From an uncultured virus (IMG/VR IMGVR_UViG_3300026521_000636) (lineage: Duplodnaviria; Heunggongvirae; Uroviricota; Caudoviricetes), in the IMG/VR virus record IMGVR_UViG_3300026521_000636: a DNA stretch of 64,000 nucleotides, one strand, 5' to 3'. The position numbers were made by a program, and so were the translations under genes. Position 1 is the first letter of the stretch. Every line of letters begins with the position of its first letter. Positions 1 to 64,000 of the stretch are shown here, piece after piece. Below the pieces are notes generated by a model, which was not told where the DNA came from, made no database searches, and saw only the letters and a list, made by a program, of their open reading frames with translations.

Positions 1-68
1 TGATTTTTTTAAATAAAAATATTGTATATCCTTACTGGGAAACATACCCAAATTATTGATAAATTCCA

Positions 69-311
69 TTATATTTCCTGGATTATTATAGTATTCATAC
101 CTAAATAAGAGATACTATATTTTCTCATTAGAGATGGTATAGAATTCATATCATCAACTATATTTTTAACTCTTTTCGATGGTAATGATACATCAATTTC
201 GTACCCATTTGACTTTTTAAAGTATTTAACTTTTAAATTATTATTTTTAAAATATTCTTCAATATCACTTATTTTAGATTCATTTATCTTCAATATATTC
301 TTTAATAGCAT
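69..311 (-). CDS. hypothetical protein
   Basis: 80-aa ORF with AAGG RBS; late-like AATAAATA upstream. Confidence 0.6.
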   Translation of the reverse strand: MLLKNILKINESKISDIEEYFKNNNLKVKYFKKSNGYEIDVSLPSKRVKNIVDDMNSIPSLMRKYSISYLGMNTIIIQEI

Positions 312-420
312 AGTATTTTAACCTTTTTTTCTTTTATTTATTAAAAAATTACTTTTTAGTACCAAAATTATAATTAATTTTGTAAAGTAATCTAAAAGAA
401 CTATATTTTAAAGGCATAAT

Positions 421-975
421 ATGATAATTAAAAAACATAGAAATAATTTAAATCTATTGAACTGCTCTAAAGAAGAAATGGAAAAGATACTTACTTTTCT
501 AGAAAATGATATGGATACTTCACTAAAAATAGAAGAATATCCGACATGGGATAAATGGAGTGATCATATTAATATTATGGATCATGCCAATTCTTTAGGC
601 GATATTTCCGAATTTAAACGTTCGGGAGTATATAAAATATACCATAAGAAAAAACTTATATATATTGGTGAAACTAGATGTGATGGTTCATTAAGTACTA
701 AAGATCATAAAGTTAGAAATGGTATGTGGGCTAGAAGAGGAGATTTTAGAAGTACAGCGTTAAGTAATGGGACTGTTAAAAACCCATATGGTAATGCTTT
801 ATCATTTCTTGAAAAGTTTGGGGTAGATGAATTAAAAAATGTAACTCATAGATTCCATGTTGTATCACCAGAATTTTGTCTTGAAGCTGAAACAGATTTA
901 TTACAGCAATATTATGATAAACACAAAACATTACCAATATTACAAACCGAAATCGATTATAAGCGTGTTCAGTAA
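421..975 (+). CDS. GIY-YIG-like nuclease domain protein
   Basis: SGVYKI...LIYIGET motif, downstream conserved R and E. Confidence 0.55.
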   Translation: MIIKKHRNNLNLLNCSKEEMEKILTFLENDMDTSLKIEEYPTWDKWSDHINIMDHANSLGDISEFKRSGVYKIYHKKKLIYIGETRCDGSLSTKDHKVRNGMWARRGDFRSTALSNGTVKNPYGNALSFLEKFGVDELKNVTHRFHVVSPEFCLEAETDLLQQYYDKHKTLPILQTEIDYKRVQ

Positions 976-1023
976 TTTTTAAATAAAATGTAAAATATTA
1001 CTATAATCAATTAAAGGCTTAAA

Positions 1024-2049
1024 ATGAAATATGAATGTATAATGGATTTTGCATTAACCGATAATAAGGTTGGCGATATAGTAAATATTGAAAAAACGAA
1101 TGCCGGATACTTAGTAAATGATATTGAAATATTAGATTCTGAATCAACATACAAATATTTTAAAAAAAGAAAAATCCCAGGTTTTAACCATGCACCATTT
1201 AGCCATTCAAAAATGGAGACATGGGCTAGTTGTCCTAAAAAATTTGAATTTAATTACATCATTCGTCCACCTAGGGAATCTACACCCAACCCTATTTTAG
1301 AAAAAGGAACTTTATTTCACGCTGTTTTAGAGTTTGATATGGTAGATAAACTTGATGATTTTGATATTCCTGATAATTTTGAGGCTCTGTCTCGTGATGA
1401 TTGTGGAAAAATTATTACTCAAGCATTAGAATTTTCAGAAAATTCAGAAATTTACCAATGGATTAAAAATCTAAAAGGTAAAAAAGTACCAGAACAAGAA
1501 ATGTTCCTTGGACCAAATCTTGAACCTGTAGAATGTTTAGAAGATTCTTTAATACGAGGCTTTATAGACTTAATAATTTGGGATGATGAAACTGGTTCGT
1601 GTTATATATTTGATTGGAAAACAGGCGGCAAATCAAAAGAGGCTCTAAAAAAGTGGCCTAAATCAAAAGACCAATTAGAATTATATGCCATTTGGGCTCA
1701 TGAAGTTTATGGTGCTAGTTATATAGAAACTGCGTTTGTTTATGTAGAACATAATCATATGGCTAAATATACATTTGAATCTAAAGATATTCCTATACTC
1801 AAAAAAAAGTTTTTAAATAAAATAAATAATATTGAAAAAGATAAAACTTTTAATAAATCTATATCACAACTTTGTGCATGGTGCGATTTTAAAGAATTAT
1901 GCTTAGGTATTCCAGCAGATAAAAATCCAAGAGAAATAACTAAGGATGAAATATTTTCCGCAGCTAAAGGTACACCTAAAAAAAATAAATCAAATTCTAA
2001 AAATACTGCTTTCTTAAATAAAATTAGAAAAGGTCGAAATAAAGAATGA
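1024..2049 (+). CDS. PD-(D/E)XK (Cas4/RecB-like) exonuclease
   Basis: FSHSK..W..CP, GTLFH, RGFIDL..FDWKTG, QLELYA, C-terminal CAWCDFKELC. Confidence 0.85.
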   Translation: MKYECIMDFALTDNKVGDIVNIEKTNAGYLVNDIEILDSESTYKYFKKRKIPGFNHAPFSHSKMETWASCPKKFEFNYIIRPPRESTPNPILEKGTLFHAVLEFDMVDKLDDFDIPDNFEALSRDDCGKIITQALEFSENSEIYQWIKNLKGKKVPEQEMFLGPNLEPVECLEDSLIRGFIDLIIWDDETGSCYIFDWKTGGKSKEALKKWPKSKDQLELYAIWAHEVYGASYIETAFVYVEHNHMAKYTFESKDIPILKKKFLNKINNIEKDKTFNKSISQLCAWCDFKELCLGIPADKNPREITKDEIFSAAKGTPKKNKSNSKNTAFLNKIRKGRNKE

Positions 2050-2654
2050 AACTCGAAACATTAATTTCAACAGTTAAAGATAAAATTATATACAAAATGG
2101 ATTTCTATCAATCTATTATTATTATTAATGTTCCAAAGCAAAAAATTTTAAATAAAGGTACTATAATTTTTTTGCTAAATAAACAATCAGGTGTATTATC
2201 TGGAGAATGGTTTAATAATAAAAATAGCAATATAAAATTATTTGGAATTCTAAATAATAAATTTATAAAATCCATATTAAAAAATAAAAAATTAAGATTA
2301 TTAAATAGTATCTTACCTGATGTATTAGTCAATAAAGATTTTATAATAGAATATAAATTTCTTTCACCAGAAGAGAAAAAATTATTGAAAGAGTATATAA
2401 TATCTTCTGAAGAACAAATACACAACAAGTATATGACATTTGATAATAAATTTAATAAAGTCTCTTGGGAACAAAGCATTAAACTATCTTCTAACTATTT
2501 TGTAGAATGGTGTAAAGATAGCTCAAATATACAAGATTGTATTAAAAATGCAATCAACATTGCTAATAAAAATTTAGATATAAATTTAAAACGCAGAGCA
2601 ATTTTAAATAAATGTTTTATAGATATTAGAAAATGGAGAGAAAAAAATGGCTAA
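2046..2654 (+). CDS. hypothetical protein
   Basis: 202-aa ORF overlapping both neighbours in an operon. Confidence 0.7.
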   Translation: MKLETLISTVKDKIIYKMDFYQSIIIINVPKQKILNKGTIIFLLNKQSGVLSGEWFNNKNSNIKLFGILNNKFIKSILKNKKLRLLNSILPDVLVNKDFIIEYKFLSPEEKKLLKEYIISSEEQIHNKYMTFDNKFNKVSWEQSIKLSSNYFVEWCKDSSNIQDCIKNAINIANKNLDINLKRRAILNKCFIDIRKWREKNG

Positions 2655-3195
2655 AAAAAAGAAAAATATACCTATCCATATTACAAAACGTGATTCATCA
2701 ACATTTGTTTTAAATAAGATTTCGTCTAGTATGTTATATCATGTACAACAAAAATTCGCATATTTACCACCAGGTTATAAATTTCAACCTAGATTTAGAC
2801 TTATGGGTATTAAAGGTGTACAAGTTAAGCTAGTACACGCAGATGGTTCATTCCCAATGGGATTATTTTCAGAAGTTGTAGAATATTTAACAGAGGTGCA
2901 AAAAAAGAAAGTTACTATGAGCAGTGAAGTAATGGAACATTTTTTACCACTAACTGATTTTTTTGAAGATGGTATAAAAGATGATATATTCTCAGACTAT
3001 GAATTCGATGGTAATCCTGTAATATTAAGAGATTATCAATTAGGTGCAGTTGAAGCCGCTTTTGAAAATAGAAACGGCTTATTAAATTTATCTACTGGTG
3101 CAGGTAAGTGCTTAGGTGGTGAAACTAAAATACGAGTAAAATTAAGTAGTGAACTAATTAAAAAATATAAAGTTATTATAAAAGGCGAATTATGA
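2647..3195 (+). CDS. N-terminal fragment of a UvsW-like SF2 helicase fused to a short N-intein
   Basis: Q-motif LRDYQ and Walker A STGAGK, immediately followed by CLGGETKIRV (intein block A) and a stop 28 aa later. Confidence 0.8.
   Translation: MAKKKKNIPIHITKRDSSTFVLNKISSSMLYHVQQKFAYLPPGYKFQPRFRLMGIKGVQVKLVHADGSFPMGLFSEVVEYLTEVQKKKVTMSSEVMEHFLPLTDFFEDGIKDDIFSDYEFDGNPVILRDYQLGAVEAAFENRNGLLNLSTGAGKCLGGETKIRVKLSSELIKKYKVIIKGEL
3109..3192 (+). other. split intein N-fragment (28 aa)
   Basis: Cys1 at the P-loop GK|S/T insertion site; CLxGETxI block A pattern. Confidence 0.7.
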
Positions 3196-3482
3196 AATTA
3201 TGGATGAATGGATATGATACGACCATAGATGATTTTCCACAAATCATCTATAAAAATAAAATTTTATCATATGAAGAACAAGCCTTTTTAACTAATAAAA
3301 TTTTTGGCTTATTTCAATTAACACATCGAGATAAATTTAAAGAAATAAATGAAATAAAATTAAATACAAATGAATTACCATTTAAAAAATTATATCAATT
3401 AATTCATTCAGATGATAAATATGAATTTGAAGCTGAATATATGGTATATCTATTAAATTATTTCTCCGTGGAACTAGATTAA
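3192..3482 (+). CDS. hypothetical protein
   Basis: ATGA-coupled 96-aa ORF. Confidence 0.65.
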   Translation: MKLWMNGYDTTIDDFPQIIYKNKILSYEEQAFLTNKIFGLFQLTHRDKFKEINEIKLNTNELPFKKLYQLIHSDDKYEFEAEYMVYLLNYFSVELD

Positions 3483-3685
3483 TGATAACTGAAATTATAA
3501 GATTTAACTGTCATGTATTAAAGGTAAATAAATATAACAAAATAACTCCTGATGAATTGTTATTAGAATATAAAACTCGTAACAACCTTATTTTAGAAAA
3601 TACGGAAGTATATGTTGAAAGCTGTAAATGGGCTGCTGGAAGTACTAGTACTATTATAACAAAAGTGAAAAGGATAGAAAAATGA
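3482..3685 (+). CDS. hypothetical protein
   Basis: TAATG-coupled 67-aa ORF. Confidence 0.6.
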   Translation: MITEIIRFNCHVLKVNKYNKITPDELLLEYKTRNNLILENTEVYVESCKWAAGSTSTIITKVKRIEK

Positions 3686-4131
3686 CTTATGCTCAAAATA
3701 AAAAGGCTAGATTTAATTATGAAATCATAGAAATATTTGAAGCAGGGATTGTACTAACAGGTGGTGAAGTAAAATCTGTAAGAGATAGTACAATTTCTCT
3801 TAAAGAAAGCTATGTTAAAATAAAAAATAATGAATTATTTTTAACTCAAGCTCATGTTTCAGTCCCTACATACATACCATCATATGCAGTATTTGATGAA
3901 GTCCAAGATAGAAAATTGTTAATGCATAAAAGAGAGATTTTAAAACTTAAAAATAAATTGAAAGAACAGGGTTTGACTTTAATTGTATTATCAATTTATC
4001 AACGTGAAGGCACAAAAAAGATAAAAGTACAGTTGGCATTAGCTAGAGGTAAAAAATTATATAATAAAAAACAAACTATCAAAGAACGTGATATTAAACG
4101 AGATATGGAAAGAACATTAAAAAAATTCTAA
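3682..4131 (+). CDS. smpB: SsrA-binding protein SmpB
   Basis: NKKARFNYEI..FEAGIVLTGGEVKSVR, RKLLMHKREI, LARGKKLY.K...IKERD. Confidence 0.97.
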   Translation: MTYAQNKKARFNYEIIEIFEAGIVLTGGEVKSVRDSTISLKESYVKIKNNELFLTQAHVSVPTYIPSYAVFDEVQDRKLLMHKREILKLKNKLKEQGLTLIVLSIYQREGTKKIKVQLALARGKKLYNKKQTIKERDIKRDMERTLKKF

Positions 4132-4135
4132 TAGG

Positions 4136-4143
4136 TATAAATA
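4136..4143 (+). promoter_or_regulatory. T4-like late promoter TATAAATA (representative copy)
   Basis: Exact TATAAATA 12-30 nt upstream of genes also at 19019(+), 28289(+), 12962(-), 25168(-), 29543(-), 30211(-). Confidence 0.65.
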
Positions 4144-4171
4144 ATTATAAAATAATCTTAGGAGCAATAAA

Positions 4172-4465
4172 ATGGCAAGAAAGAAAAAGATTCAAGAAGA
4201 AGTAGAAGTACCAGTTGTTGAAGTAACTGATGAAGAGATTCAAGAAGAAGTAGAAGTAGAAGTAGAAGTACCAGTTGTTGAAGTAACTGATGAAGAGATT
4301 CAAGAAGAAGTAACTGATGATTTTGATAATATTGCAATTACTGATTATGCTATGGTATCAAATGAATTAGCAAAAAAAATACTTGAGAAAAAAGGTAAAA
4401 AAGTATTATTTGAAGAGCCAGAAGACGTTCAATCTAGCTTTCATATGAAACCATTAAAAAAATAA
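4172..4465 (+). CDS. acidic low-complexity protein with internal duplication
   Basis: AGGAG RBS, late promoter, EVEVPVVEVTDEEIQEE repeated. Confidence 0.75.
   Translation: MARKKKIQEEVEVPVVEVTDEEIQEEVEVEVEVPVVEVTDEEIQEEVTDDFDNIAITDYAMVSNELAKKILEKKGKKVLFEEPEDVQSSFHMKPLKK
4201..4312 (+). repeat. intragenic direct repeat, 52 nt identical at 60-nt period
   Basis: 4201-4252 is identical to 4261-4312. Confidence 0.9.
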
Positions 4466-4674
4466 TTTTTTATTGTAAAATAAAATTATATTAAATAAAA
4501 AAATGACTTTAAATTTTTAAGTGTTTAGTCATCACTTCATTAAATCAAAATATATTATGTTAGTCTCTGTATGTTAATAATAAAGTATATTCGTTAATAT
4601 ACGGAGGTTAATCCTCAAAAATATTTTTATAGACTTAAAAAATAATTGTGTTAGTCTATCACAAAGGAAAAATC

Positions 4675-5463
4675 ATGTATAACAAAAAATTAATAGCTTG
4701 TATAAAAGCTGATGGTAAAATTTTAAGAGAACAGGGTGAAAACGTATATCTCCCATTTGGTACAGAGTACCAAATTTTTCTTAAAAATGAAAACGATAGA
4801 AAGGTTGAAATATCCATAACTATTGATGGTGAAGATGTTTTAAATGGTAGTAAACTATTATTATCTCCAGGTAAAAATATGGAACTAAAAGGTTTTATTA
4901 GAGATATAAATGGTGGTGAAGATAATAGAGCTTTTAAATTTATAGAAAAAACTCAAGAGATTAGTGAATTTAGAGGTGATAAACCAGAAGATGGTCTTGT
5001 TAAAATTACTTATCAATTTGAACAAGAATCTATTACTAATAAACTTAGGGATTTTTGGTATTCTGATGATAGAATATATACAAATCATACTAACCCAAGT
5101 TTTGGACCTGGATTTATTGAAACATCGACTACACCTACATATGGAACAACAAGTATATCATCAAATGAAGTATTTTGTAGTACTGAGATGGTATCCAACA
5201 ATATTAGTACAAATGCTTTAAGAAATAATGATATGGGTATTACCGTAGAAGGTACTGCTACTAATCAAAAATTCCAAGAAGGTAATATCGGATATTTAGA
5301 AAATGAAACACATTCGATAATTCTTAAGCTAGTTGGTGTAAATGGTAATGAAAAGATTTCTGAACCTATAACTGTCAAAACAAAAAAGCAATGTCCATCT
5401 TGTGGACGAAAATATAAAAGTTCATTTCAATATTGTCCACAAGATGGGACATATTTAAGATGA
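4675..5463 (+). CDS. hypothetical protein with C-terminal zinc ribbon
   Basis: ATG at 4675 follows AAGGA RBS (preferred over GTG 4648); CPSC...CPQD at the C-terminus. Confidence 0.8.
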   Translation: MYNKKLIACIKADGKILREQGENVYLPFGTEYQIFLKNENDRKVEISITIDGEDVLNGSKLLLSPGKNMELKGFIRDINGGEDNRAFKFIEKTQEISEFRGDKPEDGLVKITYQFEQESITNKLRDFWYSDDRIYTNHTNPSFGPGFIETSTTPTYGTTSISSNEVFCSTEMVSNNISTNALRNNDMGITVEGTATNQKFQEGNIGYLENETHSIILKLVGVNGNEKISEPITVKTKKQCPSCGRKYKSSFQYCPQDGTYLR

Positions 5464-5490
5464 TTTGTATAATATATAAAAAGGATCAAA

Positions 5491-5757
5491 ATGAGTTATA
5501 AATTAGATTTATTAAATTCTACAAATAATAGTTTTTTGGGTTATATTGGTGCAGCTGTTTTAGGATACATTCTAAGTCTAATGTTTAATTTGGTATTATC
5601 CAATCAGGTGGGGACTGCCATAGTATTATATACTACCTATATGATATTTATCATAATTAGTCAAGTAATGTGTGAGAAAAATATTAAATATTTATGTCAA
5701 TTTAATGAATTTTGGTATTCTCTAGAACAATTAATCATTAATAAATTACATAGATAA
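5491..5757 (+). CDS. small membrane protein
   Basis: Two hydrophobic segments, AAGGA RBS. Confidence 0.7.
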   Translation: MSYKLDLLNSTNNSFLGYIGAAVLGYILSLMFNLVLSNQVGTAIVLYTTYMIFIIISQVMCEKNIKYLCQFNEFWYSLEQLIINKLHR

Positions 5758-5765
5758 AATTTAAT

Positions 5766-6185
5766 ATGGCGTTAATTCAGAATCAATTCTATTCACAAAT
5801 ATCATTAGCAACAATTAGTAAAATTGCTAAAAAACAACCATATAAACAGAAATTAGAATTTTGGGAATGTGATGTTAGATTTAATTTAAAAAATTCCAAT
5901 TTTAATTTTGAAGTTATAGAGCCAAAAATTAATTTTGCTTTATATTCCGATAATACAAATAATGTGACTTTTGATAATACAGTTTATAATACTGAATTAA
6001 AACGTTTCTGGACAAAAGAAGAAGCTGAAAATTTTATTATTTTCAGCTTAATGCAAGTTTTTAAACCATTAAACAATTATATTTTAAATAATAAAATTGA
6101 TAAAAAATTTACAAATATAATCGAAAACAACCCTGACAAAATATTAAAAGAAATAGAATCTGGATATAAATGGTTTATTAATTAA
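5766..6185 (+). CDS. hypothetical protein
   Basis: 139-aa ORF in operon. Confidence 0.65.
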   Translation: MALIQNQFYSQISLATISKIAKKQPYKQKLEFWECDVRFNLKNSNFNFEVIEPKINFALYSDNTNNVTFDNTVYNTELKRFWTKEEAENFIIFSLMQVFKPLNNYILNNKIDKKFTNIIENNPDKILKEIESGYKWFIN

Positions 6186-6188
6186 TTT

Positions 6189-6210
6189 TTAAGTTTATTT
6201 CTTTTATAAT
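6189..6210 (+). promoter_or_regulatory. TTAAG-N11-TATAAT promoter class (representative copy)
   Basis: Same 11-nt spacing at 12971, 15943, 20485, 22731, 28823, 53017 (+) and 44011-44032 (-). Confidence 0.65.
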
Positions 6211-6239
6211 TATGTATAAAATTATATAAGGAATATTAT

Positions 6240-7493
6240 ATGGCTATTTTACAGCTCCATTCTGATGATCCAAATTTTGGATACATTATCAAAAAAAACC
6301 CAAATTCATCTATGCAAATAAGAAGTATACGTAAAGGTACTGCTTTTACATGGTATTCTCATAATGGTACCGACTTTAATATTTATTTTAAAGATGCTGA
6401 TAATGATGTATCGTTTGGATCGCAAGAATTCGATTATCTAAATATTTCTAAATATAATTCACCGATGTTTATTATCAATGCAATAAGTGAGTTTTTTTCA
6501 AGTACTGTTAGAGAAGAATCAGAATTAGATATAAAAAGTTCAAAATATTTTTATATTAACTTACTTGAAATCAAAAGAATAAAACAATTAATGGATTTTA
6601 AGAAATATTTCCCTGATTTTGAAATTGAAATTACCGAACAAGTTGGGAAAAATTATACTATTAAAGTAATAACTGAAAATAGTTGGTTTATGTTATTAAA
6701 TTATATTAATCTTATGATGATTTTTATTGCATTATCAAGTAACGACTACGTACATTTAGATAGTTCAAATATTGAAAAATATCTAAATGCTATGAATCGA
6801 TTGGATGCACCATTTTTTATACGTTATTTAGTAAGTAGAAATCTTATTAAAAGTAAAAACCAATTTAAAAAATATAAACAATTACTTGAAAAATCAAAAA
6901 GATATAATATCAATATGGCATATGGTAATACGGCTATGCAACGGAAAGACAAAATAGAACGTTTATTATCATTTGATAAATCGATTCTTGATATTGGGTG
7001 TGGAGAAGGTTTTTATGCTATAGATTTTTCTAAAAAAATAGAAAAATATTCTTATAATGCCATTGACATTAATCCTAATCTATTAGAGTCGATCAAGATA
7101 AAAGCTTCAAAAAAAGAAATTACAAATATTAATCTCTTTAATAGTCTAGAAGATTTTATAAAGATTTACAATGATGAGTTAGTAGATATAATACTAACTG
7201 AAGTTATTGAACACATGCCAAAAGATGAATCAAAAAGATTAATAGAGACAGTATTGATGTCTATTAATTTTAATACATTCATTATTACCGTACCAAATAA
7301 AGACTTTAATATTTTTTATGAATTAGGTGATGAAATGAGACATGATGATCATGACTGGGAACCTACATTTGATGAATTTAAAAATTTTATAGCTAATTTT
7401 AATAATGATGGTTTATCTTTTGAATTTATAGAAATAGGTGATACTATCGATGGTATCTCTACAAGTATCGGTTGTATAATTAAAAAGGTATAA
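6240..7493 (+). CDS. hen1: Hen1 RNA 3'-terminal 2'-O-methyltransferase
   Basis: N-terminal Hen1-L-like start (FGYIIKKNP); SAM motif ILDIGCGEG, EVIEH, VPNKDFN, RHDDHDWE. Confidence 0.9.
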   Translation: MAILQLHSDDPNFGYIIKKNPNSSMQIRSIRKGTAFTWYSHNGTDFNIYFKDADNDVSFGSQEFDYLNISKYNSPMFIINAISEFFSSTVREESELDIKSSKYFYINLLEIKRIKQLMDFKKYFPDFEIEITEQVGKNYTIKVITENSWFMLLNYINLMMIFIALSSNDYVHLDSSNIEKYLNAMNRLDAPFFIRYLVSRNLIKSKNQFKKYKQLLEKSKRYNINMAYGNTAMQRKDKIERLLSFDKSILDIGCGEGFYAIDFSKKIEKYSYNAIDINPNLLESIKIKASKKEITNINLFNSLEDFIKIYNDELVDIILTEVIEHMPKDESKRLIETVLMSINFNTFIITVPNKDFNIFYELGDEMRHDDHDWEPTFDEFKNFIANFNNDGLSFEFIEIGDTIDGISTSIGCIIKKV

Positions 7494-7495
7494 AA

Positions 7496-8380
7496 ATGCT
7501 ATTAACATTTGGAGGATATGGTGGTGAATATTGCTGTGGTGAACTCAGTAAGCTTCATATTAACAATATAAAAGAACTACTTAGACGTTTTGAATACGAA
7601 GATATTATTGGACATTTCGATACAATTTTTAGTAGTAGTGGATGGGAAAGACAATATTATGATTTTGATGATATTGAACATATTTCTAGCTGTGCCATTG
7701 ATGGTAGTATTTCTATTAATCCTAATGAACGCGAACATACAAAGTATGATTCTATTAATATTAGTGATTTAACTATCAATATCAATGATGATGACTTTTT
7801 ATCTGATGGTTGGTATATTTCATCAGCTTCCATAGAAAAAGGTATTTTTTTTGAAGCAGAAATTTTAGATGATGTCAATGAATTTAATAAAGATTTACTG
7901 ATCATAGATGCAAAAGATACAGATTATATTGGTACTGGAGACATTTTAGTTACTGATGTTTTTTACAATAATAAAGTCCTCGAAATGAACTATGATGTTA
8001 TGGATACATTCGGTAAAGGTTTCTATCAAAGTATTTTTCATGTTAAAGATAGGATACATTATGACGGAAAGGAAAAACTCCTAGACGATTTTAAAAACTC
8101 TTTTAATATTATTGAAATGGTTGGTATGGATCGTGAAGATATAATCTTTGAATATTTAGAATATGTAGAAGCTGCAAATAATAAGCATTTAATAAAAGAT
8201 GATCGAATTATAGTTTGGGCTAGTCCATTCTTATATGAACATTTTGAAAAAGAAGATGTAGACCTTTTATGGATGACTGAAAAGAATATTAAATTCGCAT
8301 TGAAAAATGGTTTAAAAGATGAAATACCACCAAATATTTTTGAACGTATTATTATGAGGTTTCCAGAATGGCTAATTTAG
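7496..8380 (+). CDS. hypothetical acidic protein
   Basis: 294-aa ORF ending RFPEWLI. Confidence 0.75.
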   Translation: MLLTFGGYGGEYCCGELSKLHINNIKELLRRFEYEDIIGHFDTIFSSSGWERQYYDFDDIEHISSCAIDGSISINPNEREHTKYDSINISDLTININDDDFLSDGWYISSASIEKGIFFEAEILDDVNEFNKDLLIIDAKDTDYIGTGDILVTDVFYNNKVLEMNYDVMDTFGKGFYQSIFHVKDRIHYDGKEKLLDDFKNSFNIIEMVGMDREDIIFEYLEYVEAANNKHLIKDDRIIVWASPFLYEHFEKEDVDLLWMTEKNIKFALKNGLKDEIPPNIFERIIMRFPEWLI

Positions 8381-8658
8381 TATATGGTATTACCATTGAT
8401 AGAAAATTATTTCATGGCAAAATTATAAAATCCAGTTTGAAATCTATGATTTCTATTAAGACAGTTGATAATAGAATTTTAAATTTTCCTAAGTCTCATA
8501 AATTATTTAAAACAAAAGAAGAACGAGATATAGAAATTTTTTTAAATAATAATAATTTAAGCATAGATAAAGTTGCAGAGTTATATAATATTAACAAAAA
8601 AGAGGCAATTTTAGCTTACCAATCAGCTATTAAAAAATTTCCCGAAAAATTTATATAA
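8368..8658 (+). CDS. hypothetical protein
   Basis: 96-aa ORF ending KFPEKFI. Confidence 0.7.
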   Translation: MANLVYGITIDRKLFHGKIIKSSLKSMISIKTVDNRILNFPKSHKLFKTKEERDIEIFLNNNNLSIDKVAELYNINKKEAILAYQSAIKKFPEKFI

Positions 8659-8667
8659 AGGATCATT

Positions 8668-9261
8668 GTGAATATTAAAAGCAATATAAAATCTAACATT
8701 AAAGGTAAATCCTTAATAAGAACAAAATCTTACATTATACCGACTACTGTAACATTTCTTATAGGTTGTTTTATATGGTTATTAGATGGTAGCTGGGGAG
8801 TATATTTAACATTTTTAATTATAGGTATCATTACCCACTTTATTTATGTAGGTATAAATGAACATTCAAGATATAATCATGATCTGCATTGGGATAATGA
8901 AGCCTATTATAATTGGTTTGCCATTGTTGGTTTACCAATGATATTAATTGGTATTTTTTACCCATTTGCTATATCCCCAGCAATCCACGACTATTATCAT
9001 GCAGAACGAATTGATGAAGAAATACCTATCGACAAAAATATTTCTCTTATGTACAATGACTACCATAGTACATTTATATTAATGGTTGAAGGAGAAAAAC
9101 AACCTCTTCTAATTGATAAAGGTGGTTCTAGCGATACTTACAATCGTATGAAAGCTAGCTATCTTGATAAAAAAATAAAAGTAGTTAAAAAAAGATATAA
9201 ATCTTGGACTGATGACGAAATTCAAACAGTTTATCAGTTAGATGGTTACACATTCAAATAA
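8668..9261 (+). CDS. membrane protein
   Basis: Three hydrophobic segments; GTG start after AAGGA. Confidence 0.75.
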   Translation: MNIKSNIKSNIKGKSLIRTKSYIIPTTVTFLIGCFIWLLDGSWGVYLTFLIIGIITHFIYVGINEHSRYNHDLHWDNEAYYNWFAIVGLPMILIGIFYPFAISPAIHDYYHAERIDEEIPIDKNISLMYNDYHSTFILMVEGEKQPLLIDKGGSSDTYNRMKASYLDKKIKVVKKRYKSWTDDEIQTVYQLDGYTFK

Positions 9262-9270
9262 AGGATTTTT

Positions 9271-11961
9271 ATGAATAAAATTAAAACACAAGTACATACT
9301 ATAATAATGCTTATTGGACCTAGTGGTTCTGGTAAAACAACATTCGCTAATGAAATTCTAATACCCACATTACAAGAATATAAAGGTAGTGGAAATGACA
9401 ATTTAAAAACAAATATACAATATATTAGTTCTGATGATATTAGAAAAGATATTTTAGGATATAATTATAGTAAAATAGATGAAATTATGACTGAAAGTTC
9501 AACACAAGCATTTGAAATATTATTTACAAAATTAAGAGCTGTTACTAGTTATCCAATCAATGCTGAATTTGTTATTTTAGATACAACTGGATTAAGTGAA
9601 AAATTTAGAAATGATGTTTTAGATATAGCAAAAGATAATAATTATAATGTCGATATTATAGTTTTCGATTATAAGAATATTGATGAATATCAGAAAAATT
9701 TTTCTGATGAAGTTTATCAACAACCTAGTACTAATGGCAAAATTATTTCTAAGCATATAAAAAGATTAAAAACAGAAACATTAAAAACATTAAAAAAAGG
9801 TGTATATAAAAATATTCATAAAATTAAAAATAAAGATTTTCTTTTAGAAGTTGAACAGGAGAATCCATATGATTTAACACCTACTATGTTAAAACCTCTT
9901 TATAGTGTAGATGTATGGGATTGGAAAAAATATACTGATAGAATATTAAATAGTACTTATGATTGGATTACTATTGGTGATGTTCATGGATGTATTCATG
10001 AATTAAAACAATTACTTGAAAAATATGGTTTTATAATTGAAGACAATGAAATCATAGATACAAACAAAACAAAAAATATAGGATTGATTTTTGCAGGTGA
10101 TTTAATTGATAAGTCGTCAGAAGAAGATTTAACTGAAACTATAAGATTTATACATAAAAATATGATAAAATTTCAAGATCGTTTTCAATTAATATTAGGT
10201 AATCATGAAGAGATGGTCTGGAAATGGATAACAAATCATAAAGATTTAGAAATTACTCCAGAACGATTGGATCAGAAAAAAAGATACTATAATACAGCAA
10301 TTTTACTAGAGAAAAATGAAGAGTTAAAATCTATGTTTTTAGATATTTTTCATAATATGAAAGGTTGGGTTAAATTTATAGGATTAAACAAAAGAAGTTT
10401 TGTAGTTACACATGCACCATGTGAGGTTAAATATCTCGAAAAAATGGATCGTATTTCATTAAAACGTCAATATAAATGCGCTAGTAGAAGTAAAAACAAA
10501 GATAAGACTAATGATGAACTAACACCATATTTAAAAGAAGAAGCAGTTAATAACCATCCAGTTCACATATTTGGTCATATGGGACAATCATCTGTTAGAT
10601 CTTTTAAAAATAAAGTTTGTATTGATACAGGCTGTGTATATGGTGGAAGATTAACTGGATACAGTATAGGATACGGTAAACCATTTATTCAAAGTGTAAA
10701 ATCATTATCTCCTAAGAGTGCAAGAAACGACTTTGGAAATAATCTATTTGAAGATATAGGTAAAGCTATAAAAGAAGTATCTATTGAAGATTTAAATCCA
10801 TACAACCAAAAAAGATTAGATTATATAGTAAAAAATGGCATAGGATACATAGGAGGTACAATTTCACCTTCAAATAAAAACATCGAAAAAAATTCACTAG
10901 AATCTTTAGATAGTGGACTTAATTATTTCAAAGATAAAGTAGATAGTGTAGTTCTACAACCTAAATATATGGGGTCTAGAGCACAACTGTATCTCTTTAA
11001 AGATAATATTGAAAAATGCTATGCTACAAGTAGAAATGGATATAAAATTAGAGAGGACTTAACTGATTTATTCTCATCTAAATTAATAGAATACAAGCAT
11101 ATTTTTGATATGTATAATGCTGATGAGATAATTATAGATGGTGAATTATTACCATGGGCTCTTTTAGGAAAAGGTTTGATAGAAACACATTTTAAAACTG
11201 CGGATATAGCTATCCAAACAGAAATCGACTTTCTGGATGATAATGGGTTTGATAAGGCTTTTTTAAGTTTAAAGGATGAATTTAATGAATCAGAATTTTT
11301 AAAAGATAAAAATATTTTAGCTAAAAAAGAATTAGCTAAAAAATATGGTCACAAATATCACTCTTATAAAGATTTAAAATTTGAAATTGATAGATTCATA
11401 CCTTTAAGTAAACACAAAAAAGCTTGGAAAATTTTCAATAAACAAATAACCCTTTATGGAGATGATACAAATACAGATTTTAAAGGTTTTAGATTATTAA
11501 AAGTAATATCAAATAACAATATAATCGATTTGGATCTAACCCCTAGCGAACACTTTAAACTATTAAATTCAGATGATATTCATATTGTTGATTTCAATGA
11601 TAAAGACTATTTAGTTAAAGCTGAAAGATGGTATGATGATTTAGTGAGTAATCAAAATATGGAAGGTTGTGTAATAAAACCGGAAGTAAAGTTATTAGAA
11701 TCTTGGATTGCTCCATATTTAAAAGTAAGAAATGAAGAATATCTTTCTATCATTTATGGGTATGATTATAAATTCCCTGTCAAATTTAATAGATTATTAA
11801 ATCAAAAAAATATTTCTAAAAAATTAAGACTCTCTATATCAGAGTATAAATTAGGAGAAGAAATGCTTAAAGCTCCTATGGGTAGTAAAGAACAAATACA
11901 GATTATAGCCAATCTATTATTTGAAAATGAAAAAGAAGAAAGCGTCGATCCAAGATTATAA
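9271..11961 (+). CDS. pnkp: bacterial-type Pnkp (polynucleotide kinase, phosphatase, ligase)
   Basis: P-loop GPSGSGKT; metallophosphoesterase GDVHG/GDLID/GNHE/IDTGCVYGG; ligase motif QPKYMGSR, DGELLPW, EGCVIKP. Confidence 0.93.
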   Translation: MNKIKTQVHTIIMLIGPSGSGKTTFANEILIPTLQEYKGSGNDNLKTNIQYISSDDIRKDILGYNYSKIDEIMTESSTQAFEILFTKLRAVTSYPINAEFVILDTTGLSEKFRNDVLDIAKDNNYNVDIIVFDYKNIDEYQKNFSDEVYQQPSTNGKIISKHIKRLKTETLKTLKKGVYKNIHKIKNKDFLLEVEQENPYDLTPTMLKPLYSVDVWDWKKYTDRILNSTYDWITIGDVHGCIHELKQLLEKYGFIIEDNEIIDTNKTKNIGLIFAGDLIDKSSEEDLTETIRFIHKNMIKFQDRFQLILGNHEEMVWKWITNHKDLEITPERLDQKKRYYNTAILLEKNEELKSMFLDIFHNMKGWVKFIGLNKRSFVVTHAPCEVKYLEKMDRISLKRQYKCASRSKNKDKTNDELTPYLKEEAVNNHPVHIFGHMGQSSVRSFKNKVCIDTGCVYGGRLTGYSIGYGKPFIQSVKSLSPKSARNDFGNNLFEDIGKAIKEVSIEDLNPYNQKRLDYIVKNGIGYIGGTISPSNKNIEKNSLESLDSGLNYFKDKVDSVVLQPKYMGSRAQLYLFKDNIEKCYATSRNGYKIREDLTDLFSSKLIEYKHIFDMYNADEIIIDGELLPWALLGKGLIETHFKTADIAIQTEIDFLDDNGFDKAFLSLKDEFNESEFLKDKNILAKKELAKKYGHKYHSYKDLKFEIDRFIPLSKHKKAWKIFNKQITLYGDDTNTDFKGFRLLKVISNNNIIDLDLTPSEHFKLLNSDDIHIVDFNDKDYLVKAERWYDDLVSNQNMEGCVIKPEVKLLESWIAPYLKVRNEEYLSIIYGYDYKFPVKFNRLLNQKNISKKLRLSISEYKLGEEMLKAPMGSKEQIQIIANLLFENEKEESVDPRL

Positions 11962-12236
11962 TAGTATTTTTGTATAATTCTAATAAATAATTAGTCATAT
12001 CGACAAAAGGAGATAATTATGTTACATTCAATTAGTAGATCTTATTTAAATTTTATTCTTACTCGGATAGCATTTACGTAAATACATTTATTGAATCTTC
12101 TATAAAAAATATCTTTGATTTAGGTGGTGATTTATGAGTTTAATAATCATCTCCTATATAATAAAATGGTATAAAAAGAAAAAATAGAAGTCAAATCACT
12201 ATGGTAACATGATTTGTATATTTATCGGATGAAATT

Positions 12237-12575
12237 TCATCTAATTTGATTATCATCCGATATTAAAGGGTTTACTCGATAACCTTTGTAAATTTTATTT
12301 TTTAACGAATCATTCACACAAGCATCATACTTTTTTAAAAACTGATTTGATATTTCTAAATATCTATTTTGTAATTCATATGATTTTACATTATTAACTT
12401 TATTTAAAAAATTTATTACTTCTTTTTTATATATTAAACATGAATCTTTAATATTTCTTTGATCAATTATAATTATTTTATTTTTGATATATGAAATCCC
12501 TTCAGATGCATTATACCATTGATCATCAGCGTTTAAAAATATTATACTAATTAATATTATTAATATCTTTTGCAT
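12237..12575 (-). CDS. hypothetical exported protein
   Basis: N-terminal signal-peptide-like stretch. Confidence 0.65.
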   Translation of the reverse strand: MQKILIILISIIFLNADDQWYNASEGISYIKNKIIIIDQRNIKDSCLIYKKEVINFLNKVNNVKSYELQNRYLEISNQFLKKYDACVNDSLKNKIYKGYRVNPLISDDNQIR

Positions 12576-12940
12576 TGTTCAGTATCCTCCATTAATCTTT
12601 CTATCGGTTCCCATTTAGCATTTGTACTGATTTTTTTATATTTTTTCTTGAGAGATTGTAATATACTATAATTTTCTAAATACTCATCCCATTCCGTATC
12701 ACTTACTGCACATGGATTATGTTCAGAACGACGCACTATATCTTTCAATATCATCATTTGAGTAATCTCTATTCGTTCAGTATTTTCCGATATACTATCT
12801 AATATACCCTCATAACTAATATACCCACCAATACCGACTGTAATAACAAAAGATAAAAATCCGTATAAGGCAACGACTGTATTCGTCATTTTATTAAATT
12901 TATCAAAAAATGAATTATTATTTTCTTTATTTTTAGACAT
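12560..12940 (-). CDS. membrane-anchored hypothetical protein (late promoter)
   Basis: One TM helix; GAGG RBS; TATAAATA at 12962-12969. Confidence 0.75.
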   Translation of the reverse strand: MSKNKENNNSFFDKFNKMTNTVVALYGFLSFVITVGIGGYISYEGILDSISENTERIEITQMMILKDIVRRSEHNPCAVSDTEWDEYLENYSILQSLKKKYKKISTNAKWEPIERLMEDTEQCKRY

Positions 12941-13080
12941 TTTATTACCTCTATTTTTCTTTATTTATATTTAAGTATTTTTTTTGTATAATATAATATA
13001 AATAAAAACACACTTTGTGTATTATTAAAACTGTTATTGGATCTAACACAAGTTAGAATGAATAACTAAGGAGAACTAAT

Positions 13081-13719
13081 ATGAAAAAAATACTTATAGT
13101 AGTAGACTACCAATTTGACTTTGCTAGCCCAACAGGGGCTCTATCAGTACCCAATGCTGATAAAATAGTTGATAACATCCAATCTTATATCAATGATAAA
13201 TCGTATGAAAATATAATTTATACTTTTGATACTCATACATCTGATAAATATAATGGTTCTGATGAATCTAAAATTTTTCCTTCAATTCATTGTGAATTTG
13301 GAACAATCGGTTGGAATTTTTATAAAATTAAACCCAGATATAAAAATTGGGATAATTTTATTGCAAATCGTGGAATCGATGAAGGTACAGTACCTTTTAA
13401 CACCTTTATAGTTGAATCGGAAATGTTTTTTACAAAAGATGTTTTTGATATTTGGCAAGGAAATTCAATCTTTAAATCTATTTTTACAAATACCTTTAAA
13501 CCAAAGGACACAATTATAGACATTGTAGGTGTAGCTACAAATTACTGCGTATTTATGAATGTTATGGGTCTAGTAAAAAATGGTTATACAGTTAATGTTC
13601 TTTCAGATGCTGTTGAAGGGATTAAATCATTTCCAGATGGATCAATAGATGATAGTTTTCAAACAAATATCAATGTTATGAAAAATAAAGGTGTAACTTT
13701 TTCTGGAGACATAAAATGA
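13081..13719 (+). CDS. pncA: nicotinamidase (isochorismatase family)
   Basis: VVDYQFDF...GALSV, DTH, HC, GVATNYCV catalytic Cys motif. Confidence 0.88.
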   Translation: MKKILIVVDYQFDFASPTGALSVPNADKIVDNIQSYINDKSYENIIYTFDTHTSDKYNGSDESKIFPSIHCEFGTIGWNFYKIKPRYKNWDNFIANRGIDEGTVPFNTFIVESEMFFTKDVFDIWQGNSIFKSIFTNTFKPKDTIIDIVGVATNYCVFMNVMGLVKNGYTVNVLSDAVEGIKSFPDGSIDDSFQTNINVMKNKGVTFSGDIK

Positions 13720-14612
13720 TTATGAAAGTAATAGAAAGTTCAGAAGAGAATGTTTGGAAATATATTTTTAATGATAATGAAATAGTTTTGGAAAGTGTAT
13801 TATATAAATACGGTTCATTCGATAAAAGAACTGTTATTTGTTGTTCTGTACAAAGTGGTTGTCCGGTTGGATGTACATTTTGTGGAACAGGTGCAAATTT
13901 CTTAAAAAATATTTCATCAGATCAAATAGTTGAGCAAATAACAACTATTTTTAAAGATAAAAATATCGAGGATATAAACAGTAGATGTGAAAAGCTTCAA
14001 ATAATGTTTATGAGTATGGGTGAACCATTTCTTAATTACAAAAATGTTAAAGAAGCAATAATTAAATTGAATAAATTATACCCTAATGCCGACTTATTAA
14101 TATCTACTGTTGGTATTAATGATGATAAAATTTTTAAAGATTTTATTTCATTATCTAAAATGATTAAAAAAGTTGGTTTACAATTTAGTATTCATAAATC
14201 AAATGATACAGATAGAGATAAATTAATACCCTTTAAAAAGAAATATACACTTAGGGAAATCAGAGATAGAGGTACTATTTGGCATAAAGAAACAGGGAGA
14301 CAAGTATATCTCAACTACTGTGTTGATGGTACAAATAATAGTCAAAATGATATTGAGAATCTTAAGAATCTCTTTTCTCCAATTATTTTTAATATGACAT
14401 TTAGTGTTATTTGTGAAGCAGATGAAACAATGAAAGATAGTTCATGTAGAAATTTGAATACGATTAGAGATTTTGAAAAATCTTTTATTGAAGAAGGGTA
14501 TAATACCAGAATATTTGATCCTGCTGGACAGGACGATATTGGTGGAGGATGTGGCCAATTATGGTTCGTTCAAGATTATCTTAAAAATAAAAAAATGAAA
14601 GCAGAGGTATAA
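13716..14612 (+). CDS. RlmN/Cfr-family radical SAM RNA methyltransferase-like protein (short N-terminus)
   Basis: CCSVQSGCPVGCTFC, MSMGEP, ISTVG, C-terminal DIGGGCGQL. Confidence 0.85.
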   Translation: MIMKVIESSEENVWKYIFNDNEIVLESVLYKYGSFDKRTVICCSVQSGCPVGCTFCGTGANFLKNISSDQIVEQITTIFKDKNIEDINSRCEKLQIMFMSMGEPFLNYKNVKEAIIKLNKLYPNADLLISTVGINDDKIFKDFISLSKMIKKVGLQFSIHKSNDTDRDKLIPFKKKYTLREIRDRGTIWHKETGRQVYLNYCVDGTNNSQNDIENLKNLFSPIIFNMTFSVICEADETMKDSSCRNLNTIRDFEKSFIEEGYNTRIFDPAGQDDIGGGCGQLWFVQDYLKNKKMKAEV

Positions 14613-14616
14613 AATT

Positions 14617-15570
14617 ATGGAAAAAATAGAAACACTAACCGATATGGTAGAAGTAATCAGAGAAATAAAAACACCGACAAGTCAAAAAGCTAATATGGTT
14701 GTAGGAAATATTAGAGCACAAATTAAAAATTACGTACAACGTAATAATCTTAAATCACTTGTAGTAGGTGTGAGTGGGGGTCTTGATTCAGCTGTTGTAG
14801 CGGCTCTTTGTCAAGAAGAATTTACAGGAGTACCTCTAATTGGTCTTTCTATTCCTATGAGTTCAACTAACGCTCACAAAGAACAGGCAGAATGGGTAGG
14901 TAATACCTTTTGTACGGCTTTTGAAGAATTCAACTATTGGGATGAAACTTTTCAGTACAATGAAGAAGAAGGTACTGATATGATGAGTGAAGTATTTAAT
15001 ACCGTTTCAGCAACAGATAAAGTTGCTGAAAAAGCAGGATTTAAAACGGAAGATTTTCCAAAAAATGTTCTTCAAGGTAATATTAAAGCGAGGCTTAGAA
15101 TGATAACTCTTTATGACCTTGCAAGAAAAACAAACGGTATGGTTCTTTCAACAGATAACCTTTCTGAATTTCAAATGGGATTTTGGACTATTTGTGGTGA
15201 TGTAGGTGATTTTGGACCTATCCAAAATGTTGGTAAGGGGTTTGAGCTTCCAGCCATAGCAAGAGCTCTTGGAATAAGAGCAGATATTATCACTCAATCG
15301 CCTAGTGATGGACTAATGGTAACTGAAGAAAATACAGATGAGGCTCAACTTGGAGCTAATTATGAGGAAGTTGATACTATTATGAGTATTTATCTTGGCA
15401 ATATCAATAAACCAAAAGAAATTATAGATAAACTTAAAAGTAACCTATTTAATATTATTAATGATAAAAAGAGTGCTAAGAAAATTTCAAATGTAATTAC
15501 ACGTTATGAAAATTCACACTTTAAACGTAATGGTACAATCAACCTTACAAGAGAACAGATCGGAATCTAA
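14617..15570 (+). CDS. nadE: NH3-dependent NAD+ synthetase
   Basis: GVSGGLDS, GNIKARLRMITLY, TDNLSE, GD, PSDGL...DEAQLG. Confidence 0.92.
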   Translation: MEKIETLTDMVEVIREIKTPTSQKANMVVGNIRAQIKNYVQRNNLKSLVVGVSGGLDSAVVAALCQEEFTGVPLIGLSIPMSSTNAHKEQAEWVGNTFCTAFEEFNYWDETFQYNEEEGTDMMSEVFNTVSATDKVAEKAGFKTEDFPKNVLQGNIKARLRMITLYDLARKTNGMVLSTDNLSEFQMGFWTICGDVGDFGPIQNVGKGFELPAIARALGIRADIITQSPSDGLMVTEENTDEAQLGANYEEVDTIMSIYLGNINKPKEIIDKLKSNLFNIINDKKSAKKISNVITRYENSHFKRNGTINLTREQIGI

Positions 15571-15595
15571 ATTCCGATCAAAAAAAAGGATATTT

Positions 15596-15940
15596 ATGGT
15601 TTACCGTTCTAAAGCTGATTTAGAGGAAATTAGAAAGTCACAAAATAATATTAAATTATATGCTGTATATTCACATCTTGCATTACCCGTATTTAAAATC
15701 AAATCATTAAGTAAAAAATATGTATATTGGGAAGATAATTCAAAACATCCATATCCTAGTAATTCAGCAGGTTATATATTAACAGACAATTTATATGAAG
15801 GTTGGAAAATATATAAAGATACTTATAATAAACGGAAAAAATTTATTGAAGACCAATATAAATCAGAAATACAAAAATTAACAATGGCAGAATCTATACT
15901 AGATTCTCTTTCAAAATCAAATCCAGAACTTTTTATCTGA
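15596..15940 (+). CDS. hypothetical protein
   Basis: ATG 15596 after AAGGA RBS; ends SNPELFI. Confidence 0.7.
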   Translation: MVYRSKADLEEIRKSQNNIKLYAVYSHLALPVFKIKSLSKKYVYWEDNSKHPYPSNSAGYILTDNLYEGWKIYKDTYNKRKKFIEDQYKSEIQKLTMAESILDSLSKSNPELFI

Positions 15941-15969
15941 TTTTAAGTATAATTCCATTATAATCCACT

Positions 15970-16290
15970 ATGTTAAATAATTTAAAATTAAAGTTCATTT
16001 ATACATTTATCAATTTTAAAATACAAAGGGTAGGACATATGTTAAATCTCAAAATAGATCCAGATAATAAATCCATAAAATTATCTATTTTATTACTTGG
16101 TGAAGATGAACCATTAGATATAGATATTAAATCTTATGAACTAATAGAAGAAAATAATAAATCTTATATAAAAATAAATGATGTAGAAACTAGTAAAACA
16201 TGGATGAATATCCTAATATTAGAATTTGTTGAAAATAATAAGATAGAAATTTCAAATAAAATTTCAAAACTATTGAAAATAATTATATAA
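15970..16290 (+). CDS. hypothetical protein
   Basis: 106-aa ORF downstream of a TTAAG-N11-TATAAT promoter. Confidence 0.7.
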   Translation: MLNNLKLKFIYTFINFKIQRVGHMLNLKIDPDNKSIKLSILLLGEDEPLDIDIKSYELIEENNKSYIKINDVETSKTWMNILILEFVENNKIEISNKISKLLKIII

Positions 16291-16303
16291 AAAAGGACAT
16301 AGC

Positions 16304-16507
16304 ATGACACATAATGAATTAACAAAATTAAATAATTTAGTAGAAAACCTAAATACAAAATTTAATGAAAATAAAACATTAGAGGGTTTTATACGTTTTA
16401 CGAAAAAAATTAATATGGTTGAGACAGTTTCATTTAAACAAGTTAAGTATGAGATTGATTTAATGTATGAACGTCTTTTAGAAGAACAAGAAGAAAATAC
16501 ATGGTAA
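16304..16507 (+). CDS. hypothetical protein
   Basis: AAGGA RBS, 67 aa. Confidence 0.65.
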   Translation: MTHNELTKLNNLVENLNTKFNENKTLEGFIRFTKKINMVETVSFKQVKYEIDLMYERLLEEQEENTW

Positions 16508-16516
16508 AGGATAACT

Positions 16517-17656
16517 ATGAAAAAAAGTATGAGAGAAGAATCTTTAGGAACTAGACTTAAAGGTTATGAAAGAGAGTTTGAATCAGTAATCGATCCAAAG
16601 GATTTTATTATTTGTAGAATTGATGGACATAAATTTAGCAAATATACAAAAGGTATGAAAAAACCATTTGATAAAATGTTGTCAAATACAATGGAGGAAA
16701 CTACTAAAGACCTTGTTGAAAAATTTGGAGCCGTAACGGGCTATACGCAATCTGATGAAATTTCATTGGTTTTTGTCCCTCAATTCAAAGAAAGATTAAT
16801 ACCTATTGAAACCAAAGAATTATTTGTTCTTAATGATGAAGAAGCAACCTATAAAGTTTATGACAAAGAATACAACTTGCTAGGTTCATTAGATATTAGT
16901 TATGAAGATATGGATGATGAATATTTCAGTATTAACTTTTGGGTAGTTTCTGATACTAATGATGAAATTATCGATCAATGTTCTTGGCAAAATAGAAACT
17001 CTAAAACTGAGGCTAAAGCATTAGAAACGCTTTTAAAGTATATCATTAAGAAAGTTGAAATAACAAATGAGCAAATTTTTGGAGGAAGAGTTCAGAAATT
17101 AACTTCTTTGATTGCGGCATATACTACTATGCAGTTTAATAAACACTTTTCTAAATTTTTAGAAAAAACATACGAAGATTATGAAGAAAAATTAGAAAAG
17201 GGCGAAATCGATACGAATAGTTTAGAGGCCATGAAATACCTTAAAACAATGGATGAAAAAGTAGGTAATGCTTGGTTTGATGCTAGAGTTTATGGCGTAT
17301 CATCTAAAGAAGAAGCATTTAACAGTATTATGTGGCGAATTCGTGATGCCGAGAAGAACTCTAGATCAATGTTTGCACAGACATACTGCTCTCATAAATC
17401 GCTATTAGGAAAAAATGGTCTTGAACAGGTTGAATACTGTAAAGAAACTACTGGTAAAGATTGGGAAGAAGTTGAAGATAAATACAAATATGGCATTTTA
17501 GTTAAAAAAGAAAAATATCTTAAACCTATTTCTGAAGGGACTATGGATTATGCTCAAAATGATTTTGTAGAAAGATCCAGAATTATTAGTTGGGCTGAAA
17601 AAATTACTACTTTCTCTGGTGAAAAAGTTGAAATGGTTGTTAGGAAATATAAATGA
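16517..17656 (+). CDS. thg1: tRNA(His) guanylyltransferase Thg1 / Thg1-like 3'-5' polymerase
   Basis: RIDGHKFSKYT..KPFD, YTQSDEISL, FGGRVQKL, FDARV, WR..DA.KNS. Confidence 0.92.
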   Translation: MKKSMREESLGTRLKGYEREFESVIDPKDFIICRIDGHKFSKYTKGMKKPFDKMLSNTMEETTKDLVEKFGAVTGYTQSDEISLVFVPQFKERLIPIETKELFVLNDEEATYKVYDKEYNLLGSLDISYEDMDDEYFSINFWVVSDTNDEIIDQCSWQNRNSKTEAKALETLLKYIIKKVEITNEQIFGGRVQKLTSLIAAYTTMQFNKHFSKFLEKTYEDYEEKLEKGEIDTNSLEAMKYLKTMDEKVGNAWFDARVYGVSSKEEAFNSIMWRIRDAEKNSRSMFAQTYCSHKSLLGKNGLEQVEYCKETTGKDWEEVEDKYKYGILVKKEKYLKPISEGTMDYAQNDFVERSRIISWAEKITTFSGEKVEMVVRKYK

Positions 17657-17919
17657 TTTCTAATCCTCCAGAAGATTTAGTAGAGGTTGTGAAACTTCTA
17701 CTAACAGATAATCTTAAAGATTTTAAACCTTTAGATGATTTTATTAAAACAGATGAAAATGATTTGATAAAATATCATTTTAGTTTGGGTATGGAGTTAA
17801 GAAATCATTATAGTTTATGGACGAAAAGATTCGAAGATAAAAATGGCTTTGAAATTCATCCAGATGACGTATCATTTGAATTTATAAAATATGCTCATAC
17901 ACAATTAAAAATTAATTAG
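17653..17919 (+). CDS. hypothetical protein (DUF6794-like)
   Basis: HFSLGMELRNHYSLW...HPDDVS motif. Confidence 0.65.
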   Translation: MISNPPEDLVEVVKLLLTDNLKDFKPLDDFIKTDENDLIKYHFSLGMELRNHYSLWTKRFEDKNGFEIHPDDVSFEFIKYAHTQLKIN

Positions 17920-17927
17920 GAAAATTT

Positions 17928-18356
17928 ATGAAACCTACGTCTATTGGAATTATTCCCTATCGGTTTTCTGAAAACGGGGTATCTATTCTTTTAATGCGGT
18001 CTTCTAAGAAAAATGATAGATTCGATTTTGTTAAAGGTAAGATAGAACCTTATGAAACTAGAGTAGACTGTTGTTTACGAGAAGTTCAGGAAGAAATAGG
18101 TGTTTCACTTTCCAAAGAAGATTTAGACTTTTCTGTTAAGCAATACAATAAGAAGAAAAATATTGAATTATTCTTTATTCATTGGGATAAATATTTGTAT
18201 AAGCAATTTAAATTAGATGAACGAGAAGTTTTTGAACTAAAATGGTTTAATTTGAATGAAATACCTACAATTTCTCAGAACCAACGTTTGATTATTACGA
18301 AAATAAATGAAAGATTTAACAAATTACATCAACTACTAAGGAGTAACTATGTTTGA
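17928..18356 (+). CDS. Nudix hydrolase
   Basis: Nudix box KGKIEPYETRVDCCLREVQEEIG. Confidence 0.9.
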   Translation: MKPTSIGIIPYRFSENGVSILLMRSSKKNDRFDFVKGKIEPYETRVDCCLREVQEEIGVSLSKEDLDFSVKQYNKKKNIELFFIHWDKYLYKQFKLDEREVFELKWFNLNEIPTISQNQRLIITKINERFNKLHQLLRSNYV

Positions 18357-18498
18357 TGAATTAAAAATTACTTGTCTTAAAACTGGCGAATTTAAAATAC
18401 TTAATATATGGGAAAGTAGACTATCTATTCATGACCTCAATATTATAACATTGTTTTACAAAAATCATAAAGATTTTACTATTGAAGTTGTTGAATGA
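18349..18498 (+). CDS. small hypothetical protein (49 aa, not in ORF track)
   Basis: AAGGAG RBS; overlaps both neighbours and fills the operon gap. Confidence 0.6.
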   Translation: MFDELKITCLKTGEFKILNIWESRLSIHDLNIITLFYKNHKDFTIEVVE

Positions 18499-19016
18499 AC
18501 GCCTTGTTCTTAGATATTGATGGAGTTTTAAATAATTACCATCTTAAAGAACCATTTACTTTTCCAAACGGTTATACACAGCAACCAGTTAAAGGCACTC
18601 AAAATAAATGGAATGGTTTAATGGGTATGGATTATGATAAAGTTAATTTATTAAATGAAATACTTGAAAGTAACGAGTGGAAAGTAATAATATCAAGCTC
18701 TTGGTATTATTCGGATAGTACTGTTAATGCGTTAAAACATTTTGGTTTTAAATATTCAGATAGAATTATTGGTGGTACAAATAGAAAATCATATGGTAGA
18801 GGAAAACAAATCCTAGATGCTGTTGAAGATTTTAAAGTAACAGATTTTATTATTTTAGATGATGAACTATTTGATATTACTGGAAACTCTGAATTTGTTA
18901 GTAATAATATGCGAGAAATATTTAGAGATAGAGTGTTTAAAACAAATCCATACATAGGTTTAACTGAAAAGACAGTCTCTAATATTTTAAAAAGATTAGA
19001 CTATTTTATAATTTAA
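18495..19016 (+). CDS. HAD-family phosphatase (type found with RNA-repair proteins)
   Basis: FLDIDGVLN, IISSSW, ILDD. Confidence 0.85.
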   Translation: MNALFLDIDGVLNNYHLKEPFTFPNGYTQQPVKGTQNKWNGLMGMDYDKVNLLNEILESNEWKVIISSSWYYSDSTVNALKHFGFKYSDRIIGGTNRKSYGRGKQILDAVEDFKVTDFIILDDELFDITGNSEFVSNNMREIFRDRVFKTNPYIGLTEKTVSNILKRLDYFII

Positions 19017-19054
19017 GGTATAAATATATTAAAAATAGAATATGGAGAATATTT

Positions 19055-19309
19055 ATGAAATTTTCAACAGTAAAAGAAATGGAAGAGACATTGAAAAAAA
19101 TTAAATCAAAAAAAGAATTATCTCAAGATATATCATTTAGAAGTCAAGGTGAAGAAATTTTTCTTGAATTTATAGGTGAAGGAACAAGACAAAATCTTAA
19201 AGATATGATATGGATAGGTAGAGAAACAGCAGATAATCTAAGGATTTCATTTGATGATAATGGCGATGATTCAATTAATATCCTAGAATATTCTTTAAAT
19301 AGAGGATAA
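19055..19309 (+). CDS. hypothetical protein (late promoter)
   Basis: GGAG RBS, TATAAATA at 19019. Confidence 0.7.
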   Translation: MKFSTVKEMEETLKKIKSKKELSQDISFRSQGEEIFLEFIGEGTRQNLKDMIWIGRETADNLRISFDDNGDDSINILEYSLNRG

Positions 19310-19313
19310 TAAA

Positions 19314-20465
19314 ATGCGAGTTGATAATATCTTAATAAAAACAGAGTATGGAGATATAGAAATCTCAGGAAGAGTAGATAGCGGTGAATTTATTCCAGAT
19401 GATTTAGATATTTCAACGGAATTAGGTGAATTTTTAGGAAAATGGATTGAAGCTGGAAATTTATTTTTTTCAGATAATGAAATTGATATGGTCGGTCAAG
19501 ATATTGATGATGATTTAATCGATGAATTAAAAAATTTCGTTACATTGAGTGATTTTTCAGATCCTATGAGAGCATTAGCTTTACATCAACATACAGGATA
19601 CGATTTTACAAATATTGATGAAGATAGAAACCCATACACATTTACATCTGGAAGAGAAGAATATATGGTTTTGACCGATGATGAAGCTGATGAAATGGCT
19701 AAAGAACGGGTTGAAAATTTATTAGATGATGTAGGATTTGATGGATTTAGTGATTGGGCTAAAGATCATGCATTAGATAATTTTATTGATACTGATTGGT
19801 TTGACGATGCAAAAATTGAAATGAGTATGAGCTATGCTGAAGATATTAAACACGAGGGTGCAAATTCGGATGAATACATTAATAGACTACATGAAGAAAT
19901 GGTAGAATTAGGTGTTCTTTTTGAACCGGAATGGCCTGAAGAACCAGATGAATCAGATTATACCTATGAAAGAGAGGAATTTGATAGTTCAGATTTTTAT
20001 GATAATGAACCAGTAGAAGATGATTATGAAACTGAAGAAGAATGGGAAGAAGCACATAGTAAATGGGAAGATGATTTATCAAATGCTGAAAAAGAATGGG
20101 AAGAAGAACAAGACCGTTTAGAAGAAGAAGCTCAAGAAGAATATGACGATGCGATTGAAGCTTGGGAACGTGAAAAAGAAGAATATGAATCAGATTTAGA
20201 AAATGATATAGATAATAATATTGAAGAGTTTGCTGAAAAACGTGTAGAAGATGAAGACGGCATCGAATATTGGAAAAATAATATTGGTGATATTTCCGAT
20301 GTAGTAAAAGAACAAGGTTTATTAGACGAAGACGCTTTTATAGAATGGATTGTTGAAACTGATGGTAGAGGTACTAATATTGCAACTTATGATGAGGCGG
20401 AGTACGAAGAAACTGTAACCTTAAATGGTGAAACTGAAGATTTTTATATTTACAGAACCGAATAA
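19314..20465 (+). CDS. highly acidic hypothetical protein
   Basis: 383 aa, D/E-rich with a coiled-coil-like segment. Confidence 0.8.
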   Translation: MRVDNILIKTEYGDIEISGRVDSGEFIPDDLDISTELGEFLGKWIEAGNLFFSDNEIDMVGQDIDDDLIDELKNFVTLSDFSDPMRALALHQHTGYDFTNIDEDRNPYTFTSGREEYMVLTDDEADEMAKERVENLLDDVGFDGFSDWAKDHALDNFIDTDWFDDAKIEMSMSYAEDIKHEGANSDEYINRLHEEMVELGVLFEPEWPEEPDESDYTYEREEFDSSDFYDNEPVEDDYETEEEWEEAHSKWEDDLSNAEKEWEEEQDRLEEEAQEEYDDAIEAWEREKEEYESDLENDIDNNIEEFAEKRVEDEDGIEYWKNNIGDISDVVKEQGLLDEDAFIEWIVETDGRGTNIATYDEAEYEETVTLNGETEDFYIYRTE

Positions 20466-20535
20466 ATTACCACTTTATATTTTTTTAAGACTCTTTTAGA
20501 TATAATTATTATATATTAAATAAAGGGGTCTTAAA

Positions 20536-21939
20536 ATGGCTTTATTAACTTACGATGAAGTATTAGAAATCACAAAAATAAATGAAACTTTTAAAATGAA
20601 ACACCAAAAAATAGGTAACACAGAAATTGCAATGTGTACTTATTTTTTAGCAAATGCAGGTGATTTTTTTGATGCAAAATTAGATGGCTCTATGGTTAGA
20701 GCCACAGAATTAAGAGGTATAACATTTGTAAAAGCTCCAAATTCAGACTGGAAAACATATTTGTTTATCGATAAATTTTTTAATATCGGTCAAACAAATG
20801 GAACTAATATAACAAATATGGAACTTTCTATCAATGACTCAACTGAAATTTGTAATATTAATAAACTTTTTATCGATGAAAATGAGAAAACATATCGTGC
20901 AATAGATTTAAAGTTAAATATGATTGTTGCTGAATTTGATAGAAATACTGAAACTCATGGGGATTTTTTTCAAATTTTATCACTAGATAAAAAAGTTTTA
21001 CCTACATTGAAACCTGAAAATTCTTGGATGTATGAGGATGTAAAAGATTTAGAAATTGTAAGAATTGCAAATAAAGAAGATGGATCCGCAATAAGATTTC
21101 TTTTAATTGAAGGAAAATTAGTGGCTAAAACAAAATTTTCTTTTGAATCAGAACAATGCAAATTAGCTATGGAAATAGTTGAAAAAGATCCTAAACTTAA
21201 AGCATTTATTTTAACAACTTTAGAGTTTGGATATGCAGCAATTTTTGAAATAGTTTCACCATTTAATAAAATCGTTTTAACATATCCAGAAACATCTCTT
21301 AGATTGTTGCAACTAAGAGATGAAAATAATGATGGGTTATATCTAAATATATATGATAATACATTAGTAAAAGCATTTAATATCTTGACTGCCAATCAAG
21401 AACCTTTATACACACTTGATGAGTTACTTAAATTAAAAGAAACCGTTGAAGATAAAGAAGGTTGGGTAATTACATTTGAAAATGGAAAAATGGCAAAGGT
21501 AAAAACTGATTGGTATATGTCACTTCATGGTATTTTAACTGATGGGTTAAAAGAACATAAAATAATTGAAAAGGTTTTAGACGAAACGATTGATGATACT
21601 ATAGCAATGATACCAGAAGAAAATATTGAAGAACGAGATTTTATTGATGGTATCTCTGAAATTATAATTAATCATGTAAATCATTTAGTGTCAGATGCAG
21701 AAGCTAAATTTAAAAATTCATGGAATGGAAATAAAAAAGAGTTAGCACTAAAATTTAAGGATGATAAACGTGCTTTTCCATATATAATGAGTTTTGCAAA
21801 TGGAAAAAATATTGAAGAAATTGAAAAACAAGTTATAGATAGAGTTAAATTTGAATGTAGACGTTTAGAAATGGCTAAACAATACCTTAAAAATTTAGGT
21901 TTTGACAAAGAACTCGAAATAAAAATTGAGGATGATTAA
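20536..21939 (+). CDS. T4 Rnl1-family RNA ligase with ~70-aa insertion
   Basis: ELRGITF, KFFNIG, motif I KEDGS, FEIVSPFNKIV, EGWVI, KVKTDWY. Confidence 0.9.
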   Translation: MALLTYDEVLEITKINETFKMKHQKIGNTEIAMCTYFLANAGDFFDAKLDGSMVRATELRGITFVKAPNSDWKTYLFIDKFFNIGQTNGTNITNMELSINDSTEICNINKLFIDENEKTYRAIDLKLNMIVAEFDRNTETHGDFFQILSLDKKVLPTLKPENSWMYEDVKDLEIVRIANKEDGSAIRFLLIEGKLVAKTKFSFESEQCKLAMEIVEKDPKLKAFILTTLEFGYAAIFEIVSPFNKIVLTYPETSLRLLQLRDENNDGLYLNIYDNTLVKAFNILTANQEPLYTLDELLKLKETVEDKEGWVITFENGKMAKVKTDWYMSLHGILTDGLKEHKIIEKVLDETIDDTIAMIPEENIEERDFIDGISEIIINHVNHLVSDAEAKFKNSWNGNKKELALKFKDDKRAFPYIMSFANGKNIEEIEKQVIDRVKFECRRLEMAKQYLKNLGFDKELEIKIEDD

Positions 21940-21941
21940 TC

Positions 21942-22109
21942 ATGAAATACGGTTTTAGTTTATTTGAATTAATTATTGTAGTTGTAATATTGGGAATTCT
22001 AGCAGCAGTTGCTATTCCTAGATTATCAAATTCTTCATCAAATAATGATAAAATTTCATACAAAAAAATAATTTTTACTAATGGTGATGGTGGATCCGCC
22101 GAGAATTGA
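21942..22109 (+). CDS. 55-aa type IV prepilin-like peptide (not in ORF track)
   Basis: MKYG|FSLFELIIVVVILGILAAVAIPRL class III signal with Glu+5; GAGG RBS; 3' end overlaps the tmRNA 3' end on the opposite strand. Confidence 0.7.
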   Translation: MKYGFSLFELIIVVVILGILAAVAIPRLSNSSSNNDKISYKKIIFTNGDGGSAEN

Positions 22110-22469
22110 ACTCGGGTCTGCCACTACTTCCATTTAAATCTCATTTACAAGTTTAGTTTGATTTTTAATACTTTAATACTTAGATAACCAAACAAATCGG
22201 TATTAAAGGCACTTGATATAATTTTCGTCTAAAGGTATCAAGTTTAACTTTAGCTTATCTATTTTTTATTATACACTCTGTATTTATTAGTAAATAGACA
22301 ACTAATAAACTGAGTGATTCCGGGCTCCCAGAGGGAGGATTAAGCAGCTACTCTCGCAGTCTGTGGAATATAAAGTTTTGTGTTTGCATTTAAGCTTTTT
22401 TGATGATTAAGTCATCACTCTACTTGCAATTTAAATTTCTTATAGCAACATCGATCCCAATTCGGACCC
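22088..22469 (-). ncRNA. ssrA: tmRNA (382 nt), tag ANTKLYIPQTARVAA
   Basis: 5' GGGUCCG pairs with CGGAUCC-ACCA 3' including G3-U70; T-arm CCGAG-UUCAAUU-CUCGG; resume context UUAAAU-GCA; tag ORF 22387-22340 ends VAA-stop. Confidence 0.95.
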
Positions 22470-22476
22470 ATAAAAA

Positions 22477-22507
22477 ATATCAGTATATAGAAATTATATA
22501 CTGATAT
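22477..22507. terminator. perfect 13-bp hairpin just upstream of tmRNA
   Basis: ATATCAGTATATA-gaaat-TATATACTGATAT with a U-run on the minus strand; also contains a minus-strand TATAAT. Confidence 0.5.
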
Positions 22508-22787
22508 GATAATATCCTTTATTTTATACCCAAGGTAACAAAGAACCCTTTACATAAAAAAACACATACGATATTAATTTATCTTTTTACTTGTAAGTAA
22601 ATTAGAGCGTTATCAATTAAGATAAATACGTTCCATAAGAGTTATTTTCTCTAGGTCAATCTCTAAGATAAAATTTTAAAGAGTAATTTAAATCTCTTAT
22701 ATATTTATTTTACAATTTTTAATTTAATTATAAGGTATTTTTTGATATAATATATTACAAATTTTAAATAATTAAGGAGATTGTCCT

Positions 22788-24287
22788 ATGGCAAAATTTA
22801 ACCAAGGTACTAAAAGTATCCCAAATAGTAAAAATATGGCTGGAGGGGTATCATATGATCGCCCAATAAAAAAAGAGGTTGCGACTGTTGTTTTAAACTC
22901 TATGCTTAATGGTGATTCATATTATGAAAAAGAAGGTGAACGTTTAAAACGAATTGAAACTCTTATCACTACATCAAAGTCTGATGCTGAGTTTGTAGCA
23001 AAAGCTATGGTGTTTACTAGAACAAATGGTCGTCTTAGAAGTATTTCACATTTCATGGCAAATATTTTAGCAGAAAATGTAAAAGGTAGTGACTTTTTAC
23101 GTTCAGCATTAACAAAAGCTATTGTAAGACCGGATGATATGACAGAAATGTTATCACTTTGGGATACAAGAAATCCAAATAAAATGGTTCCGAATTCACT
23201 TAGAAGAGCCTTTAAGAAAGCTTTGGAAACTAAATTTGATGAATATCAATTTCGTAAATATGCTCAACCAAAATCAAAAGTGAAACTAAAAGATGTCGTT
23301 AAACTAGCACATCCTTCACCTAAGAATTTTGATGATGAAACTATTTTTAAAAGAGTTATCGAAGATCAATTAAAGGCTGTTGAAACAGCACAAACTATCA
23401 ATGCATCTAAAACTGGTGAAGATCGAGTTGAAGCATATATGAAAGAAATTAAATCTGGTAAAATGGGTTATATGGCAGCATTAAAAAATATTAGAACATT
23501 GATGGAAAATAATATTTCAGAAGATGACTTAAAACAATGGTCTAATTTTATAACTGATCCTAAAAGGGTACAAAAATCAATGGTACTTCCATTTAGATTT
23601 GTTGATGCATGGAATGCTGTAAAAGATTTACCTATTAATGAATTTAAGAAAAATATTGTTAAGAAAGCACTTGAGAGAGCTTTTGCCCTATCAGCTGGAA
23701 ATACAAATATTGCTTCTGATGATGAAAAAGTGGCTATTTTACTTGATGAATCAGGTTCTATGGGCGGATATTCAAATAATGACCGTAAAACACCATTTTA
23801 TATTGGTAAAGTATTATCAGCTGCGATGAAAGTAGGTATGGATGATGATAAGTGTCTGTTTTATACTTGGGCAGATACATGTACAAGAAGAGATATAAAA
23901 GGTTTGTCATCTTTTGATTTTATCAATAATTTAAATACTAGAGGTGGAGGTACTGATGTATCAGCTCCTTTAAAAGAGTTAATTAAAACAAAAACATTTG
24001 TTGATAAAATTATAATCTTTAGTGATATGCAGATGTATGGTGGATGGGGAAATATTGGAGATCAACTCAAAAATTATTTAAAAACATATCGTAAAGAAGT
24101 CAATCCAAATGTAAAAGTATTATTTTGGAATTTAGAAGGATATGGTGGTGGTTCACCATTAGATATTGAAAAAACATCTGATATTTTTGAAGTAGCTGGT
24201 TTTTCAGATAGCATGCTTCAAATTATACCTAAATTATGGAGTGATAAAGATTTTTTAATTAAAGAGATTGAAGCTATATCACTTTAA
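22788..24287 (+). CDS. rsr: Ro60/TROVE-domain RNA-binding protein with C-terminal vWA domain
   Basis: N.AGG.SY start, LRS, RPDD, KFDEYQFRKY, LKDVVKLAHP, GYMAALKNIR, LPFRF; vWA MIDAS DESGSM, GGGTD, FSDMQ. Confidence 0.92.
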   Translation: MAKFNQGTKSIPNSKNMAGGVSYDRPIKKEVATVVLNSMLNGDSYYEKEGERLKRIETLITTSKSDAEFVAKAMVFTRTNGRLRSISHFMANILAENVKGSDFLRSALTKAIVRPDDMTEMLSLWDTRNPNKMVPNSLRRAFKKALETKFDEYQFRKYAQPKSKVKLKDVVKLAHPSPKNFDDETIFKRVIEDQLKAVETAQTINASKTGEDRVEAYMKEIKSGKMGYMAALKNIRTLMENNISEDDLKQWSNFITDPKRVQKSMVLPFRFVDAWNAVKDLPINEFKKNIVKKALERAFALSAGNTNIASDDEKVAILLDESGSMGGYSNNDRKTPFYIGKVLSAAMKVGMDDDKCLFYTWADTCTRRDIKGLSSFDFINNLNTRGGGTDVSAPLKELIKTKTFVDKIIIFSDMQMYGGWGNIGDQLKNYLKTYRKEVNPNVKVLFWNLEGYGGGSPLDIEKTSDIFEVAGFSDSMLQIIPKLWSDKDFLIKEIEAISL

Positions 24288-24290
24288 TAT

Positions 24291-24310
24291 TAGATAGGGA
24301 AACCTATCTA
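24291..24310. terminator. hairpin between convergent genes
   Basis: TAGATAGG-gaaa-CCTATCTA. Confidence 0.6.
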
Positions 24311-25138
24311 ATCAATGGGTGACAAATCAACTAATTCTTGATTTCCTTCTTCATCAATTTCAATCTCAAATTCTCTACCTTCTAAATTTTCTTTAGCATA
24401 CTCATCACTATAATAATAGTCCCACGAAGTTTGTAAAGAGTTTTGTAATGTATCATAATGTTCTTCTAAAAGATTATTAACTTCTTCAACATAAAGCTCT
24501 ATTTCATTTTCTATTTGACTTTCTATTTCAGCTCGTATTTCAGAAGTTAAATCATAAAATTCATTCAAATCCATATTATAAACATCTTGAAAAAACATTT
24601 TTGATGCTTTAATGCCATCTTTAATACTATTCAATGAGTCTTTATATTCCGGTTCATAACCTAATTCATTTAACCATTTTTCAATTGACTGTTCAACTTC
24701 AAAAACTATTTCGATTTGTTCTCCATCCTCTAATGGATCTAAAAAAATCCTTGATTCGATTTCACTATCTATAACATCAGTATCGATATAATAATCTTCA
24801 GTTTCTAATTCATAATTTTGAAAACTATATGGAAGATCATAAACAAATGATTCTTTTTCAAATTCATCCAAACGAGATGACTTAATTTCTTTAATAGATT
24901 TATGACCATCATCGATTGTACCTCTATATTCTAATTCATTTCTATAAAGGTCGAATGTAAAACTATCTTCATCTATATCTATCCCAAATTCAGTTTTCAT
25001 AGTATTGACAAAATCATCAAAAATCCACTCATACCAATCTTCAGGAACTAAAAATTCATCTTCCTGAAAATTAACAATTATTTCTTCTTTTAATTTTTGA
25101 GGTAAATCCTCAAATTTTACAATTTCAGTTTTAAACAT
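24308..25138 (-). CDS. highly acidic hypothetical protein (late promoter)
   Basis: GGAG RBS; TATAAATA at 25168-25175. Confidence 0.8.
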   Translation of the reverse strand: MFKTEIVKFEDLPQKLKEEIIVNFQEDEFLVPEDWYEWIFDDFVNTMKTEFGIDIDEDSFTFDLYRNELEYRGTIDDGHKSIKEIKSSRLDEFEKESFVYDLPYSFQNYELETEDYYIDTDVIDSEIESRIFLDPLEDGEQIEIVFEVEQSIEKWLNELGYEPEYKDSLNSIKDGIKASKMFFQDVYNMDLNEFYDLTSEIRAEIESQIENEIELYVEEVNNLLEEHYDTLQNSLQTSWDYYYSDEYAKENLEGREFEIEIDEEGNQELVDLSPID

Positions 25139-25183
25139 AATATCTCCAATTAAGTTTTTATTATGTTTATTTATACCTTATTT

Positions 25184-25459
25184 CTAATCATTACGGATGA
25201 TACCAAATATTTCATCCATTTCAATAATTAATAATTTTTCTTTATCTAATTCAATTTCAGTACCAGAAAATTTTCCAAAAACAACTGTCGTACCAATATC
25301 TACACCGAAATCTTCTTTAGTATCATCGTTACATGCTACAATTTTTCCAAAAGATGGAGTTTCTTTTGATGAATCAGGTATAATAATACCACTTGCTGTT
25401 GTTTTCTGAGCTTCCTCTACTTTTACCGCTACTCTAGTTCCTAATGGTTCAAAATTCAT
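25184..25459 (-). CDS. groES: co-chaperonin GroES
   Basis: PLGTRV, TASGIIIPDSSKE, FGKFSGTEI. Confidence 0.95.
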   Translation of the reverse strand: MNFEPLGTRVAVKVEEAQKTTASGIIIPDSSKETPSFGKIVACNDDTKEDFGVDIGTTVVFGKFSGTEIELDKEKLLIIEMDEIFGIIRND

Positions 25460-25483
25460 TTTAATTCCTTATTTTTTATTTTA

Positions 25484-25774
25484 TTATACAAATTTTTCAG
25501 GGTATTTTTCTAACATTTTAGTAAACATTTTATGAAGATCATTAATATTTACTTTAAACTGCTCTTCTATAACCTTATTAATACTTAATATAGTTTTTAA
25601 CATGGCTTCATCTTCTGATTTTTCTAATAAATGTTTAGATTTTCTTTTTGTATTTCCTCGACCAACATCAATAATACAAAACTTATTTGTAATCCTTAAA
25701 ATTTTTCCAGTAGAAATTTTTCCAGACCACTCATCTTGATACCAAACTTGCATACCTATTTCAAAATCTTTCAT
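25484..25774 (-). CDS. hypothetical protein
   Basis: SH3/KOW-like N-terminus; ends KYPEKFV. Confidence 0.7.
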   Translation of the reverse strand: MKDFEIGMQVWYQDEWSGKISTGKILRITNKFCIIDVGRGNTKRKSKHLLEKSEDEAMLKTILSINKVIEEQFKVNINDLHKMFTKMLEKYPEKFV

Positions 25775-25811
25775 TTAAAACCTTATTAAAAAACTTATAT
25801 TATATATATTA

Positions 25812-26885
25812 TTATACAATGAATGTAGCAATAAATGCCCATATCAATAATAAAATCTGCCAACCAATTATAGCTTCAAAATAACGACGTATTGGAGTAC
25901 CAAAATACCCACTACCAATAGATAAACATTTATGCATCGGTGATATATTATAGGCAAAAAATTCAAGAACTAAAAACCATACTAAATATTGTACACCATA
26001 AATGGTTGTTAATAATGCTACAATTCCTGCAAACTTTCCACTACTACCCATTAACCAGCTCGAAATAAATGCGAAGCTACTTATCGCTATTAATCCAGAC
26101 ATAGTACTAATATCAAATATATTTTTATGACTATTAATAAATTCTATAATTTCTGTATTGTGACTTTTAAAAAATACTGATAACATTAGAATTACACTCA
26201 ATAATAAAACTAACCACCAGTTTACATACCCAAATAACTCTTTAATATTATATGATTTTGTTAGTATGATATAATAAATTGTAAGAATACCAAATATTAT
26301 GGCTCCATTAAAACCGAATGCTAATAATCCAACACCTACAATCAAAGGTATTGCACCAGTTATGAAACGTTTAATATCATATTTATCAAAAATTGACGCA
26401 TCTAATATTATATCACTTTCGTCAAATTTCCAAAATATATACCATACGATATATAAGAAAGTGATTAAAATTAATGGCCACACATACCCTATAAATGCTC
26501 CCCAACTTAATCCTAAAGCTGCCATCGGTAAAATTACTGTTTTCTCTAAAGGAGACCATAGATAATAATGATGTGTTGATAAATAATCTATAATACCAAA
26601 TTTAGATCTAGATTTCCTACATTTTCTTTCGCCTTGATTACAATTATCCTTACTGCAACATGGGGCTAAATTTGATAATATACCTGCAGAAACAGTCACT
26701 CTACCAGGTATCGGCAATATACCACCGATAAATGATATTAAAGCAATTACACCCCTTTTACTTGGAATTTTTTCAGATATATACTTAAATACATCCACCA
26801 TCAAATTATGTGTTTTCATAATTCCTGAACTTATCATTACACCGATAAGAAAAATTAAATATGTTTGTACTAATAAATATGACAT
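25812..26885 (-). CDS. multi-pass membrane protein, putative permease
   Basis: About 10 hydrophobic segments; GGILPIPG, SPMHKCL; GGAGG RBS. Confidence 0.75.
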   Translation of the reverse strand: MSYLLVQTYLIFLIGVMISSGIMKTHNLMVDVFKYISEKIPSKRGVIALISFIGGILPIPGRVTVSAGILSNLAPCCSKDNCNQGERKCRKSRSKFGIIDYLSTHHYYLWSPLEKTVILPMAALGLSWGAFIGYVWPLILITFLYIVWYIFWKFDESDIILDASIFDKYDIKRFITGAIPLIVGVGLLAFGFNGAIIFGILTIYYIILTKSYNIKELFGYVNWWLVLLLSVILMLSVFFKSHNTEIIEFINSHKNIFDISTMSGLIAISSFAFISSWLMGSSGKFAGIVALLTTIYGVQYLVWFLVLEFFAYNISPMHKCLSIGSGYFGTPIRRYFEAIIGWQILLLIWAFIATFIV

Positions 26886-26964
26886 ATTTCCTCCTTTTGT
26901 ATTAAGTATTTTACAAATTATGATATTTTATATAATAAATATACTTAAAATTAAGGAAAATTTA

Positions 26965-27186
26965 ATGTATTTTGCAATAATTAATGAGAAAAATGAATAT
27001 CTAAAAGTAGAATTTGTCGATAATATATTTTGTTTAAATAATAAAGGGGTGGTCTTTACTAGTAGTTCATTAGAAGTAATAAAAAAAGTATTGGATGGGG
27101 GTGAGGGTACATTAGAAATACCCTCAAATAGTTTTAAAAATCTTAAAGCTGTACAATTAGCAATTAATATAACAGCCGAGTATTAG
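26965..27186 (+). CDS. hypothetical protein
   Basis: ATG 26965 after AAGGA RBS. Confidence 0.6.
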   Translation: MYFAIINEKNEYLKVEFVDNIFCLNNKGVVFTSSSLEVIKKVLDGGEGTLEIPSNSFKNLKAVQLAINITAEY

Positions 27187-28223
27187 AATTCATCCCAACC
27201 ATCAACAGCAGAAGATTGATTATATGATGTTACAGTAGATTCAAAGAAATTACCTTTAACATCACCATCACCTTCTGTATCGGCAATTTTTTCTAAATGC
27301 CCATAAGGATTTTTTTGATATTTTTCATCTAAATAAAGTTTTGGGGCACCAATAGCTTCTAATCGTTTATTTGCCATCCATTTTGTGTATCTATCTGTAC
27401 TTTCTTCACTTATTCCCAAAATATCATTTCCAATAATATGGTTAGTCCATTGAATTTCTTGATTTGTTGCAATTTCAGTCATTTCTAAAATTATACCAAC
27501 ATTATACATATCTGGAAATTCTTGCTTTATAGCATATATAATATTTTCAAATAATACACAATGCGTTAATTCATCACGATTAATATAACGAATTACATCC
27601 GATGATCCGGGCATTAAGTTTCTACTAGCTAAATTATAAAAAAAGTTAAAACCATTATAAAAATAAAGCCCTTCTAATAAGTAATTAGCAATAAGAACTC
27701 TAAAATAATTTTCATCAGAAGGATCATCGATAAATTTTTGATAAATTTCAGCGATATATTTATTTCTTGTTAATAACACATCATCGCTTCTCCAAAAATC
27801 ATAAATTTTTTCTCTCTTATTTTTAGGTATTACTGTTTCTATTGTATATGCATATGATTGTGAATGGATTGCTTCTTGATATGTTTGTATGCTCAATACC
27901 AATCCAACTTCGGGAGCAGTTATCATATCACTAATATTTGGTAAATTATTTACTTGAATACTATCCAAAAAAACTAAGAATGATAAAATACCATCATATG
28001 CTTTTTGTTCAGCTTTAGTAAGCTTCTTATAATCATTTGAATCAATACTCAAATCAACTTTTTCTGGAATCCAAAAATTAGCCATCATACTTCTATAAAG
28101 TTTATTCGCCCAAGTATATTTAACATCATTTAAATTAAATAAATTAGTTGGATCCCCTTTAATAATTGTTCTACTTTGAATACTATCATCACCTAATGGA
28201 TTAAATAATTTTTTCTTTTCCAT
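27183..28223 (-). CDS. nrdB: class I ribonucleotide reductase beta subunit
   Basis: FWIPE, LDSIQ, EAIHSQSY, LEGLYFYNGF, RDELTH, NFFE. Confidence 0.95.
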   Translation of the reverse strand: MEKKKLFNPLGDDSIQSRTIIKGDPTNLFNLNDVKYTWANKLYRSMMANFWIPEKVDLSIDSNDYKKLTKAEQKAYDGILSFLVFLDSIQVNNLPNISDMITAPEVGLVLSIQTYQEAIHSQSYAYTIETVIPKNKREKIYDFWRSDDVLLTRNKYIAEIYQKFIDDPSDENYFRVLIANYLLEGLYFYNGFNFFYNLASRNLMPGSSDVIRYINRDELTHCVLFENIIYAIKQEFPDMYNVGIILEMTEIATNQEIQWTNHIIGNDILGISEESTDRYTKWMANKRLEAIGAPKLYLDEKYQKNPYGHLEKIADTEGDGDVKGNFFESTVTSYNQSSAVDGWDEF

Positions 28224-28316
28224 TTATTATCCTTCTGTTATTATTTTAATATTATTTTACATTTTTTCAATAATCTATTCAAAACTACTATAAATACTTT
28301 TAAAATAGGAGATAAT

Positions 28317-28820
28317 ATGAAAATAATAGATGAAATAGTTAAAAAACTTAATCCAGGTGGTATTAGTTATTATGCTGATAGGAATAATACTTATGACCAA
28401 AAGACTATTACTGATACAACAGCTGAATTTGATAAATTTATTAAAAATGAAAAAAATTGGGGAGAATTAATTAGTGCTATATATAGTACACACTCTGATT
28501 TTAAATCGGGTAAATATGCTGTAGCACCGTCAAAGCAGAAAGGTGTATTTACTGTGATTAATACAAAAAATCCAAAAGAACCAGCTTTTGATGTTAAAGT
28601 TGAGGTTGTTAAAAATACATTAGTTATTAATAATCTTAAATCCAAATCTAAAGATACAAAAATAGAATTAGGTACTATGGTTGAATCTACTCAACCAACA
28701 ACAACACCTCAAGAATTTGTAGATAATATTATAGAAAATCTTAATAAAAATAAAAATTCTTTTAAATCTCCAAAAGCAGTTGTTGATTATTTAAAAAAAA
28801 TAATTTCAGATTACAAATAA
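28317..28820 (+). CDS. hypothetical protein (late promoter)
   Basis: AGGAG RBS; TATAAATA at 28289. Confidence 0.75.
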   Translation: MKIIDEIVKKLNPGGISYYADRNNTYDQKTITDTTAEFDKFIKNEKNWGELISAIYSTHSDFKSGKYAVAPSKQKGVFTVINTKNPKEPAFDVKVEVVKNTLVINNLKSKSKDTKIELGTMVESTQPTTTPQEFVDNIIENLNKNKNSFKSPKAVVDYLKKIISDYK

Positions 28821-28867
28821 ATTTAAGGTATTTTCTGATATAACTTTAAAAAATAAAGAGAGAAGTA

Positions 28868-29044
28868 ATGTCTAGTAATAATAAAAATAATACAGTAAAT
28901 GAAAAAGAAGTATTAAGACAAAATATTCTAATGGATATTTATCTCTATGAAAAAGAGTTATTAGATAATAATTTAAGAAATGAAGATAAACAATACATTA
29001 AAGAAAAAATTGAAGAAGCTGAAAATCTTTTTAAAAGTATTTAA
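28868..29044 (+). CDS. small hypothetical protein (58 aa, not in ORF track)
   Basis: MSSNNKNN...LFKSI; promoter at 28823-28844. Confidence 0.55.
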   Translation: MSSNNKNNTVNEKEVLRQNILMDIYLYEKELLDNNLRNEDKQYIKEKIEEAENLFKSI

Positions 29045-29523
29045 GATACAAAATATAAAGATGTTAATTCATCAACAGCTATAATTATTGATGTATCAAT
29101 TATATCTGAATCTATTTTTATTCTTATATTTAATTTAACATAATAAAGATTATTATCCCATACTGTCTCACTTTTAGAATAATCCAATTTTAATAAATTA
29201 TTTTGAGAGTGAGAAAAAATATCTAAAATATCAGTTATGAATACCTTAGTTGGATCATCAAACTCAATTCTTTCTTTTAAAAAATATATAAGTTTTTTGT
29301 CGATTAAAAAAGAAATCTTCCCACCAATTAAATTAGAAACTCTAGCATTAATTTGCTTACCATCTTTTAGAATAATTGGTGATAATCTTATCTTACTTAA
29401 TTTAATATCAATATTAACATTTGCTAATTTCCAAGCAGACTGCCTAATAGAAAATATCATATCTCTAATTAAGTCTTTAAATACCTGTGTCTTACAAGGA
29501 GTTTGTAAATCTGCAACTTTCAT
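29041..29523 (-). CDS. hypothetical protein (late promoter)
   Basis: 160 aa; TATAAATA at 29543-29550. Confidence 0.7.
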   Translation of the reverse strand: MKVADLQTPCKTQVFKDLIRDMIFSIRQSAWKLANVNIDIKLSKIRLSPIILKDGKQINARVSNLIGGKISFLIDKKLIYFLKERIEFDDPTKVFITDILDIFSHSQNNLLKLDYSKSETVWDNNLYYVKLNIRIKIDSDIIDTSIIIAVDELTSLYFVS

Positions 29524-29589
29524 ACCTAACTCATTTTATTTTTATTTATATTAAAATTATAGAGTCTTGTTATTAAATATATGAAAGCT

Positions 29590-29873
29590 GAGGGAGGGGG
29601 AGTACACCTTATTAATTATTGTGCCGATAGGCACAAACGCAAGCAATTTTTTAAAAAATTATAATTTTTTTAAAGTTCTTATAAATTTAAAATTATTTTA
29701 TACAAATTGCCCAATTAGTTACTTACGTTTGTACTCTTTTATTTATATAATTTTTTAGACCATTTTAAAACTTTCTGATAAAAATTATAATTTTTTAAAA
29801 AATAAAAAAGCGTAAGTAAAAAGTAGAGGATTATAAGTATTATAACTCTTTGAAACTATTACCCCACCACCTT
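29590..29873 (+). ncRNA. candidate structured non-coding RNA
   Basis: ORF-free; nested inverted repeats, GNRA-capped hairpin, complementary G-rich and C-rich ends. Confidence 0.35.
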
Positions 29874-29901
29874 GCATAATGCATAATAAACTACTGTAAA
29901 T

Positions 29902-30180
29902 TTAAAGGGTTTTATTAGATTCTTGAAGTTTTAAATTTCTTTCTATTTCTAATACAGATGTATGTTCTAATAACATTTGATAAACTTTTGTATAATCTTC
30001 AAGTTCTTTTTTACTATATAAAGTTTTAGAATTTGGAGATGTAACCAATGTTTTTAATGCTTTATAAATTTTTAAGAGAGATTCATTACTCATAACTATG
30101 TTCTCATCAAGAAGCTTTCGTACCTCTATAACTCGACCACTCAAACAATGTGAAATAAATTGTATATCATTTTTATACAT
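29902..30180 (-). CDS. hypothetical protein (late promoter)
   Basis: GAGGG RBS; TATAAATA at 30211-30218. Confidence 0.65.
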   Translation of the reverse strand: MYKNDIQFISHCLSGRVIEVRKLLDENIVMSNESLLKIYKALKTLVTSPNSKTLYSKKELEDYTKVYQMLLEHTSVLEIERNLKLQESNKTL

Positions 30181-30558
30181 TTTAACCCTCTCTTATAATC
30201 ACCATAATAATATTTATAAAGCTAAAATAATTGTTTGGTTTGTAACGTTTGAATCATCTTTTTTAAAATTGGTTGAACTAATTTAAAAACCAGTTTAATT
30301 TTTTCTTTGCATTTTTTATATGGTTATGATTGTGTGTTCACTTTTAAATGTGCTGATGCGTTGACGGCAAAAAATTAGAAAGTATATCTTATGAATTTAG
30401 ATGGATTTAAAAATATTTATCTTTTCAAGTATGTTAGAATTATTTAGAAGAGAGTTACTGAAATATTAAATCAGTTAAAGAAATATAGGAATAGTTAAAG
30501 AAATATAGGAAGGTAGGGTTCTCCCACACTACCTTAAACTCGGCTTAACTTTTCATCC

Positions 30559-30716
30559 AAAAAATAGCCTTTTTCAGGGAAACGGTCGGTCAAAAAACAC
30601 GCTATCCGAAAAAACACACCCCCTAAAAAAACACGCTTTGTTAAAAAACATGACTCTTTTTTTTAACGATCGGTCAAAAAACACGACCGATTTTGAGAAG
30701 GGTTATCAAAAAACAC
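30559..30716. repeat. array of AAAAAACAC motifs at ~17-bp phasing
   Basis: Copies at 30592, 30609, 30626, 30643 (CAT), 30676, 30708; degenerate at 30559. Confidence 0.75.
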
Positions 30717-30727
30717 CCTCTCTTTTT

Positions 30728-30958
30728 TTACCAATATAACTCAGTAACTCTCTTTGCTATTTTGAATTGTTCCTCATATGGTAAGTTTGAAAACTCTGCC
30801 GCCAATTCTTCATCACCACCGTGGATACTAACATAATCTAATGAAGCATCTGCTAACATTTCCGTTGTTAAATTCTCACCATTGATAGCTGCCACCTCTT
30901 CCATATCACATGCAATTGTTTGAATTGTATTTGATAATAAACTTTGGTACTTACTCAT
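30728..30958 (-). CDS. hypothetical early protein
   Basis: GGGAG RBS, TGnTA-type promoter. Confidence 0.75.
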   Translation of the reverse strand: MSKYQSLLSNTIQTIACDMEEVAAINGENLTTEMLADASLDYVSIHGGDEELAAEFSNLPYEEQFKIAKRVTELYW

Positions 30959-31004
30959 TATATCTCCCTTTGATTAATTATAGTATATTATACCATAATT
31001 TTAA

Positions 31005-31583
31005 TTAGTTGTCAAGAGTTTCTAAGTATTTAGACATCTCTTTGAATTTATCTTCATAATCCATATATGTATATTCCACGAATAAAACAATTTCGGCAAA
31101 ACTATCTAAAATTTCTTGTACATCTTTCATATCGAGACCTAAAAGTGCATATGGTGAATGTTTGTGAGCGATAATGTTTCTAAGCTTGTTAAACATTTGT
31201 AATAAATGTTTATCATTATTTGGAATATCTAAGAGATTCAATAATTGAGACATTGTTAAATCTGATCTTTTTACTATTTTGAAATCATTAGCATCACATG
31301 CATATCTCATTAGTAAAATAGTAGTAAGTTTAGTATGAGTATTTAATACTAAATCATTAGCTATTAATATATCATAAGTTGCTTTATCAATTTTTCTAAG
31401 TATTGATTTTGGGGTATTTGGAGTTTGTGGCATCATTATATATTTAAAATTTTTTATTCCAGAACGAACACACGTACTAAAATCTCCTGTAAAAATAGCT
31501 ATATCTAAAGGCATTGATACACTATAAGATTTTATTCTTTCAATTAGTAAAAGTTGTTCCATACTATTCAATCTTTTTAACAT
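31005..31583 (-). CDS. putative HEPN-like protein
   Basis: Helical protein with Rx4H motif RNIIAH near the C-terminus. Confidence 0.45.
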   Translation of the reverse strand: MLKRLNSMEQLLLIERIKSYSVSMPLDIAIFTGDFSTCVRSGIKNFKYIMMPQTPNTPKSILRKIDKATYDILIANDLVLNTHTKLTTILLMRYACDANDFKIVKRSDLTMSQLLNLLDIPNNDKHLLQMFNKLRNIIAHKHSPYALLGLDMKDVQEILDSFAEIVLFVEYTYMDYEDKFKEMSKYLETLDN

Positions 31584-31629
31584 TGTTTACCCCTTTGATT
31601 AATTATACCTATATTATAACATATTATAG

Positions 31630-32394
31630 TTAATATGTCAATAGTTCCGGTTCTCTTTTTGCAATTTTCAATAATACTAATAGTGTATAATAACTATCAT
31701 TACCCCCATTATGTAAATGAATTGGTTTTACCCCTATAATACTCTCTACTAAAGTTTTTAAATTGTGGGTCTTATTTTCTAATAGATATAATGGTGCAAA
31801 TCGTTGAGTATCCAATACTGCTATATTATCAATATCAATATCACAACTGTATAAAAATGGTTTATCATTACCAAAAGCATGTCCTACTAAAAAGTCTGTA
31901 CCTTTGAAAAGTACTCCAACTATTACTTGTATTGCTTCTAATGGTAATATTTGAGATTCTCCATAATCGAAGTGGAATTTATTATCTGGTACAAATCGAC
32001 CATTTTTAAATTGTTTAGTTTCTAATACTATAAAATGATATGCTTGGATTTTTTCATCTTCAAAAATAGTAATACCTACTTCTGTAAGTTGTCTTGTTGT
32101 TTCGTGGAATTCTAAATCCATAGAAAATAATTTTTTACCTTGGATTTTTTCATTTAATTCTGATAACACTTCTGGGGCAGAACTAACTTTTTGTTCCCAT
32201 TTGAGTTGATTTTTGATTCTTCTTTTTAACCGTTTGATAGGTTTATTATATTTTGCAAATTTTCTTAGTAATAATTTATCTTCTGGAGTATAAAGAGTAT
32301 AATCAATAGTATGTAAATATTCGATTTTATTTTGTTCTTCTGGAGTGATATTTGATTGAAGTTCTTCTTCTAAAATTGTTAATTGAGTTTTCAT
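31630..32394 (-). CDS. DEDDh 3'-5' exonuclease
   Basis: DLEFHE, VGHAFGND, LDTQ, HNGGNDS. Confidence 0.85.
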   Translation of the reverse strand: MKTQLTILEEELQSNITPEEQNKIEYLHTIDYTLYTPEDKLLLRKFAKYNKPIKRLKRRIKNQLKWEQKVSSAPEVLSELNEKIQGKKLFSMDLEFHETTRQLTEVGITIFEDEKIQAYHFIVLETKQFKNGRFVPDNKFHFDYGESQILPLEAIQVIVGVLFKGTDFLVGHAFGNDKPFLYSCDIDIDNIAVLDTQRFAPLYLLENKTHNLKTLVESIIGVKPIHLHNGGNDSYYTLLVLLKIAKREPELLTY

Positions 32395-32453
32395 TATATC
32401 CCTTTGATTAATTATAATATATTATACCATAAAAAGGGAAATAATACAAGCTT

Positions 32454-33032
32454 TTATATCCTCTCACAAGGATTTTTAGCTTTTAATTTTGTTAGTTTTT
32501 TATCTACTGTTTTAATGAGTTGTCTAGGATGAATATACCCTTTTGATCTCTCTGCTATAAATGAAGCTCCTTGTAACGAGCTAAGATCTTCTTTTACTTG
32601 TTTAAATGATTTGACAGTATCTCTTACAATAATTGCAAATTCATCGCCACCAATTCTATATACTTGGTCAATAGAGAATTTTTTTCTAAGTTGCTCTGCT
32701 ACTGATATAATTAGATTATCTCCTGCTTCCATACCTTCTATTTTATTAATATTATGAAGGTTATTAATATCAATCAATACAAATGTAAATTGAGCATCTG
32801 TAAATTCATGTTCTTCAAATACTCTATCTAATTTATCATTGAAATCTTGTTTACCCATAAGACCTGTCATTGAATCAAATTTATATTTTTTAACTAATCT
32901 TTCTAGGTATGTAATACGCTCTAAATAAAAACCAATTGCCTCACATGATTGAGGTTGGCCACATGGTGTATCTAAAGAAACTTCTCCATCTTTTGAAGAG
33001 AAAATGATTTTGTCCTTTTTTTGAGTTTTCAT
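32454..33032 (-). CDS. GGDEF-domain protein (putative diguanylate cyclase)
   Basis: DSMTGL, IDINNL..IN...G..AGD, YRIGGDEF. Confidence 0.88.
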   Translation of the reverse strand: MKTQKKDKIIFSSKDGEVSLDTPCGQPQSCEAIGFYLERITYLERLVKKYKFDSMTGLMGKQDFNDKLDRVFEEHEFTDAQFTFVLIDINNLHNINKIEGMEAGDNLIISVAEQLRKKFSIDQVYRIGGDEFAIIVRDTVKSFKQVKEDLSSLQGASFIAERSKGYIHPRQLIKTVDKKLTKLKAKNPCERI

Positions 33033-33189
33033 AAATGTCCTTTTATTTAATGTTACCTATATTATAACATATTTTGCATTAAAAGTCAAGAGTTTTGGGG
33101 TAAATTTTGCAGAAAAAAATGAGAGGGGAAGAACCCTCTCTAATTATGGCGATGGAAGAGATAATCTCTTCACATTTATATTATACAAT

Positions 33190-34104
33190 TTATGCATTTG
33201 TTAAAATGTATTTCGCTGCATCCTTCCACATTGGATTACCACTATATGAAAATGCTACTTTGATAAGTTTTTCAAATGTTCTCATATTGAGTTCTTTTGC
33301 TTCAAATTTATGTTCATCGATAAACTCTAGCACTTCTTCTTTTAGTGATAAATCATAATCCGGCAAAATATGAGTTACAATAGCTTTCATTCTATCGATA
33401 CGATCTTGGATACTCATTGTAACATCAACTGCAAGTGTTCTACCTCTTACAGCTTTATCAATTTTCGGTAAAGAGATATTTGAGATAAAAATCACTTGAC
33501 CTTCAAAATCAAATGAACTTGGTAAACCATCATCAATAAAACCTTTTGATAACCAACTAATAGTTCTCTTTGCATATGAGTCCAGAGCACCTTTTAGAAT
33601 GTTAAGTGATACAGGATCTTTCAATACACTATCACAATCATCAAAGATAACCACTTTATCTTTATTTTCATAAAGAGTTGCATACAATGCTTTTGGTGTT
33701 GCATAACCTTTGATAATAACATAATCAGCATCTTCTTCAAGATTATTTTTATCAAGGATTTCAAGAACGGTATGAGATTTCCCTAAACCACTTTGTCCGC
33801 AGATAAGTAGTGAACTTGTAATGTTTGATAATGTCATATTTACAAATTGATCAAGGAAAGCAAAACGCTCATTAATATCAAATTCTGATTGTGCTTCTGT
33901 AAGTGGTGTAAGTGGTGTTTGAGAATTTGATTGAACTGCTTTATCCAATACAGTAATTGTTCTTGTTTCGATACTAGGTTTACAAATATGTCCACCTAAA
34001 CTAAATGTACCATCTGCTTTGAGTTTACGAGTATGGACTTTTGCTCCTGTGTTTATTGTAAATTGAACTTCGTTTTGTGAATGATCTACATAATTTAATA
34101 CCAT
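33190..34104 (-). CDS. P-loop (AAA-like) ATPase
   Basis: GQSGLGKS, IFDDCD, FISN. Confidence 0.85.
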   Translation of the reverse strand: MVLNYVDHSQNEVQFTINTGAKVHTRKLKADGTFSLGGHICKPSIETRTITVLDKAVQSNSQTPLTPLTEAQSEFDINERFAFLDQFVNMTLSNITSSLLICGQSGLGKSHTVLEILDKNNLEEDADYVIIKGYATPKALYATLYENKDKVVIFDDCDSVLKDPVSLNILKGALDSYAKRTISWLSKGFIDDGLPSSFDFEGQVIFISNISLPKIDKAVRGRTLAVDVTMSIQDRIDRMKAIVTHILPDYDLSLKEEVLEFIDEHKFEAKELNMRTFEKLIKVAFSYSGNPMWKDAAKYILTNA

Positions 34105-34167
34105 TGTTAGTATTCCTTTTCTTTAATTATGCCATATTATAACATAACTTGACTAAAAAGTCAAGTT

Positions 34168-34626
34168 TTACGCTAATTCTTCTTCAAAAAGAAGCTCATA
34201 AATCAATGCGCTAGTAAGAGATTTACCGTTTACAGTAATTCGGATATTAATGTTTTGCACATACAACATAAGTTCGTTTCGTTTCCATGCTGCAATTTCT
34301 TCCTCTGTTGGTTCGCAGTTATCAACATTTACAAATTTATTTGTCCATAAGAATTCATCATCTGCATATGTTCTCAATTCATCTTTTAATGAGTCTAAAT
34401 CAAAATCTACTAACACCTCTTTTTCAAAGTACTCTTCTAGATTTACAAGCAGTTCTTCTCTTAGATTTTCTGGTTCTACATGCCATAACATTTTCTCATT
34501 AGACCAATGATTTACATGATCTAATTCACCTTCCAAATAATCATCTTGAAATACATCTACAAATGAAGAAATCTCTACTGTAAAAGTATCACTCACTAAA
34601 TTTCTAATTTTTTGAATAGTTTCCAT
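34168..34626 (-). CDS. hypothetical acidic protein
   Basis: 152-aa ORF in the early arm. Confidence 0.75.
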   Translation of the reverse strand: METIQKIRNLVSDTFTVEISSFVDVFQDDYLEGELDHVNHWSNEKMLWHVEPENLREELLVNLEEYFEKEVLVDFDLDSLKDELRTYADDEFLWTNKFVNVDNCEPTEEEIAAWKRNELMLYVQNINIRITVNGKSLTSALIYELLFEEELA

Positions 34627-34831
34627 TTTTATTCCCCCACTTTATTTTTTAACTCTTTGATTTTTGGTAAAACTTCTGATATATTTTGAGCTCCAACTTC
34701 CAACATAACCTGCATAATAATATCCGATAATTTAACAGTTGCTTCAGACCATTGATTTTCTAATTTTTTATTTGACATTGTTTACACCTTTTATTTAAAT
34801 TACTATATTATACTATATTTTTAGAAATAAA

Positions 34832-35383
34832 TCAAGCCGTTTCATACTCTTTTTGAGATAAAACCTCTTTACATTTATTACAGCGATAAGTAGCTGTGCC
34901 TCTTAGGATTTTATTATGTCTCACAGTAGATAAGTTATGAGTATCACAAGCACAATAATAAGTATGAGTGTTTTTTCTTTTTGATTCTAAAATTGTACTA
35001 CCAGAAAATAGTGATGTTGAAGCTTTACCACTTATACCAAAATGTGAACAAACCGCCTTAAACTCTTTACCATGTGGCATAACTCTCTTATACCCATTTC
35101 GACCTGTTGGGTATAAGTTTCTAACAACAGCATGGGCAAATTCATGAATCACTACCGCTGTTATATAAGTATCACCAAACTCTAAAAGTAACTCTTTGTT
35201 TAATTCAATGTAATTAATTGTTTCACCGTATGCAGACGATTGATAAAATTGACCTAATGCTCTAACACTTTTTAATGTATAAACCACATCATAATCAAAT
35301 TCTACATCCCATTCTTTTTTAGCATATTTAGCCAATTCATCTAGTTTCTTATCAACTTTTGTAGAGAGAGTTTTGAAATCCAT
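34832..35383 (-). CDS. SprT-like zinc metalloprotease
   Basis: HEFAH, HGKEFK, C-terminal CAC...H...CNKC. Confidence 0.9.
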   Translation of the reverse strand: MDFKTLSTKVDKKLDELAKYAKKEWDVEFDYDVVYTLKSVRALGQFYQSSAYGETINYIELNKELLLEFGDTYITAVVIHEFAHAVVRNLYPTGRNGYKRVMPHGKEFKAVCSHFGISGKASTSLFSGSTILESKRKNTHTYYCACDTHNLSTVRHNKILRGTATYRCNKCKEVLSQKEYETA

Positions 35384-35690
35384 CTTTTACACCTTTTCTT
35401 TAATTATGCCATATTATACCATAAAAATAAAAAAATATCAAATTAAAAACATGATTTCTTTGTCTGTTAGTGGACGTCCTAATTGCTTGATAGTTTGTTC
35501 AATTAATAACTTATGAAATTTTTTATCGATCTCTTCTTTTGTTAATCTTTTATCTTTACAGCTTTTAGACATTTTATTACCTTTATAATTAGATTTAAAG
35601 ATGAGGACTACTATCGATAAACATAAAATCATCTATCCCCCCATGATAAACAAAGTAAGTATTTTAAATCCTCACCTTCAAATCTAATAG

Positions 35691-35948
35691 TTAAACTATT
35701 AGAAATGGTTGTGCATAAGTTCCATTAGAAATTCTTTTATAACTTAGGTCGGTTTCAAAAGCTCTAATTTCATATGTATCATCATCTGTAAGCACCAATC
35801 TTACAGATGATTCCTTACCATAGACTTCCTCAGTTTCTGAATCAACCATACGAATTTTACTATCTATGGTTAATACTCTACCGTTAATATCTTTGATTTT
35901 TAAAGCAATCATTTTAATTATCCTCTTGCTCTTCACCAGTTTCATCAC
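35691..35948 (-). CDS. hypothetical protein
   Basis: ORF in early operon; true start is probably the internal ATG after AGGA. Confidence 0.6.
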   Translation of the reverse strand: MMKLVKSKRIIKMIALKIKDINGRVLTIDSKIRMVDSETEEVYGKESSVRLVLTDDDTYEIRAFETDLSYKRISNGTYAQPFLIV

Positions 35949-36435
35949 TTACAACTACCACACCTTCACCATAAGTACTTTCAACAACCATTTTAATTGG
36001 TGCCATATCAGGCATTACAACTGGATAATCCTTTGGATAGTGTTCAAGTTTAGAGATAAGATCAGCAACTGTAATAACTGATGGGATATGTTCTTGTATA
36101 AATTCTTTTAGCTCTTCTTGAAAATCTTCAAGTACACCTACTTCTCTCAAATCTGTTTCAAGCTGAAAATCATAATCGGTATTATTGATATTAATTTCGC
36201 TCTCAAGCACAGTAACAATCATATCTTGAATAGTACCATAGATTAGTTCTTCTTCACCAACATTAACACTATCGATAAATATTTGGAGTGAATTCATATT
36301 AATAGTAATTCCTTCATCCATTTGATACTCAACCATTGCTTCAAAAGTACAGCCAATTTTATGACCATCTATTACACCTTCGATTTTATCACCTACCATA
36401 ATACCATATGTTTGATACATAACTTCTGCATTCAT
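35914..36435 (-). CDS. hypothetical acidic protein
   Basis: 173-aa ORF with AAGG RBS. Confidence 0.75.
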   Translation of the reverse strand: MNAEVMYQTYGIMVGDKIEGVIDGHKIGCTFEAMVEYQMDEGITINMNSLQIFIDSVNVGEEELIYGTIQDMIVTVLESEININNTDYDFQLETDLREVGVLEDFQEELKEFIQEHIPSVITVADLISKLEHYPKDYPVVMPDMAPIKMVVESTYGEGVVVVSDETGEEQEDN

Positions 36436-36438
36436 TTT

Positions 36439-36642
36439 TTATACCTTTGCTGTTTCTTTTTGAGCTATCTCTTTAATAACTCTTAGATAACCATTTAGAT
36501 TCAATAACATAAGCTCTTTGAGAGTGATTAGTCTCTCTCCTCTATTAAGTATAAGTTCTTCACCTTTTAGGAACTGTTGAGATGGTATTTCTACCAAATC
36601 ATTAGCTTCATTTACTTTAACTAAAATATCTAAATGACTCAT
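36439..36642 (-). CDS. hypothetical protein
   Basis: 67-aa ORF with AAGG RBS. Confidence 0.65.
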   Translation of the reverse strand: MSHLDILVKVNEANDLVEIPSQQFLKGEELILNRGERLITLKELMLLNLNGYLRVIKEIAQKETAKV

Positions 36643-36652
36643 TTTTTATACC

Positions 36653-37081
36653 TTATGCGTGGATGTCTAGTTGTGAAACTGTTTTGTATTCTTCACAACC
36701 GAATTTAGATTCTGCAATTTTTCTTGCTAGTAATGAACTTGTACTAGCTTCTCTTTGGAATGCTTGTAATAAAACATCATTCTCATTTTTTAGTTCTTTA
36801 ATACGCTCTTCTTGCTTTCTGATAGTTTTTAAATGTTTATCATTTGTCTGCTCATAACTAAAAAGAGCATCATCTTGTGCTTTATATTTCATAAGCTTTT
36901 TGATTTCCTCTGATTGCTTTTTAACAACACCCATTAAAAACTCTGATGACTGTTCTTTTAACTCTTTATTTTCAGCTTTTAGTACTGCTACCTCAGCTAA
37001 TAAATCGTTATAATCTCTTTTGATATTTTCCCAATCAGTTTTTGCAATTTTAACATATTTTGAACTAAACATTTTATACAC
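36653..37081 (-). CDS. coiled-coil hypothetical protein
   Basis: Heptad-rich; preceded by an early promoter cassette. Confidence 0.75.
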   Translation of the reverse strand: MYKMFSSKYVKIAKTDWENIKRDYNDLLAEVAVLKAENKELKEQSSEFLMGVVKKQSEEIKKLMKYKAQDDALFSYEQTNDKHLKTIRKQEERIKELKNENDVLLQAFQREASTSSLLARKIAESKFGCEEYKTVSQLDIHA

Positions 37082-37113
37082 CTTTTCTTTAATTATGCCA
37101 TATTATAACATAT

Positions 37114-37416
37114 TTACGATCTTTTGTCAACCATTTTAGGTGTTTTACTTGACGAATTGAAAAAATTTCCTTGAGGTGTTTTTTCATAAAATTTAATATA
37201 TTTGTATCCTTTGCGAGTAATACGATAAACATTATCAACTACTTCCACCAAACCTTTCTCTCTCATAGCTTGATAGGTCATACCTTTTTTCTCAACCGTT
37301 TTAACTTGTTTAGTAGTTATCTCTTCACCGTTATTCAACTTTACTAAACTATCCCAGTAGTAAGTAGTACCACTCTTTGTAATAGGTCTTGTTAGGGAAT
37401 ATCGTTCTTTTCTCAT
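37114..37416 (-). CDS. possible winged-helix protein
   Basis: MREKGLVE....YRITRKG wing pattern. Confidence 0.5.
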   Translation of the reverse strand: MRKERYSLTRPITKSGTTYYWDSLVKLNNGEEITTKQVKTVEKKGMTYQAMREKGLVEVVDNVYRITRKGYKYIKFYEKTPQGNFFNSSSKTPKMVDKRS

Positions 37417-37470
37417 CTTGTATCCTTTTTATTTAAGTTAGATATATTATATCATAATTTAGTTTTTTTA

Positions 37471-37839
37471 TCAAGCATTTTCGAGGTTTTCTAATCGTTC
37501 TTGAAGTTTTTTAATTTCTTTTTGTAACCGTCTAGTTAGTTTTTTAGCAATTTTTTTATACTCTTTTTCCATATGATTTTGAGCTTCTTCTTTACTATAA
37601 AAATATCTATCTTTAACAGATTCATAATCTTTAATAATCTTACCTGTTTCTACATTTTCTAAGAGAACAGCTTTTGCATATCTACCATCGTAAATACCTT
37701 TAAAAATATACTCTGTAACCTTCTTAGTTTTAGACGATTTAACAAAGTCCAATCCCGTATCATCCAACTCAAATTCTGTCGGGTAATAAATATGATCACC
37801 TTCTACTAGATTCTTCTTTAATACGATATTAGATTCCAT
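37471..37839 (-). CDS. hypothetical protein
   Basis: AGGAG RBS. Confidence 0.75.
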   Translation of the reverse strand: MESNIVLKKNLVEGDHIYYPTEFELDDTGLDFVKSSKTKKVTEYIFKGIYDGRYAKAVLLENVETGKIIKDYESVKDRYFYSKEEAQNHMEKEYKKIAKKLTRRLQKEIKKLQERLENLENA

Positions 37840-37848
37840 ATTTTTCTC

Positions 37849-38472
37849 CTAATTAAATTCTTCATATTCTAAAGTTGTTTCTTGATATGGTTCGTCCATA
37901 TCAATAGTTTGATAATTACCTTCTTCTCTAAAAATATCGGGTGAGTGTGTACTAATTACAAATTTTGTTAATGGGCTAAAATTCATTATAATTCTAGGCC
38001 ATTCTCTTGCAATTGCAATATGTAATGATGTTTCTGGTAAATCTAAAAAGTAATAATCTGGTTCTGATAGAACTACCTTATATAGCATTACAAACATTCT
38101 AGTATATCCATTACCAACCATACGTAAAACACTTCTAAGAAGATTACTATCATTCAAAGCATCTTCAACACTACCACCAACCCAACGTTTTAAATCATCT
38201 TGGAAGTCAAGCGAAAAATCAGATAATTGTTTACATACAATTTTCAGTTCTTGGTCTGTTGCATTTTCAATCAATTCTGGTGCTTCGTACAATGCCATAA
38301 GAGCATCATATACAACATATGAATAACCTTTAGATTCACACCAAGCTGCCATTTTCATTATGGTTAATGTTTTACCGGTACCATTATATCCGATCAGATA
38401 TGTTAAATCTTTATTAGTCCAAAGAAGTTTAGACTTAGGTAAATGTGATGGTAAGTTGAATAACACGTTCAT
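37849..38472 (-). CDS. ABC/AAA_21-like ATPase
   Basis: GYNGTGKT, DLPETSLH, STHSP. Confidence 0.75.
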   Translation of the reverse strand: MNVLFNLPSHLPKSKLLWTNKDLTYLIGYNGTGKTLTIMKMAAWCESKGYSYVVYDALMALYEAPELIENATDQELKIVCKQLSDFSLDFQDDLKRWVGGSVEDALNDSNLLRSVLRMVGNGYTRMFVMLYKVVLSEPDYYFLDLPETSLHIAIAREWPRIIMNFSPLTKFVISTHSPDIFREEGNYQTIDMDEPYQETTLEYEEFN

Positions 38473-38488
38473 AATTTTATCCTCTCTA

Positions 38489-38956
38489 TTAAAATACGAA
38501 GAGTGTTTTTAACTCTTCAGGTAAATATGAAGTATCACTATGATACTCAGCCATAAAAATTTTAGCTTCGGGATTAACAGCTTGGTATTTAACAACCTCT
38601 TCTACTATTTCTGAATAAGGGTTATTTTTCACATAATCCAAAAAAGTATCATCATCGTATGGTCCTCTTAATCCTAATAAGACTTTAATCTTATATGATG
38701 AAAGTGTATAAGCTCTTAAAATTTCCAAGTAATCAGGAATAATTTCTCTCATAGATTTATTGGTTCTCTCTTGAAACCAAATATTGAGCTGATATAAAAT
38801 ATTTTGCTCATCAGTTGCAGGTGAAAGAAAAGCACTAAGCATGAATTCAGCTAATTGATCTATCTCACCATATTCAATAGTTTCTTGATTCTCTTTTAAA
38901 AATGAAAATAATTCTTCAAAAGAATCAAATATTTGAATATTATTTTTCATCTGCAT
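38489..38956 (-). CDS. hypothetical protein
   Basis: Ends LPEELKTLFVF. Confidence 0.7.
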   Translation of the reverse strand: MQMKNNIQIFDSFEELFSFLKENQETIEYGEIDQLAEFMLSAFLSPATDEQNILYQLNIWFQERTNKSMREIIPDYLEILRAYTLSSYKIKVLLGLRGPYDDDTFLDYVKNNPYSEIVEEVVKYQAVNPEAKIFMAEYHSDTSYLPEELKTLFVF

Positions 38957-39149
38957 ATTCCCAATTTAACTCAATATCGTAACGATTAGGTCTTCTCGGT
39001 TCTACATCCTTACCATTGATTGCAACAACATATTCTTGACCATTAATAATCTCAATAGTAGCTGTATCATTAAGAGCATGTAAAGCGCTAAAACATAAAA
39101 CAAATGTTAAAAATAAACCCGCTAATGGATGTCTTTCAAAAAAATTCAT
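38940..39149 (-). CDS. small membrane or exported protein
   Basis: N-terminal hydrophobic helix; early promoter cassette. Confidence 0.7.
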   Translation of the reverse strand: MNFFERHPLAGLFLTFVLCFSALHALNDTATIEIINGQEYVVAINGKDVEPRRPNRYDIELNWEYADEK

Positions 39150-39226
39150 TTTTGATCCTTTTCTTTAATTATACCATATTATAACATATTCAAAGAAAAA
39201 AATCAAGTTATTCTAGGGAATAACCC

Positions 39227-41353
39227 CTAAAATAACTCTTTATTTGTGTTTGTTAAAGTATAGAGTACATCCATCTGTTGAATATATTTAATGACTGCTG
39301 AGTCTTTAATATAATGCCCACATCCAACCAACATTTCATACTTTTCAAGACATACTAGAGTAAGTGATGATAAATCTTCTTGGTGAGGTTTTAAATCCAA
39401 GACCATCATCATATATTTAGCATCTCTTCCAAGATCATGTTCTTGGTTATGTTTCACCGCTTGAGCTAAGTGATTAATTTCAGATGATTCATCAATGTTT
39501 TTTATAATTGAATTCAAAAGGGTAGCATCATTTAAAAGTTTCTGTACTAATGAATATTGGGTACTAGATGTCGAACCAAAATAATACTCCATAGTCATAC
39601 CACTTGCATCAAACTGCTCTTTAATATGATCAAAAAGATTAACAAGATTATGATCTTTTTTTCTCATAGCTTTTCTAAGACCAACAATAGGTTTATCACT
39701 ATCAATAAGCTCTAATTTTATGGCTGCAGATACAATACTTTTTATATCTGTAACTTCTTCTTCATTATAGTAAGTGTTAAATCTATCAAGTTCAACATAA
39801 TATCCGTCGAGTTTTGTTAAATCTGCATCAACAGTTTTTAGTGGCCATCTATCAGTTTGATTCCAACCGTAATCAGAATATACAGGGATTTGAATTTCTT
39901 CATCCCCAGTATTTGAGACTTTTTTTGCTCTTCTAACTTTATCAAGAGTAGAAACCTTTATCATATCAGGATTACCCAATTTCTCACTTAATTCATCAAA
40001 TGAAAGGGTAGTCTTGATAATATATGGTCTTAGACGACCATTATAATCGGTAATGAATTGCTTAACTCTTGCATCTATTGCTTTATCATCTGGAGTTGCA
40101 TAAAATAACAATCCTTTTTTTGCACTAACAATATTTACATGCCAATAATAAGTCTCTGTTTGTGCATCCCAATTTCTCGATTTTGAGTATTCCTGCTTAC
40201 GGAATTTACCATTGTAATTTTTTTCAAAATATCTATACTCAACAACATCATCAGCATCAAGTCTTAATTCCGTTGATGAAACATCAATACCTCTCCATCT
40301 TGAATCACTACTTTCATCCACATATTTACGAATATCCGAATGATACCCAAAACTAGACATAATACTCTCATATTTCAATCTAGCTTCCCATTCAGTTGGA
40401 GCATCTTCGATAGCCTTTGCAATCATAGCAGGTAATTCTTCTAAAACCTTTTGAGCATATGAAAGAATGTTATTAACCGTTGCTTCATCATAAGATAATG
40501 CTTCTCTACTTGGAGCAATATTTACATCACCAATATTAACTTCAAATAAAATACTCATTTCTAATAGTTCTTTAATCGCTCTACTAGATTGCTCATATTT
40601 AGTACCCATATCTCTAGTAGATATAGGATATGAAATTTGCCCTTGAATAACTCTAGCGTGATAATACCCGCTGCGCTGTTGCCCTACCATTTTCCATTTT
40701 GTACCTTCATAAAGATACTCTTCATCCGTCTGCCATTCAAAGTTAGAGTTACCTGAAATTGTAGGTTTTACTTTAAAATATTTGAGTTGGTTATTTACCT
40801 CTCTCGCAAAATATCCAATATCTTCTTCTTTGATAGCAACTTCGATTTCAATACCATTTTCTTCATCTGTTTCCTCTGAGTGAAACTTTGCAACTGAAGG
40901 AATTCTACTAGAATCTAAAAATGCAGAATAGATGGTTTTAGTTCCGCTGTAGTAACTAGTAATAGTAAATGAATCAGATACACCAAAAGGTGATTTACTA
41001 CCCAGTCCTAAACACCCAACTACATCATTGTTATTTGTTTTTGTTGATTCAAAAAATGTAGTATAAACAGAATTGATCTCTTCATCTGAAAGACCTGGAC
41101 CAAAATCACGAATTTTAAAAGTTGGATCAAGTGAATTTGGTAATTTGATATGAAATGGCTCATCTGATTTACCAACCATAACATGAGCATCATATGCATT
41201 CGTAGATAGCTCTCTAATCATAGACCCTAGTGGATTTGAATAAAGATTTGAGCTCAAAATCTGGAATGCTTTTGCACTCGCTTTGATAGTAAATTCCTTT
41301 ACATTTTGAGCTCCGCTTACTTGAACATCTTGGACTTCATTTGCTAAAATCAT
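39227..41353 (-). CDS. rIIA: rIIA-like protein (GHKL ATPase N-terminus)
   Basis: LSSNLYSN...IRELSTNAYDAH, DFGPGL, STK, GCLGLGSKSPF, APSREALSYD. Confidence 0.9.
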   Translation of the reverse strand: MILANEVQDVQVSGAQNVKEFTIKASAKAFQILSSNLYSNPLGSMIRELSTNAYDAHVMVGKSDEPFHIKLPNSLDPTFKIRDFGPGLSDEEINSVYTTFFESTKTNNNDVVGCLGLGSKSPFGVSDSFTITSYYSGTKTIYSAFLDSSRIPSVAKFHSEETDEENGIEIEVAIKEEDIGYFAREVNNQLKYFKVKPTISGNSNFEWQTDEEYLYEGTKWKMVGQQRSGYYHARVIQGQISYPISTRDMGTKYEQSSRAIKELLEMSILFEVNIGDVNIAPSREALSYDEATVNNILSYAQKVLEELPAMIAKAIEDAPTEWEARLKYESIMSSFGYHSDIRKYVDESSDSRWRGIDVSSTELRLDADDVVEYRYFEKNYNGKFRKQEYSKSRNWDAQTETYYWHVNIVSAKKGLLFYATPDDKAIDARVKQFITDYNGRLRPYIIKTTLSFDELSEKLGNPDMIKVSTLDKVRRAKKVSNTGDEEIQIPVYSDYGWNQTDRWPLKTVDADLTKLDGYYVELDRFNTYYNEEEVTDIKSIVSAAIKLELIDSDKPIVGLRKAMRKKDHNLVNLFDHIKEQFDASGMTMEYYFGSTSSTQYSLVQKLLNDATLLNSIIKNIDESSEINHLAQAVKHNQEHDLGRDAKYMMMVLDLKPHQEDLSSLTLVCLEKYEMLVGCGHYIKDSAVIKYIQQMDVLYTLTNTNKELF

Positions 41354-41419
41354 TTAATTTCCTTTTCTTTAATTATGCCATATTATAACATAATTGAAAA
41401 GAAAAGTCAAGTTTTCTCA

Positions 41420-42508
41420 CTAAAATGCAAGTAAACGTTTATAATCAATTTTAGCTTCTTTAATAGTTTCTGTAACAATGATAAAATTCCCATTATCAAA
41501 CACTTTTACGGGTCCATCTTGAAGAGTAATATCATCATTATCTACATATGAATCGATACCTTTATATTTCTCATCAAATTTTTCTTTATCTTTAACAATA
41601 TTTGAAATATAAAGATCATATGATTCCCATTTTGCATCATCTTTTAAAGGAATTTCACTATTATCAGCTTTATCAAGAACCTTTCTAACAAGTACAGTTT
41701 CAAACTCATCAGGTCTTTCAACATTAAGCGATTCAACAATTTCCGATAAAGTTTCATTATATCTGATATGTTCTTCTACAATAGATTGAAGTACATCAAA
41801 GCTAAATGATGTTCTTGACTTGACATAATCCATAAGATCAGAAATAAAATCTTTGGATAATTTTTTATCATAACAATATTCTTTTATTGCTTCAAGCTCC
41901 ATTTTATCATACTCAAAACGGTAAAAAAATCGTCCTGGTCGATTAATGATAAAATTATCGAGTCTATACATATCATTTTCAAGAACAACAAATAGAATTT
42001 TAGATTCAGTCATTGCACCAGTTGCACCATCAAACATCGTAAGCAACTTTTCTTGCAAATCATTATTATCATCATCAGCTTTATAAGTTTTTGCAAATTC
42101 ATCAAGAATCATGATACAATCACCAATTTTATTAACAAACGACATAAAATCATCTCCATAAAACGGCTCTTGCACAAGAATAACTGGGAGGTTTAACTTG
42201 CTTATAACTCTATTCCCCAAGACTTGAGATAGTAATGACTTCCCTGCACCTTTCTCTCCAACAAGGATAACACCGGTATTTTTAGTTCTATCTTGATAAG
42301 TTCTAAGGATTTTTTTAGCTCTCTTTTTTGCATTACCATATACTTTTTTAGGAAGGATAAAATTATCACCCTCTTTAGTTAAAAAATAACCCATGAACTT
42401 ATTAAAACTTACTGAATAGATAGCCGGTTCAATTTTTGATTTTACTTGATCATCATTAAAATCAAAAATTTGAACTGTATTCCCATTATGATTGTATTTA
42501 ATTGACAT
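41420..42508 (-). CDS. AAA+ ATPase
   Basis: GEKGAGKS, LDEFAK, NRPGRF. Confidence 0.9.
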   Translation of the reverse strand: MSIKYNHNGNTVQIFDFNDDQVKSKIEPAIYSVSFNKFMGYFLTKEGDNFILPKKVYGNAKKRAKKILRTYQDRTKNTGVILVGEKGAGKSLLSQVLGNRVISKLNLPVILVQEPFYGDDFMSFVNKIGDCIMILDEFAKTYKADDDNNDLQEKLLTMFDGATGAMTESKILFVVLENDMYRLDNFIINRPGRFFYRFEYDKMELEAIKEYCYDKKLSKDFISDLMDYVKSRTSFSFDVLQSIVEEHIRYNETLSEIVESLNVERPDEFETVLVRKVLDKADNSEIPLKDDAKWESYDLYISNIVKDKEKFDEKYKGIDSYVDNDDITLQDGPVKVFDNGNFIIVTETIKEAKIDYKRLLAF

Positions 42509-42520
42509 TATTAGATTCCT

Positions 42521-42802
42521 TTATGATCTGATTGTTTTTAGAGAGCCTTCAAAAAGACTTTCAATATTGTTATTTTCTAATGACTCTTTAGGGATAGCCA
42601 TCAACACATCTTCAAAAAACACAGAAATATTTGTAGCTTCATTCTGTTCATGGTATTCTTTTTGAATAAAACGGTAAATATCTTTTAACTCTCTTTGTCT
42701 ACTAACTCTATCAATATACTGATAAAGAAAAATATTACGAGCAAAAAAATAAACGATAATAGCTCCTGCTGCAAATCCTAATACACCTACTATAAAAATC
42801 AT
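42521..42802 (-). CDS. membrane-anchored hypothetical protein
   Basis: N-terminal TM helix. Confidence 0.7.
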   Translation of the reverse strand: MIFIVGVLGFAAGAIIVYFFARNIFLYQYIDRVSRQRELKDIYRFIQKEYHEQNEATNISVFFEDVLMAIPKESLENNNIESLFEGSLKTIRS

Positions 42803-43032
42803 TTGTTTTCCTTTTGCATTTCTTCTAATGTATATTTGTATTCATGCACAGACAAAAAATCTTTCAATGAGTCAAATGATGGTTCAACTTCATCAATTAT
42901 TTCAACATCGATACATCCGTCATATTCATGGTATTTTTTTAAGGTTTTGTAAATAACCAAAGCGTCTATACTATCACCCTTAAATACACAAGTGGTAACC
43001 CCATCATCTATTAAATTAACGATTTTTTGCAT
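42799..43032 (-). CDS. hypothetical protein
   Basis: GAGG RBS, 77 aa. Confidence 0.7.
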   Translation of the reverse strand: MQKIVNLIDDGVTTCVFKGDSIDALVIYKTLKKYHEYDGCIDVEIIDEVEPSFDSLKDFLSVHEYKYTLEEMQKENK

Positions 43033-43222
43033 AACTTAAACCTCAACTTTGACACGTTTAAATTCAAGCTGCAATTTAACAGATTTTGGAGCAGTATAAT
43101 TATAAGTTGGAGCCTCTCTACGAAGTTTATCTCTTTTAGAAGTTTTACCTCTTTTGAAATTCATTTCATATCCTTTTCTTTATTTATGCCATATTATAAC
43201 ATAATTAGAAAGAAAAGTCAAA

Positions 43223-43558
43223 TCAATTTTCTATAATTTCTTCACCTATTTTCATACCCCCTGCTTTAAGAGCAAAAAACTCACAAGCTATCTTTGAAAT
43301 ATCTCTGACTGAAAGTGCAGTATCTACCCACGCAGTACTAATATGATCTTGCAATTCATCTTGAAGTACCATGTAACTTACTAATACTTTATCGGGTTTT
43401 GAAACTTTCTCCCCCATAGGGATAATACAGTTATGTTTGCCATCTTCAACTAACCATAGTCCATTTGAAGGAAAACCAGTAAATTCCATACCAATTTCCT
43501 CAAATGTACCATCGGGTTTTTGCTCGTAGAGTTTTTTACTCATAGACCAATTCCTCAA
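43223..43558 (-). CDS. hypothetical protein
   Basis: ORF in operon; start is probably the internal MSKK. Confidence 0.7.
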   Translation of the reverse strand: MRNWSMSKKLYEQKPDGTFEEIGMEFTGFPSNGLWLVEDGKHNCIIPMGEKVSKPDKVLVSYMVLQDELQDHISTAWVDTALSVRDISKIACEFFALKAGGMKIGEEIIEN

Positions 43559-43982
43559 ATTTTGGCACCGTTACATATGAAACTGAATGAACATCTCTAA
43601 TCAGAGATTTAACACCATATTTAACACGGTTTTTAAACCAGTTGATATACTTTTCATCTTCAGGATCAATTCCCCCAAAATAATGAGTACGTCTCATAGA
43701 GCTAAACATACGGTTTATATTGTAGCTATCTTGATTATCGAATAACCCTTCAACCTTTTCATAGATTTTATTTTGTAATGGTCTATAACCTAATTTACCT
43801 TCCATTACTCGCATTAGTGCTTCCATAGAATATTCTTCTAATCTATAAACTAATTTAGTGACAGCTTCAGCTTTGTTAAAGTCCGCATTCACACAAAATT
43901 CAAATGCAAGATATTCTAATCTCGATGTTAAATCCTCATGACTCATTGTTCTAACTTCTGGTCTAATTTCGATTGGTTTCAT
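43536..43982 (-). CDS. hypothetical protein
   Basis: AAGGA RBS; promoter at 44011-44032. Confidence 0.75.
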   Translation of the reverse strand: MKPIEIRPEVRTMSHEDLTSRLEYLAFEFCVNADFNKAEAVTKLVYRLEEYSMEALMRVMEGKLGYRPLQNKIYEKVEGLFDNQDSYNINRMFSSMRRTHYFGGIDPEDEKYINWFKNRVKYGVKSLIRDVHSVSYVTVPKFEELVYE

Positions 43983-44039
43983 ATTTTTTTCCTTTTATTA
44001 ATTATAATATATTATACTCTGGTTTCACTTAATTTTGGT

Positions 44040-44282
44040 TTAACTTATAACTGTAACATTAATAGCTTTTAACCCTTTATCTGCATTTTCATACTGCCAT
44101 AAATCCGATGTTTCAATTCCAATAACATCAACATAATTATGATCATCACCCGTAACTGTAACCATCTCAATTTTAACTTTTGATTTAATAGTTTCTTTGA
44201 ACCAGTTTACAACCTCTATTTCATCTCCAATTTTAATCTCACGATTATTAGAATCATAAATACCAATAAACATCTCTTCCAC
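44040..44282 (-). CDS. YopX-like protein
   Basis: FIGIYDSNNREIKIGDEI motif. Confidence 0.6.
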   Translation of the reverse strand: MEEMFIGIYDSNNREIKIGDEIEVVNWFKETIKSKVKIEMVTVTGDDHNYVDVIGIETSDLWQYENADKGLKAINVTVIS

Positions 44283-44428
44283 CCCTACATATTAAGTTCC
44301 TATATTATAACATATCTCGAAGAGAAAGTCAAGTCCTCCTCTTTTAATATTCTTTATATATTCTTTAGGCAAAGTACAAACGTTTTTTGCCGGTGTTTAT
44401 AAGGTCTTAAAAGATGGTTATAGAAAAA

Positions 44429-44593
44429 AATCAATATTGGTTTGTGTTATAATCAATATTGGATTGTGGTAATAAGGCATTAAATCAATATTAGATTGTG
44501 TTACCGACTAAAAATCAATTTTATTTTGTGGTTGTGTATATCTTACTTTTTCAATATTAAAGCACTAATAATATTGATTTTTAGTCAATATTA
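44429..44593 (+). repeat. iteron-like repeats upstream of a Rep gene (putative origin or autoregulatory site)
   Basis: ~21-bp AATCAATATTRGWTTGTGKTA at 44429, 44451, 44483, degenerate 44513; TCAATATT half-sites at ~44551, ~44570 (inverted), ~44585. Confidence 0.75.
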
Positions 44594-44635
44594 AACATAA
44601 ATAAAAATGTATAATTTATAAAAAGGATACCACAA

Positions 44636-45796
44636 ATGAATATTGAAAAATTGGAAATTAATAAGCCTAGTGAATTGACCCAAGTTGTTTTTACACAACA
44701 AATAAAAAAAGAGCTTAATATTTATAAAATGTCGGCATTACAAATAGATCTTATAAATGTCATGTTTTATAAGATACGAAAGGAAATTGGTAAGCATAAA
44801 TTAGAAATAGATGAATCACAACCATCAACACTTTTTGAATTTACATTAAATGATTTTAATAATATGCTACAGAAATATAACAATAATCAATATGGTGAAA
44901 TTATTGAACAATTAGATTCATTATCCGATATAAAAATCATAATTAATAGTATTGGTAAAAATAAAGATATTGATGAAATGATCATTACTAGATTCATTCA
45001 AGAAATAAGAGTATCAAAGCATAGAAAAACCGAAAAGAAAAAGATTAAATTAGCAATTTCAAATACAATTATAAAAAGATTTATAGATGTTAAAAAATAT
45101 TTTTCAAAAATGTTTTTAACTATACAATTCTCTATGAAGTCTAAATATTCTAAATTGTTATATGAATTATTAAAAGATTATGAAGGTATAAATACAAAAC
45201 AATTTGAGTTGAATGTTTTAATGGACTTGATCAACGTTAGTGAAGATTCGCAGAGAGTATGGTCAATATTCAACCAAAACATTCTCAAAAAGGCAGTTAA
45301 AGAAATCAATGAGAAATCGGATATAAAAGTTTCGTATGAACCTATTAAAGAAAGACCTGATAATGGCAGGTTACAAGTAACTAAAATTAAGTTTATAATA
45401 GAAGAGCAACAATGTGCTTTAATAGATAGTCAAGAGCCTGAAATGTCAATAGAAGAACAATTGCTTTATAATAAAAAAAGGGCTATAGCAGAAGAAAGAT
45501 TAGAAAAGGCAAAACAATTCCAAGAAATCAATAATGAAGAAGCATGGATTAAAAAGACTATTAAATCTATTACAGATGATTATGTTGAATTACAGGATTT
45601 AATAGAAGAGTCTAAAGAAGTTTTAGATAATACAGATTTATCAAAATTCAATGATTTATTGTTAATAAAATATGGCGATTTAGTTGGTATGGTAGATTAT
45701 AAATTATGTTATGTTTTTGATGATACACAAGCACCACTTACAAGTAATGCTTATGAAACTTATTTGGTTTTAGAAGAATTAAAATCTAATCCATAG
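44636..45796 (+). CDS. Rep_3/RepB-type plasmid replication initiator-like protein
   Basis: MKSKYSKLLYELLKDY, FNQNILKKAVKEINEKSDI, KIKF. Confidence 0.85.
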   Translation: MNIEKLEINKPSELTQVVFTQQIKKELNIYKMSALQIDLINVMFYKIRKEIGKHKLEIDESQPSTLFEFTLNDFNNMLQKYNNNQYGEIIEQLDSLSDIKIIINSIGKNKDIDEMIITRFIQEIRVSKHRKTEKKKIKLAISNTIIKRFIDVKKYFSKMFLTIQFSMKSKYSKLLYELLKDYEGINTKQFELNVLMDLINVSEDSQRVWSIFNQNILKKAVKEINEKSDIKVSYEPIKERPDNGRLQVTKIKFIIEEQQCALIDSQEPEMSIEEQLLYNKKRAIAEERLEKAKQFQEINNEEAWIKKTIKSITDDYVELQDLIEESKEVLDNTDLSKFNDLLLIKYGDLVGMVDYKLCYVFDDTQAPLTSNAYETYLVLEELKSNP

Positions 45797-46364
45797 AAGT
45801 ATGATAAAGCATCCAGAATGTAACTAAAAACATAGTTATAGCATCAGTATGAATATCTGAATTAAAGAAATAATCGTTGATATCTTCATATCTAATATGG
45901 ACTACATTTATATCTTCCTCTGCTAGTCCACCACCTTCAGAAACTTGCATATCATTTGTTACTTCTGCAATAAATGTATGGGATTCTGTACCAGCAGTAC
46001 CTACTGAACTTTTTAATGTTTTGAGAAACTTGATATTATCCATTGGTACATCAAAACCACATTCTTCCAATATCTCTTCTTTAACAATTTGCTTTATATC
46101 TTTATTTTTATCAACAAGACCCGCACATGCTTCCGTTACTCTACCACCTTGTGAATCATCATTACATAAAACCGGAACTCTTACCTGTTCAACAACAATA
46201 ATTTCACCCGATTCCATGTTATCTATAAGAACATGTACAGAATCATGAGACTTAATACGCTCCCATACAAAAGGTTCTCCATCTCTCTCAGCTTTAACAA
46301 GTTCTGTTTTTACAAACTTCGGCGATTTATTTTCCACAATATCTTTTATTACAACAGTTTTCAT
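45786..46364 (-). CDS. Nudix nucleotide-sugar / ADP-ribose pyrophosphatase (NudF/NudK-like)
   Basis: QVRVPV, EACAGLVDK...KEEILEECG, GGGLAEEDI. Confidence 0.88.
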   Translation of the reverse strand: MKTVVIKDIVENKSPKFVKTELVKAERDGEPFVWERIKSHDSVHVLIDNMESGEIIVVEQVRVPVLCNDDSQGGRVTEACAGLVDKNKDIKQIVKEEILEECGFDVPMDNIKFLKTLKSSVGTAGTESHTFIAEVTNDMQVSEGGGLAEEDINVVHIRYEDINDYFFNSDIHTDAITMFLVTFWMLYHTSMD

Positions 46365-46365
46365 A

Positions 46366-46614
46366 TTAACCCTTTATCATTTCAGTTATTTTATTTGCTA
46401 TCTCTCTAGCATCTTCATCGTCATCAAAAGCATAATCTAAATCTGCTAAATCTGATATAAGTCTTCTTAATTCAACGATTTCTTCTTTTGAAGCTTTATC
46501 ACTCCAGTCCATAATATCTGTATAATCGATATTTACAACACCATCAAAACCTTGTGCTAAATCCATTAATACACTACATACATCAGCAGGTATTCTATCA
46601 GTAACCATATTCAT
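46366..46614 (-). CDS. hypothetical protein, paralog of 59774-60025
   Basis: Shared DLAQ...IDY.DI...I.D.A.LD..F.DD. Confidence 0.75.
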   Translation of the reverse strand: MNMVTDRIPADVCSVLMDLAQGFDGVVNIDYTDIMDWSDKASKEEIVELRRLISDLADLDYAFDDDEDAREIANKITEMIKG

Positions 46615-46710
46615 CTTAATCTCCCGTTGTCAAAGCTATCATCAAAAAGAAAAAAGCAAAAGCCATTTGGTCATAAACCACACATAAAAAAGCCAATACC
46701 CACCAAATCA

Positions 46711-46923
46711 TTACGAAAGACCAATATCATTTTCATCAGCAATCATAACTACTACTGAGTATGATACTTCCATAATCTTACTAACCTTATCAGCTGGTGT
46801 AAATAACAAAGAGCTAGCAATATTTTTATAAAGAGTTTTTGGTGATAAACCATAAGGGTCTGTACTAACAGCTTCTTCCAACATTAATTTTAAACTCTCT
46901 GGAATTTCGTTATAATCTTTCAT
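46711..46923 (-). CDS. hypothetical early protein
   Basis: Promoter cassette at 46924-46979. Confidence 0.7.
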   Translation of the reverse strand: MKDYNEIPESLKLMLEEAVSTDPYGLSPKTLYKNIASSLLFTPADKVSKIMEVSYSVVVMIADENDIGLS

Positions 46924-46988
46924 AAGTATCCTTTTATTTAATTATGTCATATTATAACATAAAATAGGTAAAAAGTCAAGTTATTTTG

Positions 46989-47732
46989 TTAAAATATAAA
47001 CATATCTTGTAATTGTTGAGGTAAAAAGCTATTATCTCCACTCATCTCTGCAACTTTAATTTTTATATTTGCATCATAATCTTTATGTTTTAAAATTCGG
47101 AGTTGTGCTCTACTTAATCCATCTGAATCTATAGCTAGGAACATATAGTCGGCAGTATAACCTAAACTATTAAAAAAATTCATATTTAAATCAGCTTCAT
47201 AAAAATTATTTTGTAATTCTTTAAGAGATGATAAAGAAGATCCAGTATGCATATCAGAAAGAATTTCACCAAAAAATCCATAATGATTTTTAAACGTAGA
47301 TATAATATGTTTCTCTAATCCATTTAAAAGCAAATCAAATGCAAACCGTTGATAATTACTCACCTTATTTAATTTATCTGCTACATCATTAATGATTTCT
47401 TCATCTAATGCATCATTTTCTATAAACATCTTCATAGGATTTTTTAAACTATCGTCTTTATTTTGATAATAATCAACTAGCAGAGAATATATAAAACTTT
47501 TTGAAATTTTAAAATGATGTTTTCTTTGTTGCAATTGTTCTATCTGCATGTCCCTTTCCTTTTTAGCTTGAGTAACAGCTTTATAACTTTCTATGATTTC
47601 ATCATACTCATCAGGGTATAACTCTTCATTATTAATTTCAAAAGGTATTTCACACAATCCATCAGAAAAGAGAGGACAACCATCCCCACAATTTCCATTC
47701 ATTCCAATAGACTCACAAGTATATGTAATCAT
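46989..47732 (-). CDS. hypothetical protein with N-terminal Cys cluster
   Basis: C-x7-C-x3-C-x7-C; ends LPQQLQDMFIF. Confidence 0.75.
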   Translation of the reverse strand: MITYTCESIGMNGNCGDGCPLFSDGLCEIPFEINNEELYPDEYDEIIESYKAVTQAKKERDMQIEQLQQRKHHFKISKSFIYSLLVDYYQNKDDSLKNPMKMFIENDALDEEIINDVADKLNKVSNYQRFAFDLLLNGLEKHIISTFKNHYGFFGEILSDMHTGSSLSSLKELQNNFYEADLNMNFFNSLGYTADYMFLAIDSDGLSRAQLRILKHKDYDANIKIKVAEMSGDNSFLPQQLQDMFIF

Positions 47733-47799
47733 AATACACCTTTTCTTTAATTATGTCATATTATATCATTATTTGAGTAAAAAGTCAAGTTAATATGTT

Positions 47800-47834
47800 G
47801 GGGGATTCTAATTGATAATGATTATTATTATCAA
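47800..47834. promoter_or_regulatory. Fur-box-like palindrome 1
   Basis: 47814-47832 reads GATAATAATAATCATTATC on the minus strand, 18/19 match to GATAATGATAATCATTATC; G-run flank. Confidence 0.6.
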
Positions 47835-48022
47835 TATTGATAAATGTATTTTAAGTTTAGTTTAAAATAAGTTGGGTGTTAAATTTAAGTGGATTTTAAT
47901 AAAAGGTGGAATTTCTCTTTAAAAGAAATTCCGGCGAAATAATAAAAATCATAACGAACTTTTTCTTTGTTTTGATTTATATTAATTTTATTTATGTAAG
48001 AAAATATTTTTTTATTAATTTT

Positions 48023-48289
48023 TTAATAAATCTTAGGGTTTATTACCGTTATTTCATATATTTTTGTTCTAATATTATAAGTTACACCCATAACAAAAGG
48101 TTTTTGGCGGAATTTTATATTTGGTAAAAAATGCACAATATCAAAAAAAATATCATTTGGAATGAGTCTATCAAATTCCCCATGCTTATATTTTAAAATT
48201 ATAAAATCATCTTTAGATTTTTTTATTGCTGCATCTTTATAAAATCTAGAGAGTAATTTTTCAATATCTTCTTCTTTAACATTTTTCAA
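48023..48289 (-). CDS. hypothetical protein
   Basis: TTG start after GAGG. Confidence 0.6.
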   Translation of the reverse strand: MKNVKEEDIEKLLSRFYKDAAIKKSKDDFIILKYKHGEFDRLIPNDIFFDIVHFLPNIKFRQKPFVMGVTYNIRTKIYEITVINPKIY

Positions 48290-48290
48290 A

Positions 48291-48506
48291 TTAAAAATCC
48301 TCTAAAAGCATTTTAACCGTATCCTCAAAACTTTCTTTAATCATTGATCGTCTAATCATCTCTGTTTTTATTGCAGCCAATAATTTTTCAGCCTTTAATC
48401 GTTCATCATGAGCATCATCAGTCCCATCAAAAACATGATCGAATAATCCTGCATCAGTTACATTATCTCCTACTTTTGTAAAAGGTCCTTTTCCAGTCAT
48501 TTCCAT
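48291..48506 (-). CDS. hypothetical early protein
   Basis: GGAG RBS; TTGATT-N17-TATAAT at 48533-48561. Confidence 0.7.
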   Translation of the reverse strand: MEMTGKGPFTKVGDNVTDAGLFDHVFDGTDDAHDERLKAEKLLAAIKTEMIRRSMIKESFEDTVKMLLEDF

Positions 48507-48562
48507 AATAATTTCTCCATTCTTATTAATATATTATACCACAATTTACTAAATAAATCAAG

Positions 48563-50584
48563 CTATTTAGTAGCTGTAGCATATTTCATTGCAGTTTTAA
48601 ACTGTTTTTCATCTGTTAAGTCTAAATACCCTTTCCATTCCATTGCTCCAGGCATCATATCAATTCCTGCTGCAAAATCTGCAGGATTACCAGGTAAAGC
48701 TGAAATTCGACCCTGTGCAGTTTCAATACTAATTCCAGTCATGGTTAAAAATTTCTTAACTGAAATCGTAAATTTAACATCCTCTGACATTTTAAAGATT
48801 CTACTACCAAAATATTTATCTATAACTTTTTTTGCTTTAAGAGTTCTTGCAACCTGAGCTTCAGCAGAACTTGTAGCTTGTGATAAAGCGTGATCTCTAA
48901 TCATTTCATCTGCTAATTTATTATTTGTAACCAATTTAAGTGTTGGTACTTTAAGTTTAATATCTTTCTTAGATAATGCTATATCTTCATGCAAGGTATC
49001 AACATTAATTTTAAACTGTTTTGCTATTTCAGATCCAATATTCTTAAACGTTTCCGCAATTATTTCATTAAAAGTATAATTGAATTTAACTGGAGCCTCA
49101 GTATATTTATCCCACCCAAAATCATTTAATAACATATTATTTAATTTAGCTTTTTGCATATCATAATTTTTCTTAATAGTTTGCAAAGTAAGAGTAATTA
49201 CCGGATTGTCAAAATGTTTTATAATCGCGTCTAAAACATTATCTGGAGTAACACCTACTGTATAACCAGGTTTTAAACCATATTTAATACAATTATAAAC
49301 ATCTGTAAAAGCATCTTTAATTTTTGGAATTTGATCTTCATTAGGTTTGAATCCATATCGTAACCATACATAACCACCCATACCAATATTTGCATGTAGC
49401 TCAACTTTTTTAATTCCAGCAGCTTTATATAATTTCAACATATCAGTAATTGCTGATTTAGATAAACCTGTCTTTTGAGCCGATGGTGGAACTTCAAATA
49501 GTGTGTGTTGTACCTTCTCAATCTCCCCATTATCACCAATAGTAAATGTTCTAGTAAAGTTTGTTTCCTCTTGAATATCTTGAAAACTTACTACTAGTTG
49601 ATTACCAATCATTTTACTAGTTGTTAAAAATTCTCTATTTAATTCATTAGGAATAAACTTTGCAAAATTTACAAGAATATCAGATACCATAACACTTACT
49701 ACTTTCTTGATTTTTTTAGCTTTTTTCTCTGGATATTTACTTAAATCAATATCATTAATTGCAGCATGTAATTGATTCTCAACAATATCAGCTTTAGCCT
49801 CAACTTCTGGTGAAATTTTTGCTTCCTTAAATTTAATTTTTGAATATTCTTCAATATCAACTAAATCTATATCTAACTCATGGGTTAATGTTTCTACTTC
49901 AGACATCTTTGAATCCAAAACATCATTATTTTTAGAAATTCGTTCATTTACAGTTTTGCTAATAATATCAATTTCTTCAGTACTCATAGAACGTAATTTA
50001 GAATTTAAATCCGGTTCTAAATCATTTTGAGTATCCTCAGCAGGTATAACTTCCTCATCATTTTGGTTGATTTGTTGAGGTTTTACATCATTTTCAAAAA
50101 CAAGTATTCTTGTTAGTTCTAATGTATCCCTACCCCTTAATCCCGGCTTTTCGTGTAATAAAGTTTTTGCAAACTTAATTATAACTTTTTTCTGATAATC
50201 GTTTAATTCACCATGCTTTGTTTTTGCAAAAGCTGTTCCTAAAACTGATGGTTTATAGCTATTAATCTTTGCATAACGTAATAGAGTTTCAAATAATAAA
50301 TCGTATAATTTTTTCTTATGAGGTTTTAATGCAGCTATCGATTTTTTAGTCTTTAAAACTTTTCTTAAACTATTGTATCTAGTAGTTATTTCTTTTAAGT
50401 TTTCACTTTCTTCAAATGCTTTTTTTACTTTAGGTCCGGTAGGTAGGGACTCATAATCTCTTAATTGACATGTAAGAATTAACCTTAAAATATTAACAGG
50501 TTCTGAATATTTTTTAAATTTTGTACCGTCTACTGGAGTATAATTTTCTCTCTCAAGCAATTCTACTATTCTTGCCATTTTCAT
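48563..50584 (-). CDS. large protein with a central GNAT-like domain
   Basis: FEVPPSAQKTGLSK (QxxG acetyl-CoA loop) ... VELHANIGMGGYVWLRYGF. Confidence 0.55.
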   Translation of the reverse strand: MKMARIVELLERENYTPVDGTKFKKYSEPVNILRLILTCQLRDYESLPTGPKVKKAFEESENLKEITTRYNSLRKVLKTKKSIAALKPHKKKLYDLLFETLLRYAKINSYKPSVLGTAFAKTKHGELNDYQKKVIIKFAKTLLHEKPGLRGRDTLELTRILVFENDVKPQQINQNDEEVIPAEDTQNDLEPDLNSKLRSMSTEEIDIISKTVNERISKNNDVLDSKMSEVETLTHELDIDLVDIEEYSKIKFKEAKISPEVEAKADIVENQLHAAINDIDLSKYPEKKAKKIKKVVSVMVSDILVNFAKFIPNELNREFLTTSKMIGNQLVVSFQDIQEETNFTRTFTIGDNGEIEKVQHTLFEVPPSAQKTGLSKSAITDMLKLYKAAGIKKVELHANIGMGGYVWLRYGFKPNEDQIPKIKDAFTDVYNCIKYGLKPGYTVGVTPDNVLDAIIKHFDNPVITLTLQTIKKNYDMQKAKLNNMLLNDFGWDKYTEAPVKFNYTFNEIIAETFKNIGSEIAKQFKINVDTLHEDIALSKKDIKLKVPTLKLVTNNKLADEMIRDHALSQATSSAEAQVARTLKAKKVIDKYFGSRIFKMSEDVKFTISVKKFLTMTGISIETAQGRISALPGNPADFAAGIDMMPGAMEWKGYLDLTDEKQFKTAMKYATATK

Positions 50585-50639
50585 TCCTTTATCTGTTTTA
50601 ATCTATTTATTCAAAAAATAACTTTATTTTTAAAAAAAT

Positions 50640-50747
50640 GGGGGGTGCTAATTGATAATGATTATTAAAATCATTATCAAATAATTTTAAGATTAAATTA
50701 AGGGTCTAAATGATTTTGATAATAATAATCATTATCAATTTGACCCC
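50640..50747. promoter_or_regulatory. Fur-box-like palindromes 2 and 3 in inverted arrangement
   Basis: GATAATGATTATTAAAATCATTATC at 50654-50678 and GATAATAATAATCATTATC at 50718-50736. Confidence 0.6.
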
Positions 50748-50883
50748 GACACCTCTTGAAATTCTAAAATAACTTTTCTTATTTCGATTGCTAAGGTAGT
50801 TGAAAAAATTCCCTGATAAATCCTTGACTTATTTACTTTATTTTGATATAATATATCTATAATAAATAAAAGGAAAATAAACT

Positions 50884-51729
50884 ATGGAGATGAATGTGAT
50901 TAAAGCAATAGAGGAAGCAGAAGTAGTTATTATTACAGCAGGTGCTGGGATCGGGATTGATTCTGGCCTACCAGATTTTCGTGGAAATGAAGGAATGTGG
51001 AAAGCTTACCCACCACTAAAAAAGAAAAATATTGACTTTATGTCAATTGCTAATCCAAAACAATTTAAACAATATCCTGAACTTGCTTGGGCTTTTTACG
51101 GTCATCGTTTTGACACTTATAAAGCGACAACTCCAAATATTGGTTTTGCAGCCTTGAAAGAGTTAGTTAAAGATAAAAAAGATTATTTCATTGTTACATC
51201 GAATGTTGATGGACAATTTCAGAAAGCCGGATTTGATAAAAATAAAGTATATGAAGTGCATGGAAGAATCAATAAGTTTCAATGTACTGATTGTAATGCA
51301 GAACCTTGGGATGCACCGGAAGATACAAAGTTTGATGTGGATCCCAACACGTTTAAAATTAAAGGGGAACTTCCAAAATGTCCTAAATGTGGTGCAATGG
51401 CTAGACCAAATATTATGATGTTTAATGATTTTGGATTTAATACGAAAGAAACTTCTGAACAAGAAAAACGTTTCAATCAATTCATGCATAAGTATGACAA
51501 AAACGGTACAAAAATAGTAGTTATTGAAATTGGTGCTGGTACAGCAATACCAACTATTAGAAATATGGGTGAATTTATACAAGAAAAAATACCGGATGCG
51601 CAGCTTGTTAGAATTAATCCTAGAGAATCTCATGGTCCAATAGGTACAATATCAATTCCAAAAGGTGGCGTTGAAGCATTAGGTGAAATTCTACCTAAGA
51701 AAATAGCAGATCTATTTTTTGTGAAATAA
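50884..51729 (+). CDS. Sir2-family NAD-dependent deacylase
   Basis: GAGIGIDSGLPDFRG, TSNVDG, EVHG, two CxxC, RPNI, EIGAG, RINP. Confidence 0.93.
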   Translation: MEMNVIKAIEEAEVVIITAGAGIGIDSGLPDFRGNEGMWKAYPPLKKKNIDFMSIANPKQFKQYPELAWAFYGHRFDTYKATTPNIGFAALKELVKDKKDYFIVTSNVDGQFQKAGFDKNKVYEVHGRINKFQCTDCNAEPWDAPEDTKFDVDPNTFKIKGELPKCPKCGAMARPNIMMFNDFGFNTKETSEQEKRFNQFMHKYDKNGTKIVVIEIGAGTAIPTIRNMGEFIQEKIPDAQLVRINPRESHGPIGTISIPKGGVEALGEILPKKIADLFFVK

Positions 51730-52950
51730 TTATCCCATTGTATAACTAATAGAGCAATTCTTTATATATTCTGTGGTTTCTACAATATCATAGTGACCTT
51801 TTTTCATAAATGATTGGATCTTCATCCTAGTGTCTCTGGCACTAGTAGATACCTCAACACCTTTTTCTATATCATAGAGCTTATAATTATTATTAACTGT
51901 TATAAATTGATTATCTTTACTATAATCTTGTAAAACCACTAAACCTTCGTGCTCATAGTTATTATATTTGATATTATTCAACCATTCTTGTAATAACACT
52001 TTAGCTTCATATTCATCTCTTAATTTAAAAGCTTCTTTTCGTAGCTTATGTTTGTATGCTTCAGGATTTTCTATAGCATCTTTTGTTTTGAATCTCGTTA
52101 TTTCTTTAAACTTACGATTTATATCTCTTTCTACATAATATGCAACTTTTCTATTCATCAAAAATTCTTTACTAAAGTACGTATCTGGATCTTCAACTTC
52201 AGGTGCAACATGTGTTACTATTCTAACTTCAGCTGTTTGTACTCTATTTGTTTCAGCAACAGTTGATTTAATTTTATTATATTCAAAATATAAATTTGTT
52301 TTTTCATTTAACTCTTTAGAAACCCTCTTTAAAATATTGCTATTTAACCTTGACCAAGTAAGCTCTTTATATTCCAAACCAAAATCGATCATTCGCACTA
52401 ATTCTTCTATTGAATAAGTGCTTACAGTTCTATCTTTTTTATAGAATTTTTCATAAATTATTTTGCTATATTTGCTTTTCAATCCATACTTATCAATTCT
52501 ATACAACAATGCAAATAAATGCAGATTATTTCTCAATAACTTAACTAAAGTAGTATTTACAATAATATTCAATCTTTTATTAATGTCATTATCAGTACTA
52601 CTTATATTATATTGATAAACAAATGTTGCTTTAGACATAAGAACACTATTATCATTTTCATGGTATATTGTTGCAACAGATTTTGAAAGCGATTCAAGTG
52701 TTTGCATGATAGTTTCAATACGCAATTCTAAAAAACCCAATGATGAAGATAATTCATGCATATTAGTATCTATCACGTATCCTAATTGATTTCGATCAAT
52801 ACCTTCCGTAGCAAAAGCATCATCTCGTTCAACAATATTAATAAGTACATTAACTAAGTCAATTTCAGATTTTGTAATATTCCAAAAGAGATGTTTAAAT
52901 TTAGATTGCAACCATAAGACCTTTATAATTTTTAAATTATTTATACTCAA
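51730..52950 (-). CDS. second, divergent Rep_3-like initiator protein
   Basis: LKSKYSKIIYEKF, LNSNILKRVSKELNEKTNL; similar to 44636-45796. Confidence 0.7.
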   Translation of the reverse strand: MSINNLKIIKVLWLQSKFKHLFWNITKSEIDLVNVLINIVERDDAFATEGIDRNQLGYVIDTNMHELSSSLGFLELRIETIMQTLESLSKSVATIYHENDNSVLMSKATFVYQYNISSTDNDINKRLNIIVNTTLVKLLRNNLHLFALLYRIDKYGLKSKYSKIIYEKFYKKDRTVSTYSIEELVRMIDFGLEYKELTWSRLNSNILKRVSKELNEKTNLYFEYNKIKSTVAETNRVQTAEVRIVTHVAPEVEDPDTYFSKEFLMNRKVAYYVERDINRKFKEITRFKTKDAIENPEAYKHKLRKEAFKLRDEYEAKVLLQEWLNNIKYNNYEHEGLVVLQDYSKDNQFITVNNNYKLYDIEKGVEVSTSARDTRMKIQSFMKKGHYDIVETTEYIKNCSISYTMG

Positions 52951-53067
52951 TATTTTACAAAAAACTAAAAAATATTTTTTAAGTTTTTTTAGTTTTGGGG
53001 TTATTTTTATATTCCTTTAAGTAAATTTGTGATATAATATTTCATATTAAAAATAAAAAGGAAAAAC

Positions 53068-54192
53068 ATGCTACCACACATCATTAATGGGAATGGGACA
53101 ATCAGTATTATGTTGGATGGGACTATGAAACCTATCGATACAGCGCATAAAAATTATGAAGCCATTAAAGAGGCTCTTAAAAACCAAGAATGGGATTTAG
53201 TACCAGAATTAGTAAATATTGCTCAAGAAGTAGAAGATGCAATCAATGCAAGTGATATTGGTGAAAATACAGTTACTATTAAGGATGGAGAAGTACTATA
53301 TAATGGTAGTCCTATCCATAATACACTAACTGATCGTATTATTTCAATGGCAAAAGAAGGCTTTGATATTAGTCATATGGTTAAATTCTTAGAAAATCTT
53401 ATGAAAAACCCTTCATATCGTGCTGTAAATGAACTTTATGATTTTCTTGAAGTCGGTGCAATTCCAATTACTGAAAATGGAACATTTCTCGCTTACAAAA
53501 AAATCAGAAATGATTGGAAAGACATTTATACAGGGACGATTGATAACTCAATAGGTGCAGTTATTTCAATGCCTCGTAATCAGGTAAATGAAGACTCTAA
53601 TCAAACTTGTAGTACTGGGTTACATGTTTGTAGTTACGATTATCTTCCTTCATTTGGTTCAACTGGCGATGATAGAGTTGTTATCTGCGAAATAAATCCG
53701 TCGGATGTTGTTTCTATCCCAAAAGATTATAACAATACTAAGATGCGATGTTGCGAATATAAAGTAATCGGTGAAGTTGAAGATTATCAAGCTGAAAACA
53801 CTTTAGCTAAACAATCAGTAGTCGAAACTTCAGATGTTACAGAAGGTAAAATCGATGGTACTGTTGATACTGTTGCTGAAGAAGCAAAGGCTATCGGAAA
53901 ACAAATTACTGATGGATTAGACGATTGTACTATCGATGATGCATGGATCAGAGCAGTTCTAAATGATAAAGGTTTGCCAAATGAAACTATGAAATCATTT
54001 AATAGAAAAACTCTAAGAAATGATACAACAGGCATTGGTAAGATGATTGCACGATTAATCAAATCTGGTGATCTAGATAAATCTATTCTAGATGAGATCC
54101 TCGAAAAAGATACTTCTGAAGATGTATGTGGTCGTTGTGGTCATGATTTAGATGGAATGAGTGAATGTCCGAGTTGTGGATACTACAATTAA
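53068..54192 (+). CDS. rIIB: rIIB-like protein
   Basis: FLENLMKNPS..AVNELYDFL, ITENGTFLAYK, MPRNQV....TCSTGLHV, VVSIPKDYNNTKMRCCEY. Confidence 0.9.
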   Translation: MLPHIINGNGTISIMLDGTMKPIDTAHKNYEAIKEALKNQEWDLVPELVNIAQEVEDAINASDIGENTVTIKDGEVLYNGSPIHNTLTDRIISMAKEGFDISHMVKFLENLMKNPSYRAVNELYDFLEVGAIPITENGTFLAYKKIRNDWKDIYTGTIDNSIGAVISMPRNQVNEDSNQTCSTGLHVCSYDYLPSFGSTGDDRVVICEINPSDVVSIPKDYNNTKMRCCEYKVIGEVEDYQAENTLAKQSVVETSDVTEGKIDGTVDTVAEEAKAIGKQITDGLDDCTIDDAWIRAVLNDKGLPNETMKSFNRKTLRNDTTGIGKMIARLIKSGDLDKSILDEILEKDTSEDVCGRCGHDLDGMSECPSCGYYN

Positions 54193-54217
54193 ATCTACCT
54201 TAAAATAACTTCAAATT

Positions 54218-54244
54218 TTGGTCATAGATAATATTCTATGACCA
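54218..54244 (+). terminator. hairpin downstream of rIIB
   Basis: TGGTCATAGA-taatat-TCTATGACCA followed by T-rich sequence. Confidence 0.55.
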
Positions 54245-54325
54245 TTCTTCATTTTTTTACCTCTAAACTTGACTTTTAATTTAAATTTTGATATAATATA
54301 GTAATTTTAAATTAAAGGAACATTT

Positions 54326-55186
54326 ATGTCAGAAGTACAAATCCCATTATCCGAACAAGAATCTTTTAAATCGTTTGAAGAAGCCTATCATTCAGTTCAA
54401 GGAACAAGAACATCTATGGTTATGAAATTTAAATCATATACCGGTCCTAGCTATGGTATTGATGACTTATTTTCTGTTGCAGATGAAGCAATCGTTAAAG
54501 CATGGAATGATTGGGATCCATCAATGTCAAAGTTTAATACATATGTTCAAAATCATATTCAATGGGGTATTTGGAATTTTTTAAATGCTATGAATAGCAC
54601 CTTTAAAACTAATGCAGTAACCACATATGAATTGACTCAAGAAGGTGACTCATATAAGGAGATAAAGGAGAGAGGTTTAACAAAATCTAAAGAATTCAAT
54701 GATTTGCATGAGCTTGATGGGAGTGAACAGGCAAAAGATCGATTTAATAGAGATCTATTCAATGAGTATGTTCGTTTTGAAACATCAAAAAGACGACCAT
54801 TTAAACTTGCAACTGCATCAAATTTTCAAACTCAAGATGCCGATGATTTTGATATTATGGAAACTGCGGTAGGGACTCCATTTGCAGAAAAATCATGGAT
54901 AGAAGATTTAAATATGACAGAAGCAGAAGTTGAACTTGAAATTACCAAATTAGATAGAGACAAGCGTAGAGTAGCAGAAGCATTACTAAATGGTGAAACT
55001 ATATCTGATTTAGCAAAAGAGTTTGGAGTTTCAAAAATAGCATTTATGCAGATGTTTGCACCTGAAACATCCGGAACTAGAGGTAAAGCAAAAATATCAA
55101 GAAAACAAGCACGACTAGCTCATGCAAAAAAACAACGAGCTTTAAAACTTGCGCAAATAAATGAAAAAAGTGCCAATGAGGCTTGA
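54326..55186 (+). CDS. sigma70-family sigma factor-like protein
   Basis: Region 2-like DDLFSVADEAIVKAWNDWDP..SKFNTYV; region 4 HTH GETISDLAKEFGVSK. Confidence 0.75.
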   Translation: MSEVQIPLSEQESFKSFEEAYHSVQGTRTSMVMKFKSYTGPSYGIDDLFSVADEAIVKAWNDWDPSMSKFNTYVQNHIQWGIWNFLNAMNSTFKTNAVTTYELTQEGDSYKEIKERGLTKSKEFNDLHELDGSEQAKDRFNRDLFNEYVRFETSKRRPFKLATASNFQTQDADDFDIMETAVGTPFAEKSWIEDLNMTEAEVELEITKLDRDKRRVAEALLNGETISDLAKEFGVSKIAFMQMFAPETSGTRGKAKISRKQARLAHAKKQRALKLAQINEKSANEA

Positions 55187-55239
55187 TTTATTTCCTAATT
55201 TTAGATATAATTATATATATTTAAATTAAAGGAACAATT

Positions 55240-55629
55240 ATGAAAGTTTGGACTGAAAATTATGGAGCTGATGCAGATGGTAACAGAGGTATTTTAACAA
55301 CTTTTGCAGAGTTAGAGCCAGAGGATGATGAGGTAGTTATTGAAGAACTATATGAATCATTTATTGAAGATAGAGGCGATTTACCAAAAACGATGAATGT
55401 TTATATAGATGACTTTGAATTTGAAGTTGATACTGAAGATTATCGTGATCAATTAGTTGGGCGTTTAATGGAAGATGAAGATACAGATTTAGAAGATAAA
55501 TTCCTAGTTCTTTATTGGCTTAAAGAGAATGAGACTGATGATTATAAGAACGAACTCGATTTGGTAACTGCTAAATTAACAGCAAAAGTAGCTGATACAA
55601 CCGAACGATTGATTGAAGAATATCTCTAA
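55240..55629 (+). CDS. hypothetical acidic protein
   Basis: Early promoter, AAGGA RBS. Confidence 0.75.
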   Translation: MKVWTENYGADADGNRGILTTFAELEPEDDEVVIEELYESFIEDRGDLPKTMNVYIDDFEFEVDTEDYRDQLVGRLMEDEDTDLEDKFLVLYWLKENETDDYKNELDLVTAKLTAKVADTTERLIEEYL

Positions 55630-55692
55630 AAAGCTTGACTTTTTAGTCAAGTTATGTTATAATATGGCATAATTAATCAAAAGGATAACAAA

Positions 55693-55968
55693 ATGGTAAA
55701 AGTTAAAGTTTCAAATATGGTAGGTAATAGTGGTAGAGAAGTAGCAAATCAATTTATCATCGAAACAGATGAAGGTAGATTTTTTCAATCATACGAAACG
55801 ATCATAGCATTTATTGCAAATGATGGTTCTGTTACACTAAACAATATTTATGATCATTCAACTACAACTGGGAAATACAGAAATGCATTCTTAGGTGATA
55901 GTGGTGTTGCTGAAACAAGAAAAAAAGTTGCAAGTGGAGAATATAAACTTGCGGATTTAAATTCATAA
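55693..55968 (+). CDS. hypothetical phage protein
   Basis: Promoter cassette at 55635. Confidence 0.8.
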   Translation: MVKVKVSNMVGNSGREVANQFIIETDEGRFFQSYETIIAFIANDGSVTLNNIYDHSTTTGKYRNAFLGDSGVAETRKKVASGEYKLADLNS

Positions 55969-55979
55969 GGATAGAGGTC

Positions 55980-56198
55980 ATGACAATTTTATTAACAGCA
56001 TACAACCCTAACTTTAGTGATAAAGTTAAAGCTAATATTAGTGCTAAAGTTGAGCCTACTATGGTTTCAACCCATAGCGATAGTCAATCATTCGATTTGG
56101 AAGCTGCAGTAAATATTATTACTCATTTTGGAAATGATAATGATCAAGAGATTCTAGAAAATTTGAATCAACAACATGTGGATTATATTGAATTTTAA
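55980..56198 (+). CDS. hypothetical protein
   Basis: GAGG RBS. Confidence 0.7.
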   Translation: MTILLTAYNPNFSDKVKANISAKVEPTMVSTHSDSQSFDLEAAVNIITHFGNDNDQEILENLNQQHVDYIEF

Positions 56199-56268
56199 TT
56201 CAAAATACTTGACTTTATACCTAAATTAGGGTATAATATATTATATAAAAAGAAAAGGATAAAAACAA

Positions 56269-56583
56269 ATGCCATTAACAAAAGAAATCAAAATGGGAAT
56301 TTACACTAAAGGTTCTGGGATTAGACTTATCGGTGAATTAGATTTAATCACTCAAGATGAAGGCCATAAAGATGAAGCGATTTATTTGGTTACAATGGCC
56401 ATGATGAGAGACCCGAGAGAACCAATCGGTGAAAAAGAGATGAAAGAATACGAAAATGCTGTCAAATCTATGTTTAGAGATCATAGACATGATTATAAAG
56501 CTAAAGATCGTGCTGAAGCAGATAAATTCATTGAATATAATATAGGGTCTTGGGAAGAAGTAAGATCTCTATCTAAAATCTAA
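56269..56583 (+). CDS. hypothetical protein
   Basis: Early promoter, AAGGA RBS. Confidence 0.75.
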   Translation: MPLTKEIKMGIYTKGSGIRLIGELDLITQDEGHKDEAIYLVTMAMMRDPREPIGEKEMKEYENAVKSMFRDHRHDYKAKDRAEADKFIEYNIGSWEEVRSLSKI

Positions 56584-56594
56584 AACCCTTTGTG

Positions 56595-56783
56595 GACTTT
56601 TTGAGCCGGTAAGTCCCTTATAAAGAAACATGGCAATTCCTTTGTAAGAAACTCTATACACTATAACACTTTGTGGAAAGAGATGGGAACATCTGGTGGA
56701 GGGGCTATCTCTTCCACAATAGTAAGAATAGTGAAGATGAATTTGGGTGGTGTGCACTTTTTCATCTTCACTATTCTTATTGT
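56595..56783 (+). ncRNA. candidate structured RNA: four tandem hairpins
   Basis: Stems of 6, 9, 12 and 19 bp in series; the last is TAAGAATAGTGAAGATGAA 56723-56741 with 56761-56779. Confidence 0.35.
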
Positions 56784-56803
56784 ATAATAAATAGTAGAAA
56801 ACT

Positions 56804-57826
56804 ATGGAGTTATATATGCCTCAATCAAAAACAATCAAAATACAAGTTTGGACAGATTTAAATTATTGTAGAGTAATTGGTATATGGTATCCTGAAGAAC
56901 CAGAAGATGCTATTGATTTTAATGATGCACCATATCTGTTAGTATTATCTAGTATTTTTGAACCTCGTACTGAAGTTATGGGTAATAATCCTATTGCACC
57001 AGGTCAACATCCAATACCTAAAGATTTTTTAGAAAAACAAATAAGACATATAAGTTATCTTTTTGCAAATGATTTTGGTACTTTTCAACCATATTCAAAA
57101 GGGATAGCAAAAACATTTTTAGCTAAACAAACTGTATCATATAAAAAAGTAAAAGAGTTTGATATGACCGTTACACCTGCATCTGGCTCTATATCATTAA
57201 AGGCATTTAGAGATAGTATTGACCAATATACAGAAGAAGAACAAGAAGCTATCCAAGTAATGACTATTGGTGAAAATCCTCAAGATGCTCATGCTAAAGA
57301 TATTGAAGATTTTATACATATAGAAAAAAGCGATAACATTGAACAATATATCTCAATAACAAAACTTACCCCAGTTTATGGTATAGATGATCCATATATT
57401 GTTAAAACAAGTCTCCCTGAAGATCCTGCATTTTCATCTCTTCCTCCAGGTACAGAAGATGCAGAAGCATCACAAGAATTTATAGAAACCGTTGAAGCTG
57501 CAAAAACAGAAGATACAATCAATAGAGAGACTTTAATAACTTATGATACTTTGTCTGAAACACCTCAACCCGTTCTTGATGAAAACGGTGAGCAAGTTCT
57601 TAATGAAAACGGTGAACCTGTTACCGAATTAAGAGAACCAACAAGAGAAGAAGTTTTAGAGGCTTTATTAAAAGATAAAGAGGCTCAAATTGCAGCCCTT
57701 CAACCTCAACCAGTAAAGGAAAAATTACCTCAACCATTATCAGAAGCAGATCTATTCCCAGAGGAAGCTGCAGACCAATTAGAAAGAGAAACCCTCAATA
57801 CAACATTCACACCAAAAGAGATGTAA
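56804..57826 (+). CDS. hypothetical protein, probably late or virion-associated
   Basis: AATAAATA upstream instead of an early cassette; VLDENGE repeat. Confidence 0.75.
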   Translation: MELYMPQSKTIKIQVWTDLNYCRVIGIWYPEEPEDAIDFNDAPYLLVLSSIFEPRTEVMGNNPIAPGQHPIPKDFLEKQIRHISYLFANDFGTFQPYSKGIAKTFLAKQTVSYKKVKEFDMTVTPASGSISLKAFRDSIDQYTEEEQEAIQVMTIGENPQDAHAKDIEDFIHIEKSDNIEQYISITKLTPVYGIDDPYIVKTSLPEDPAFSSLPPGTEDAEASQEFIETVEAAKTEDTINRETLITYDTLSETPQPVLDENGEQVLNENGEPVTELREPTREEVLEALLKDKEAQIAALQPQPVKEKLPQPLSEADLFPEEAADQLERETLNTTFTPKEM

Positions 57827-57830
57827 TTTT

Positions 57831-57870
57831 TTGATAATGATTTTAATAATCATTATCAATTAGCCCCCAT
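57831..57870. promoter_or_regulatory. Fur-box-like palindrome 4 (inverted copy of 50640-50680)
   Basis: GATAATGATTTTAATAATCATTATC at 57833-57857 followed by AATTAGCCCCC. Confidence 0.6.
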
Positions 57871-57880
57871 TTAAATTAAT

Positions 57881-57946
57881 AAACTTGACTTTTTACCTAT
57901 TTTATGTTATAATATGGCATAATTAAAGAAAAGGTGTAAAAGATGA
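57881..57946 (+). promoter_or_regulatory. early promoter + RBS cassette (representative copy)
   Basis: TTGACT-N17-TATAAT with extended TG; 66 bp identical to 59251-59316; close copies at 55635, 60022, 60845 (+) and 34164, 41410, 43221, 46979, 47788 (-). Confidence 0.9.
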
Positions 57947-58287
57947 TTATCACAACAAATAATGATATTAAAATCTACCAAATTTTTGAAGATATATATG
58001 ATGGTATTGATAATTTTATGGATATAGAAAGTCGTAATGTTATTGAACTTACAAAAATTATTATTAATAAAAACTCTCAGTTTAAGACACCAATATTTTT
58101 AGACAGTTATAGTAAAAGAATTGATAAATCATTTAAAAGAGAAACTGTGTGGTTTATTAAATGTGATAGTATAGTTTTTGATTGTAAAAGTGAAGAAATT
58201 GCAAATGCACTTTTTGACAAAATTGCCTTAGTTTTAGAATTTGGCGATGAACCTTTAAAAACTGTCGATGACCTTTTTGTATTTTAG
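57943..58287 (+). CDS. hypothetical early protein
   Basis: Ends TVDDLFVF. Confidence 0.75.
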   Translation: MIITTNNDIKIYQIFEDIYDGIDNFMDIESRNVIELTKIIINKNSQFKTPIFLDSYSKRIDKSFKRETVWFIKCDSIVFDCKSEEIANALFDKIALVLEFGDEPLKTVDDLFVF

Positions 58288-58296
58288 GAGTACATT

Positions 58297-58701
58297 ATGA
58301 AAATAACAAACAAAAAATTACTATCAGAAATAAACAAAGTTCTCCCTTACAGTTGTTCTGCAGCCGAATCTAATAGTACTGATAGAGCTATATATGTTAG
58401 ATGTAGTTCTTTACAGACAAAACAATTAGAGCAATTAAAAACAAAAATCCTAAATCATCTCAAATCTCTACCATATATGGATGAAAGTGTGGATATTATA
58501 TCTAGAGTTACAATCACTCAAAAACCTGTTCTAGATGGTTTCTATGTATTTGTATGGGGTAATAAAGAGGATGAAAAAAGTTTTCTAACTGCAAAACTTA
58601 CTTTAGAAACTGAATCGTTATTAGATATTAAAAAACAGGAATTAGCATTACGAGAAAAAATGCTTTCTACCGTAGAAGCATTAGCTGCATTAAAGGACTA
58701 A
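58297..58701 (+). CDS. hypothetical protein
   Basis: AGGAG RBS. Confidence 0.75.
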   Translation: MKITNKKLLSEINKVLPYSCSAAESNSTDRAIYVRCSSLQTKQLEQLKTKILNHLKSLPYMDESVDIISRVTITQKPVLDGFYVFVWGNKEDEKSFLTAKLTLETESLLDIKKQELALREKMLSTVEALAALKD

Positions 58702-58703
58702 AA

Positions 58704-59258
58704 ATGGATAATTTAATTTTAAAATCATCTAATAAATTTAAAATCGATGAATTTAAACGCATCATAGGTGATACTCTTATAATTGAAAATGGAGAAGATT
58801 TACCTGAAGTTGATGGTACTGCTGTTGAGGTTGTAATTTATAAATCAATTGCAGCAGGTAAAAATGTAATTGTCGAAGATACAACACTCACTATTGAAGG
58901 TGAAGAGGTAGTCGACATCAAATGGAAAATTGAAGAATTGCAAAATAAATATTCACTAGTGCCAGCTATTTGGAAAACTTATCTTGCTTATAATGATGGA
59001 GAAGAAATTCGAGTATATGAAGGTATAGTCAATGGTGTTATAATTCCAGATAGCAAAGATAAAGGATACGGATTTGATCCTTATTTTTTACCTGATGGAA
59101 GTGATCGTACTCTTGCTAAACTTTTAGATGACGGTGAAAAGGACAAATATAGTGCTAGACAAAAAGCATTGATCAATTTAGTTACTAATCATTTATTTGA
59201 TAGAATACCAACAAAAACAGTCCCTGTTTGGTCAGGAAAATATCAAAATCAAACTTGA
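58704..59258 (+). CDS. Ham1/ITPase-family non-canonical purine NTP pyrophosphatase
   Basis: SSNKFK, LPEV, VEDT, GYGFDPYF, SAR. Confidence 0.9.
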   Translation: MDNLILKSSNKFKIDEFKRIIGDTLIIENGEDLPEVDGTAVEVVIYKSIAAGKNVIVEDTTLTIEGEEVVDIKWKIEELQNKYSLVPAIWKTYLAYNDGEEIRVYEGIVNGVIIPDSKDKGYGFDPYFLPDGSDRTLAKLLDDGEKDKYSARQKALINLVTNHLFDRIPTKTVPVWSGKYQNQT

Positions 59259-59312
59259 CTTTTTACCTATTTTATGTTATAATATGGCATAATTAAAGAA
59301 AAGGTGTAAAAG

Positions 59313-59564
59313 ATGAAAAAGCTAGTTATATCAGTTGTTACAGATGAAGGTAAAAAATATATCAAAAAAGGATTCTTAGGTTCAAAGACAGTTAGTACAG
59401 TTGAACTAGAAGATGCAACATTATATTCAAAACCTGATGATGTTGAATGGGTTTTAGCAAATTATGAACTACCTTCTCCAGTTATTGAAGTAGTCGATAT
59501 TCAAATTTCAAAATCATTGGAATCTGCAAAAGAAAAATATTTAGCATATGCCGAAATGCTTTAA
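59313..59564 (+). CDS. hypothetical early protein
   Basis: Promoter cassette at 59255. Confidence 0.75.
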   Translation: MKKLVISVVTDEGKKYIKKGFLGSKTVSTVELEDATLYSKPDDVEWVLANYELPSPVIEVVDIQISKSLESAKEKYLAYAEML

Positions 59565-59574
59565 AGGATAAAAG

Positions 59575-59781
59575 ATGAATTTAGAAGAAAGAATTAATAA
59601 AAGAGCAAAAGAGATAGAAGCCTCATTTCCGATGGATGTTGAAGCTGTTGCAATTGATGTTGAAGAAGATGGCAACAACACTTATGTAAGTTGGATTGTT
59701 TTAGATAATAGTATCTATGATGTCACACATGCTCAAATTAGAAACTTCGATGAAAAATTAGAAGGGGTAGAAAATGAATAA
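59575..59781 (+). CDS. hypothetical protein
   Basis: AAGGA RBS. Confidence 0.7.
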   Translation: MNLEERINKRAKEIEASFPMDVEAVAIDVEEDGNNTYVSWIVLDNSIYDVTHAQIRNFDEKLEGVENE

Positions 59782-60025
59782 TATATCTTCATTACCAGAA
59801 GAGGTAGATCATTTCTTAGCAGACTTAGCACAATATGGTTCAAATCCAGAAATAGACTATAATGATATTATTAATTTTGCAAATGCAAATGATACAGATA
59901 GTATTCTATCAATAAAAGCTCATATTGCAGATATAGCAGAGTTAGATTTTGATTTTGAAGATGATGAAGTAATTATCTCTTTAGATGCAATAGCTTCTTT
60001 AGTAAAAAATACTGAAAACTCTTGA
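59774..60025 (+). CDS. hypothetical protein, paralog of 46366-46614
   Basis: Shared motif pattern. Confidence 0.75.
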   Translation: MNNISSLPEEVDHFLADLAQYGSNPEIDYNDIINFANANDTDSILSIKAHIADIAELDFDFEDDEVIISLDAIASLVKNTENS

Positions 60026-60079
60026 CTTTTTACTCAAATAATGTTATAATATGGCATAATTAAAGAAAAGGTGTAAAAG

Positions 60080-60310
60080 ATGAAAAGATTCAAAGTGATT
60101 AAAGAATCGGAAAACTTTGGAAGAGAAGTTGTTTATGAAGCAGATAATAGAGAGGATGCAGAAACTTCTCTTATCGATTGTATAGCATGTACAATCTCAA
60201 ACTTCGATGAGTATAGTTGTGATGATATTGATGAAATTCAATATCAAGGTTTTGAAGGTTATGGTAATGGAATCATATACATAGAAGATGATGGTATCAA
60301 ACCATTTTAA
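60080..60310 (+). CDS. hypothetical acidic protein
   Basis: Promoter cassette at 60022. Confidence 0.75.
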   Translation: MKRFKVIKESENFGREVVYEADNREDAETSLIDCIACTISNFDEYSCDDIDEIQYQGFEGYGNGIIYIEDDGIKPF

Positions 60311-60326
60311 TAAGAAAGGGTAAAAA

Positions 60327-60641
60327 ATGTTAATTTTTTCTAAACAAGTCTTTGAAGTTGATTTTGAAATTGAAGATACTTCTATTGAAGGAAAATACCA
60401 ATATTCTACACAAACTGACAACTTTGTCGGGTATGAGTATAATACAGAGGTTGAACTAAATTCAGATATTAAAGTTGAATCAGACATTGCAACAACCATC
60501 CTCGATAGTGATGATATTGAAAATATTATCGAGGAAATGGATATTGATTATGCAATGGACGAAATTCTTATCATATCTAAACAGGATATAGCAGATTATA
60601 TCGGTGCAGATACAATTAAATCAATTAAAGTACAGGAGTAA
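60327..60641 (+). CDS. hypothetical acidic protein
   Basis: AAGGG RBS. Confidence 0.75.
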   Translation: MLIFSKQVFEVDFEIEDTSIEGKYQYSTQTDNFVGYEYNTEVELNSDIKVESDIATTILDSDDIENIIEEMDIDYAMDEILIISKQDIADYIGADTIKSIKVQE

Positions 60642-60644
60642 AAT

Positions 60645-60839
60645 ATGAATCCTAAAGCATTTAACATCATCTTCTGGGGAATTTTCTCAATATCACTCAT
60701 TTCTATCATAGTACAAATGGTAGTAGTAGGGTGGTTAGGTGTAACGGCAGTTAAAGAAGTTCAAGATAACAATGGAAGTGTAGGACAAACTATCGGTAAA
60801 TTTATCGGTGATGTTCAAAAAGGCATGAAAAGTAACTAA
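60645..60839 (+). CDS. small membrane protein
   Basis: AGGAG RBS; one long hydrophobic segment. Confidence 0.7.
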   Translation: MNPKAFNIIFWGIFSISLISIIVQMVVVGWLGVTAVKEVQDNNGSVGQTIGKFIGDVQKGMKSN

Positions 60840-60902
60840 ATTGCTTGACTTTTTACTCAAATAATGTTATAATATGGCATAATTAAAGAAAAGGTGTAAA
60901 AA

Positions 60903-61178
60903 ATGAATATCGAAAGAGTAGTAAATACAATAGCAAACAATTTAGTTGACCAAGAGGTTTTAAATGAAGCATTAGAGGCTATCGAAAATGATGATATGGA
61001 TAACCAATCATATTGGCAAGCAGCAGGCTCAATCGTTGAACCGGAATTAAATTCGGAAGATGAAGAAGAGTATTTTGAAATGTTGGAAAATGATCCTCAA
61101 AACTGGATAGGTTTTATCACTAGCATCGATGAAAGATTTCTTCCAATTGCTGAAAAAGTTGTAGAGTACGGATATTAA
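60903..61178 (+). CDS. hypothetical acidic protein
   Basis: Promoter cassette at 60845. Confidence 0.75.
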   Translation: MNIERVVNTIANNLVDQEVLNEALEAIENDDMDNQSYWQAAGSIVEPELNSEDEEEYFEMLENDPQNWIGFITSIDERFLPIAEKVVEYGY

Positions 61179-61179
61179 A

Positions 61180-61395
61180 ATGTTTTCTACAATCTGGAAA
61201 AAAATCACAAGTCCCTTATACAAAAAAGGGACTGTAAATTTTGGTAATGGTCAAATAGATGCATTACAAAATAAACTAACTAAAAGAGTTATTATCGATC
61301 TATCAAATGATACAATGAATCAACTCTTCAAAGAAAAAAAATCTTATGATACATTTTATAATGAAGATGGGTATGGAATGGAAGGGATAAAATAA
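61180..61395 (+). CDS. hypothetical protein
   Basis: 71-aa ORF in operon. Confidence 0.65.
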   Translation: MFSTIWKKITSPLYKKGTVNFGNGQIDALQNKLTKRVIIDLSNDTMNQLFKEKKSYDTFYNEDGYGMEGIK

Positions 61396-61808
61396 TGTTA
61401 CCATTACTATTATTTATTTTAGGTGCTTCGTTAGGTGATACATATACATTAGGCGCAGTTATTGCTAATGGTGCAAATGTAGTTTCGTATCTATATTTAT
61501 TTTTAATCATTATTGTAGTCTTTATTGTTGGTCTATCAGGAACTTCATTAGGACTACAAATGTCAAGAGGTTCTTCTTCATTACAATCATTAATGATGGG
61601 TATGGCTGGTTCAGGTATAGGTGTTTTAACAGGTCTTTGGATTATTCTTAGAACAGTTATTATGTATATACTTTTATACTATATATCAATGACAGACCAT
61701 TTCATTACAGAGTTCAATCAGTTACCTGCTACAACTATTATGGCGATACTATTGTTCTTTATTCTTTACTATACAAGAACTACAAAAGTATCAATTAAAA
61801 GATCTTGA
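61395..61808 (+). CDS. membrane protein
   Basis: About four hydrophobic segments. Confidence 0.75.
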   Translation: MLPLLLFILGASLGDTYTLGAVIANGANVVSYLYLFLIIIVVFIVGLSGTSLGLQMSRGSSSLQSLMMGMAGSGIGVLTGLWIILRTVIMYILLYYISMTDHFITEFNQLPATTIMAILLFFILYYTRTTKVSIKRS

Positions 61809-61866
61809 CTTTATCCCCTTTTTATGGTATAATAATATATCATAAAAATAAAGGGAGATAATAAAA

Positions 61867-62172
61867 ATGAAAATTCAAAAAATAGAAGCTTACAAAACAA
61901 CAGATGATAAAATCTTTGATAATATAGAAGATGCAGAAGATCATCAATATATCCTAGAACTACCAGCAAATGAAAATCAACATTTATCTAAAAGAGAACA
62001 AGAAGTATTTAACTATCTAACTAAAACCTCTTTAGAAAATAAAGAGATAGCAGAAAAACTTGGTGTTACTCTTACTACTATCAAAGCACATAGCAAAAAA
62101 ATCTATGAAAAAACAAATACAAAAAATCGTATAGAATTACTTATAAATCTTCAAAAAGAGTTGACTTATTAA
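61867..62172 (+). CDS. LuxR-type HTH protein
   Basis: LSKREQEV...NKEIAEKLGVTLTTIKAH...IYEK....NR.EL. Confidence 0.9.
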   Translation: MKIQKIEAYKTTDDKIFDNIEDAEDHQYILELPANENQHLSKREQEVFNYLTKTSLENKEIAEKLGVTLTTIKAHSKKIYEKTNTKNRIELLINLQKELTY

Positions 62173-62221
62173 TTATACTATGGTATAATATAGTATATTT
62201 AAAGAGAAAAGGATTTAAAAA

Positions 62222-62893
62222 ATGTTTACATCAACACTAACTCATAACCAACTTATCAAAAGTGGATTAATCATAAATGGTAATTTTAGAGGATCTATCG
62301 CATCTAAAGAGTTAATAACATTATCAAAAAGAGCAGAATCATATGTTAAAAGTATTATGGGAGAAGATCACTCTTTATCACCATTATATCTATTTGCCGA
62401 TTCAAAACATAATGGTGAAATCCTTACTAAGATTTGGAGAGAGTTAGTAATTAATACAGAGTTTGACTCGACGGAAAATGTTGAAAAAATCTCAAGCAGT
62501 AAAGCATATAAAATATCTGTACCGGCATACTTCATTACAGAAGTAGTTATCAAAAAGAAAGGGTATGTTACAAAAGTAAATAATTTCATAAAACGATTTT
62601 ATACAGCAATAAGTGTTTATGAATCTGCTCAAAAAACATTTGAAGAAAGAGAAGGAGTGAGACTAGACTGTTATCCTCCTATACAAAGACAATCAAGTAG
62701 AGAACTATATGAATTGGTGGATGCATATATTACAAAATTGGTCTCACTTATTGAAGAAAAAACATTTGAAAACAAACTCAAAGAGTTTAACTTTGTAGAT
62801 AGCATTTTAATAGACGGCAAATACCTTTCTTCAACGGCGGAAGGCAAACTATATTTTGTAGATAAAAAAGAGAAAACTATCGAAAAAGCTTGA
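62222..62893 (+). CDS. hypothetical early protein
   Basis: TTGACT-N17-TATAAT at 62161. Confidence 0.75.
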   Translation: MFTSTLTHNQLIKSGLIINGNFRGSIASKELITLSKRAESYVKSIMGEDHSLSPLYLFADSKHNGEILTKIWRELVINTEFDSTENVEKISSSKAYKISVPAYFITEVVIKKKGYVTKVNNFIKRFYTAISVYESAQKTFEEREGVRLDCYPPIQRQSSRELYELVDAYITKLVSLIEEKTFENKLKEFNFVDSILIDGKYLSSTAEGKLYFVDKKEKTIEKA

Positions 62894-62947
62894 TTAATAA
62901 ATCAAGCTGTGGTATAATATACTATAATTAATCAAAAGGGTAAAAAA

Positions 62948-63379
62948 ATGAATATCAAAAGTTTAATAGAAACACATAACATAGTTACAGAGAAGGAAAT
63001 TACTTATAAATTACCTTCTTATGGTTGTGATGAAAATTTAAAAGTCGATAATAAACCACAATCATTAGAAAGTGATAGAGTTTTTGAAATTCTTTTTAGT
63101 TTTGGTGGAGGTATGGGTGGTGCAAATAACACTCATTTTGGTTCTGATTTATCAGTAGAGGACGACTGTATTGTTTATAGAAATATACTTACAAATGAAA
63201 AAATCACACTTTATAAAAGATGGATAGTTTCTATTGTTGAGAAGGATTTACACCTATTCAAATTTTCGGATAAAGTATTAGCTCTCTATACATTACCAGT
63301 TGATACTAATCCGAATCAAATTAAATGGATACAATTCAACAGTAATAGACCTGATGAAAATTGCATCTATAAATTCTGA
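62948..63379 (+). CDS. hypothetical early protein
   Basis: TTGATT promoter at 62890. Confidence 0.75.
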   Translation: MNIKSLIETHNIVTEKEITYKLPSYGCDENLKVDNKPQSLESDRVFEILFSFGGGMGGANNTHFGSDLSVEDDCIVYRNILTNEKITLYKRWIVSIVEKDLHLFKFSDKVLALYTLPVDTNPNQIKWIQFNSNRPDENCIYKF

Positions 63380-63388
63380 TATAGATGC

Positions 63389-63417
63389 TTGATTTATTTA
63401 CTTTTTTATGTTATAAT
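63389..63417 (+). promoter_or_regulatory. early promoter with no long ORF downstream
   Basis: TTGATT-N17-TATAAT with extended TG. Confidence 0.7.
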
Positions 63418-63695
63418 ATAGGTAACAAAAGGGAAGAGAAAGAGGAAGAAAAATTTCCCTAAGAAAAAATAAAAATCCCTTATTTTAAAGGGGTTTTGGA
63501 GGGGTAGAATGATATTTCTTGGATATGGGTAAAAAAGTAACAAAATTTTTGAATAAATCGAATTTTTTTGTTAGTTTAATAAGACTTTAAGGGAAGGTAT
63601 GTTAAGTGTTAAAATGGTTTTTTTGCTTAAGGAGTGTTTAAGGTGTCATATCTGCCCGTGAAACCATAGGAATTAAGATTTTTACTTCCAAAAAC

Positions 63696-63813
63696 TTCCA
63701 AAAAAGATTAGTTTTTACCTCTATTTTACTCTGATTTTTAGTTCCAAAAAAGATTAGTTTTTACCTCTATTTTACTCTGATTTTTAGTTCCAAAAAAGAT
63801 TAGTTTTTACCTC
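63696..63813. repeat. perfect 46-bp tandem repeat, ~2.6 copies
   Basis: TTCCAAAAAAGATTAGTTTTTACCTCTATTTTACTCTGATTTTTAG at 63696, 63742 and partial at 63788. Confidence 0.9.
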
Positions 63814-64000
63814 CTGATTTCTTCAAAAATACATCAATTAATATCTTAATTAATAACTCATCACCCAATTAGGACAATCTGTATCATGTTGAAATCCTAC
63901 ACATTCACATCCACCTTCTGGGATATATTCAACTCTAATTCTAACATAACCTTTATATTTTCCATTTTCATTTATTTCATTCGGATCTATTTCAAGAATA

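Follow-up and report, generated by a model that had tools for sequence, protein, structure and literature searches.

How can a helicase gene that breaks off inside its Walker A motif still give rise to a helicase? This question is raised by an open reading frame (ORF) of an uncultured virus, found in a stretch of 64,000 nucleotides (the window) that corresponds to bases 159350-223349 of a linear virus record of 224,467 bp. The record is a metagenome assembly with a CheckV completeness of 85%, and the G+C content of the window is 28%. The first-pass annotation had described the ORF as a helicase gene cut by a very short N-intein, and had proposed that the helicase is assembled by protein trans-splicing from genes that are not adjacent.

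The N-terminal half of the helicase gene

The ORF at 2647-3195 (plus strand), as read from the window sequence, encodes 182 residues and is preceded by the ribosome-binding site GGAG. Residues 149-154 are the Walker A sequence STGAGK, which is followed by 28 residues beginning CLGGETKIRV and then by the stop codon. The UvsW_N domain (PF21241) was matched above the Pfam cut-off at residues 21-85 (E 1.3e-7), the start of the Pfam ResIII domain was matched at residues 127-156 (profile positions 4-38), and the PHROG matches of the ORF are DNA helicase families. The ORF represents the beginning of a UvsW-type SF2 helicase, and the reading frame together with the two Pfam matches confirmed the annotated interruption 28 residues past STGAGK.

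Three parts of this gene can be distinguished. The N-extein (residues 1-154; 2647-3108, plus strand) comprises the UvsW N-terminal domain and the first part of helicase lobe 1 and ends at the Walker A lysine, as delimited by Pfam, PHROG and an alignment with the UvsW protein of phage RaK2. The intein N-fragment (IntN) begins with a core of 12 residues (C155-L166; 3109-3144, plus strand), which family conservation, the predicted complex and the model of the C-fragment identify as the catalytic Cys1 and the first intein beta-strand. The remaining 16 residues (S167-L182; 3145-3192, plus strand) form the IntN tail, a basic amphipathic helix at the break point according to its conservation and the predicted complex.

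The next gene, a 96-aa ORF at 3192-3482 (plus strand), starts within an ATGA overlap with the IntN stop, in agreement with the clean coupling that had been annotated; it contains no helicase part, and neither Pfam nor PHROG assigns it to a family. The rest of the helicase, sought behind an HN-[S/T/C] junction, is absent from the window, as had been noted: a six-frame scan for H-[NQD]-[STC] in open frames of at least 60 aa gave nothing helicase-like.

Contigs from four public runs, belonging to three studies, are identical to the window over positions 2000-4200 with zero differences. Two pieces bridge both the junction and the stop, namely record 27 of run X4 (2723-3318) and record 19 of run X3 (2940-3221). 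Runs X1-X3 are possibly the source of the same DNA; X4 is not so marked. The assembly break or frameshift at about 3190 that the annotation had considered was thus not found, as the four runs agree there. Runs X1 and X3, which hold DNA of this interval, are labelled hydrothermal vent or epibiont metagenomes.

The partner gene and the extein joint

When the whole record was searched with ResIII, a second match was found at C1:145714-146043 on the minus strand. It spans profile positions 37-163, exactly the part of the profile that is missing from the window ORF. This match, the sequence motifs and Pfam define a partner ORF of 469 aa (G000:C1:145054-146463, minus strand), which consists of the intein C-fragment (IntC) and the C-extein and is preceded by the ribosome-binding site AGGA. 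The partner gene lies outside the window, ending 12,887 bp before window base 1. The two helicase-half genes are encoded on opposite strands, with 15,532 bp between them. A distant ORF with Hint blocks B, F and G, an HN-[S/T/C] end and DExH motifs II-VI had been predicted, with the alternative that no such ORF exists elsewhere in the genome; the partner corresponds to the prediction.

Residues 1-140 of the partner are an intein C-fragment with blocks B, F and G that ends in HHN. Block B is represented by T71-D72-N73-H74 (TxxH), block F by D120 and H128, and block G by H139-N140, which is followed directly by T141, the Walker A threonine. The C-extein of 329 aa carries helicase motifs Ia-VI, including the motif II sequence DEVH. 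Both ResIII and Helicase_C scored above the Pfam cut-offs on the partner, and its match with T4 UvsW (2oca) covers residues 144-471 (E 9.4e-16). A first-pass Helicase_C screen of the record had given no candidate, yet hmmscan finds the domain in the 469-aa ORF, and the screen must be regarded as lossy. The intein profiles remained below threshold on the partner (Intein_splicing of Pfam, 31.2 bits against a cut-off of 35.8; intein_Cterm of NCBIfam, 12.7 bits against 15.6), a shortfall to be expected of a divergent family and of a fragment without block A.

The position of the joint can be read from the contiguous UvsW of RaK2 (511 aa). The N-extein aligns to its residues 14-164, with K154 on K164, and T141 of the partner aligns with T165, such that neither a gap nor an overlap is left between the two exteins. 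The spliced protein would therefore be seamless, with 483 aa and an intact P-loop. Taken together, the two halves possess the UvsW_N domain and the SF2 motifs I-VI of a UvsW-type SF2 helicase. The only two places in the record that were matched by tblastn with two contiguous UvsW proteins are the two halves, and the record therefore contains no intact UvsW copy. Both halves were seen on one contig in this record only; P0004 and P0007 belong to a relative that is 88-96% identical, for which we infer the same.

Conservation of the splicing residues

Cys1 is present in all 72 N-fragments of the family, L2 in 71 and T6 in 68. On the other side of the break, H74 and N140 are invariant in the 94- and 97-member sets of C-fragments, and at least 90% of the members of both sets retain D120, H138 and H139. 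The block B threonine is lost in the relatives P0005 and P0006. In a listing of 100 N-terminal C-fragments, HN precedes T or S at the junction in nearly every case. The present pair has the residues that mark a class 1 intein (Cys1, the block B TxxH, the block F Asp, His-Asn and the +1 nucleophile T141) in addition to the HINT fold. It also has the arrangement of a natural split, with two ORFs of which one carries IntN at its C-terminus and the other IntC at its N-terminus, and with exteins that abut in unsplit homologues.

The break site in the predicted structures

An AlphaFold2 model of IntC, built on an alignment of 97 family members, has a HINT fold (pLDDT 95.1, pTM 0.86), and its top matches in the PDB, obtained with Foldseek and VIA-align, are all inteins with Z values of 12-16. 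The matches include the Pho RadA mini-intein (Z 16.2, rmsd 2.0, 138 aligned), TvoVMA (Z 16.0, rmsd 2.4, 141 aligned), VidaL (Z 15.1, rmsd 2.0, 122 aligned, 24% identity) and NpuDnaE (Z 15.0, rmsd 2.0, 122 aligned), where matches within one Z unit were counted as tied. The 28-aa IntN gave no match when compared with the PDB.

Residue 1 of the IntC model falls on residue 11 of NpuDnaE, residue 14 of Pho RadA and residue 15 of TvoVMA, and the first helix of the model (residues 8-19) is the canonical first intein helix. In the predicted complex of the two proteins, IntN residues 158-165 run antiparallel to IntC residues 3-8 and also touch residues 35-37, while the region of C155 contacts IntC residues 73-75 and 138-141, which include H74 and H138-T141. 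From the start position of IntC, the presence of the first helix on IntC and the pairing of the strands, it follows that the break would lie in the loop of the first hairpin. A break at this position has been named S1 and assigned to VidaL and PolB16 (PMC13014065). As modelled, the present break is at the S1 site, as in these two inteins, and differs from both the canonical site and S2. Contiguous members of the family have a variable linker of 8-25 aa at this same loop, and the fragment lengths of 28 aa and 140 aa show the short IntN and long IntC of an S1 split. An S2 split, in which the IntN tail would be the canonical first helix, was rejected since IntC bears that helix itself and starts at canonical positions 11-15.

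The predicted complex had an ipSAE of 0.70 (0.65, 0.72 and 0.70 in the separate runs) compared with 0.00 for the best control. The runs share at least 60% of their contacts, and the pLDDT of the partner is at least 53. The ipSAE mark is reached by 116 of 157 solved complexes and by 2 of 215 mismatched pairs, a calibration that applies only roughly here because custom alignments were used for the complex, and a pass may reflect likeness to solved inteins. The two fragments are predicted to associate.

The IntN tail helix

The N-intein had been annotated as a unit of 28 aa. Its shortness was borne out, but only the first 12 residues represent the first strand of the intein, and the other 16 are an inserted, conserved helix. 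This tail was found in 66 of the 72 N-fragments, and the K-Y pair at IntN positions 19-20 is kept in 65 of these 66. In the predicted complex, the conserved tail positions 170, 171, 173, 174, 177, 178 and 180 touch residues 13-18 of the IntC helix.

The two surfaces differ in charge. The net charge of IntN is +4, versus -8 for the first 40 residues of IntC. Across the family, IntN has a mean charge of +2.7, with a positive tail in 60 of 70 cases, and the first 40 residues of IntC range from -6 to -11 in seven UvsW-type C-fragments. Such opposite charges would fit an electrostatic capture of one fragment by the other.

Relatives of the two halves

The relatives of the N-half form 71 protein clusters with 43-96% identity and lengths of 124-218 aa, and all 71 have the junction of Gly-Lys with Cys, with a stop shortly after it. 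If the 28-aa fragment of the window is counted, IntN is 14-16 aa long in 6 members, 22-32 aa in 64 and 63 aa in one. The last of these, P0026 (218 aa), has its 63-aa tail after the junction probably through a read-through or frameshift into the next gene. Stop codons or frameshifts were not seen in the close relatives, and a protein search for unsplit, longer close relatives of the N-half, in which none of 685 candidates scored, found no such relative, an outcome that is to be read as weak evidence.

Scans of viral contigs with each half singly found nothing, and a scan of the viral contigs with the N-half alignment returned 42 loci, all of which are distant, contiguous helicases without an intein. 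The metagenome scan gave 80 loci, none long enough to show both halves; three of them (L049-L051) are family members, all split, 76 are intein-less, and L115 has a canonical contiguous intein.

A word-limited search with the IntC region returned three relatives besides the query, all of the same architecture. One of them, P0005, has approximately 50% identity over the intein region versus 77% over the whole protein. When HMMER was run exhaustively with IntC, 134 representatives were retrieved at E <=0.001, of which 100 are N-terminal C-fragments, with a match that begins within the first 40 residues. Of the 34 others, 11 carry an upstream P-loop-Cys junction and are contiguous inteins, and 23 are either distant inteins or ambiguous. 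The 94-member set used above consists of 93 of these 100 C-fragments and the present IntC; left out were the junction-less fragments P0137, P0140 and P0146, the truncated P0156, and three sequences with odd ends (P0173, P0180 and P0209).

The C-exteins of the family belong to Clp-type AAA_2 (17), AAA_5 (12), AAA (8), SF2 helicases (7), RecA (6), PhoH (3), DnaB (3), clamp loaders and others. Judged by its sequences, the IntC family is a single lineage of inteins that sit in the P-loops of many ATPases and are mostly atypically split. The preference of inteins for P-loops as such is already known (PMC4760082). By profile, the gp41-1, DnaX, DnaE, VidaL and Cat inteins are all at roughly the same distance from the family. 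A tree of IntC (97 rows, 139 columns) has little resolution, 8 of its 94 branches being starred. Host labels change 36 times on this tree versus 57 times in shuffles (minimum 51), a pattern that hints at movement of the intein between ATPase families.

In P0006 and P0081 (379 aa each), the IntC-helicase ORF breaks again at motif II, after D-E, and runs into the N-part of another intein, which occupies residues 239-315 of P0006 (Intein_splicing, E 6.2e-10). The UvsW protein there would therefore come from at least three pieces.

Neighbouring genes and other split loci

The operon of the N-half consists of a PD-(D/E)XK exonuclease, an ORF of about 200 aa, the N-half, the coupled ORF of about 100 aa, a small ORF and SmpB. 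This arrangement is kept in the metagenome loci L050 and L051, with the ORF of about 200 aa absent from L050 and with L051 ending just past the N-half. The conservation of the operon around the N-half therefore suggests that the split with an unlinked partner is old in the clade. A homologue of the 96-aa downstream ORF is in the same place in L050 (47% identity, E 7e-30), and an Atlas search with this ORF gave a best score of 0.88, a weak lead.

Several other genes of the record deserve mention in their own right. SmpB (PF01668, E 1.4e-48; 3682-4131, plus strand), in the tightly coupled operon of the N-half, and a tmRNA gene at 22088-22469 (minus strand; ARAGORN tag peptide of 15 residues, Rfam RF00023 with 115.5 bits) make up a complete trans-translation pair in this phage. 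The ORF at 4172-4465 (plus strand) encodes a very acidic protein of 97 aa with an internal Glu/Val-rich repeat, and the opposite strand of this interval holds short repeat-filled ORFs. At 6240-7493 (plus strand) is a Hen1-like RNA 3'-end methyltransferase (Hen1_N, E 1.5e-64, with a methyltransferase domain), which suggests a function in RNA repair.

Elsewhere in the record, the ORF at G000:C1:149130-150551 (plus strand; L130:231-1649) is the N-part of a DnaB/gp41-like helicase and matches positions 2-180 of the 255 in DnaB_C. Its end, about 97 aa long, is a canonical intein N-fragment (TIGR01445, 29 bits, above the cut-off). The partner of this split gene was not found in the 85%-complete record. 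At G000:C1:141926-144437 (L129), a 474-aa PIN-PhoH gene is accompanied by a SegE-like GIY-YIG ORF (a weak match, E 1e-4) and by a 97-aa duplicate of the PhoH C-terminus (PhoH positions 114-203), an arrangement that looks like the scar of a homing-endonuclease insertion.

Proposed mechanism and alternative explanations

We consider it highly probable that a functional class 1 split intein of the S1 type trans-splices the only UvsW helicase of this phage from two unlinked genes. The assembly from non-adjacent genes that the first-pass annotation had put forward is supported by the partner gene, by the abutting exteins and by the conserved splicing residues. In the pathway proposed here, the first gene would provide the 154-aa N-extein, ending in the Walker A Gly-Lys, as a fusion with the 28-aa IntN, and the second gene would provide the 140-aa IntC as a fusion with the 329-aa remainder of the helicase, which starts with the Walker A Thr. 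The 12-residue IntN strand is predicted to complete the first beta-hairpin of the HINT fold of IntC, and the basic IntN tail helix is predicted to pack on the acidic first helix of IntC. Splicing would then begin with a thioester at Cys1, after which the N-extein would pass to Thr+1, Asn140 would cyclise with the assistance of His139, and an O-to-N shift would complete the reaction. The end product would be a contiguous helicase of 483 aa and about 56 kDa, each half alone presumably being unable to bind ATP.

The intein fragments could instead dock the two halves non-covalently, the P-loop being completed across an unligated interface. The predicted complex is compatible with such a clasp, as it shows association and no chemistry. 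However, all class 1 splicing residues are present (Cys1, TxxH, the block F Asp, His-Asn and Thr+1), and a mere clasp would not keep catalytic residues in the manner seen here, where C1 is found in 72 of 72 N-fragments and H74 and N140 are invariant in 97 C-fragments. With the intein left in place, moreover, 168 residues would part the Walker A Lys from the Thr. Docking without ligation is for these reasons improbable.

The intactness of both ORFs, each with its own ribosome-binding site, speaks against a decaying gene, that is, a helicase broken by an intein or rearrangement event of which one or both halves are non-functional. In 71 clusters, with identities as low as 43%, the N-half persists together with its junction, the C-extein is better conserved than the intein in the comparison with P0005, and no other UvsW gene is present in the record as a substitute. 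The location of the halves at unlinked sites on opposite strands is what decay might leave behind, as is the DnaB-like gene that ends in an intein N-fragment with no partner found in the record, but we regard this explanation as very unlikely. The chance that an assembly break, a chimera or a frameshift at about 3190 created a false stop is close to nil. No positive sign of such an artefact was found in this metagenome assembly of 85% completeness; the four runs of three studies show one and the same sequence from the junction through the stop, the reading frame ends at this point in 71 independent clusters as well, and the partner's own Met sits exactly where the fold requires it.

If trans-splicing takes place as proposed, the separation into two transcription units might itself be put to use. 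UvsW activity would need both units, which would make the split intein a post-translational AND gate, and the basic helix would serve as a capture handle for the unlinked products. T4 UvsW switches replication from origins to recombination. The surroundings of the C-half contain 30 promoter-like sites versus 28.1 expected and 0 terminators, which is the level of chance, and the window shows no enrichment of the T4 late-promoter word TATAAATA, with 13 occurrences versus 24.9 expected. A regulatory use of the split is a speculative idea, and we would give it a small share of probability.

Significance

To our knowledge, few naturally atypically split inteins have been characterised. Those that have been named include AceL-TerL, GOS-TerL, VidaL and PolB16 (PMC11766414, PMC13014065, PMC10189870). 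Protein engineers want such inteins because the short N-fragment can be synthesised as a peptide, and the usefulness for protein engineering that had been claimed for the present IntN is in line with this interest. The locus adds an example of the S1 type with Cys1 and Thr+1 to a known kind of intein. The family also provides a natural series of 72 N-fragments, of 14-32 residues plus one of 63, which parts the 12-residue catalytic strand from an optional conserved helix that is a candidate affinity handle. A conserved helix that extends the 12-residue core, and that is missing from natural short forms, is particular to the present intein, as is the UvsW host gene with halves that are unlinked in the phage genome.

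Two wider implications may be drawn. A large phage could depend on the trans-splicing of the products of two unlinked genes for its sole UvsW helicase. In addition, one intein lineage appears to occupy the P-loops of many ATPase families, and to do so mostly in split form.

Comparison with known systems

We take the host gene of VidaL to be a 'T4-like helicase'; if that host is UvsW, the present family may simply be the wider kin of VidaL. VidaL (PDB 6vgv/6vgw) is a natural S1 split with an IntN of 16 aa (PMC13014065). Like the present intein, it has Cys1, a HINT fold and a split right after the first strand or strands, and among the intein matches listed it has the highest identity (24%) to the IntC model. 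Six of the 72 N-fragments of the present family are, at 14-16 aa, similar in length to the IntN of VidaL. Unlike VidaL, the IntN described here reaches 28 aa through the appended, conserved 16-aa helix. At the level of sequence, IntC alone gave no match with VidaL at E values up to 10, and the family profile matched it with an E of 3.1e-6, no better than the gp41-1, DnaX, DnaE and Cat inteins; a search of the PDB with P0080 added nothing on VidaL.

PolB16 OarG (PDB 8cpn) is also a natural S1 split, with fragments of 15 and 168 aa (PMC10189870), and it was the best PDB sequence match of IntC, albeit a weak one (E 0.11). PolB16 is inserted in a PolB polymerase, has Ser1 and Ser+1, and its block B His is dispensable; in contrast, the present intein has Cys1, Thr+1, an invariant block B His and a P-loop insertion site. 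The AceL-TerL, GOS-TerL and Cat-TerL inteins are natural atypical splits from phage-like metagenome sequences, with an IntN of 25-37 aa (PMC11766414, PMC13014065). Their break is at S2, behind the first helix, and their host is the large subunit of terminase, whereas the break described here is assigned to S1. The known atypical split inteins as a group have an IntN of 15-37 aa (PMC13014065).

Genes for DNA metabolism that are split within an intein and rejoined by trans-splicing have been described in phages as 'fractured genes' (Dassa et al. 2009, PMC2677866). In fractured genes the halves are adjacent, a free-standing homing endonuclease gene lies between them and the split site is canonical. 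Unlike these, the halves described here lie 15.5 kb apart on opposite strands, and searches of the ORFs flanking the two halves with Pfam and PHROG found no endonuclease families. The word 'UvsW' occurs 0 times in PMC2677866, and a literature search by titles and abstracts found no description of a split UvsW intein. The split DnaE of cyanobacteria also has its halves at separate loci and joins them in trans (PMC2677866). In a canonical split, IntN has about 100-120 aa and IntC about 35-50 aa (PMC13014065). Split DnaE combines this canonical break with a cellular polymerase, whereas an atypical break and a phage helicase are combined here. T4 UvsW (2oca) and the present exteins have in common the architecture of UvsW_N, SF2 lobes 1 and 2 and the DExH motif. 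The UvsW genes of T4 and of jumbo phages such as RaK2 are, however, contiguous and without an intein, whereas the UvsW gene described here is split.

What the first reader, a model, noticed from the sequence alone, without database searches (positions are those of the whole stretch)
3682..24287. Layered phage-encoded RNA-repair and ribosome-rescue arsenal
Seen within 21 kb: SmpB, Hen1, Pnkp, an RlmN-like enzyme, Thg1, Nudix, HAD, an Rnl1 ligase, tmRNA and Ro60. Known: Pnkp/Hen1 heals, seals and 2'-O-methylates ribotoxin-cut RNA; T4 Rnl1 repairs anticodon breaks; Thg1-like proteins repair tRNA 5' ends; Ro60 handles damaged structured RNA; tmRNA/SmpB frees ribosomes stalled on broken mRNA. Inference: one phage covers damage to tRNA, mRNA and stalled ribosomes, with two independent ligation systems. 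This would be a broad counter-defence against host RNase-based immunity. Each part is known in phages; I do not know this full combination as a described unit.
Basis: partly seen in the sequence, partly recalled or inferred. Interest (0 to 1): 0.8.

Follow-up and report, generated by a model that had tools for sequence, protein, structure and literature searches.

The report
Phage RNA-repair and ribosome-rescue gene island
A very large phage from vent-type metagenomes carries, in one 21-kb stretch, intact-looking genes for freeing stalled ribosomes and for mending broken RNA; the stretch is kept in its close relatives, but it is a richer example of something already described for giant phages, not a new kind of system.

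Summary
The motifs I checked by alignment or pattern are intact.

The record is a 224-kb IMG/VR virus contig (28% GC, 22 tRNAs, RIIA/RIIB). I found no virion genes in it.

The block is collinear in a near-identical contig and in a relative with 57% identical Pnkp. That relative has SmpB, Hen1, Pnkp, PncA, NadE, Rnl1, tmRNA and Ro60 in the same order. The flanking non-RNA genes are collinear too.

None of 32 other Pnkp/Hen1-bearing viral records has the full set (SmpB 0 of 32).

Contigs from two RNA libraries match many of the genes.

Multi-part RNA-repair complements in jumbo phages, tmRNA/SmpB in huge phages, Pnkp/Hen1 in XacN1 and a phage Ro60 are all in print. I read this as a loosely clustered, lineage-specific island that maintains the translation apparatus. 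Counter-defence is the likeliest role, but it is not shown. I rate it a new variant of a known kind, of moderate interest.

The parts
3682..4131 (+). SmpB, tmRNA-binding protein, 149 aa with C-terminal basic tail
   Evidence: Pfam SmpB 1.4e-48. NCBIfam NF003843 scores 166.9 bits, above the cut-off of 130. Sequence.
4172..4465 (+). o97: acidic-repeat protein of unknown function, kept next to SmpB in relatives
   Evidence: No family. tblastn hits in L040, L045 and L049 in the same position.
4675..5463 (+). o271 (262 aa from the ATG at 4675): Ig-like beta-sandwich, disordered linker and C-terminal zinc ribbon; function unknown
   Evidence: 245 homologues, none named. AF2 mean pLDDT 81. Only generic beta-sandwich fold matches, Z at most 7.8. 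Kept in L040, L045 and L049.
6240..7493 (+). Hen1: N-terminal ligase-activating domain plus 3'-terminal RNA 2'-O-methyltransferase domain
   Evidence: Hen1_N 1.5e-64. PDB 4xrp_C 4.3e-39 over residues 3-413, with ILDIGCGEG, EVIEH and RHDDHDWE aligned to the same motifs.
7496..9261 (+). Three ORFs (294, 96 and 197 aa; the last is hydrophobic) inserted between Hen1 and Pnkp; variable among relatives
   Evidence: No family. Hen1 and Pnkp are directly adjacent in L047 and in most other loci.
9271..11961 (+). Pnkp, 896 aa: 5'-kinase, 2',3'-phosphatase and ligase in one chain
   Evidence: The P-loop G16-K22, D237/H239, G276-D277, G310-N311-H312 and K565 (KYMGS) are invariant across 22 and 29 homologues.
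13081..13719 (+). Isochorismatase-family, nicotinamidase-like protein (PncA-like)
   Evidence: Pfam Isochorismatase 2.3e-14. NF008623 7.6e-13, below its cut-off.
13716..14612 (+). Short RlmN/Cfr-like radical-SAM RNA methyltransferase lacking the N-terminal domain
   Evidence: TIGR00048 1e-35, covering model positions 73-342 of 355. PDB 6fz6 3.5e-20, with GCPVGCTFC, the upstream Cys (ICCS) and the C-terminal GGGCGQL aligned.
14617..15570 (+). NAD synthase NadE
   Evidence: Pfam NAD_synthase 3.1e-43. TIGR00552 142.8 bits, above the cut-off of 63.65. SGGLDS at residue 53.
16517..17656 (+). Thg1-like protein (3'-5' nucleotidyltransferase) with an insertion of about 130 aa
   Evidence: Pfam Thg1 4.8e-27. 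PDB 4kgk (chain named 'Thg1-like uncharacterized protein') 1.5e-22 in two stretches, residues 8-87 and 221-336, with RIDG and SDEIS aligned.
17653..18356 (+). DUF6794 protein (17653-17919) and Nudix hydrolase (17928-18356)
   Evidence: Pfam 2.3e-08 and 7.2e-16. Nudix box at residue 37.
18495..19016 (+). HAD_SAK_2 phosphatase-like protein (HAD domain of 'Swiss Army Knife' RNA repair proteins)
   Evidence: Pfam PF18143 2.1e-18. DIDGV at residue 7.
19055..20465 (+). o84 (19055-19309) and o383 (19314-20465): conserved unknowns always just upstream of Rnl1 in this clade
   Evidence: Kept in L040, L045 and L047. o383 has 393 relatives and an AF2 model with pLDDT 94, but no PDB fold match and no Pfam family.
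20536..21939 (+). Rnl1-family ATP-dependent RNA ligase with a clade-specific N-terminal extension of about 160 aa
   Evidence: T4 Rnl1 2c5u 1.8e-19, with the lysine motif KEDGS aligned. K180, D182 and G183 are invariant in 34 homologues.
22088..22469 (-). tmRNA; tag ANTKLYIPQTARVAA
   Evidence: ARAGORN. Rfam RF00023 115.5 bits. Acceptor stem with G3:U70 and a 3' CCA, read. A 326-nt RNA-library contig lies inside the gene.
22788..24287 (+). Ro60 (TROVE ring plus vWA domain with MIDAS motif DESGS)
   Evidence: PDB 9l5y/9kop 1.3e-14 over residues 12-434; these entries are the Ro60 of Thermus phage phiLo, per PMC12135203.

Best explanation
The stretch is a lineage-specific gene island of a very large phage (estimated about 260 kb) that bundles several separate activities. 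Together they keep the translation apparatus working during infection.

Shown by sequence:
- A complete trans-translation pair: SmpB, plus a tmRNA that can be charged with alanine and carries a tag reading frame.
- A Pnkp/Hen1 pair with kinase, phosphatase, ligase and methyltransferase motifs intact.
- A second, T4 Rnl1-type ligase, with an HAD-type phosphatase and two conserved unknown partners just upstream.
- A Thg1-like 3'-5' polymerase.
- A Ro60 ring protein.
- A short RlmN-like RNA methylase.
- An embedded NAD-salvage pair (nicotinamidase-like protein and NadE) with a Nudix hydrolase.

Inferred from the known biochemistry of these families:
- When host or competitor RNases cut tRNA anticodon loops, rRNA or mRNA, tmRNA/SmpB releases the jammed ribosomes.
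- Pnkp heals and seals 2',3'-cyclic-phosphate/5'-OH breaks, and Hen1 methylates the junction so that it cannot be cut again.
- Rnl1 reseals anticodon breaks as in T4.
- The Thg1-like enzyme rebuilds damaged tRNA 5' ends.
- Ro60 handles misfolded RNA, possibly by recruiting host PNPase.

The parts are neighbours in a collinear accessory region. They are not one operon or one machine.
For: SmpB passes NCBI's equivalog cut-off, and tmRNA scores 115.5 bits against a gathering score of 47.

Conservation points to purifying selection:
- L040 (Pnkp 94% identical) has every ORF from SmpB to Rnl1 in order.
- L045 (Pnkp 57%) has SmpB, o97, o271, Hen1, Pnkp, m126, PncA, NadE, o144, o84, o383, Rnl1 and Ro60. 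A tmRNA of 92.1 bits lies on the minus strand between Rnl1 and Ro60.
- L047 has Hen1, Pnkp, Thg1, o84, o383 and Rnl1 with no NAD genes between them.
- L049 has SmpB, o97, o271, Hen1, o197 and Pnkp.
- Pnkp catalytic residues are invariant in 29 clade members.

The phage tRNA-His has a genomic G at -1 and C73. G-1 need not be added after transcription, which fits a repair role rather than a tRNA-His maturation role for the Thg1-like enzyme. Its best solved relative is the chain of PDB entry 4kgk.

Contigs from two RNA libraries of different studies match the genes with 0-1 differences:
- X6: Hen1/o294, o197, RlmN-like, o67/Thg1, Rnl1, tmRNA and Ro60.
- X9: o271, m126, RlmN-like, o383, tmRNA and Ro60.
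- The X6 contig inside the tmRNA has depth 240.6, against 4.3-13.7 for the other seven listed pieces.

The rest of the genome fits a translation and counter-defence theme: 22 tRNAs, EF-Tu, AspRS, two RlaP, an RNA_ligase (PF09414), a PNK, Acb1, NADAR, NAPRTase and NAD kinase.

In print: the same logic is proposed for jumbo phages (PMC7824862), and a rescue-plus-repair pairing is shown for bacterial PrfH-RtcB (PMC9304027, title and start of abstract only).
Against: - There is no functional evidence of any kind. The host and its defences are unknown.
- The island is interrupted by NAD genes, about 13 unknown ORFs and two opposite-strand ORFs, and the tmRNA is on the other strand.
- Flanking non-RNA genes (PD-(D/E)XK nuclease, UvsW_N) are equally collinear in L045, L047 and L049. 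Conserved order may therefore be plain genome collinearity.
- Membership varies: L047 lacks SmpB at this place, and L045 shows no RlmN-like, Thg1, Nudix or HAD in the 22.7 kb held.
- Outside the clade the parts do not co-occur.
- Hen1, Pnkp, Rnl1 and the RlmN-like protein all score below NCBI's equivalog cut-offs.
- No Y RNA partner for Ro60 was found.
- RNA-library contigs may derive from contaminating DNA, and contig depth is a poor measure of expression (tool caveats).
- No capsid or terminase gene was found in the 224-kb record. 'Phage' therefore rests on the IMG/VR classification plus RIIA, RIIB, endolysin, gp32-like SSB and Endo VII hits.
Confidence: 0.6

Rival explanations
1. The genes do housekeeping for the phage's own translation, not counter-defence. 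They would mature and maintain the phage's 22 tRNAs (5'-end editing by the Thg1-like enzyme, methylation by the RlmN-like enzyme, end processing by Pnkp/Hen1 and Rnl1). They would also clear ribosomes stalled on host mRNAs that the phage itself degrades during host shut-off, so that ribosomes are free for phage messages.
For: The genome is rich in general translation and proteostasis genes that have no obvious link to defence: EF-Tu, AspRS, GrpE, DnaJ, GroEL and Cpn10. It also has 22 tRNAs. Al-Shayeb et al. 2020 (PMC7162821, passages read) interpret huge-phage translation genes, tmRNA and SmpB included, mainly as sustaining translation. Several nucleases are encoded (Endonuclease I, PD-(D/E)XK).
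Against: Pnkp/Hen1 and Rnl1 act on 2',3'-cyclic-phosphate/5'-OH breaks. Their experimentally known contexts are ribotoxin damage and anticodon-nuclease defence (PMC4411300 abstract; T4 Rnl1/PrrC from my own knowledge). Neither enzyme is needed for normal tRNA maturation in bacteria. The phage tRNA-His already encodes G-1. 19 of the 22 tRNA genes ARAGORN called end in CCA.
Confidence: 0.25
2. The block is one integrated, co-regulated system in the strict sense, as the first reader's 'unit' implies: a single transcription unit whose products act as one pathway or complex, selected and transferred together.
For: Every protein-coding ORF called from 3682 to 11961 and from 13081 to 21939, together with Ro60, is on the + strand with short or overlapping junctions. 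The order is kept at 55-60% protein identity. In L047 the RNA genes stay adjacent although the NAD genes are absent.
Against: Two minus-strand ORFs and a minus-strand tmRNA break the block. Contents differ between relatives. In distant Pnkp-bearing viruses only Hen1 stays with Pnkp: 26 of 29 loci have Hen1 within 10 kb and 6 of 29 have Thg1, but none has SmpB, Rnl1, Ro60, RlmN-like or NadE within 10 kb. Whole-record searches gave SmpB in 0 of 28, TROVE in 5 of 28, Rnl1 in 5 of 28 and tmRNA above the gathering score in 4 of 28, and no record had all of them. The promoter and terminator scan was uninformative: 142 sites found against 149 expected.
Confidence: 0.1
3. The contig is not a phage but a plasmid-like or other cellular element, or a chimeric assembly. 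In that case these would be ordinary cellular RNA-repair and trans-translation genes.
For: No terminase or T4-type capsid match in 224 kb and no structural PHROG among the ORFs scanned. Two Rep3-type initiators lie in the window. There are many host-like signalling genes (GGDEF, MCP, PAS). Al-Shayeb et al. note that some large putative plasmids carry similar translation gene sets.
Against: The tools report the record as an IMG/VR virus record, 85% complete by CheckV. It has RIIA (1.5e-124), RIIB (1.2e-80), endolysin, gp32-like SSB, Endo VII, homing endonucleases and UvsW-like pieces. Long DNA contigs from two other studies tile almost all of the 20 kb laid, with 0-7 differences per piece in X2, which argues against a chimera. 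The closest relatives of several proteins are in cultured phages: Ro60 is 50% identical to that of Vibrio phages, and the RlmN-like protein is 44-55% identical to its phage counterparts.
Confidence: 0.05

Closest known systems
Bacterial Pnkp/Hen1 and Pnkp1-Rnl-Hen1 RNA repair systems (PDB 4xrp/4xru; Wang et al. 2015, PMC4411300, title and abstract seen; the source organisms, Clostridium thermocellum and Capnocytophaga gingivalis, are recalled)
   Same: It has the Hen1 N-terminal domain plus methyltransferase, and kinase, phosphatase and ligase modules with conserved motifs. Hen1 lies upstream of Pnkp as in bacterial loci, where 77 of 80 have Hen1 beside Pnkp. The ligase half and Hen1 match the 4xrp/4xru chains best.
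   Different: It is phage-borne and about 40% identical to the nearest cellular (Paenibacillaceae) Pnkp. Kinase, phosphatase and ligase are fused in one chain, as in the classical Pnkp, yet the ligase resembles the stand-alone Rnl of the three-protein system. Three extra ORFs lie between Hen1 and Pnkp. It scores below NCBI's equivalog cut-offs.
T4 Rnl1 with T4 polynucleotide kinase-phosphatase, which reverses PrrC anticodon-nuclease damage (recalled textbook knowledge; T4 Rnl1 structures 2c5u and 5tt6)
   Same: It is an Rnl1-family ligase with the adenylylation lysine motif. An HAD-family phosphatase lies 1.5 kb upstream (T4 Pnkp's phosphatase is also of the HAD type; recalled). The genome has RIIA/RIIB and other T4-like genes.
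   Different: The ligase has a clade-specific N-terminal extension of about 160 aa. It is always preceded by two unknown genes, o84 and o383. The kinase is not fused to the HAD domain. It scores below the TIGR02308 cut-off.
RNA-repair and NAD-salvage complements of jumbo phages (Iyer, Anantharaman, Krishnan, Burroughs and Aravind 2021, PMC7824862; passages of sections 3.4.6-3.4.9 read)
   Same: The same cast: many tRNAs, Rnl1/Rnl2 ligases, PNK, phosphoesterases, RlaP, Thg1, a TROVE protein, and NAD salvage next to RNA repair. The same proposed purpose, which is to undo host attacks on the translation apparatus.
   Different: That paper's main text has no occurrence of Hen1, SmpB or tmRNA. Here these are joined to the rest in one 21-kb stretch, and RtcB, peptidyl-tRNA hydrolase (Pth) and RF-1-domain rescue factors are absent.
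Xanthomonas jumbo phage XacN1 and four other cultured phages with Hen1 (Yoshikawa et al. 2018, PMC5852040, passages read)
   Same: The phage encodes Hen1 next to a Pnkp-type ligase, and also Thg1.
   Different: In the cultured phages the ligase is a stand-alone protein of about 400 aa. The kinase is a separate ORF (XacN1), or Hen1 is the N-terminal part of a protein of about 720 aa (RYC, sm033). None of the 4 records examined has SmpB, TROVE or a tmRNA above the gathering score. The fifth record, CM1, was not examined.
tmRNA and SmpB of huge phages (Al-Shayeb et al. 2020, PMC7162821, passages read)
   Same: A phage-encoded tmRNA plus SmpB, in a genome over 200 kb with many translation genes.
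   Different: Here the pair brackets an RNA-repair block, and the arrangement is kept in a relative with 57% identical Pnkp.
Ro60 of Thermus phage phiLo with its two Y-like RNAs and host PNPase (PMC12135203, abstract and passages read); bacterial Ro60 with YrlA
   Same: It is the best solved relative (9kop/9l5y): a TROVE ring plus a vWA domain with a MIDAS motif.
   Different: phiLo has two Y-like RNAs with a CGAA motif upstream of the gene. Here the 318-nt upstream spacer has no CGAA on either strand and no Rfam YrlA match. The upstream neighbour is the tmRNA gene instead.

Membership tests
Pnkp/Hen1 RNA repair system | Pnkp with a P-loop 5'-kinase, a binuclear metallophosphoesterase and an adenylyltransferase (ligase) module with a motif-I lysine | tested here: met
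   AAA_33 and PNKP_ligase are above the Pfam cut-offs. 4j6o matches the phosphatase and 4xru_B the ligase, with KYMGS aligned. G16-K22, D237/H239, G276-D277, N311-H312 and K565 are invariant in 22 and 29 homologues.
Pnkp/Hen1 RNA repair system | Hen1 with an N-terminal ligase-activating domain and a C-terminal SAM-dependent 2'-O-methyltransferase with metal-binding motifs | tested here: met
   Hen1_N scores 218 bits against a cut-off of 27. The alignment to 4xrp_C covers the full length and keeps GCGEG, EVIEH and RHxDHxxE.
Pnkp/Hen1 RNA repair system | Hen1 and Pnkp genes are neighbours | tested here: met
   They are 1.8 kb apart with three ORFs between them. They are adjacent in L047 and in most of the 29, 78 and 80 loci examined.
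Pnkp/Hen1 RNA repair system | Score above NCBI's equivalog cut-offs (TIGR04075, TIGR04074) | tested here: not met
   196.6 bits against 750, and 65.2 bits against 340. The phage clade is too divergent to be called an equivalog of the bacterial proteins. Membership holds at Pfam-family level only.
Pnkp/Hen1 RNA repair system | Heal-seal-methylate activity on cleaved RNA; Pnkp-Hen1 complex formation | not testable with these tools
tmRNA-SmpB trans-translation | tmRNA with a tRNA-like domain, G3:U70 alanine identity, a 3' CCA and a tag reading frame ending in a stop codon | tested here: met
   Rfam 115.5 bits over model positions 1-374 of 374. ARAGORN gives the tag ANTKLYIPQTARVAA*. Acceptor 5' GGGUCCG / 3' CGGAUCC-A-CCA, read.
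tmRNA-SmpB trans-translation | Full-length SmpB including the C-terminal tail | tested here: met
   The equivalog cut-off is passed, with model positions 12-155 of 156 covered.
T4 Rnl1 (RnlA) RNA ligase family | Nucleotidyltransferase domain with the motif-I lysine (KxDG) | tested here: met
   Pfam 49.6 bits against a cut-off of 28.3. KEDGS aligns to T4 Rnl1 KEDGS. K180, D182 and G183 are invariant.
T4 Rnl1 (RnlA) RNA ligase family | NCBI equivalog score (TIGR02308) | tested here: not met
   95.7 bits against 242.25. It is a family member but not an equivalog, and it has an extra N-terminal region.
Thg1 / Thg1-like proteins | Thg1 catalytic core with the metal-binding carboxylates | tested here: met
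   Pfam 94.9 bits against a cut-off of 29.2. RIDG and SDEIS align to 4kgk. That these residues are the carboxylate motifs is recalled.
Thg1 / Thg1-like proteins | Contiguous fold of about 240 aa | tested here: not met
   The protein is 379 aa, with about 130 residues inserted between the two matched stretches. L047's homologue is 259 aa without the insertion. The effect on activity is unknown.
RlmN/Cfr radical-SAM RNA methyl synthases | A CxxxCxxC cluster motif plus the two mechanistic cysteines | tested here: met
   GCPVGCTFC, the upstream ICCS and the C-terminal GGGCGQL align to 6fz6. The roles of the two cysteines are recalled.
RlmN/Cfr radical-SAM RNA methyl synthases | N-terminal accessory domain, and an equivalog-level score | tested here: not met
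   The match begins at model position 73 of 355. The score is 123.3 bits against 290. I therefore call it 'RlmN-like', not RlmN. The same short form is found in 13 other phage records at 44-55% identity.
Ro60 (TROVE) ribonucleoprotein | TROVE ring plus a vWA domain with a MIDAS motif | tested here: met
   TROVE 59.1 bits against a cut-off of 23. vWA_Ro60 scores 23.6 bits, below its cut-off of 27.7. DESGS aligns with DVSGS of 9l5y.
Ro60 (TROVE) ribonucleoprotein | A Y RNA partner encoded nearby | tested here: inconclusive
   Rfam gave no match at E up to 5 in window 1-30000. YrlA hits in the whole record fall only inside the tRNA array. There is no CGAA in the upstream spacer. Divergent Y RNAs could escape all three tests.

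The most novel reading that the evidence does not exclude
The island is a physically coupled 'rescue-then-repair' pathway rather than a loose collection.

- Phage tmRNA/SmpB strips ribosomes jammed by cleaved tRNA or mRNA and hands the broken RNAs to Pnkp/Hen1 and Rnl1.
- Ro60 has no detectable Y RNA here, and its gene sits next to the tmRNA gene in both genomes where this part could be seen. It would use the tmRNA, through its tRNA-like domain, as its RNA partner.
- The conserved o84/o383 pair would be a new-fold cofactor module for the extended Rnl1.
Probability: 0.08. Interest if true: 0.75.

Novelty: new variant of a known kind. Interest (0 to 1): 0.45.

Why it matters
If the island works as inferred, it is one of the most complete single-locus toolkits against RNA-targeting immunity seen in a virus. 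It combines two heal-and-seal routes, protective 2'-O-methylation, tRNA 5'-end repair, RNA quality control, ribosome rescue and NAD resupply. That makes a compact set of genes to clone and test against anticodon nucleases, ribotoxins and HEPN or Cas13 effectors. It would also allow a test of whether ribosome rescue and RNA repair are coupled in phage infection, as shown for bacterial PrfH-RtcB. In addition it flags conserved unknown genes (o84/o383 beside Rnl1; o97/o271 beside SmpB) as candidate new players. If it does not work as inferred, it is one more example of the translation-gene hoarding already known in huge phages.

Tried and rejected
- Close relatives in cultured phages: megablast of the 20.6-kb block against 50,697 phage records found no match.
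- Single-protein scans of IMG/VR with Pnkp and with Thg1 gave no relatives. Alignment-based scans worked.
The metagenome records behind L040, L045, L047 and L049 are not held, so I could not see their remaining sequence. This includes the part of L040 downstream of Rnl1, where a tmRNA and Ro60 would be expected.
- Y RNA partner for Ro60:
  - Rfam with a permissive threshold found none.
  - YrlA model hits over the whole record fall only in the tRNA array.
  - The upstream spacer has no CGAA motif.
  - The 318-nt spacer folds better than shuffles (z -3.1) but does not align with L045.
  - L045 has about 1.1 kb of extra ORF-free DNA with a long stem (z -2.3). I could not test this further.
- Function of o383: no Pfam family for it or for 53 relatives, none for 20 longer fused relatives apart from one weak hit, no PDB sequence match, Foldseek best E 3.3, VIA-align best Z 6.4 on the long helix only, and ESM Atlas gave only unnamed viral clusters.
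- Function of o271: only generic beta-sandwich fold matches.
- Complex prediction for o383 with Rnl1 was not available, so no binding claim is made.
- The promoter and terminator scan was uninformative in this AT-rich DNA: 142 promoter-like sites against 149 expected, and 6 terminator-like sites against 3.9.
- Virion genes: no Terminase_6N match. There was also no Gp23 match, but the controls for Gp23 did not ring either, so that answer shows nothing.
- Other rescue and repair factors: no RtcB, RF-1 domain or Pth family match in the 224-kb record. The record is estimated 85% complete, so absence is not proven.
- RNA-library cover: some 667-nt bins had no contig in X6 (3 of 30) or X9 (13 of 30). 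With contigs this proves nothing.
- Burroughs and Aravind 2016 (PMC5062991), the paper cited in PMC7824862 (its ref. 178) for these RNA-repair systems, is not held. It may already describe some of these gene associations, for example Ro60 next to Hen1-Pnkp.

Full report
**What the record is**

The window is bases 159350-223349 of a single 224,467-bp contig. The contig has 28% GC, no terminal repeat, 22 tRNA genes and one tmRNA. The tools report it as an IMG/VR virus record, linear, 85% complete by CheckV.

Phage-type genes are present. In the window there are RIIA (1.5e-124), RIIB (1.2e-80), a UvsW-like piece and a PD-(D/E)XK exonuclease. Elsewhere there are an endolysin, a gp32-like SSB, Endo VII, homing endonucleases and a DnaB-like helicase.

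I found no capsid, portal, terminase or tail gene among the ORFs scanned. A six-frame search for Terminase_6N found nothing. The Gp23 search is uninformative because its controls did not ring. Long DNA contigs from two other studies tile almost all of the 20 kb laid, with 0-7 differences per piece in X2, so the assembly is not a chimera.

**The observation**

The block 3682-24287 runs exactly from the SmpB start to the Ro60 stop.

- a nicotinamidase-like isochorismatase-family gene (13081-13719) and NadE (14617-15570), which flank and overlap the RlmN-like gene;
- a DUF6794 gene;
- two minus-strand ORFs (12237-12940);
- about 13 ORFs with no family;
- that the tmRNA is on the minus strand.

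**Are the genes intact?**

- **Pnkp** (896 aa) has all three modules. The P-loop, the metallophosphoesterase motifs and the ligase lysine (K565 in KYMGS) are invariant in alignments of 22 and 29 homologues.
  - Its ligase half matches the stand-alone Rnl chain of PDB entries 4xru/4xrp (a Pnkp1-Rnl-Hen1 complex, PMC4411300) at 3.5e-46. It matches the ligase domain chains of entries 3ty9/4drf only at about 1e-16.
  - Its phosphatase matches 4j6o.
- **Hen1** aligns over its full length to the Hen1 chain of 4xrp and keeps the SAM and metal motifs.
- **Rnl1** keeps the KEDGS lysine motif of T4 Rnl1. It has a clade-specific N-terminal extension.
- **The Thg1-like protein** keeps RIDG and SDEIS. It carries an insertion of about 130 aa relative to its best solved relative, the chain of PDB entry 4kgk named 'Thg1-like uncharacterized protein'.
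- **The RlmN-like protein** keeps the radical-SAM cysteines and both mechanistic cysteines but lacks the N-terminal domain.
- **SmpB** passes NCBI's equivalog cut-off.
- **The tmRNA** covers the whole Rfam model. Read directly, it has a G3:U70 acceptor pair and a 3' CCA.
- **Ro60** has the MIDAS motif.
- **NadE, Nudix and the HAD protein** have their signature motifs.

Hen1, Pnkp, Rnl1 and the RlmN-like protein all score below NCBI's equivalog cut-offs. They are divergent family members, not equivalogs.

**Comparison with relatives**

Pnkp has a clade of about 30 homologues at 53-63% identity. Below that come Paenibacillaceae-type bacterial proteins at about 40%. A metagenome scan with the clade alignment gave 78 loci. 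I compared them with the island's proteins by tblastn.

| Locus | Pnkp identity | Contig | Island genes found, in order |
|---|---|---|---|
| L040 | 94% | 221.5 kb | every ORF from SmpB to Rnl1 |
| L045 | 57% | 261 kb | SmpB, o97, o271, Hen1, Pnkp, m126, PncA, NadE, o144, o84, o383, Rnl1, Ro60 |
| L047 | 54% | 20 kb | Hen1, Pnkp, Thg1, o84, o383, Rnl1 |
| L049 | 55% | 31 kb | SmpB, o97, o271, Hen1, o197, Pnkp (contig end) |

- In L045 a tmRNA (Rfam 92.1 bits, minus strand) lies between Rnl1 and Ro60, exactly as in the window.
- In L047 no NAD genes lie between the RNA genes, and there is no SmpB.
- The genes upstream of the island (PD-(D/E)XK nuclease, UvsW_N and small ORFs) are collinear as well.

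So the order is conserved under purifying selection. However, part of that conservation is ordinary genome collinearity, and the contents are in flux: the RlmN-like gene, Thg1, DUF6794, Nudix and HAD were seen only in some members.

**Outside the clade the combination dissolves**

- Of 29 IMG/VR loci with a Pnkp relative, 26 have Hen1 within 10 kb and 6 have Thg1. None has SmpB, Rnl1, Ro60, RlmN-like or NadE within 10 kb.
- Whole-record searches of the 28 records held gave:
  - SmpB in 0 of 28;
  - TROVE in 5 of 28;
  - Rnl1 in 5 of 28;
  - tmRNA above the gathering score in 4 of 28.

  Three records have Pnkp, Rnl1 and tmRNA, but none has the full set.
- Among 50,697 deposited phage records only 5 have Hen1, and none has a Pnkp covering at least 80% of the query. 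In the 4 of those 5 that I examined, the system is split into separate kinase, Hen1 and ligase ORFs. SmpB, TROVE and tmRNA are absent.
- The 635-kb uncultured phage LR745206.1 has Ro60, SmpB, Thg1 and Rnl1 at 241, 333, 369 and 471 kb. It is not among the Hen1 or Pnkp hits.
- In 80 bacterial-genome loci, Hen1 accompanies Pnkp in 77. Ro60 lies within 10 kb in 8 of them, immediately upstream of Hen1 in 6. One such metagenome locus (L062) has a YrlA-like RNA upstream of Ro60. An association of Ro60 with Hen1-Pnkp therefore also exists in bacteria.

**Expression hints**

Two RNA libraries from different studies hold contigs that match the island with 0-1 differences.
- X6: Hen1/o294, o197, RlmN-like, o67/Thg1, Rnl1, tmRNA and Ro60 (two pieces).
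- X9: o271, m126, RlmN-like (two pieces), o383 (two pieces), tmRNA and Ro60.

The X6 contig lying wholly inside the tmRNA gene has depth 240.6. The other seven listed X6 pieces have depths of 4.3-13.7. The tool warns that RNA libraries can contain DNA and that contig depth should not be used to rank genes. I take this as a weak hint that the tmRNA is an abundant RNA, and no more.

**How it most likely works**

Shown: the sequence features above.

Inferred from established biochemistry of the families:
- tmRNA/SmpB frees ribosomes stalled on broken messages or by broken tRNA.
- Pnkp heals and seals breaks with a 2',3'-cyclic phosphate and a 5'-OH, and Hen1 methylates the 2'-OH at the junction so that it cannot be cut again.
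- Rnl1 reseals anticodon-loop breaks as in T4. The HAD protein is a candidate 3'-phosphatase for this route.
- The Thg1-like enzyme rebuilds tRNA 5' ends. The phage tRNA-His already encodes G-1 opposite C73, which argues against a simple tRNA-His maturation role.
- Ro60 binds misfolded RNAs and may recruit host PNPase, as shown for the phiLo phage Ro60 (PMC12135203).
- PncA-like, NadE and Nudix belong with the NAPRTase, NAD kinase, NADAR and SIR2 genes elsewhere in the genome. Together they form an NAD-resupply theme that Iyer et al. also place beside RNA repair.

Counter-defence is the most likely purpose, but it is not shown. The main rival is that these genes sustain the phage's own translation. 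That could include clearing ribosomes stalled by the phage's own host shut-off, in a genome that also carries EF-Tu, AspRS, GroEL/ES, DnaJ and GrpE.

**What is known and what is new**

Already in print:
- Multi-component RNA-repair complements of jumbo phages (tRNAs, Rnl1/Rnl2/RtcB, PNK, RlaP, CCA-adding enzyme, Thg1, TROVE, PTH2, NAD salvage): PMC7824862, passages read.
- tmRNA and SmpB in huge phages: PMC7162821, passages read.
- Pnkp, Hen1 and Thg1 in phage XacN1: PMC5852040, passages read.
- A phage Ro60 with Y-like RNAs: PMC12135203.

In the library searched, only one paper holds both 'Hen1' and 'SmpB', and it concerns bacterial PrfH-RtcB. The jumbo-phage overview does not mention Hen1, SmpB or tmRNA. 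Burroughs and Aravind 2016 could not be read.

What appears new is:
- the particular combination, and its conservation as one stretch in a phage clade;
- the fused three-module Pnkp with an Rnl-like ligase half in phages;
- the conserved tmRNA-Ro60 adjacency without a detectable Y RNA;
- the conserved unknown neighbours (o84/o383 with Rnl1; o97/o271 with SmpB).

**Verdict**

I rate it a new variant of a known kind, interest 0.45.

Noticed in passing
window 21942-22109 (+): A 55-codon ORF directly after Rnl1 begins with a classic prepilin/pseudopilin N-terminus (MKYGFSLFELIIVVVILGILAAVAIP...). Its last 22 nt overlap the 3' end of the tmRNA gene on the other strand. L045 has a different minus-strand ORF at this place.
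   Followed up: no
window 16517-17656, residues about 88-221 of the Thg1-like protein: An insertion of about 130 aa splits the Thg1 fold. It has no Pfam family and no intein-like ends. It is present in L040, but the L047 homologue is 259 aa without it.
   Followed up: partly
L045 20340-21450: About 1.1 kb of ORF-free DNA lies between tmRNA and Ro60 in the 57% relative and is absent from the window. It has a long-range stem (ggtctgtattgtga / tcacaatacagacc) and repeated elements, folding z -2.3. It is a candidate Y-like RNA locus.
   Followed up: partly
L062 5644-6004; also L057, L089 and eight genome-contig loci (for example L131, L180, L183, L190): In Paenibacillus-type bacteria, Ro60 sits immediately upstream of Hen1-Pnkp in some species. 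In L062 it is preceded by a YrlA-like RNA (43.5 bits) and a 94-nt tRNA-like element. I did not find a Ro60-Hen1-Pnkp operon association in the papers I could read.
   Followed up: partly
window 13716-14612 and phage records H209-H221: The short RlmN-like radical-SAM protein without the N-terminal domain forms a phage clade: 13 deposited phages at 44-55% identity, infecting Stenotrophomonas, Xanthomonas, Aeromonas, Salmonella and Vibrio. Two are annotated as 'prohibitin family protein'. The target RNA is unknown.
   Followed up: partly
G000:C1 about 26.8-28.1 kb, 116.0-116.8 kb, 151.8-154.0 kb; window 32454-33032; C1 75.0-77.2 kb; C1 15.0-16.3 kb; C1 39.6-41.3 kb: The phage carries at least four GGDEF-domain proteins (some with PAS), an HDOD protein, a PAS/Tll0287 protein and a methyl-accepting chemotaxis protein with a NIT sensor domain. 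This is an unusually large signalling repertoire for a virus.
   Followed up: no
G000:C1 about 124.7-125.2 kb, 121.2-121.7 kb, 114.6-116.0 kb, 52.2-53.0 kb; window 50884-51729: Other counter-defence and NAD genes lie outside the finding: Acb1 (anti-CBASS, 1e-33), NADAR (5e-48), NAPRTase-like, NAD kinase-like and SIR2. There are also two RlaP nucleotidyltransferases, a PF09414 RNA ligase (C1 17728-18390) and a PNK (C1 about 141.4-141.9 kb).
   Followed up: partly
window 44636-45796 (+) and 51730-52950 (-): Two Rep3-type replication initiator genes, of a type usual for plasmids, lie near RIIA/RIIB.
   Followed up: no
G000:C1 97.9-110 kb and 126.7-129.3 kb: Seven paralogues of an unknown PHROG family (phrog_10773, about 440-530 aa each) are interleaved with QueD, QueE-like, radical-SAM and oxidoreductase genes.
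   Followed up: no
phage records AP014858.1 (RYC) 115349-117502 and OV032902.1 (sm033) 82315-84495: In two Vibrio phages Hen1 is the N-terminal part of an ORF of about 720 aa annotated 'polynucleotide kinase'. The stand-alone Pnkp-type ligase is the gene just upstream. This is a different fusion pattern from both bacterial systems.
   Followed up: partly
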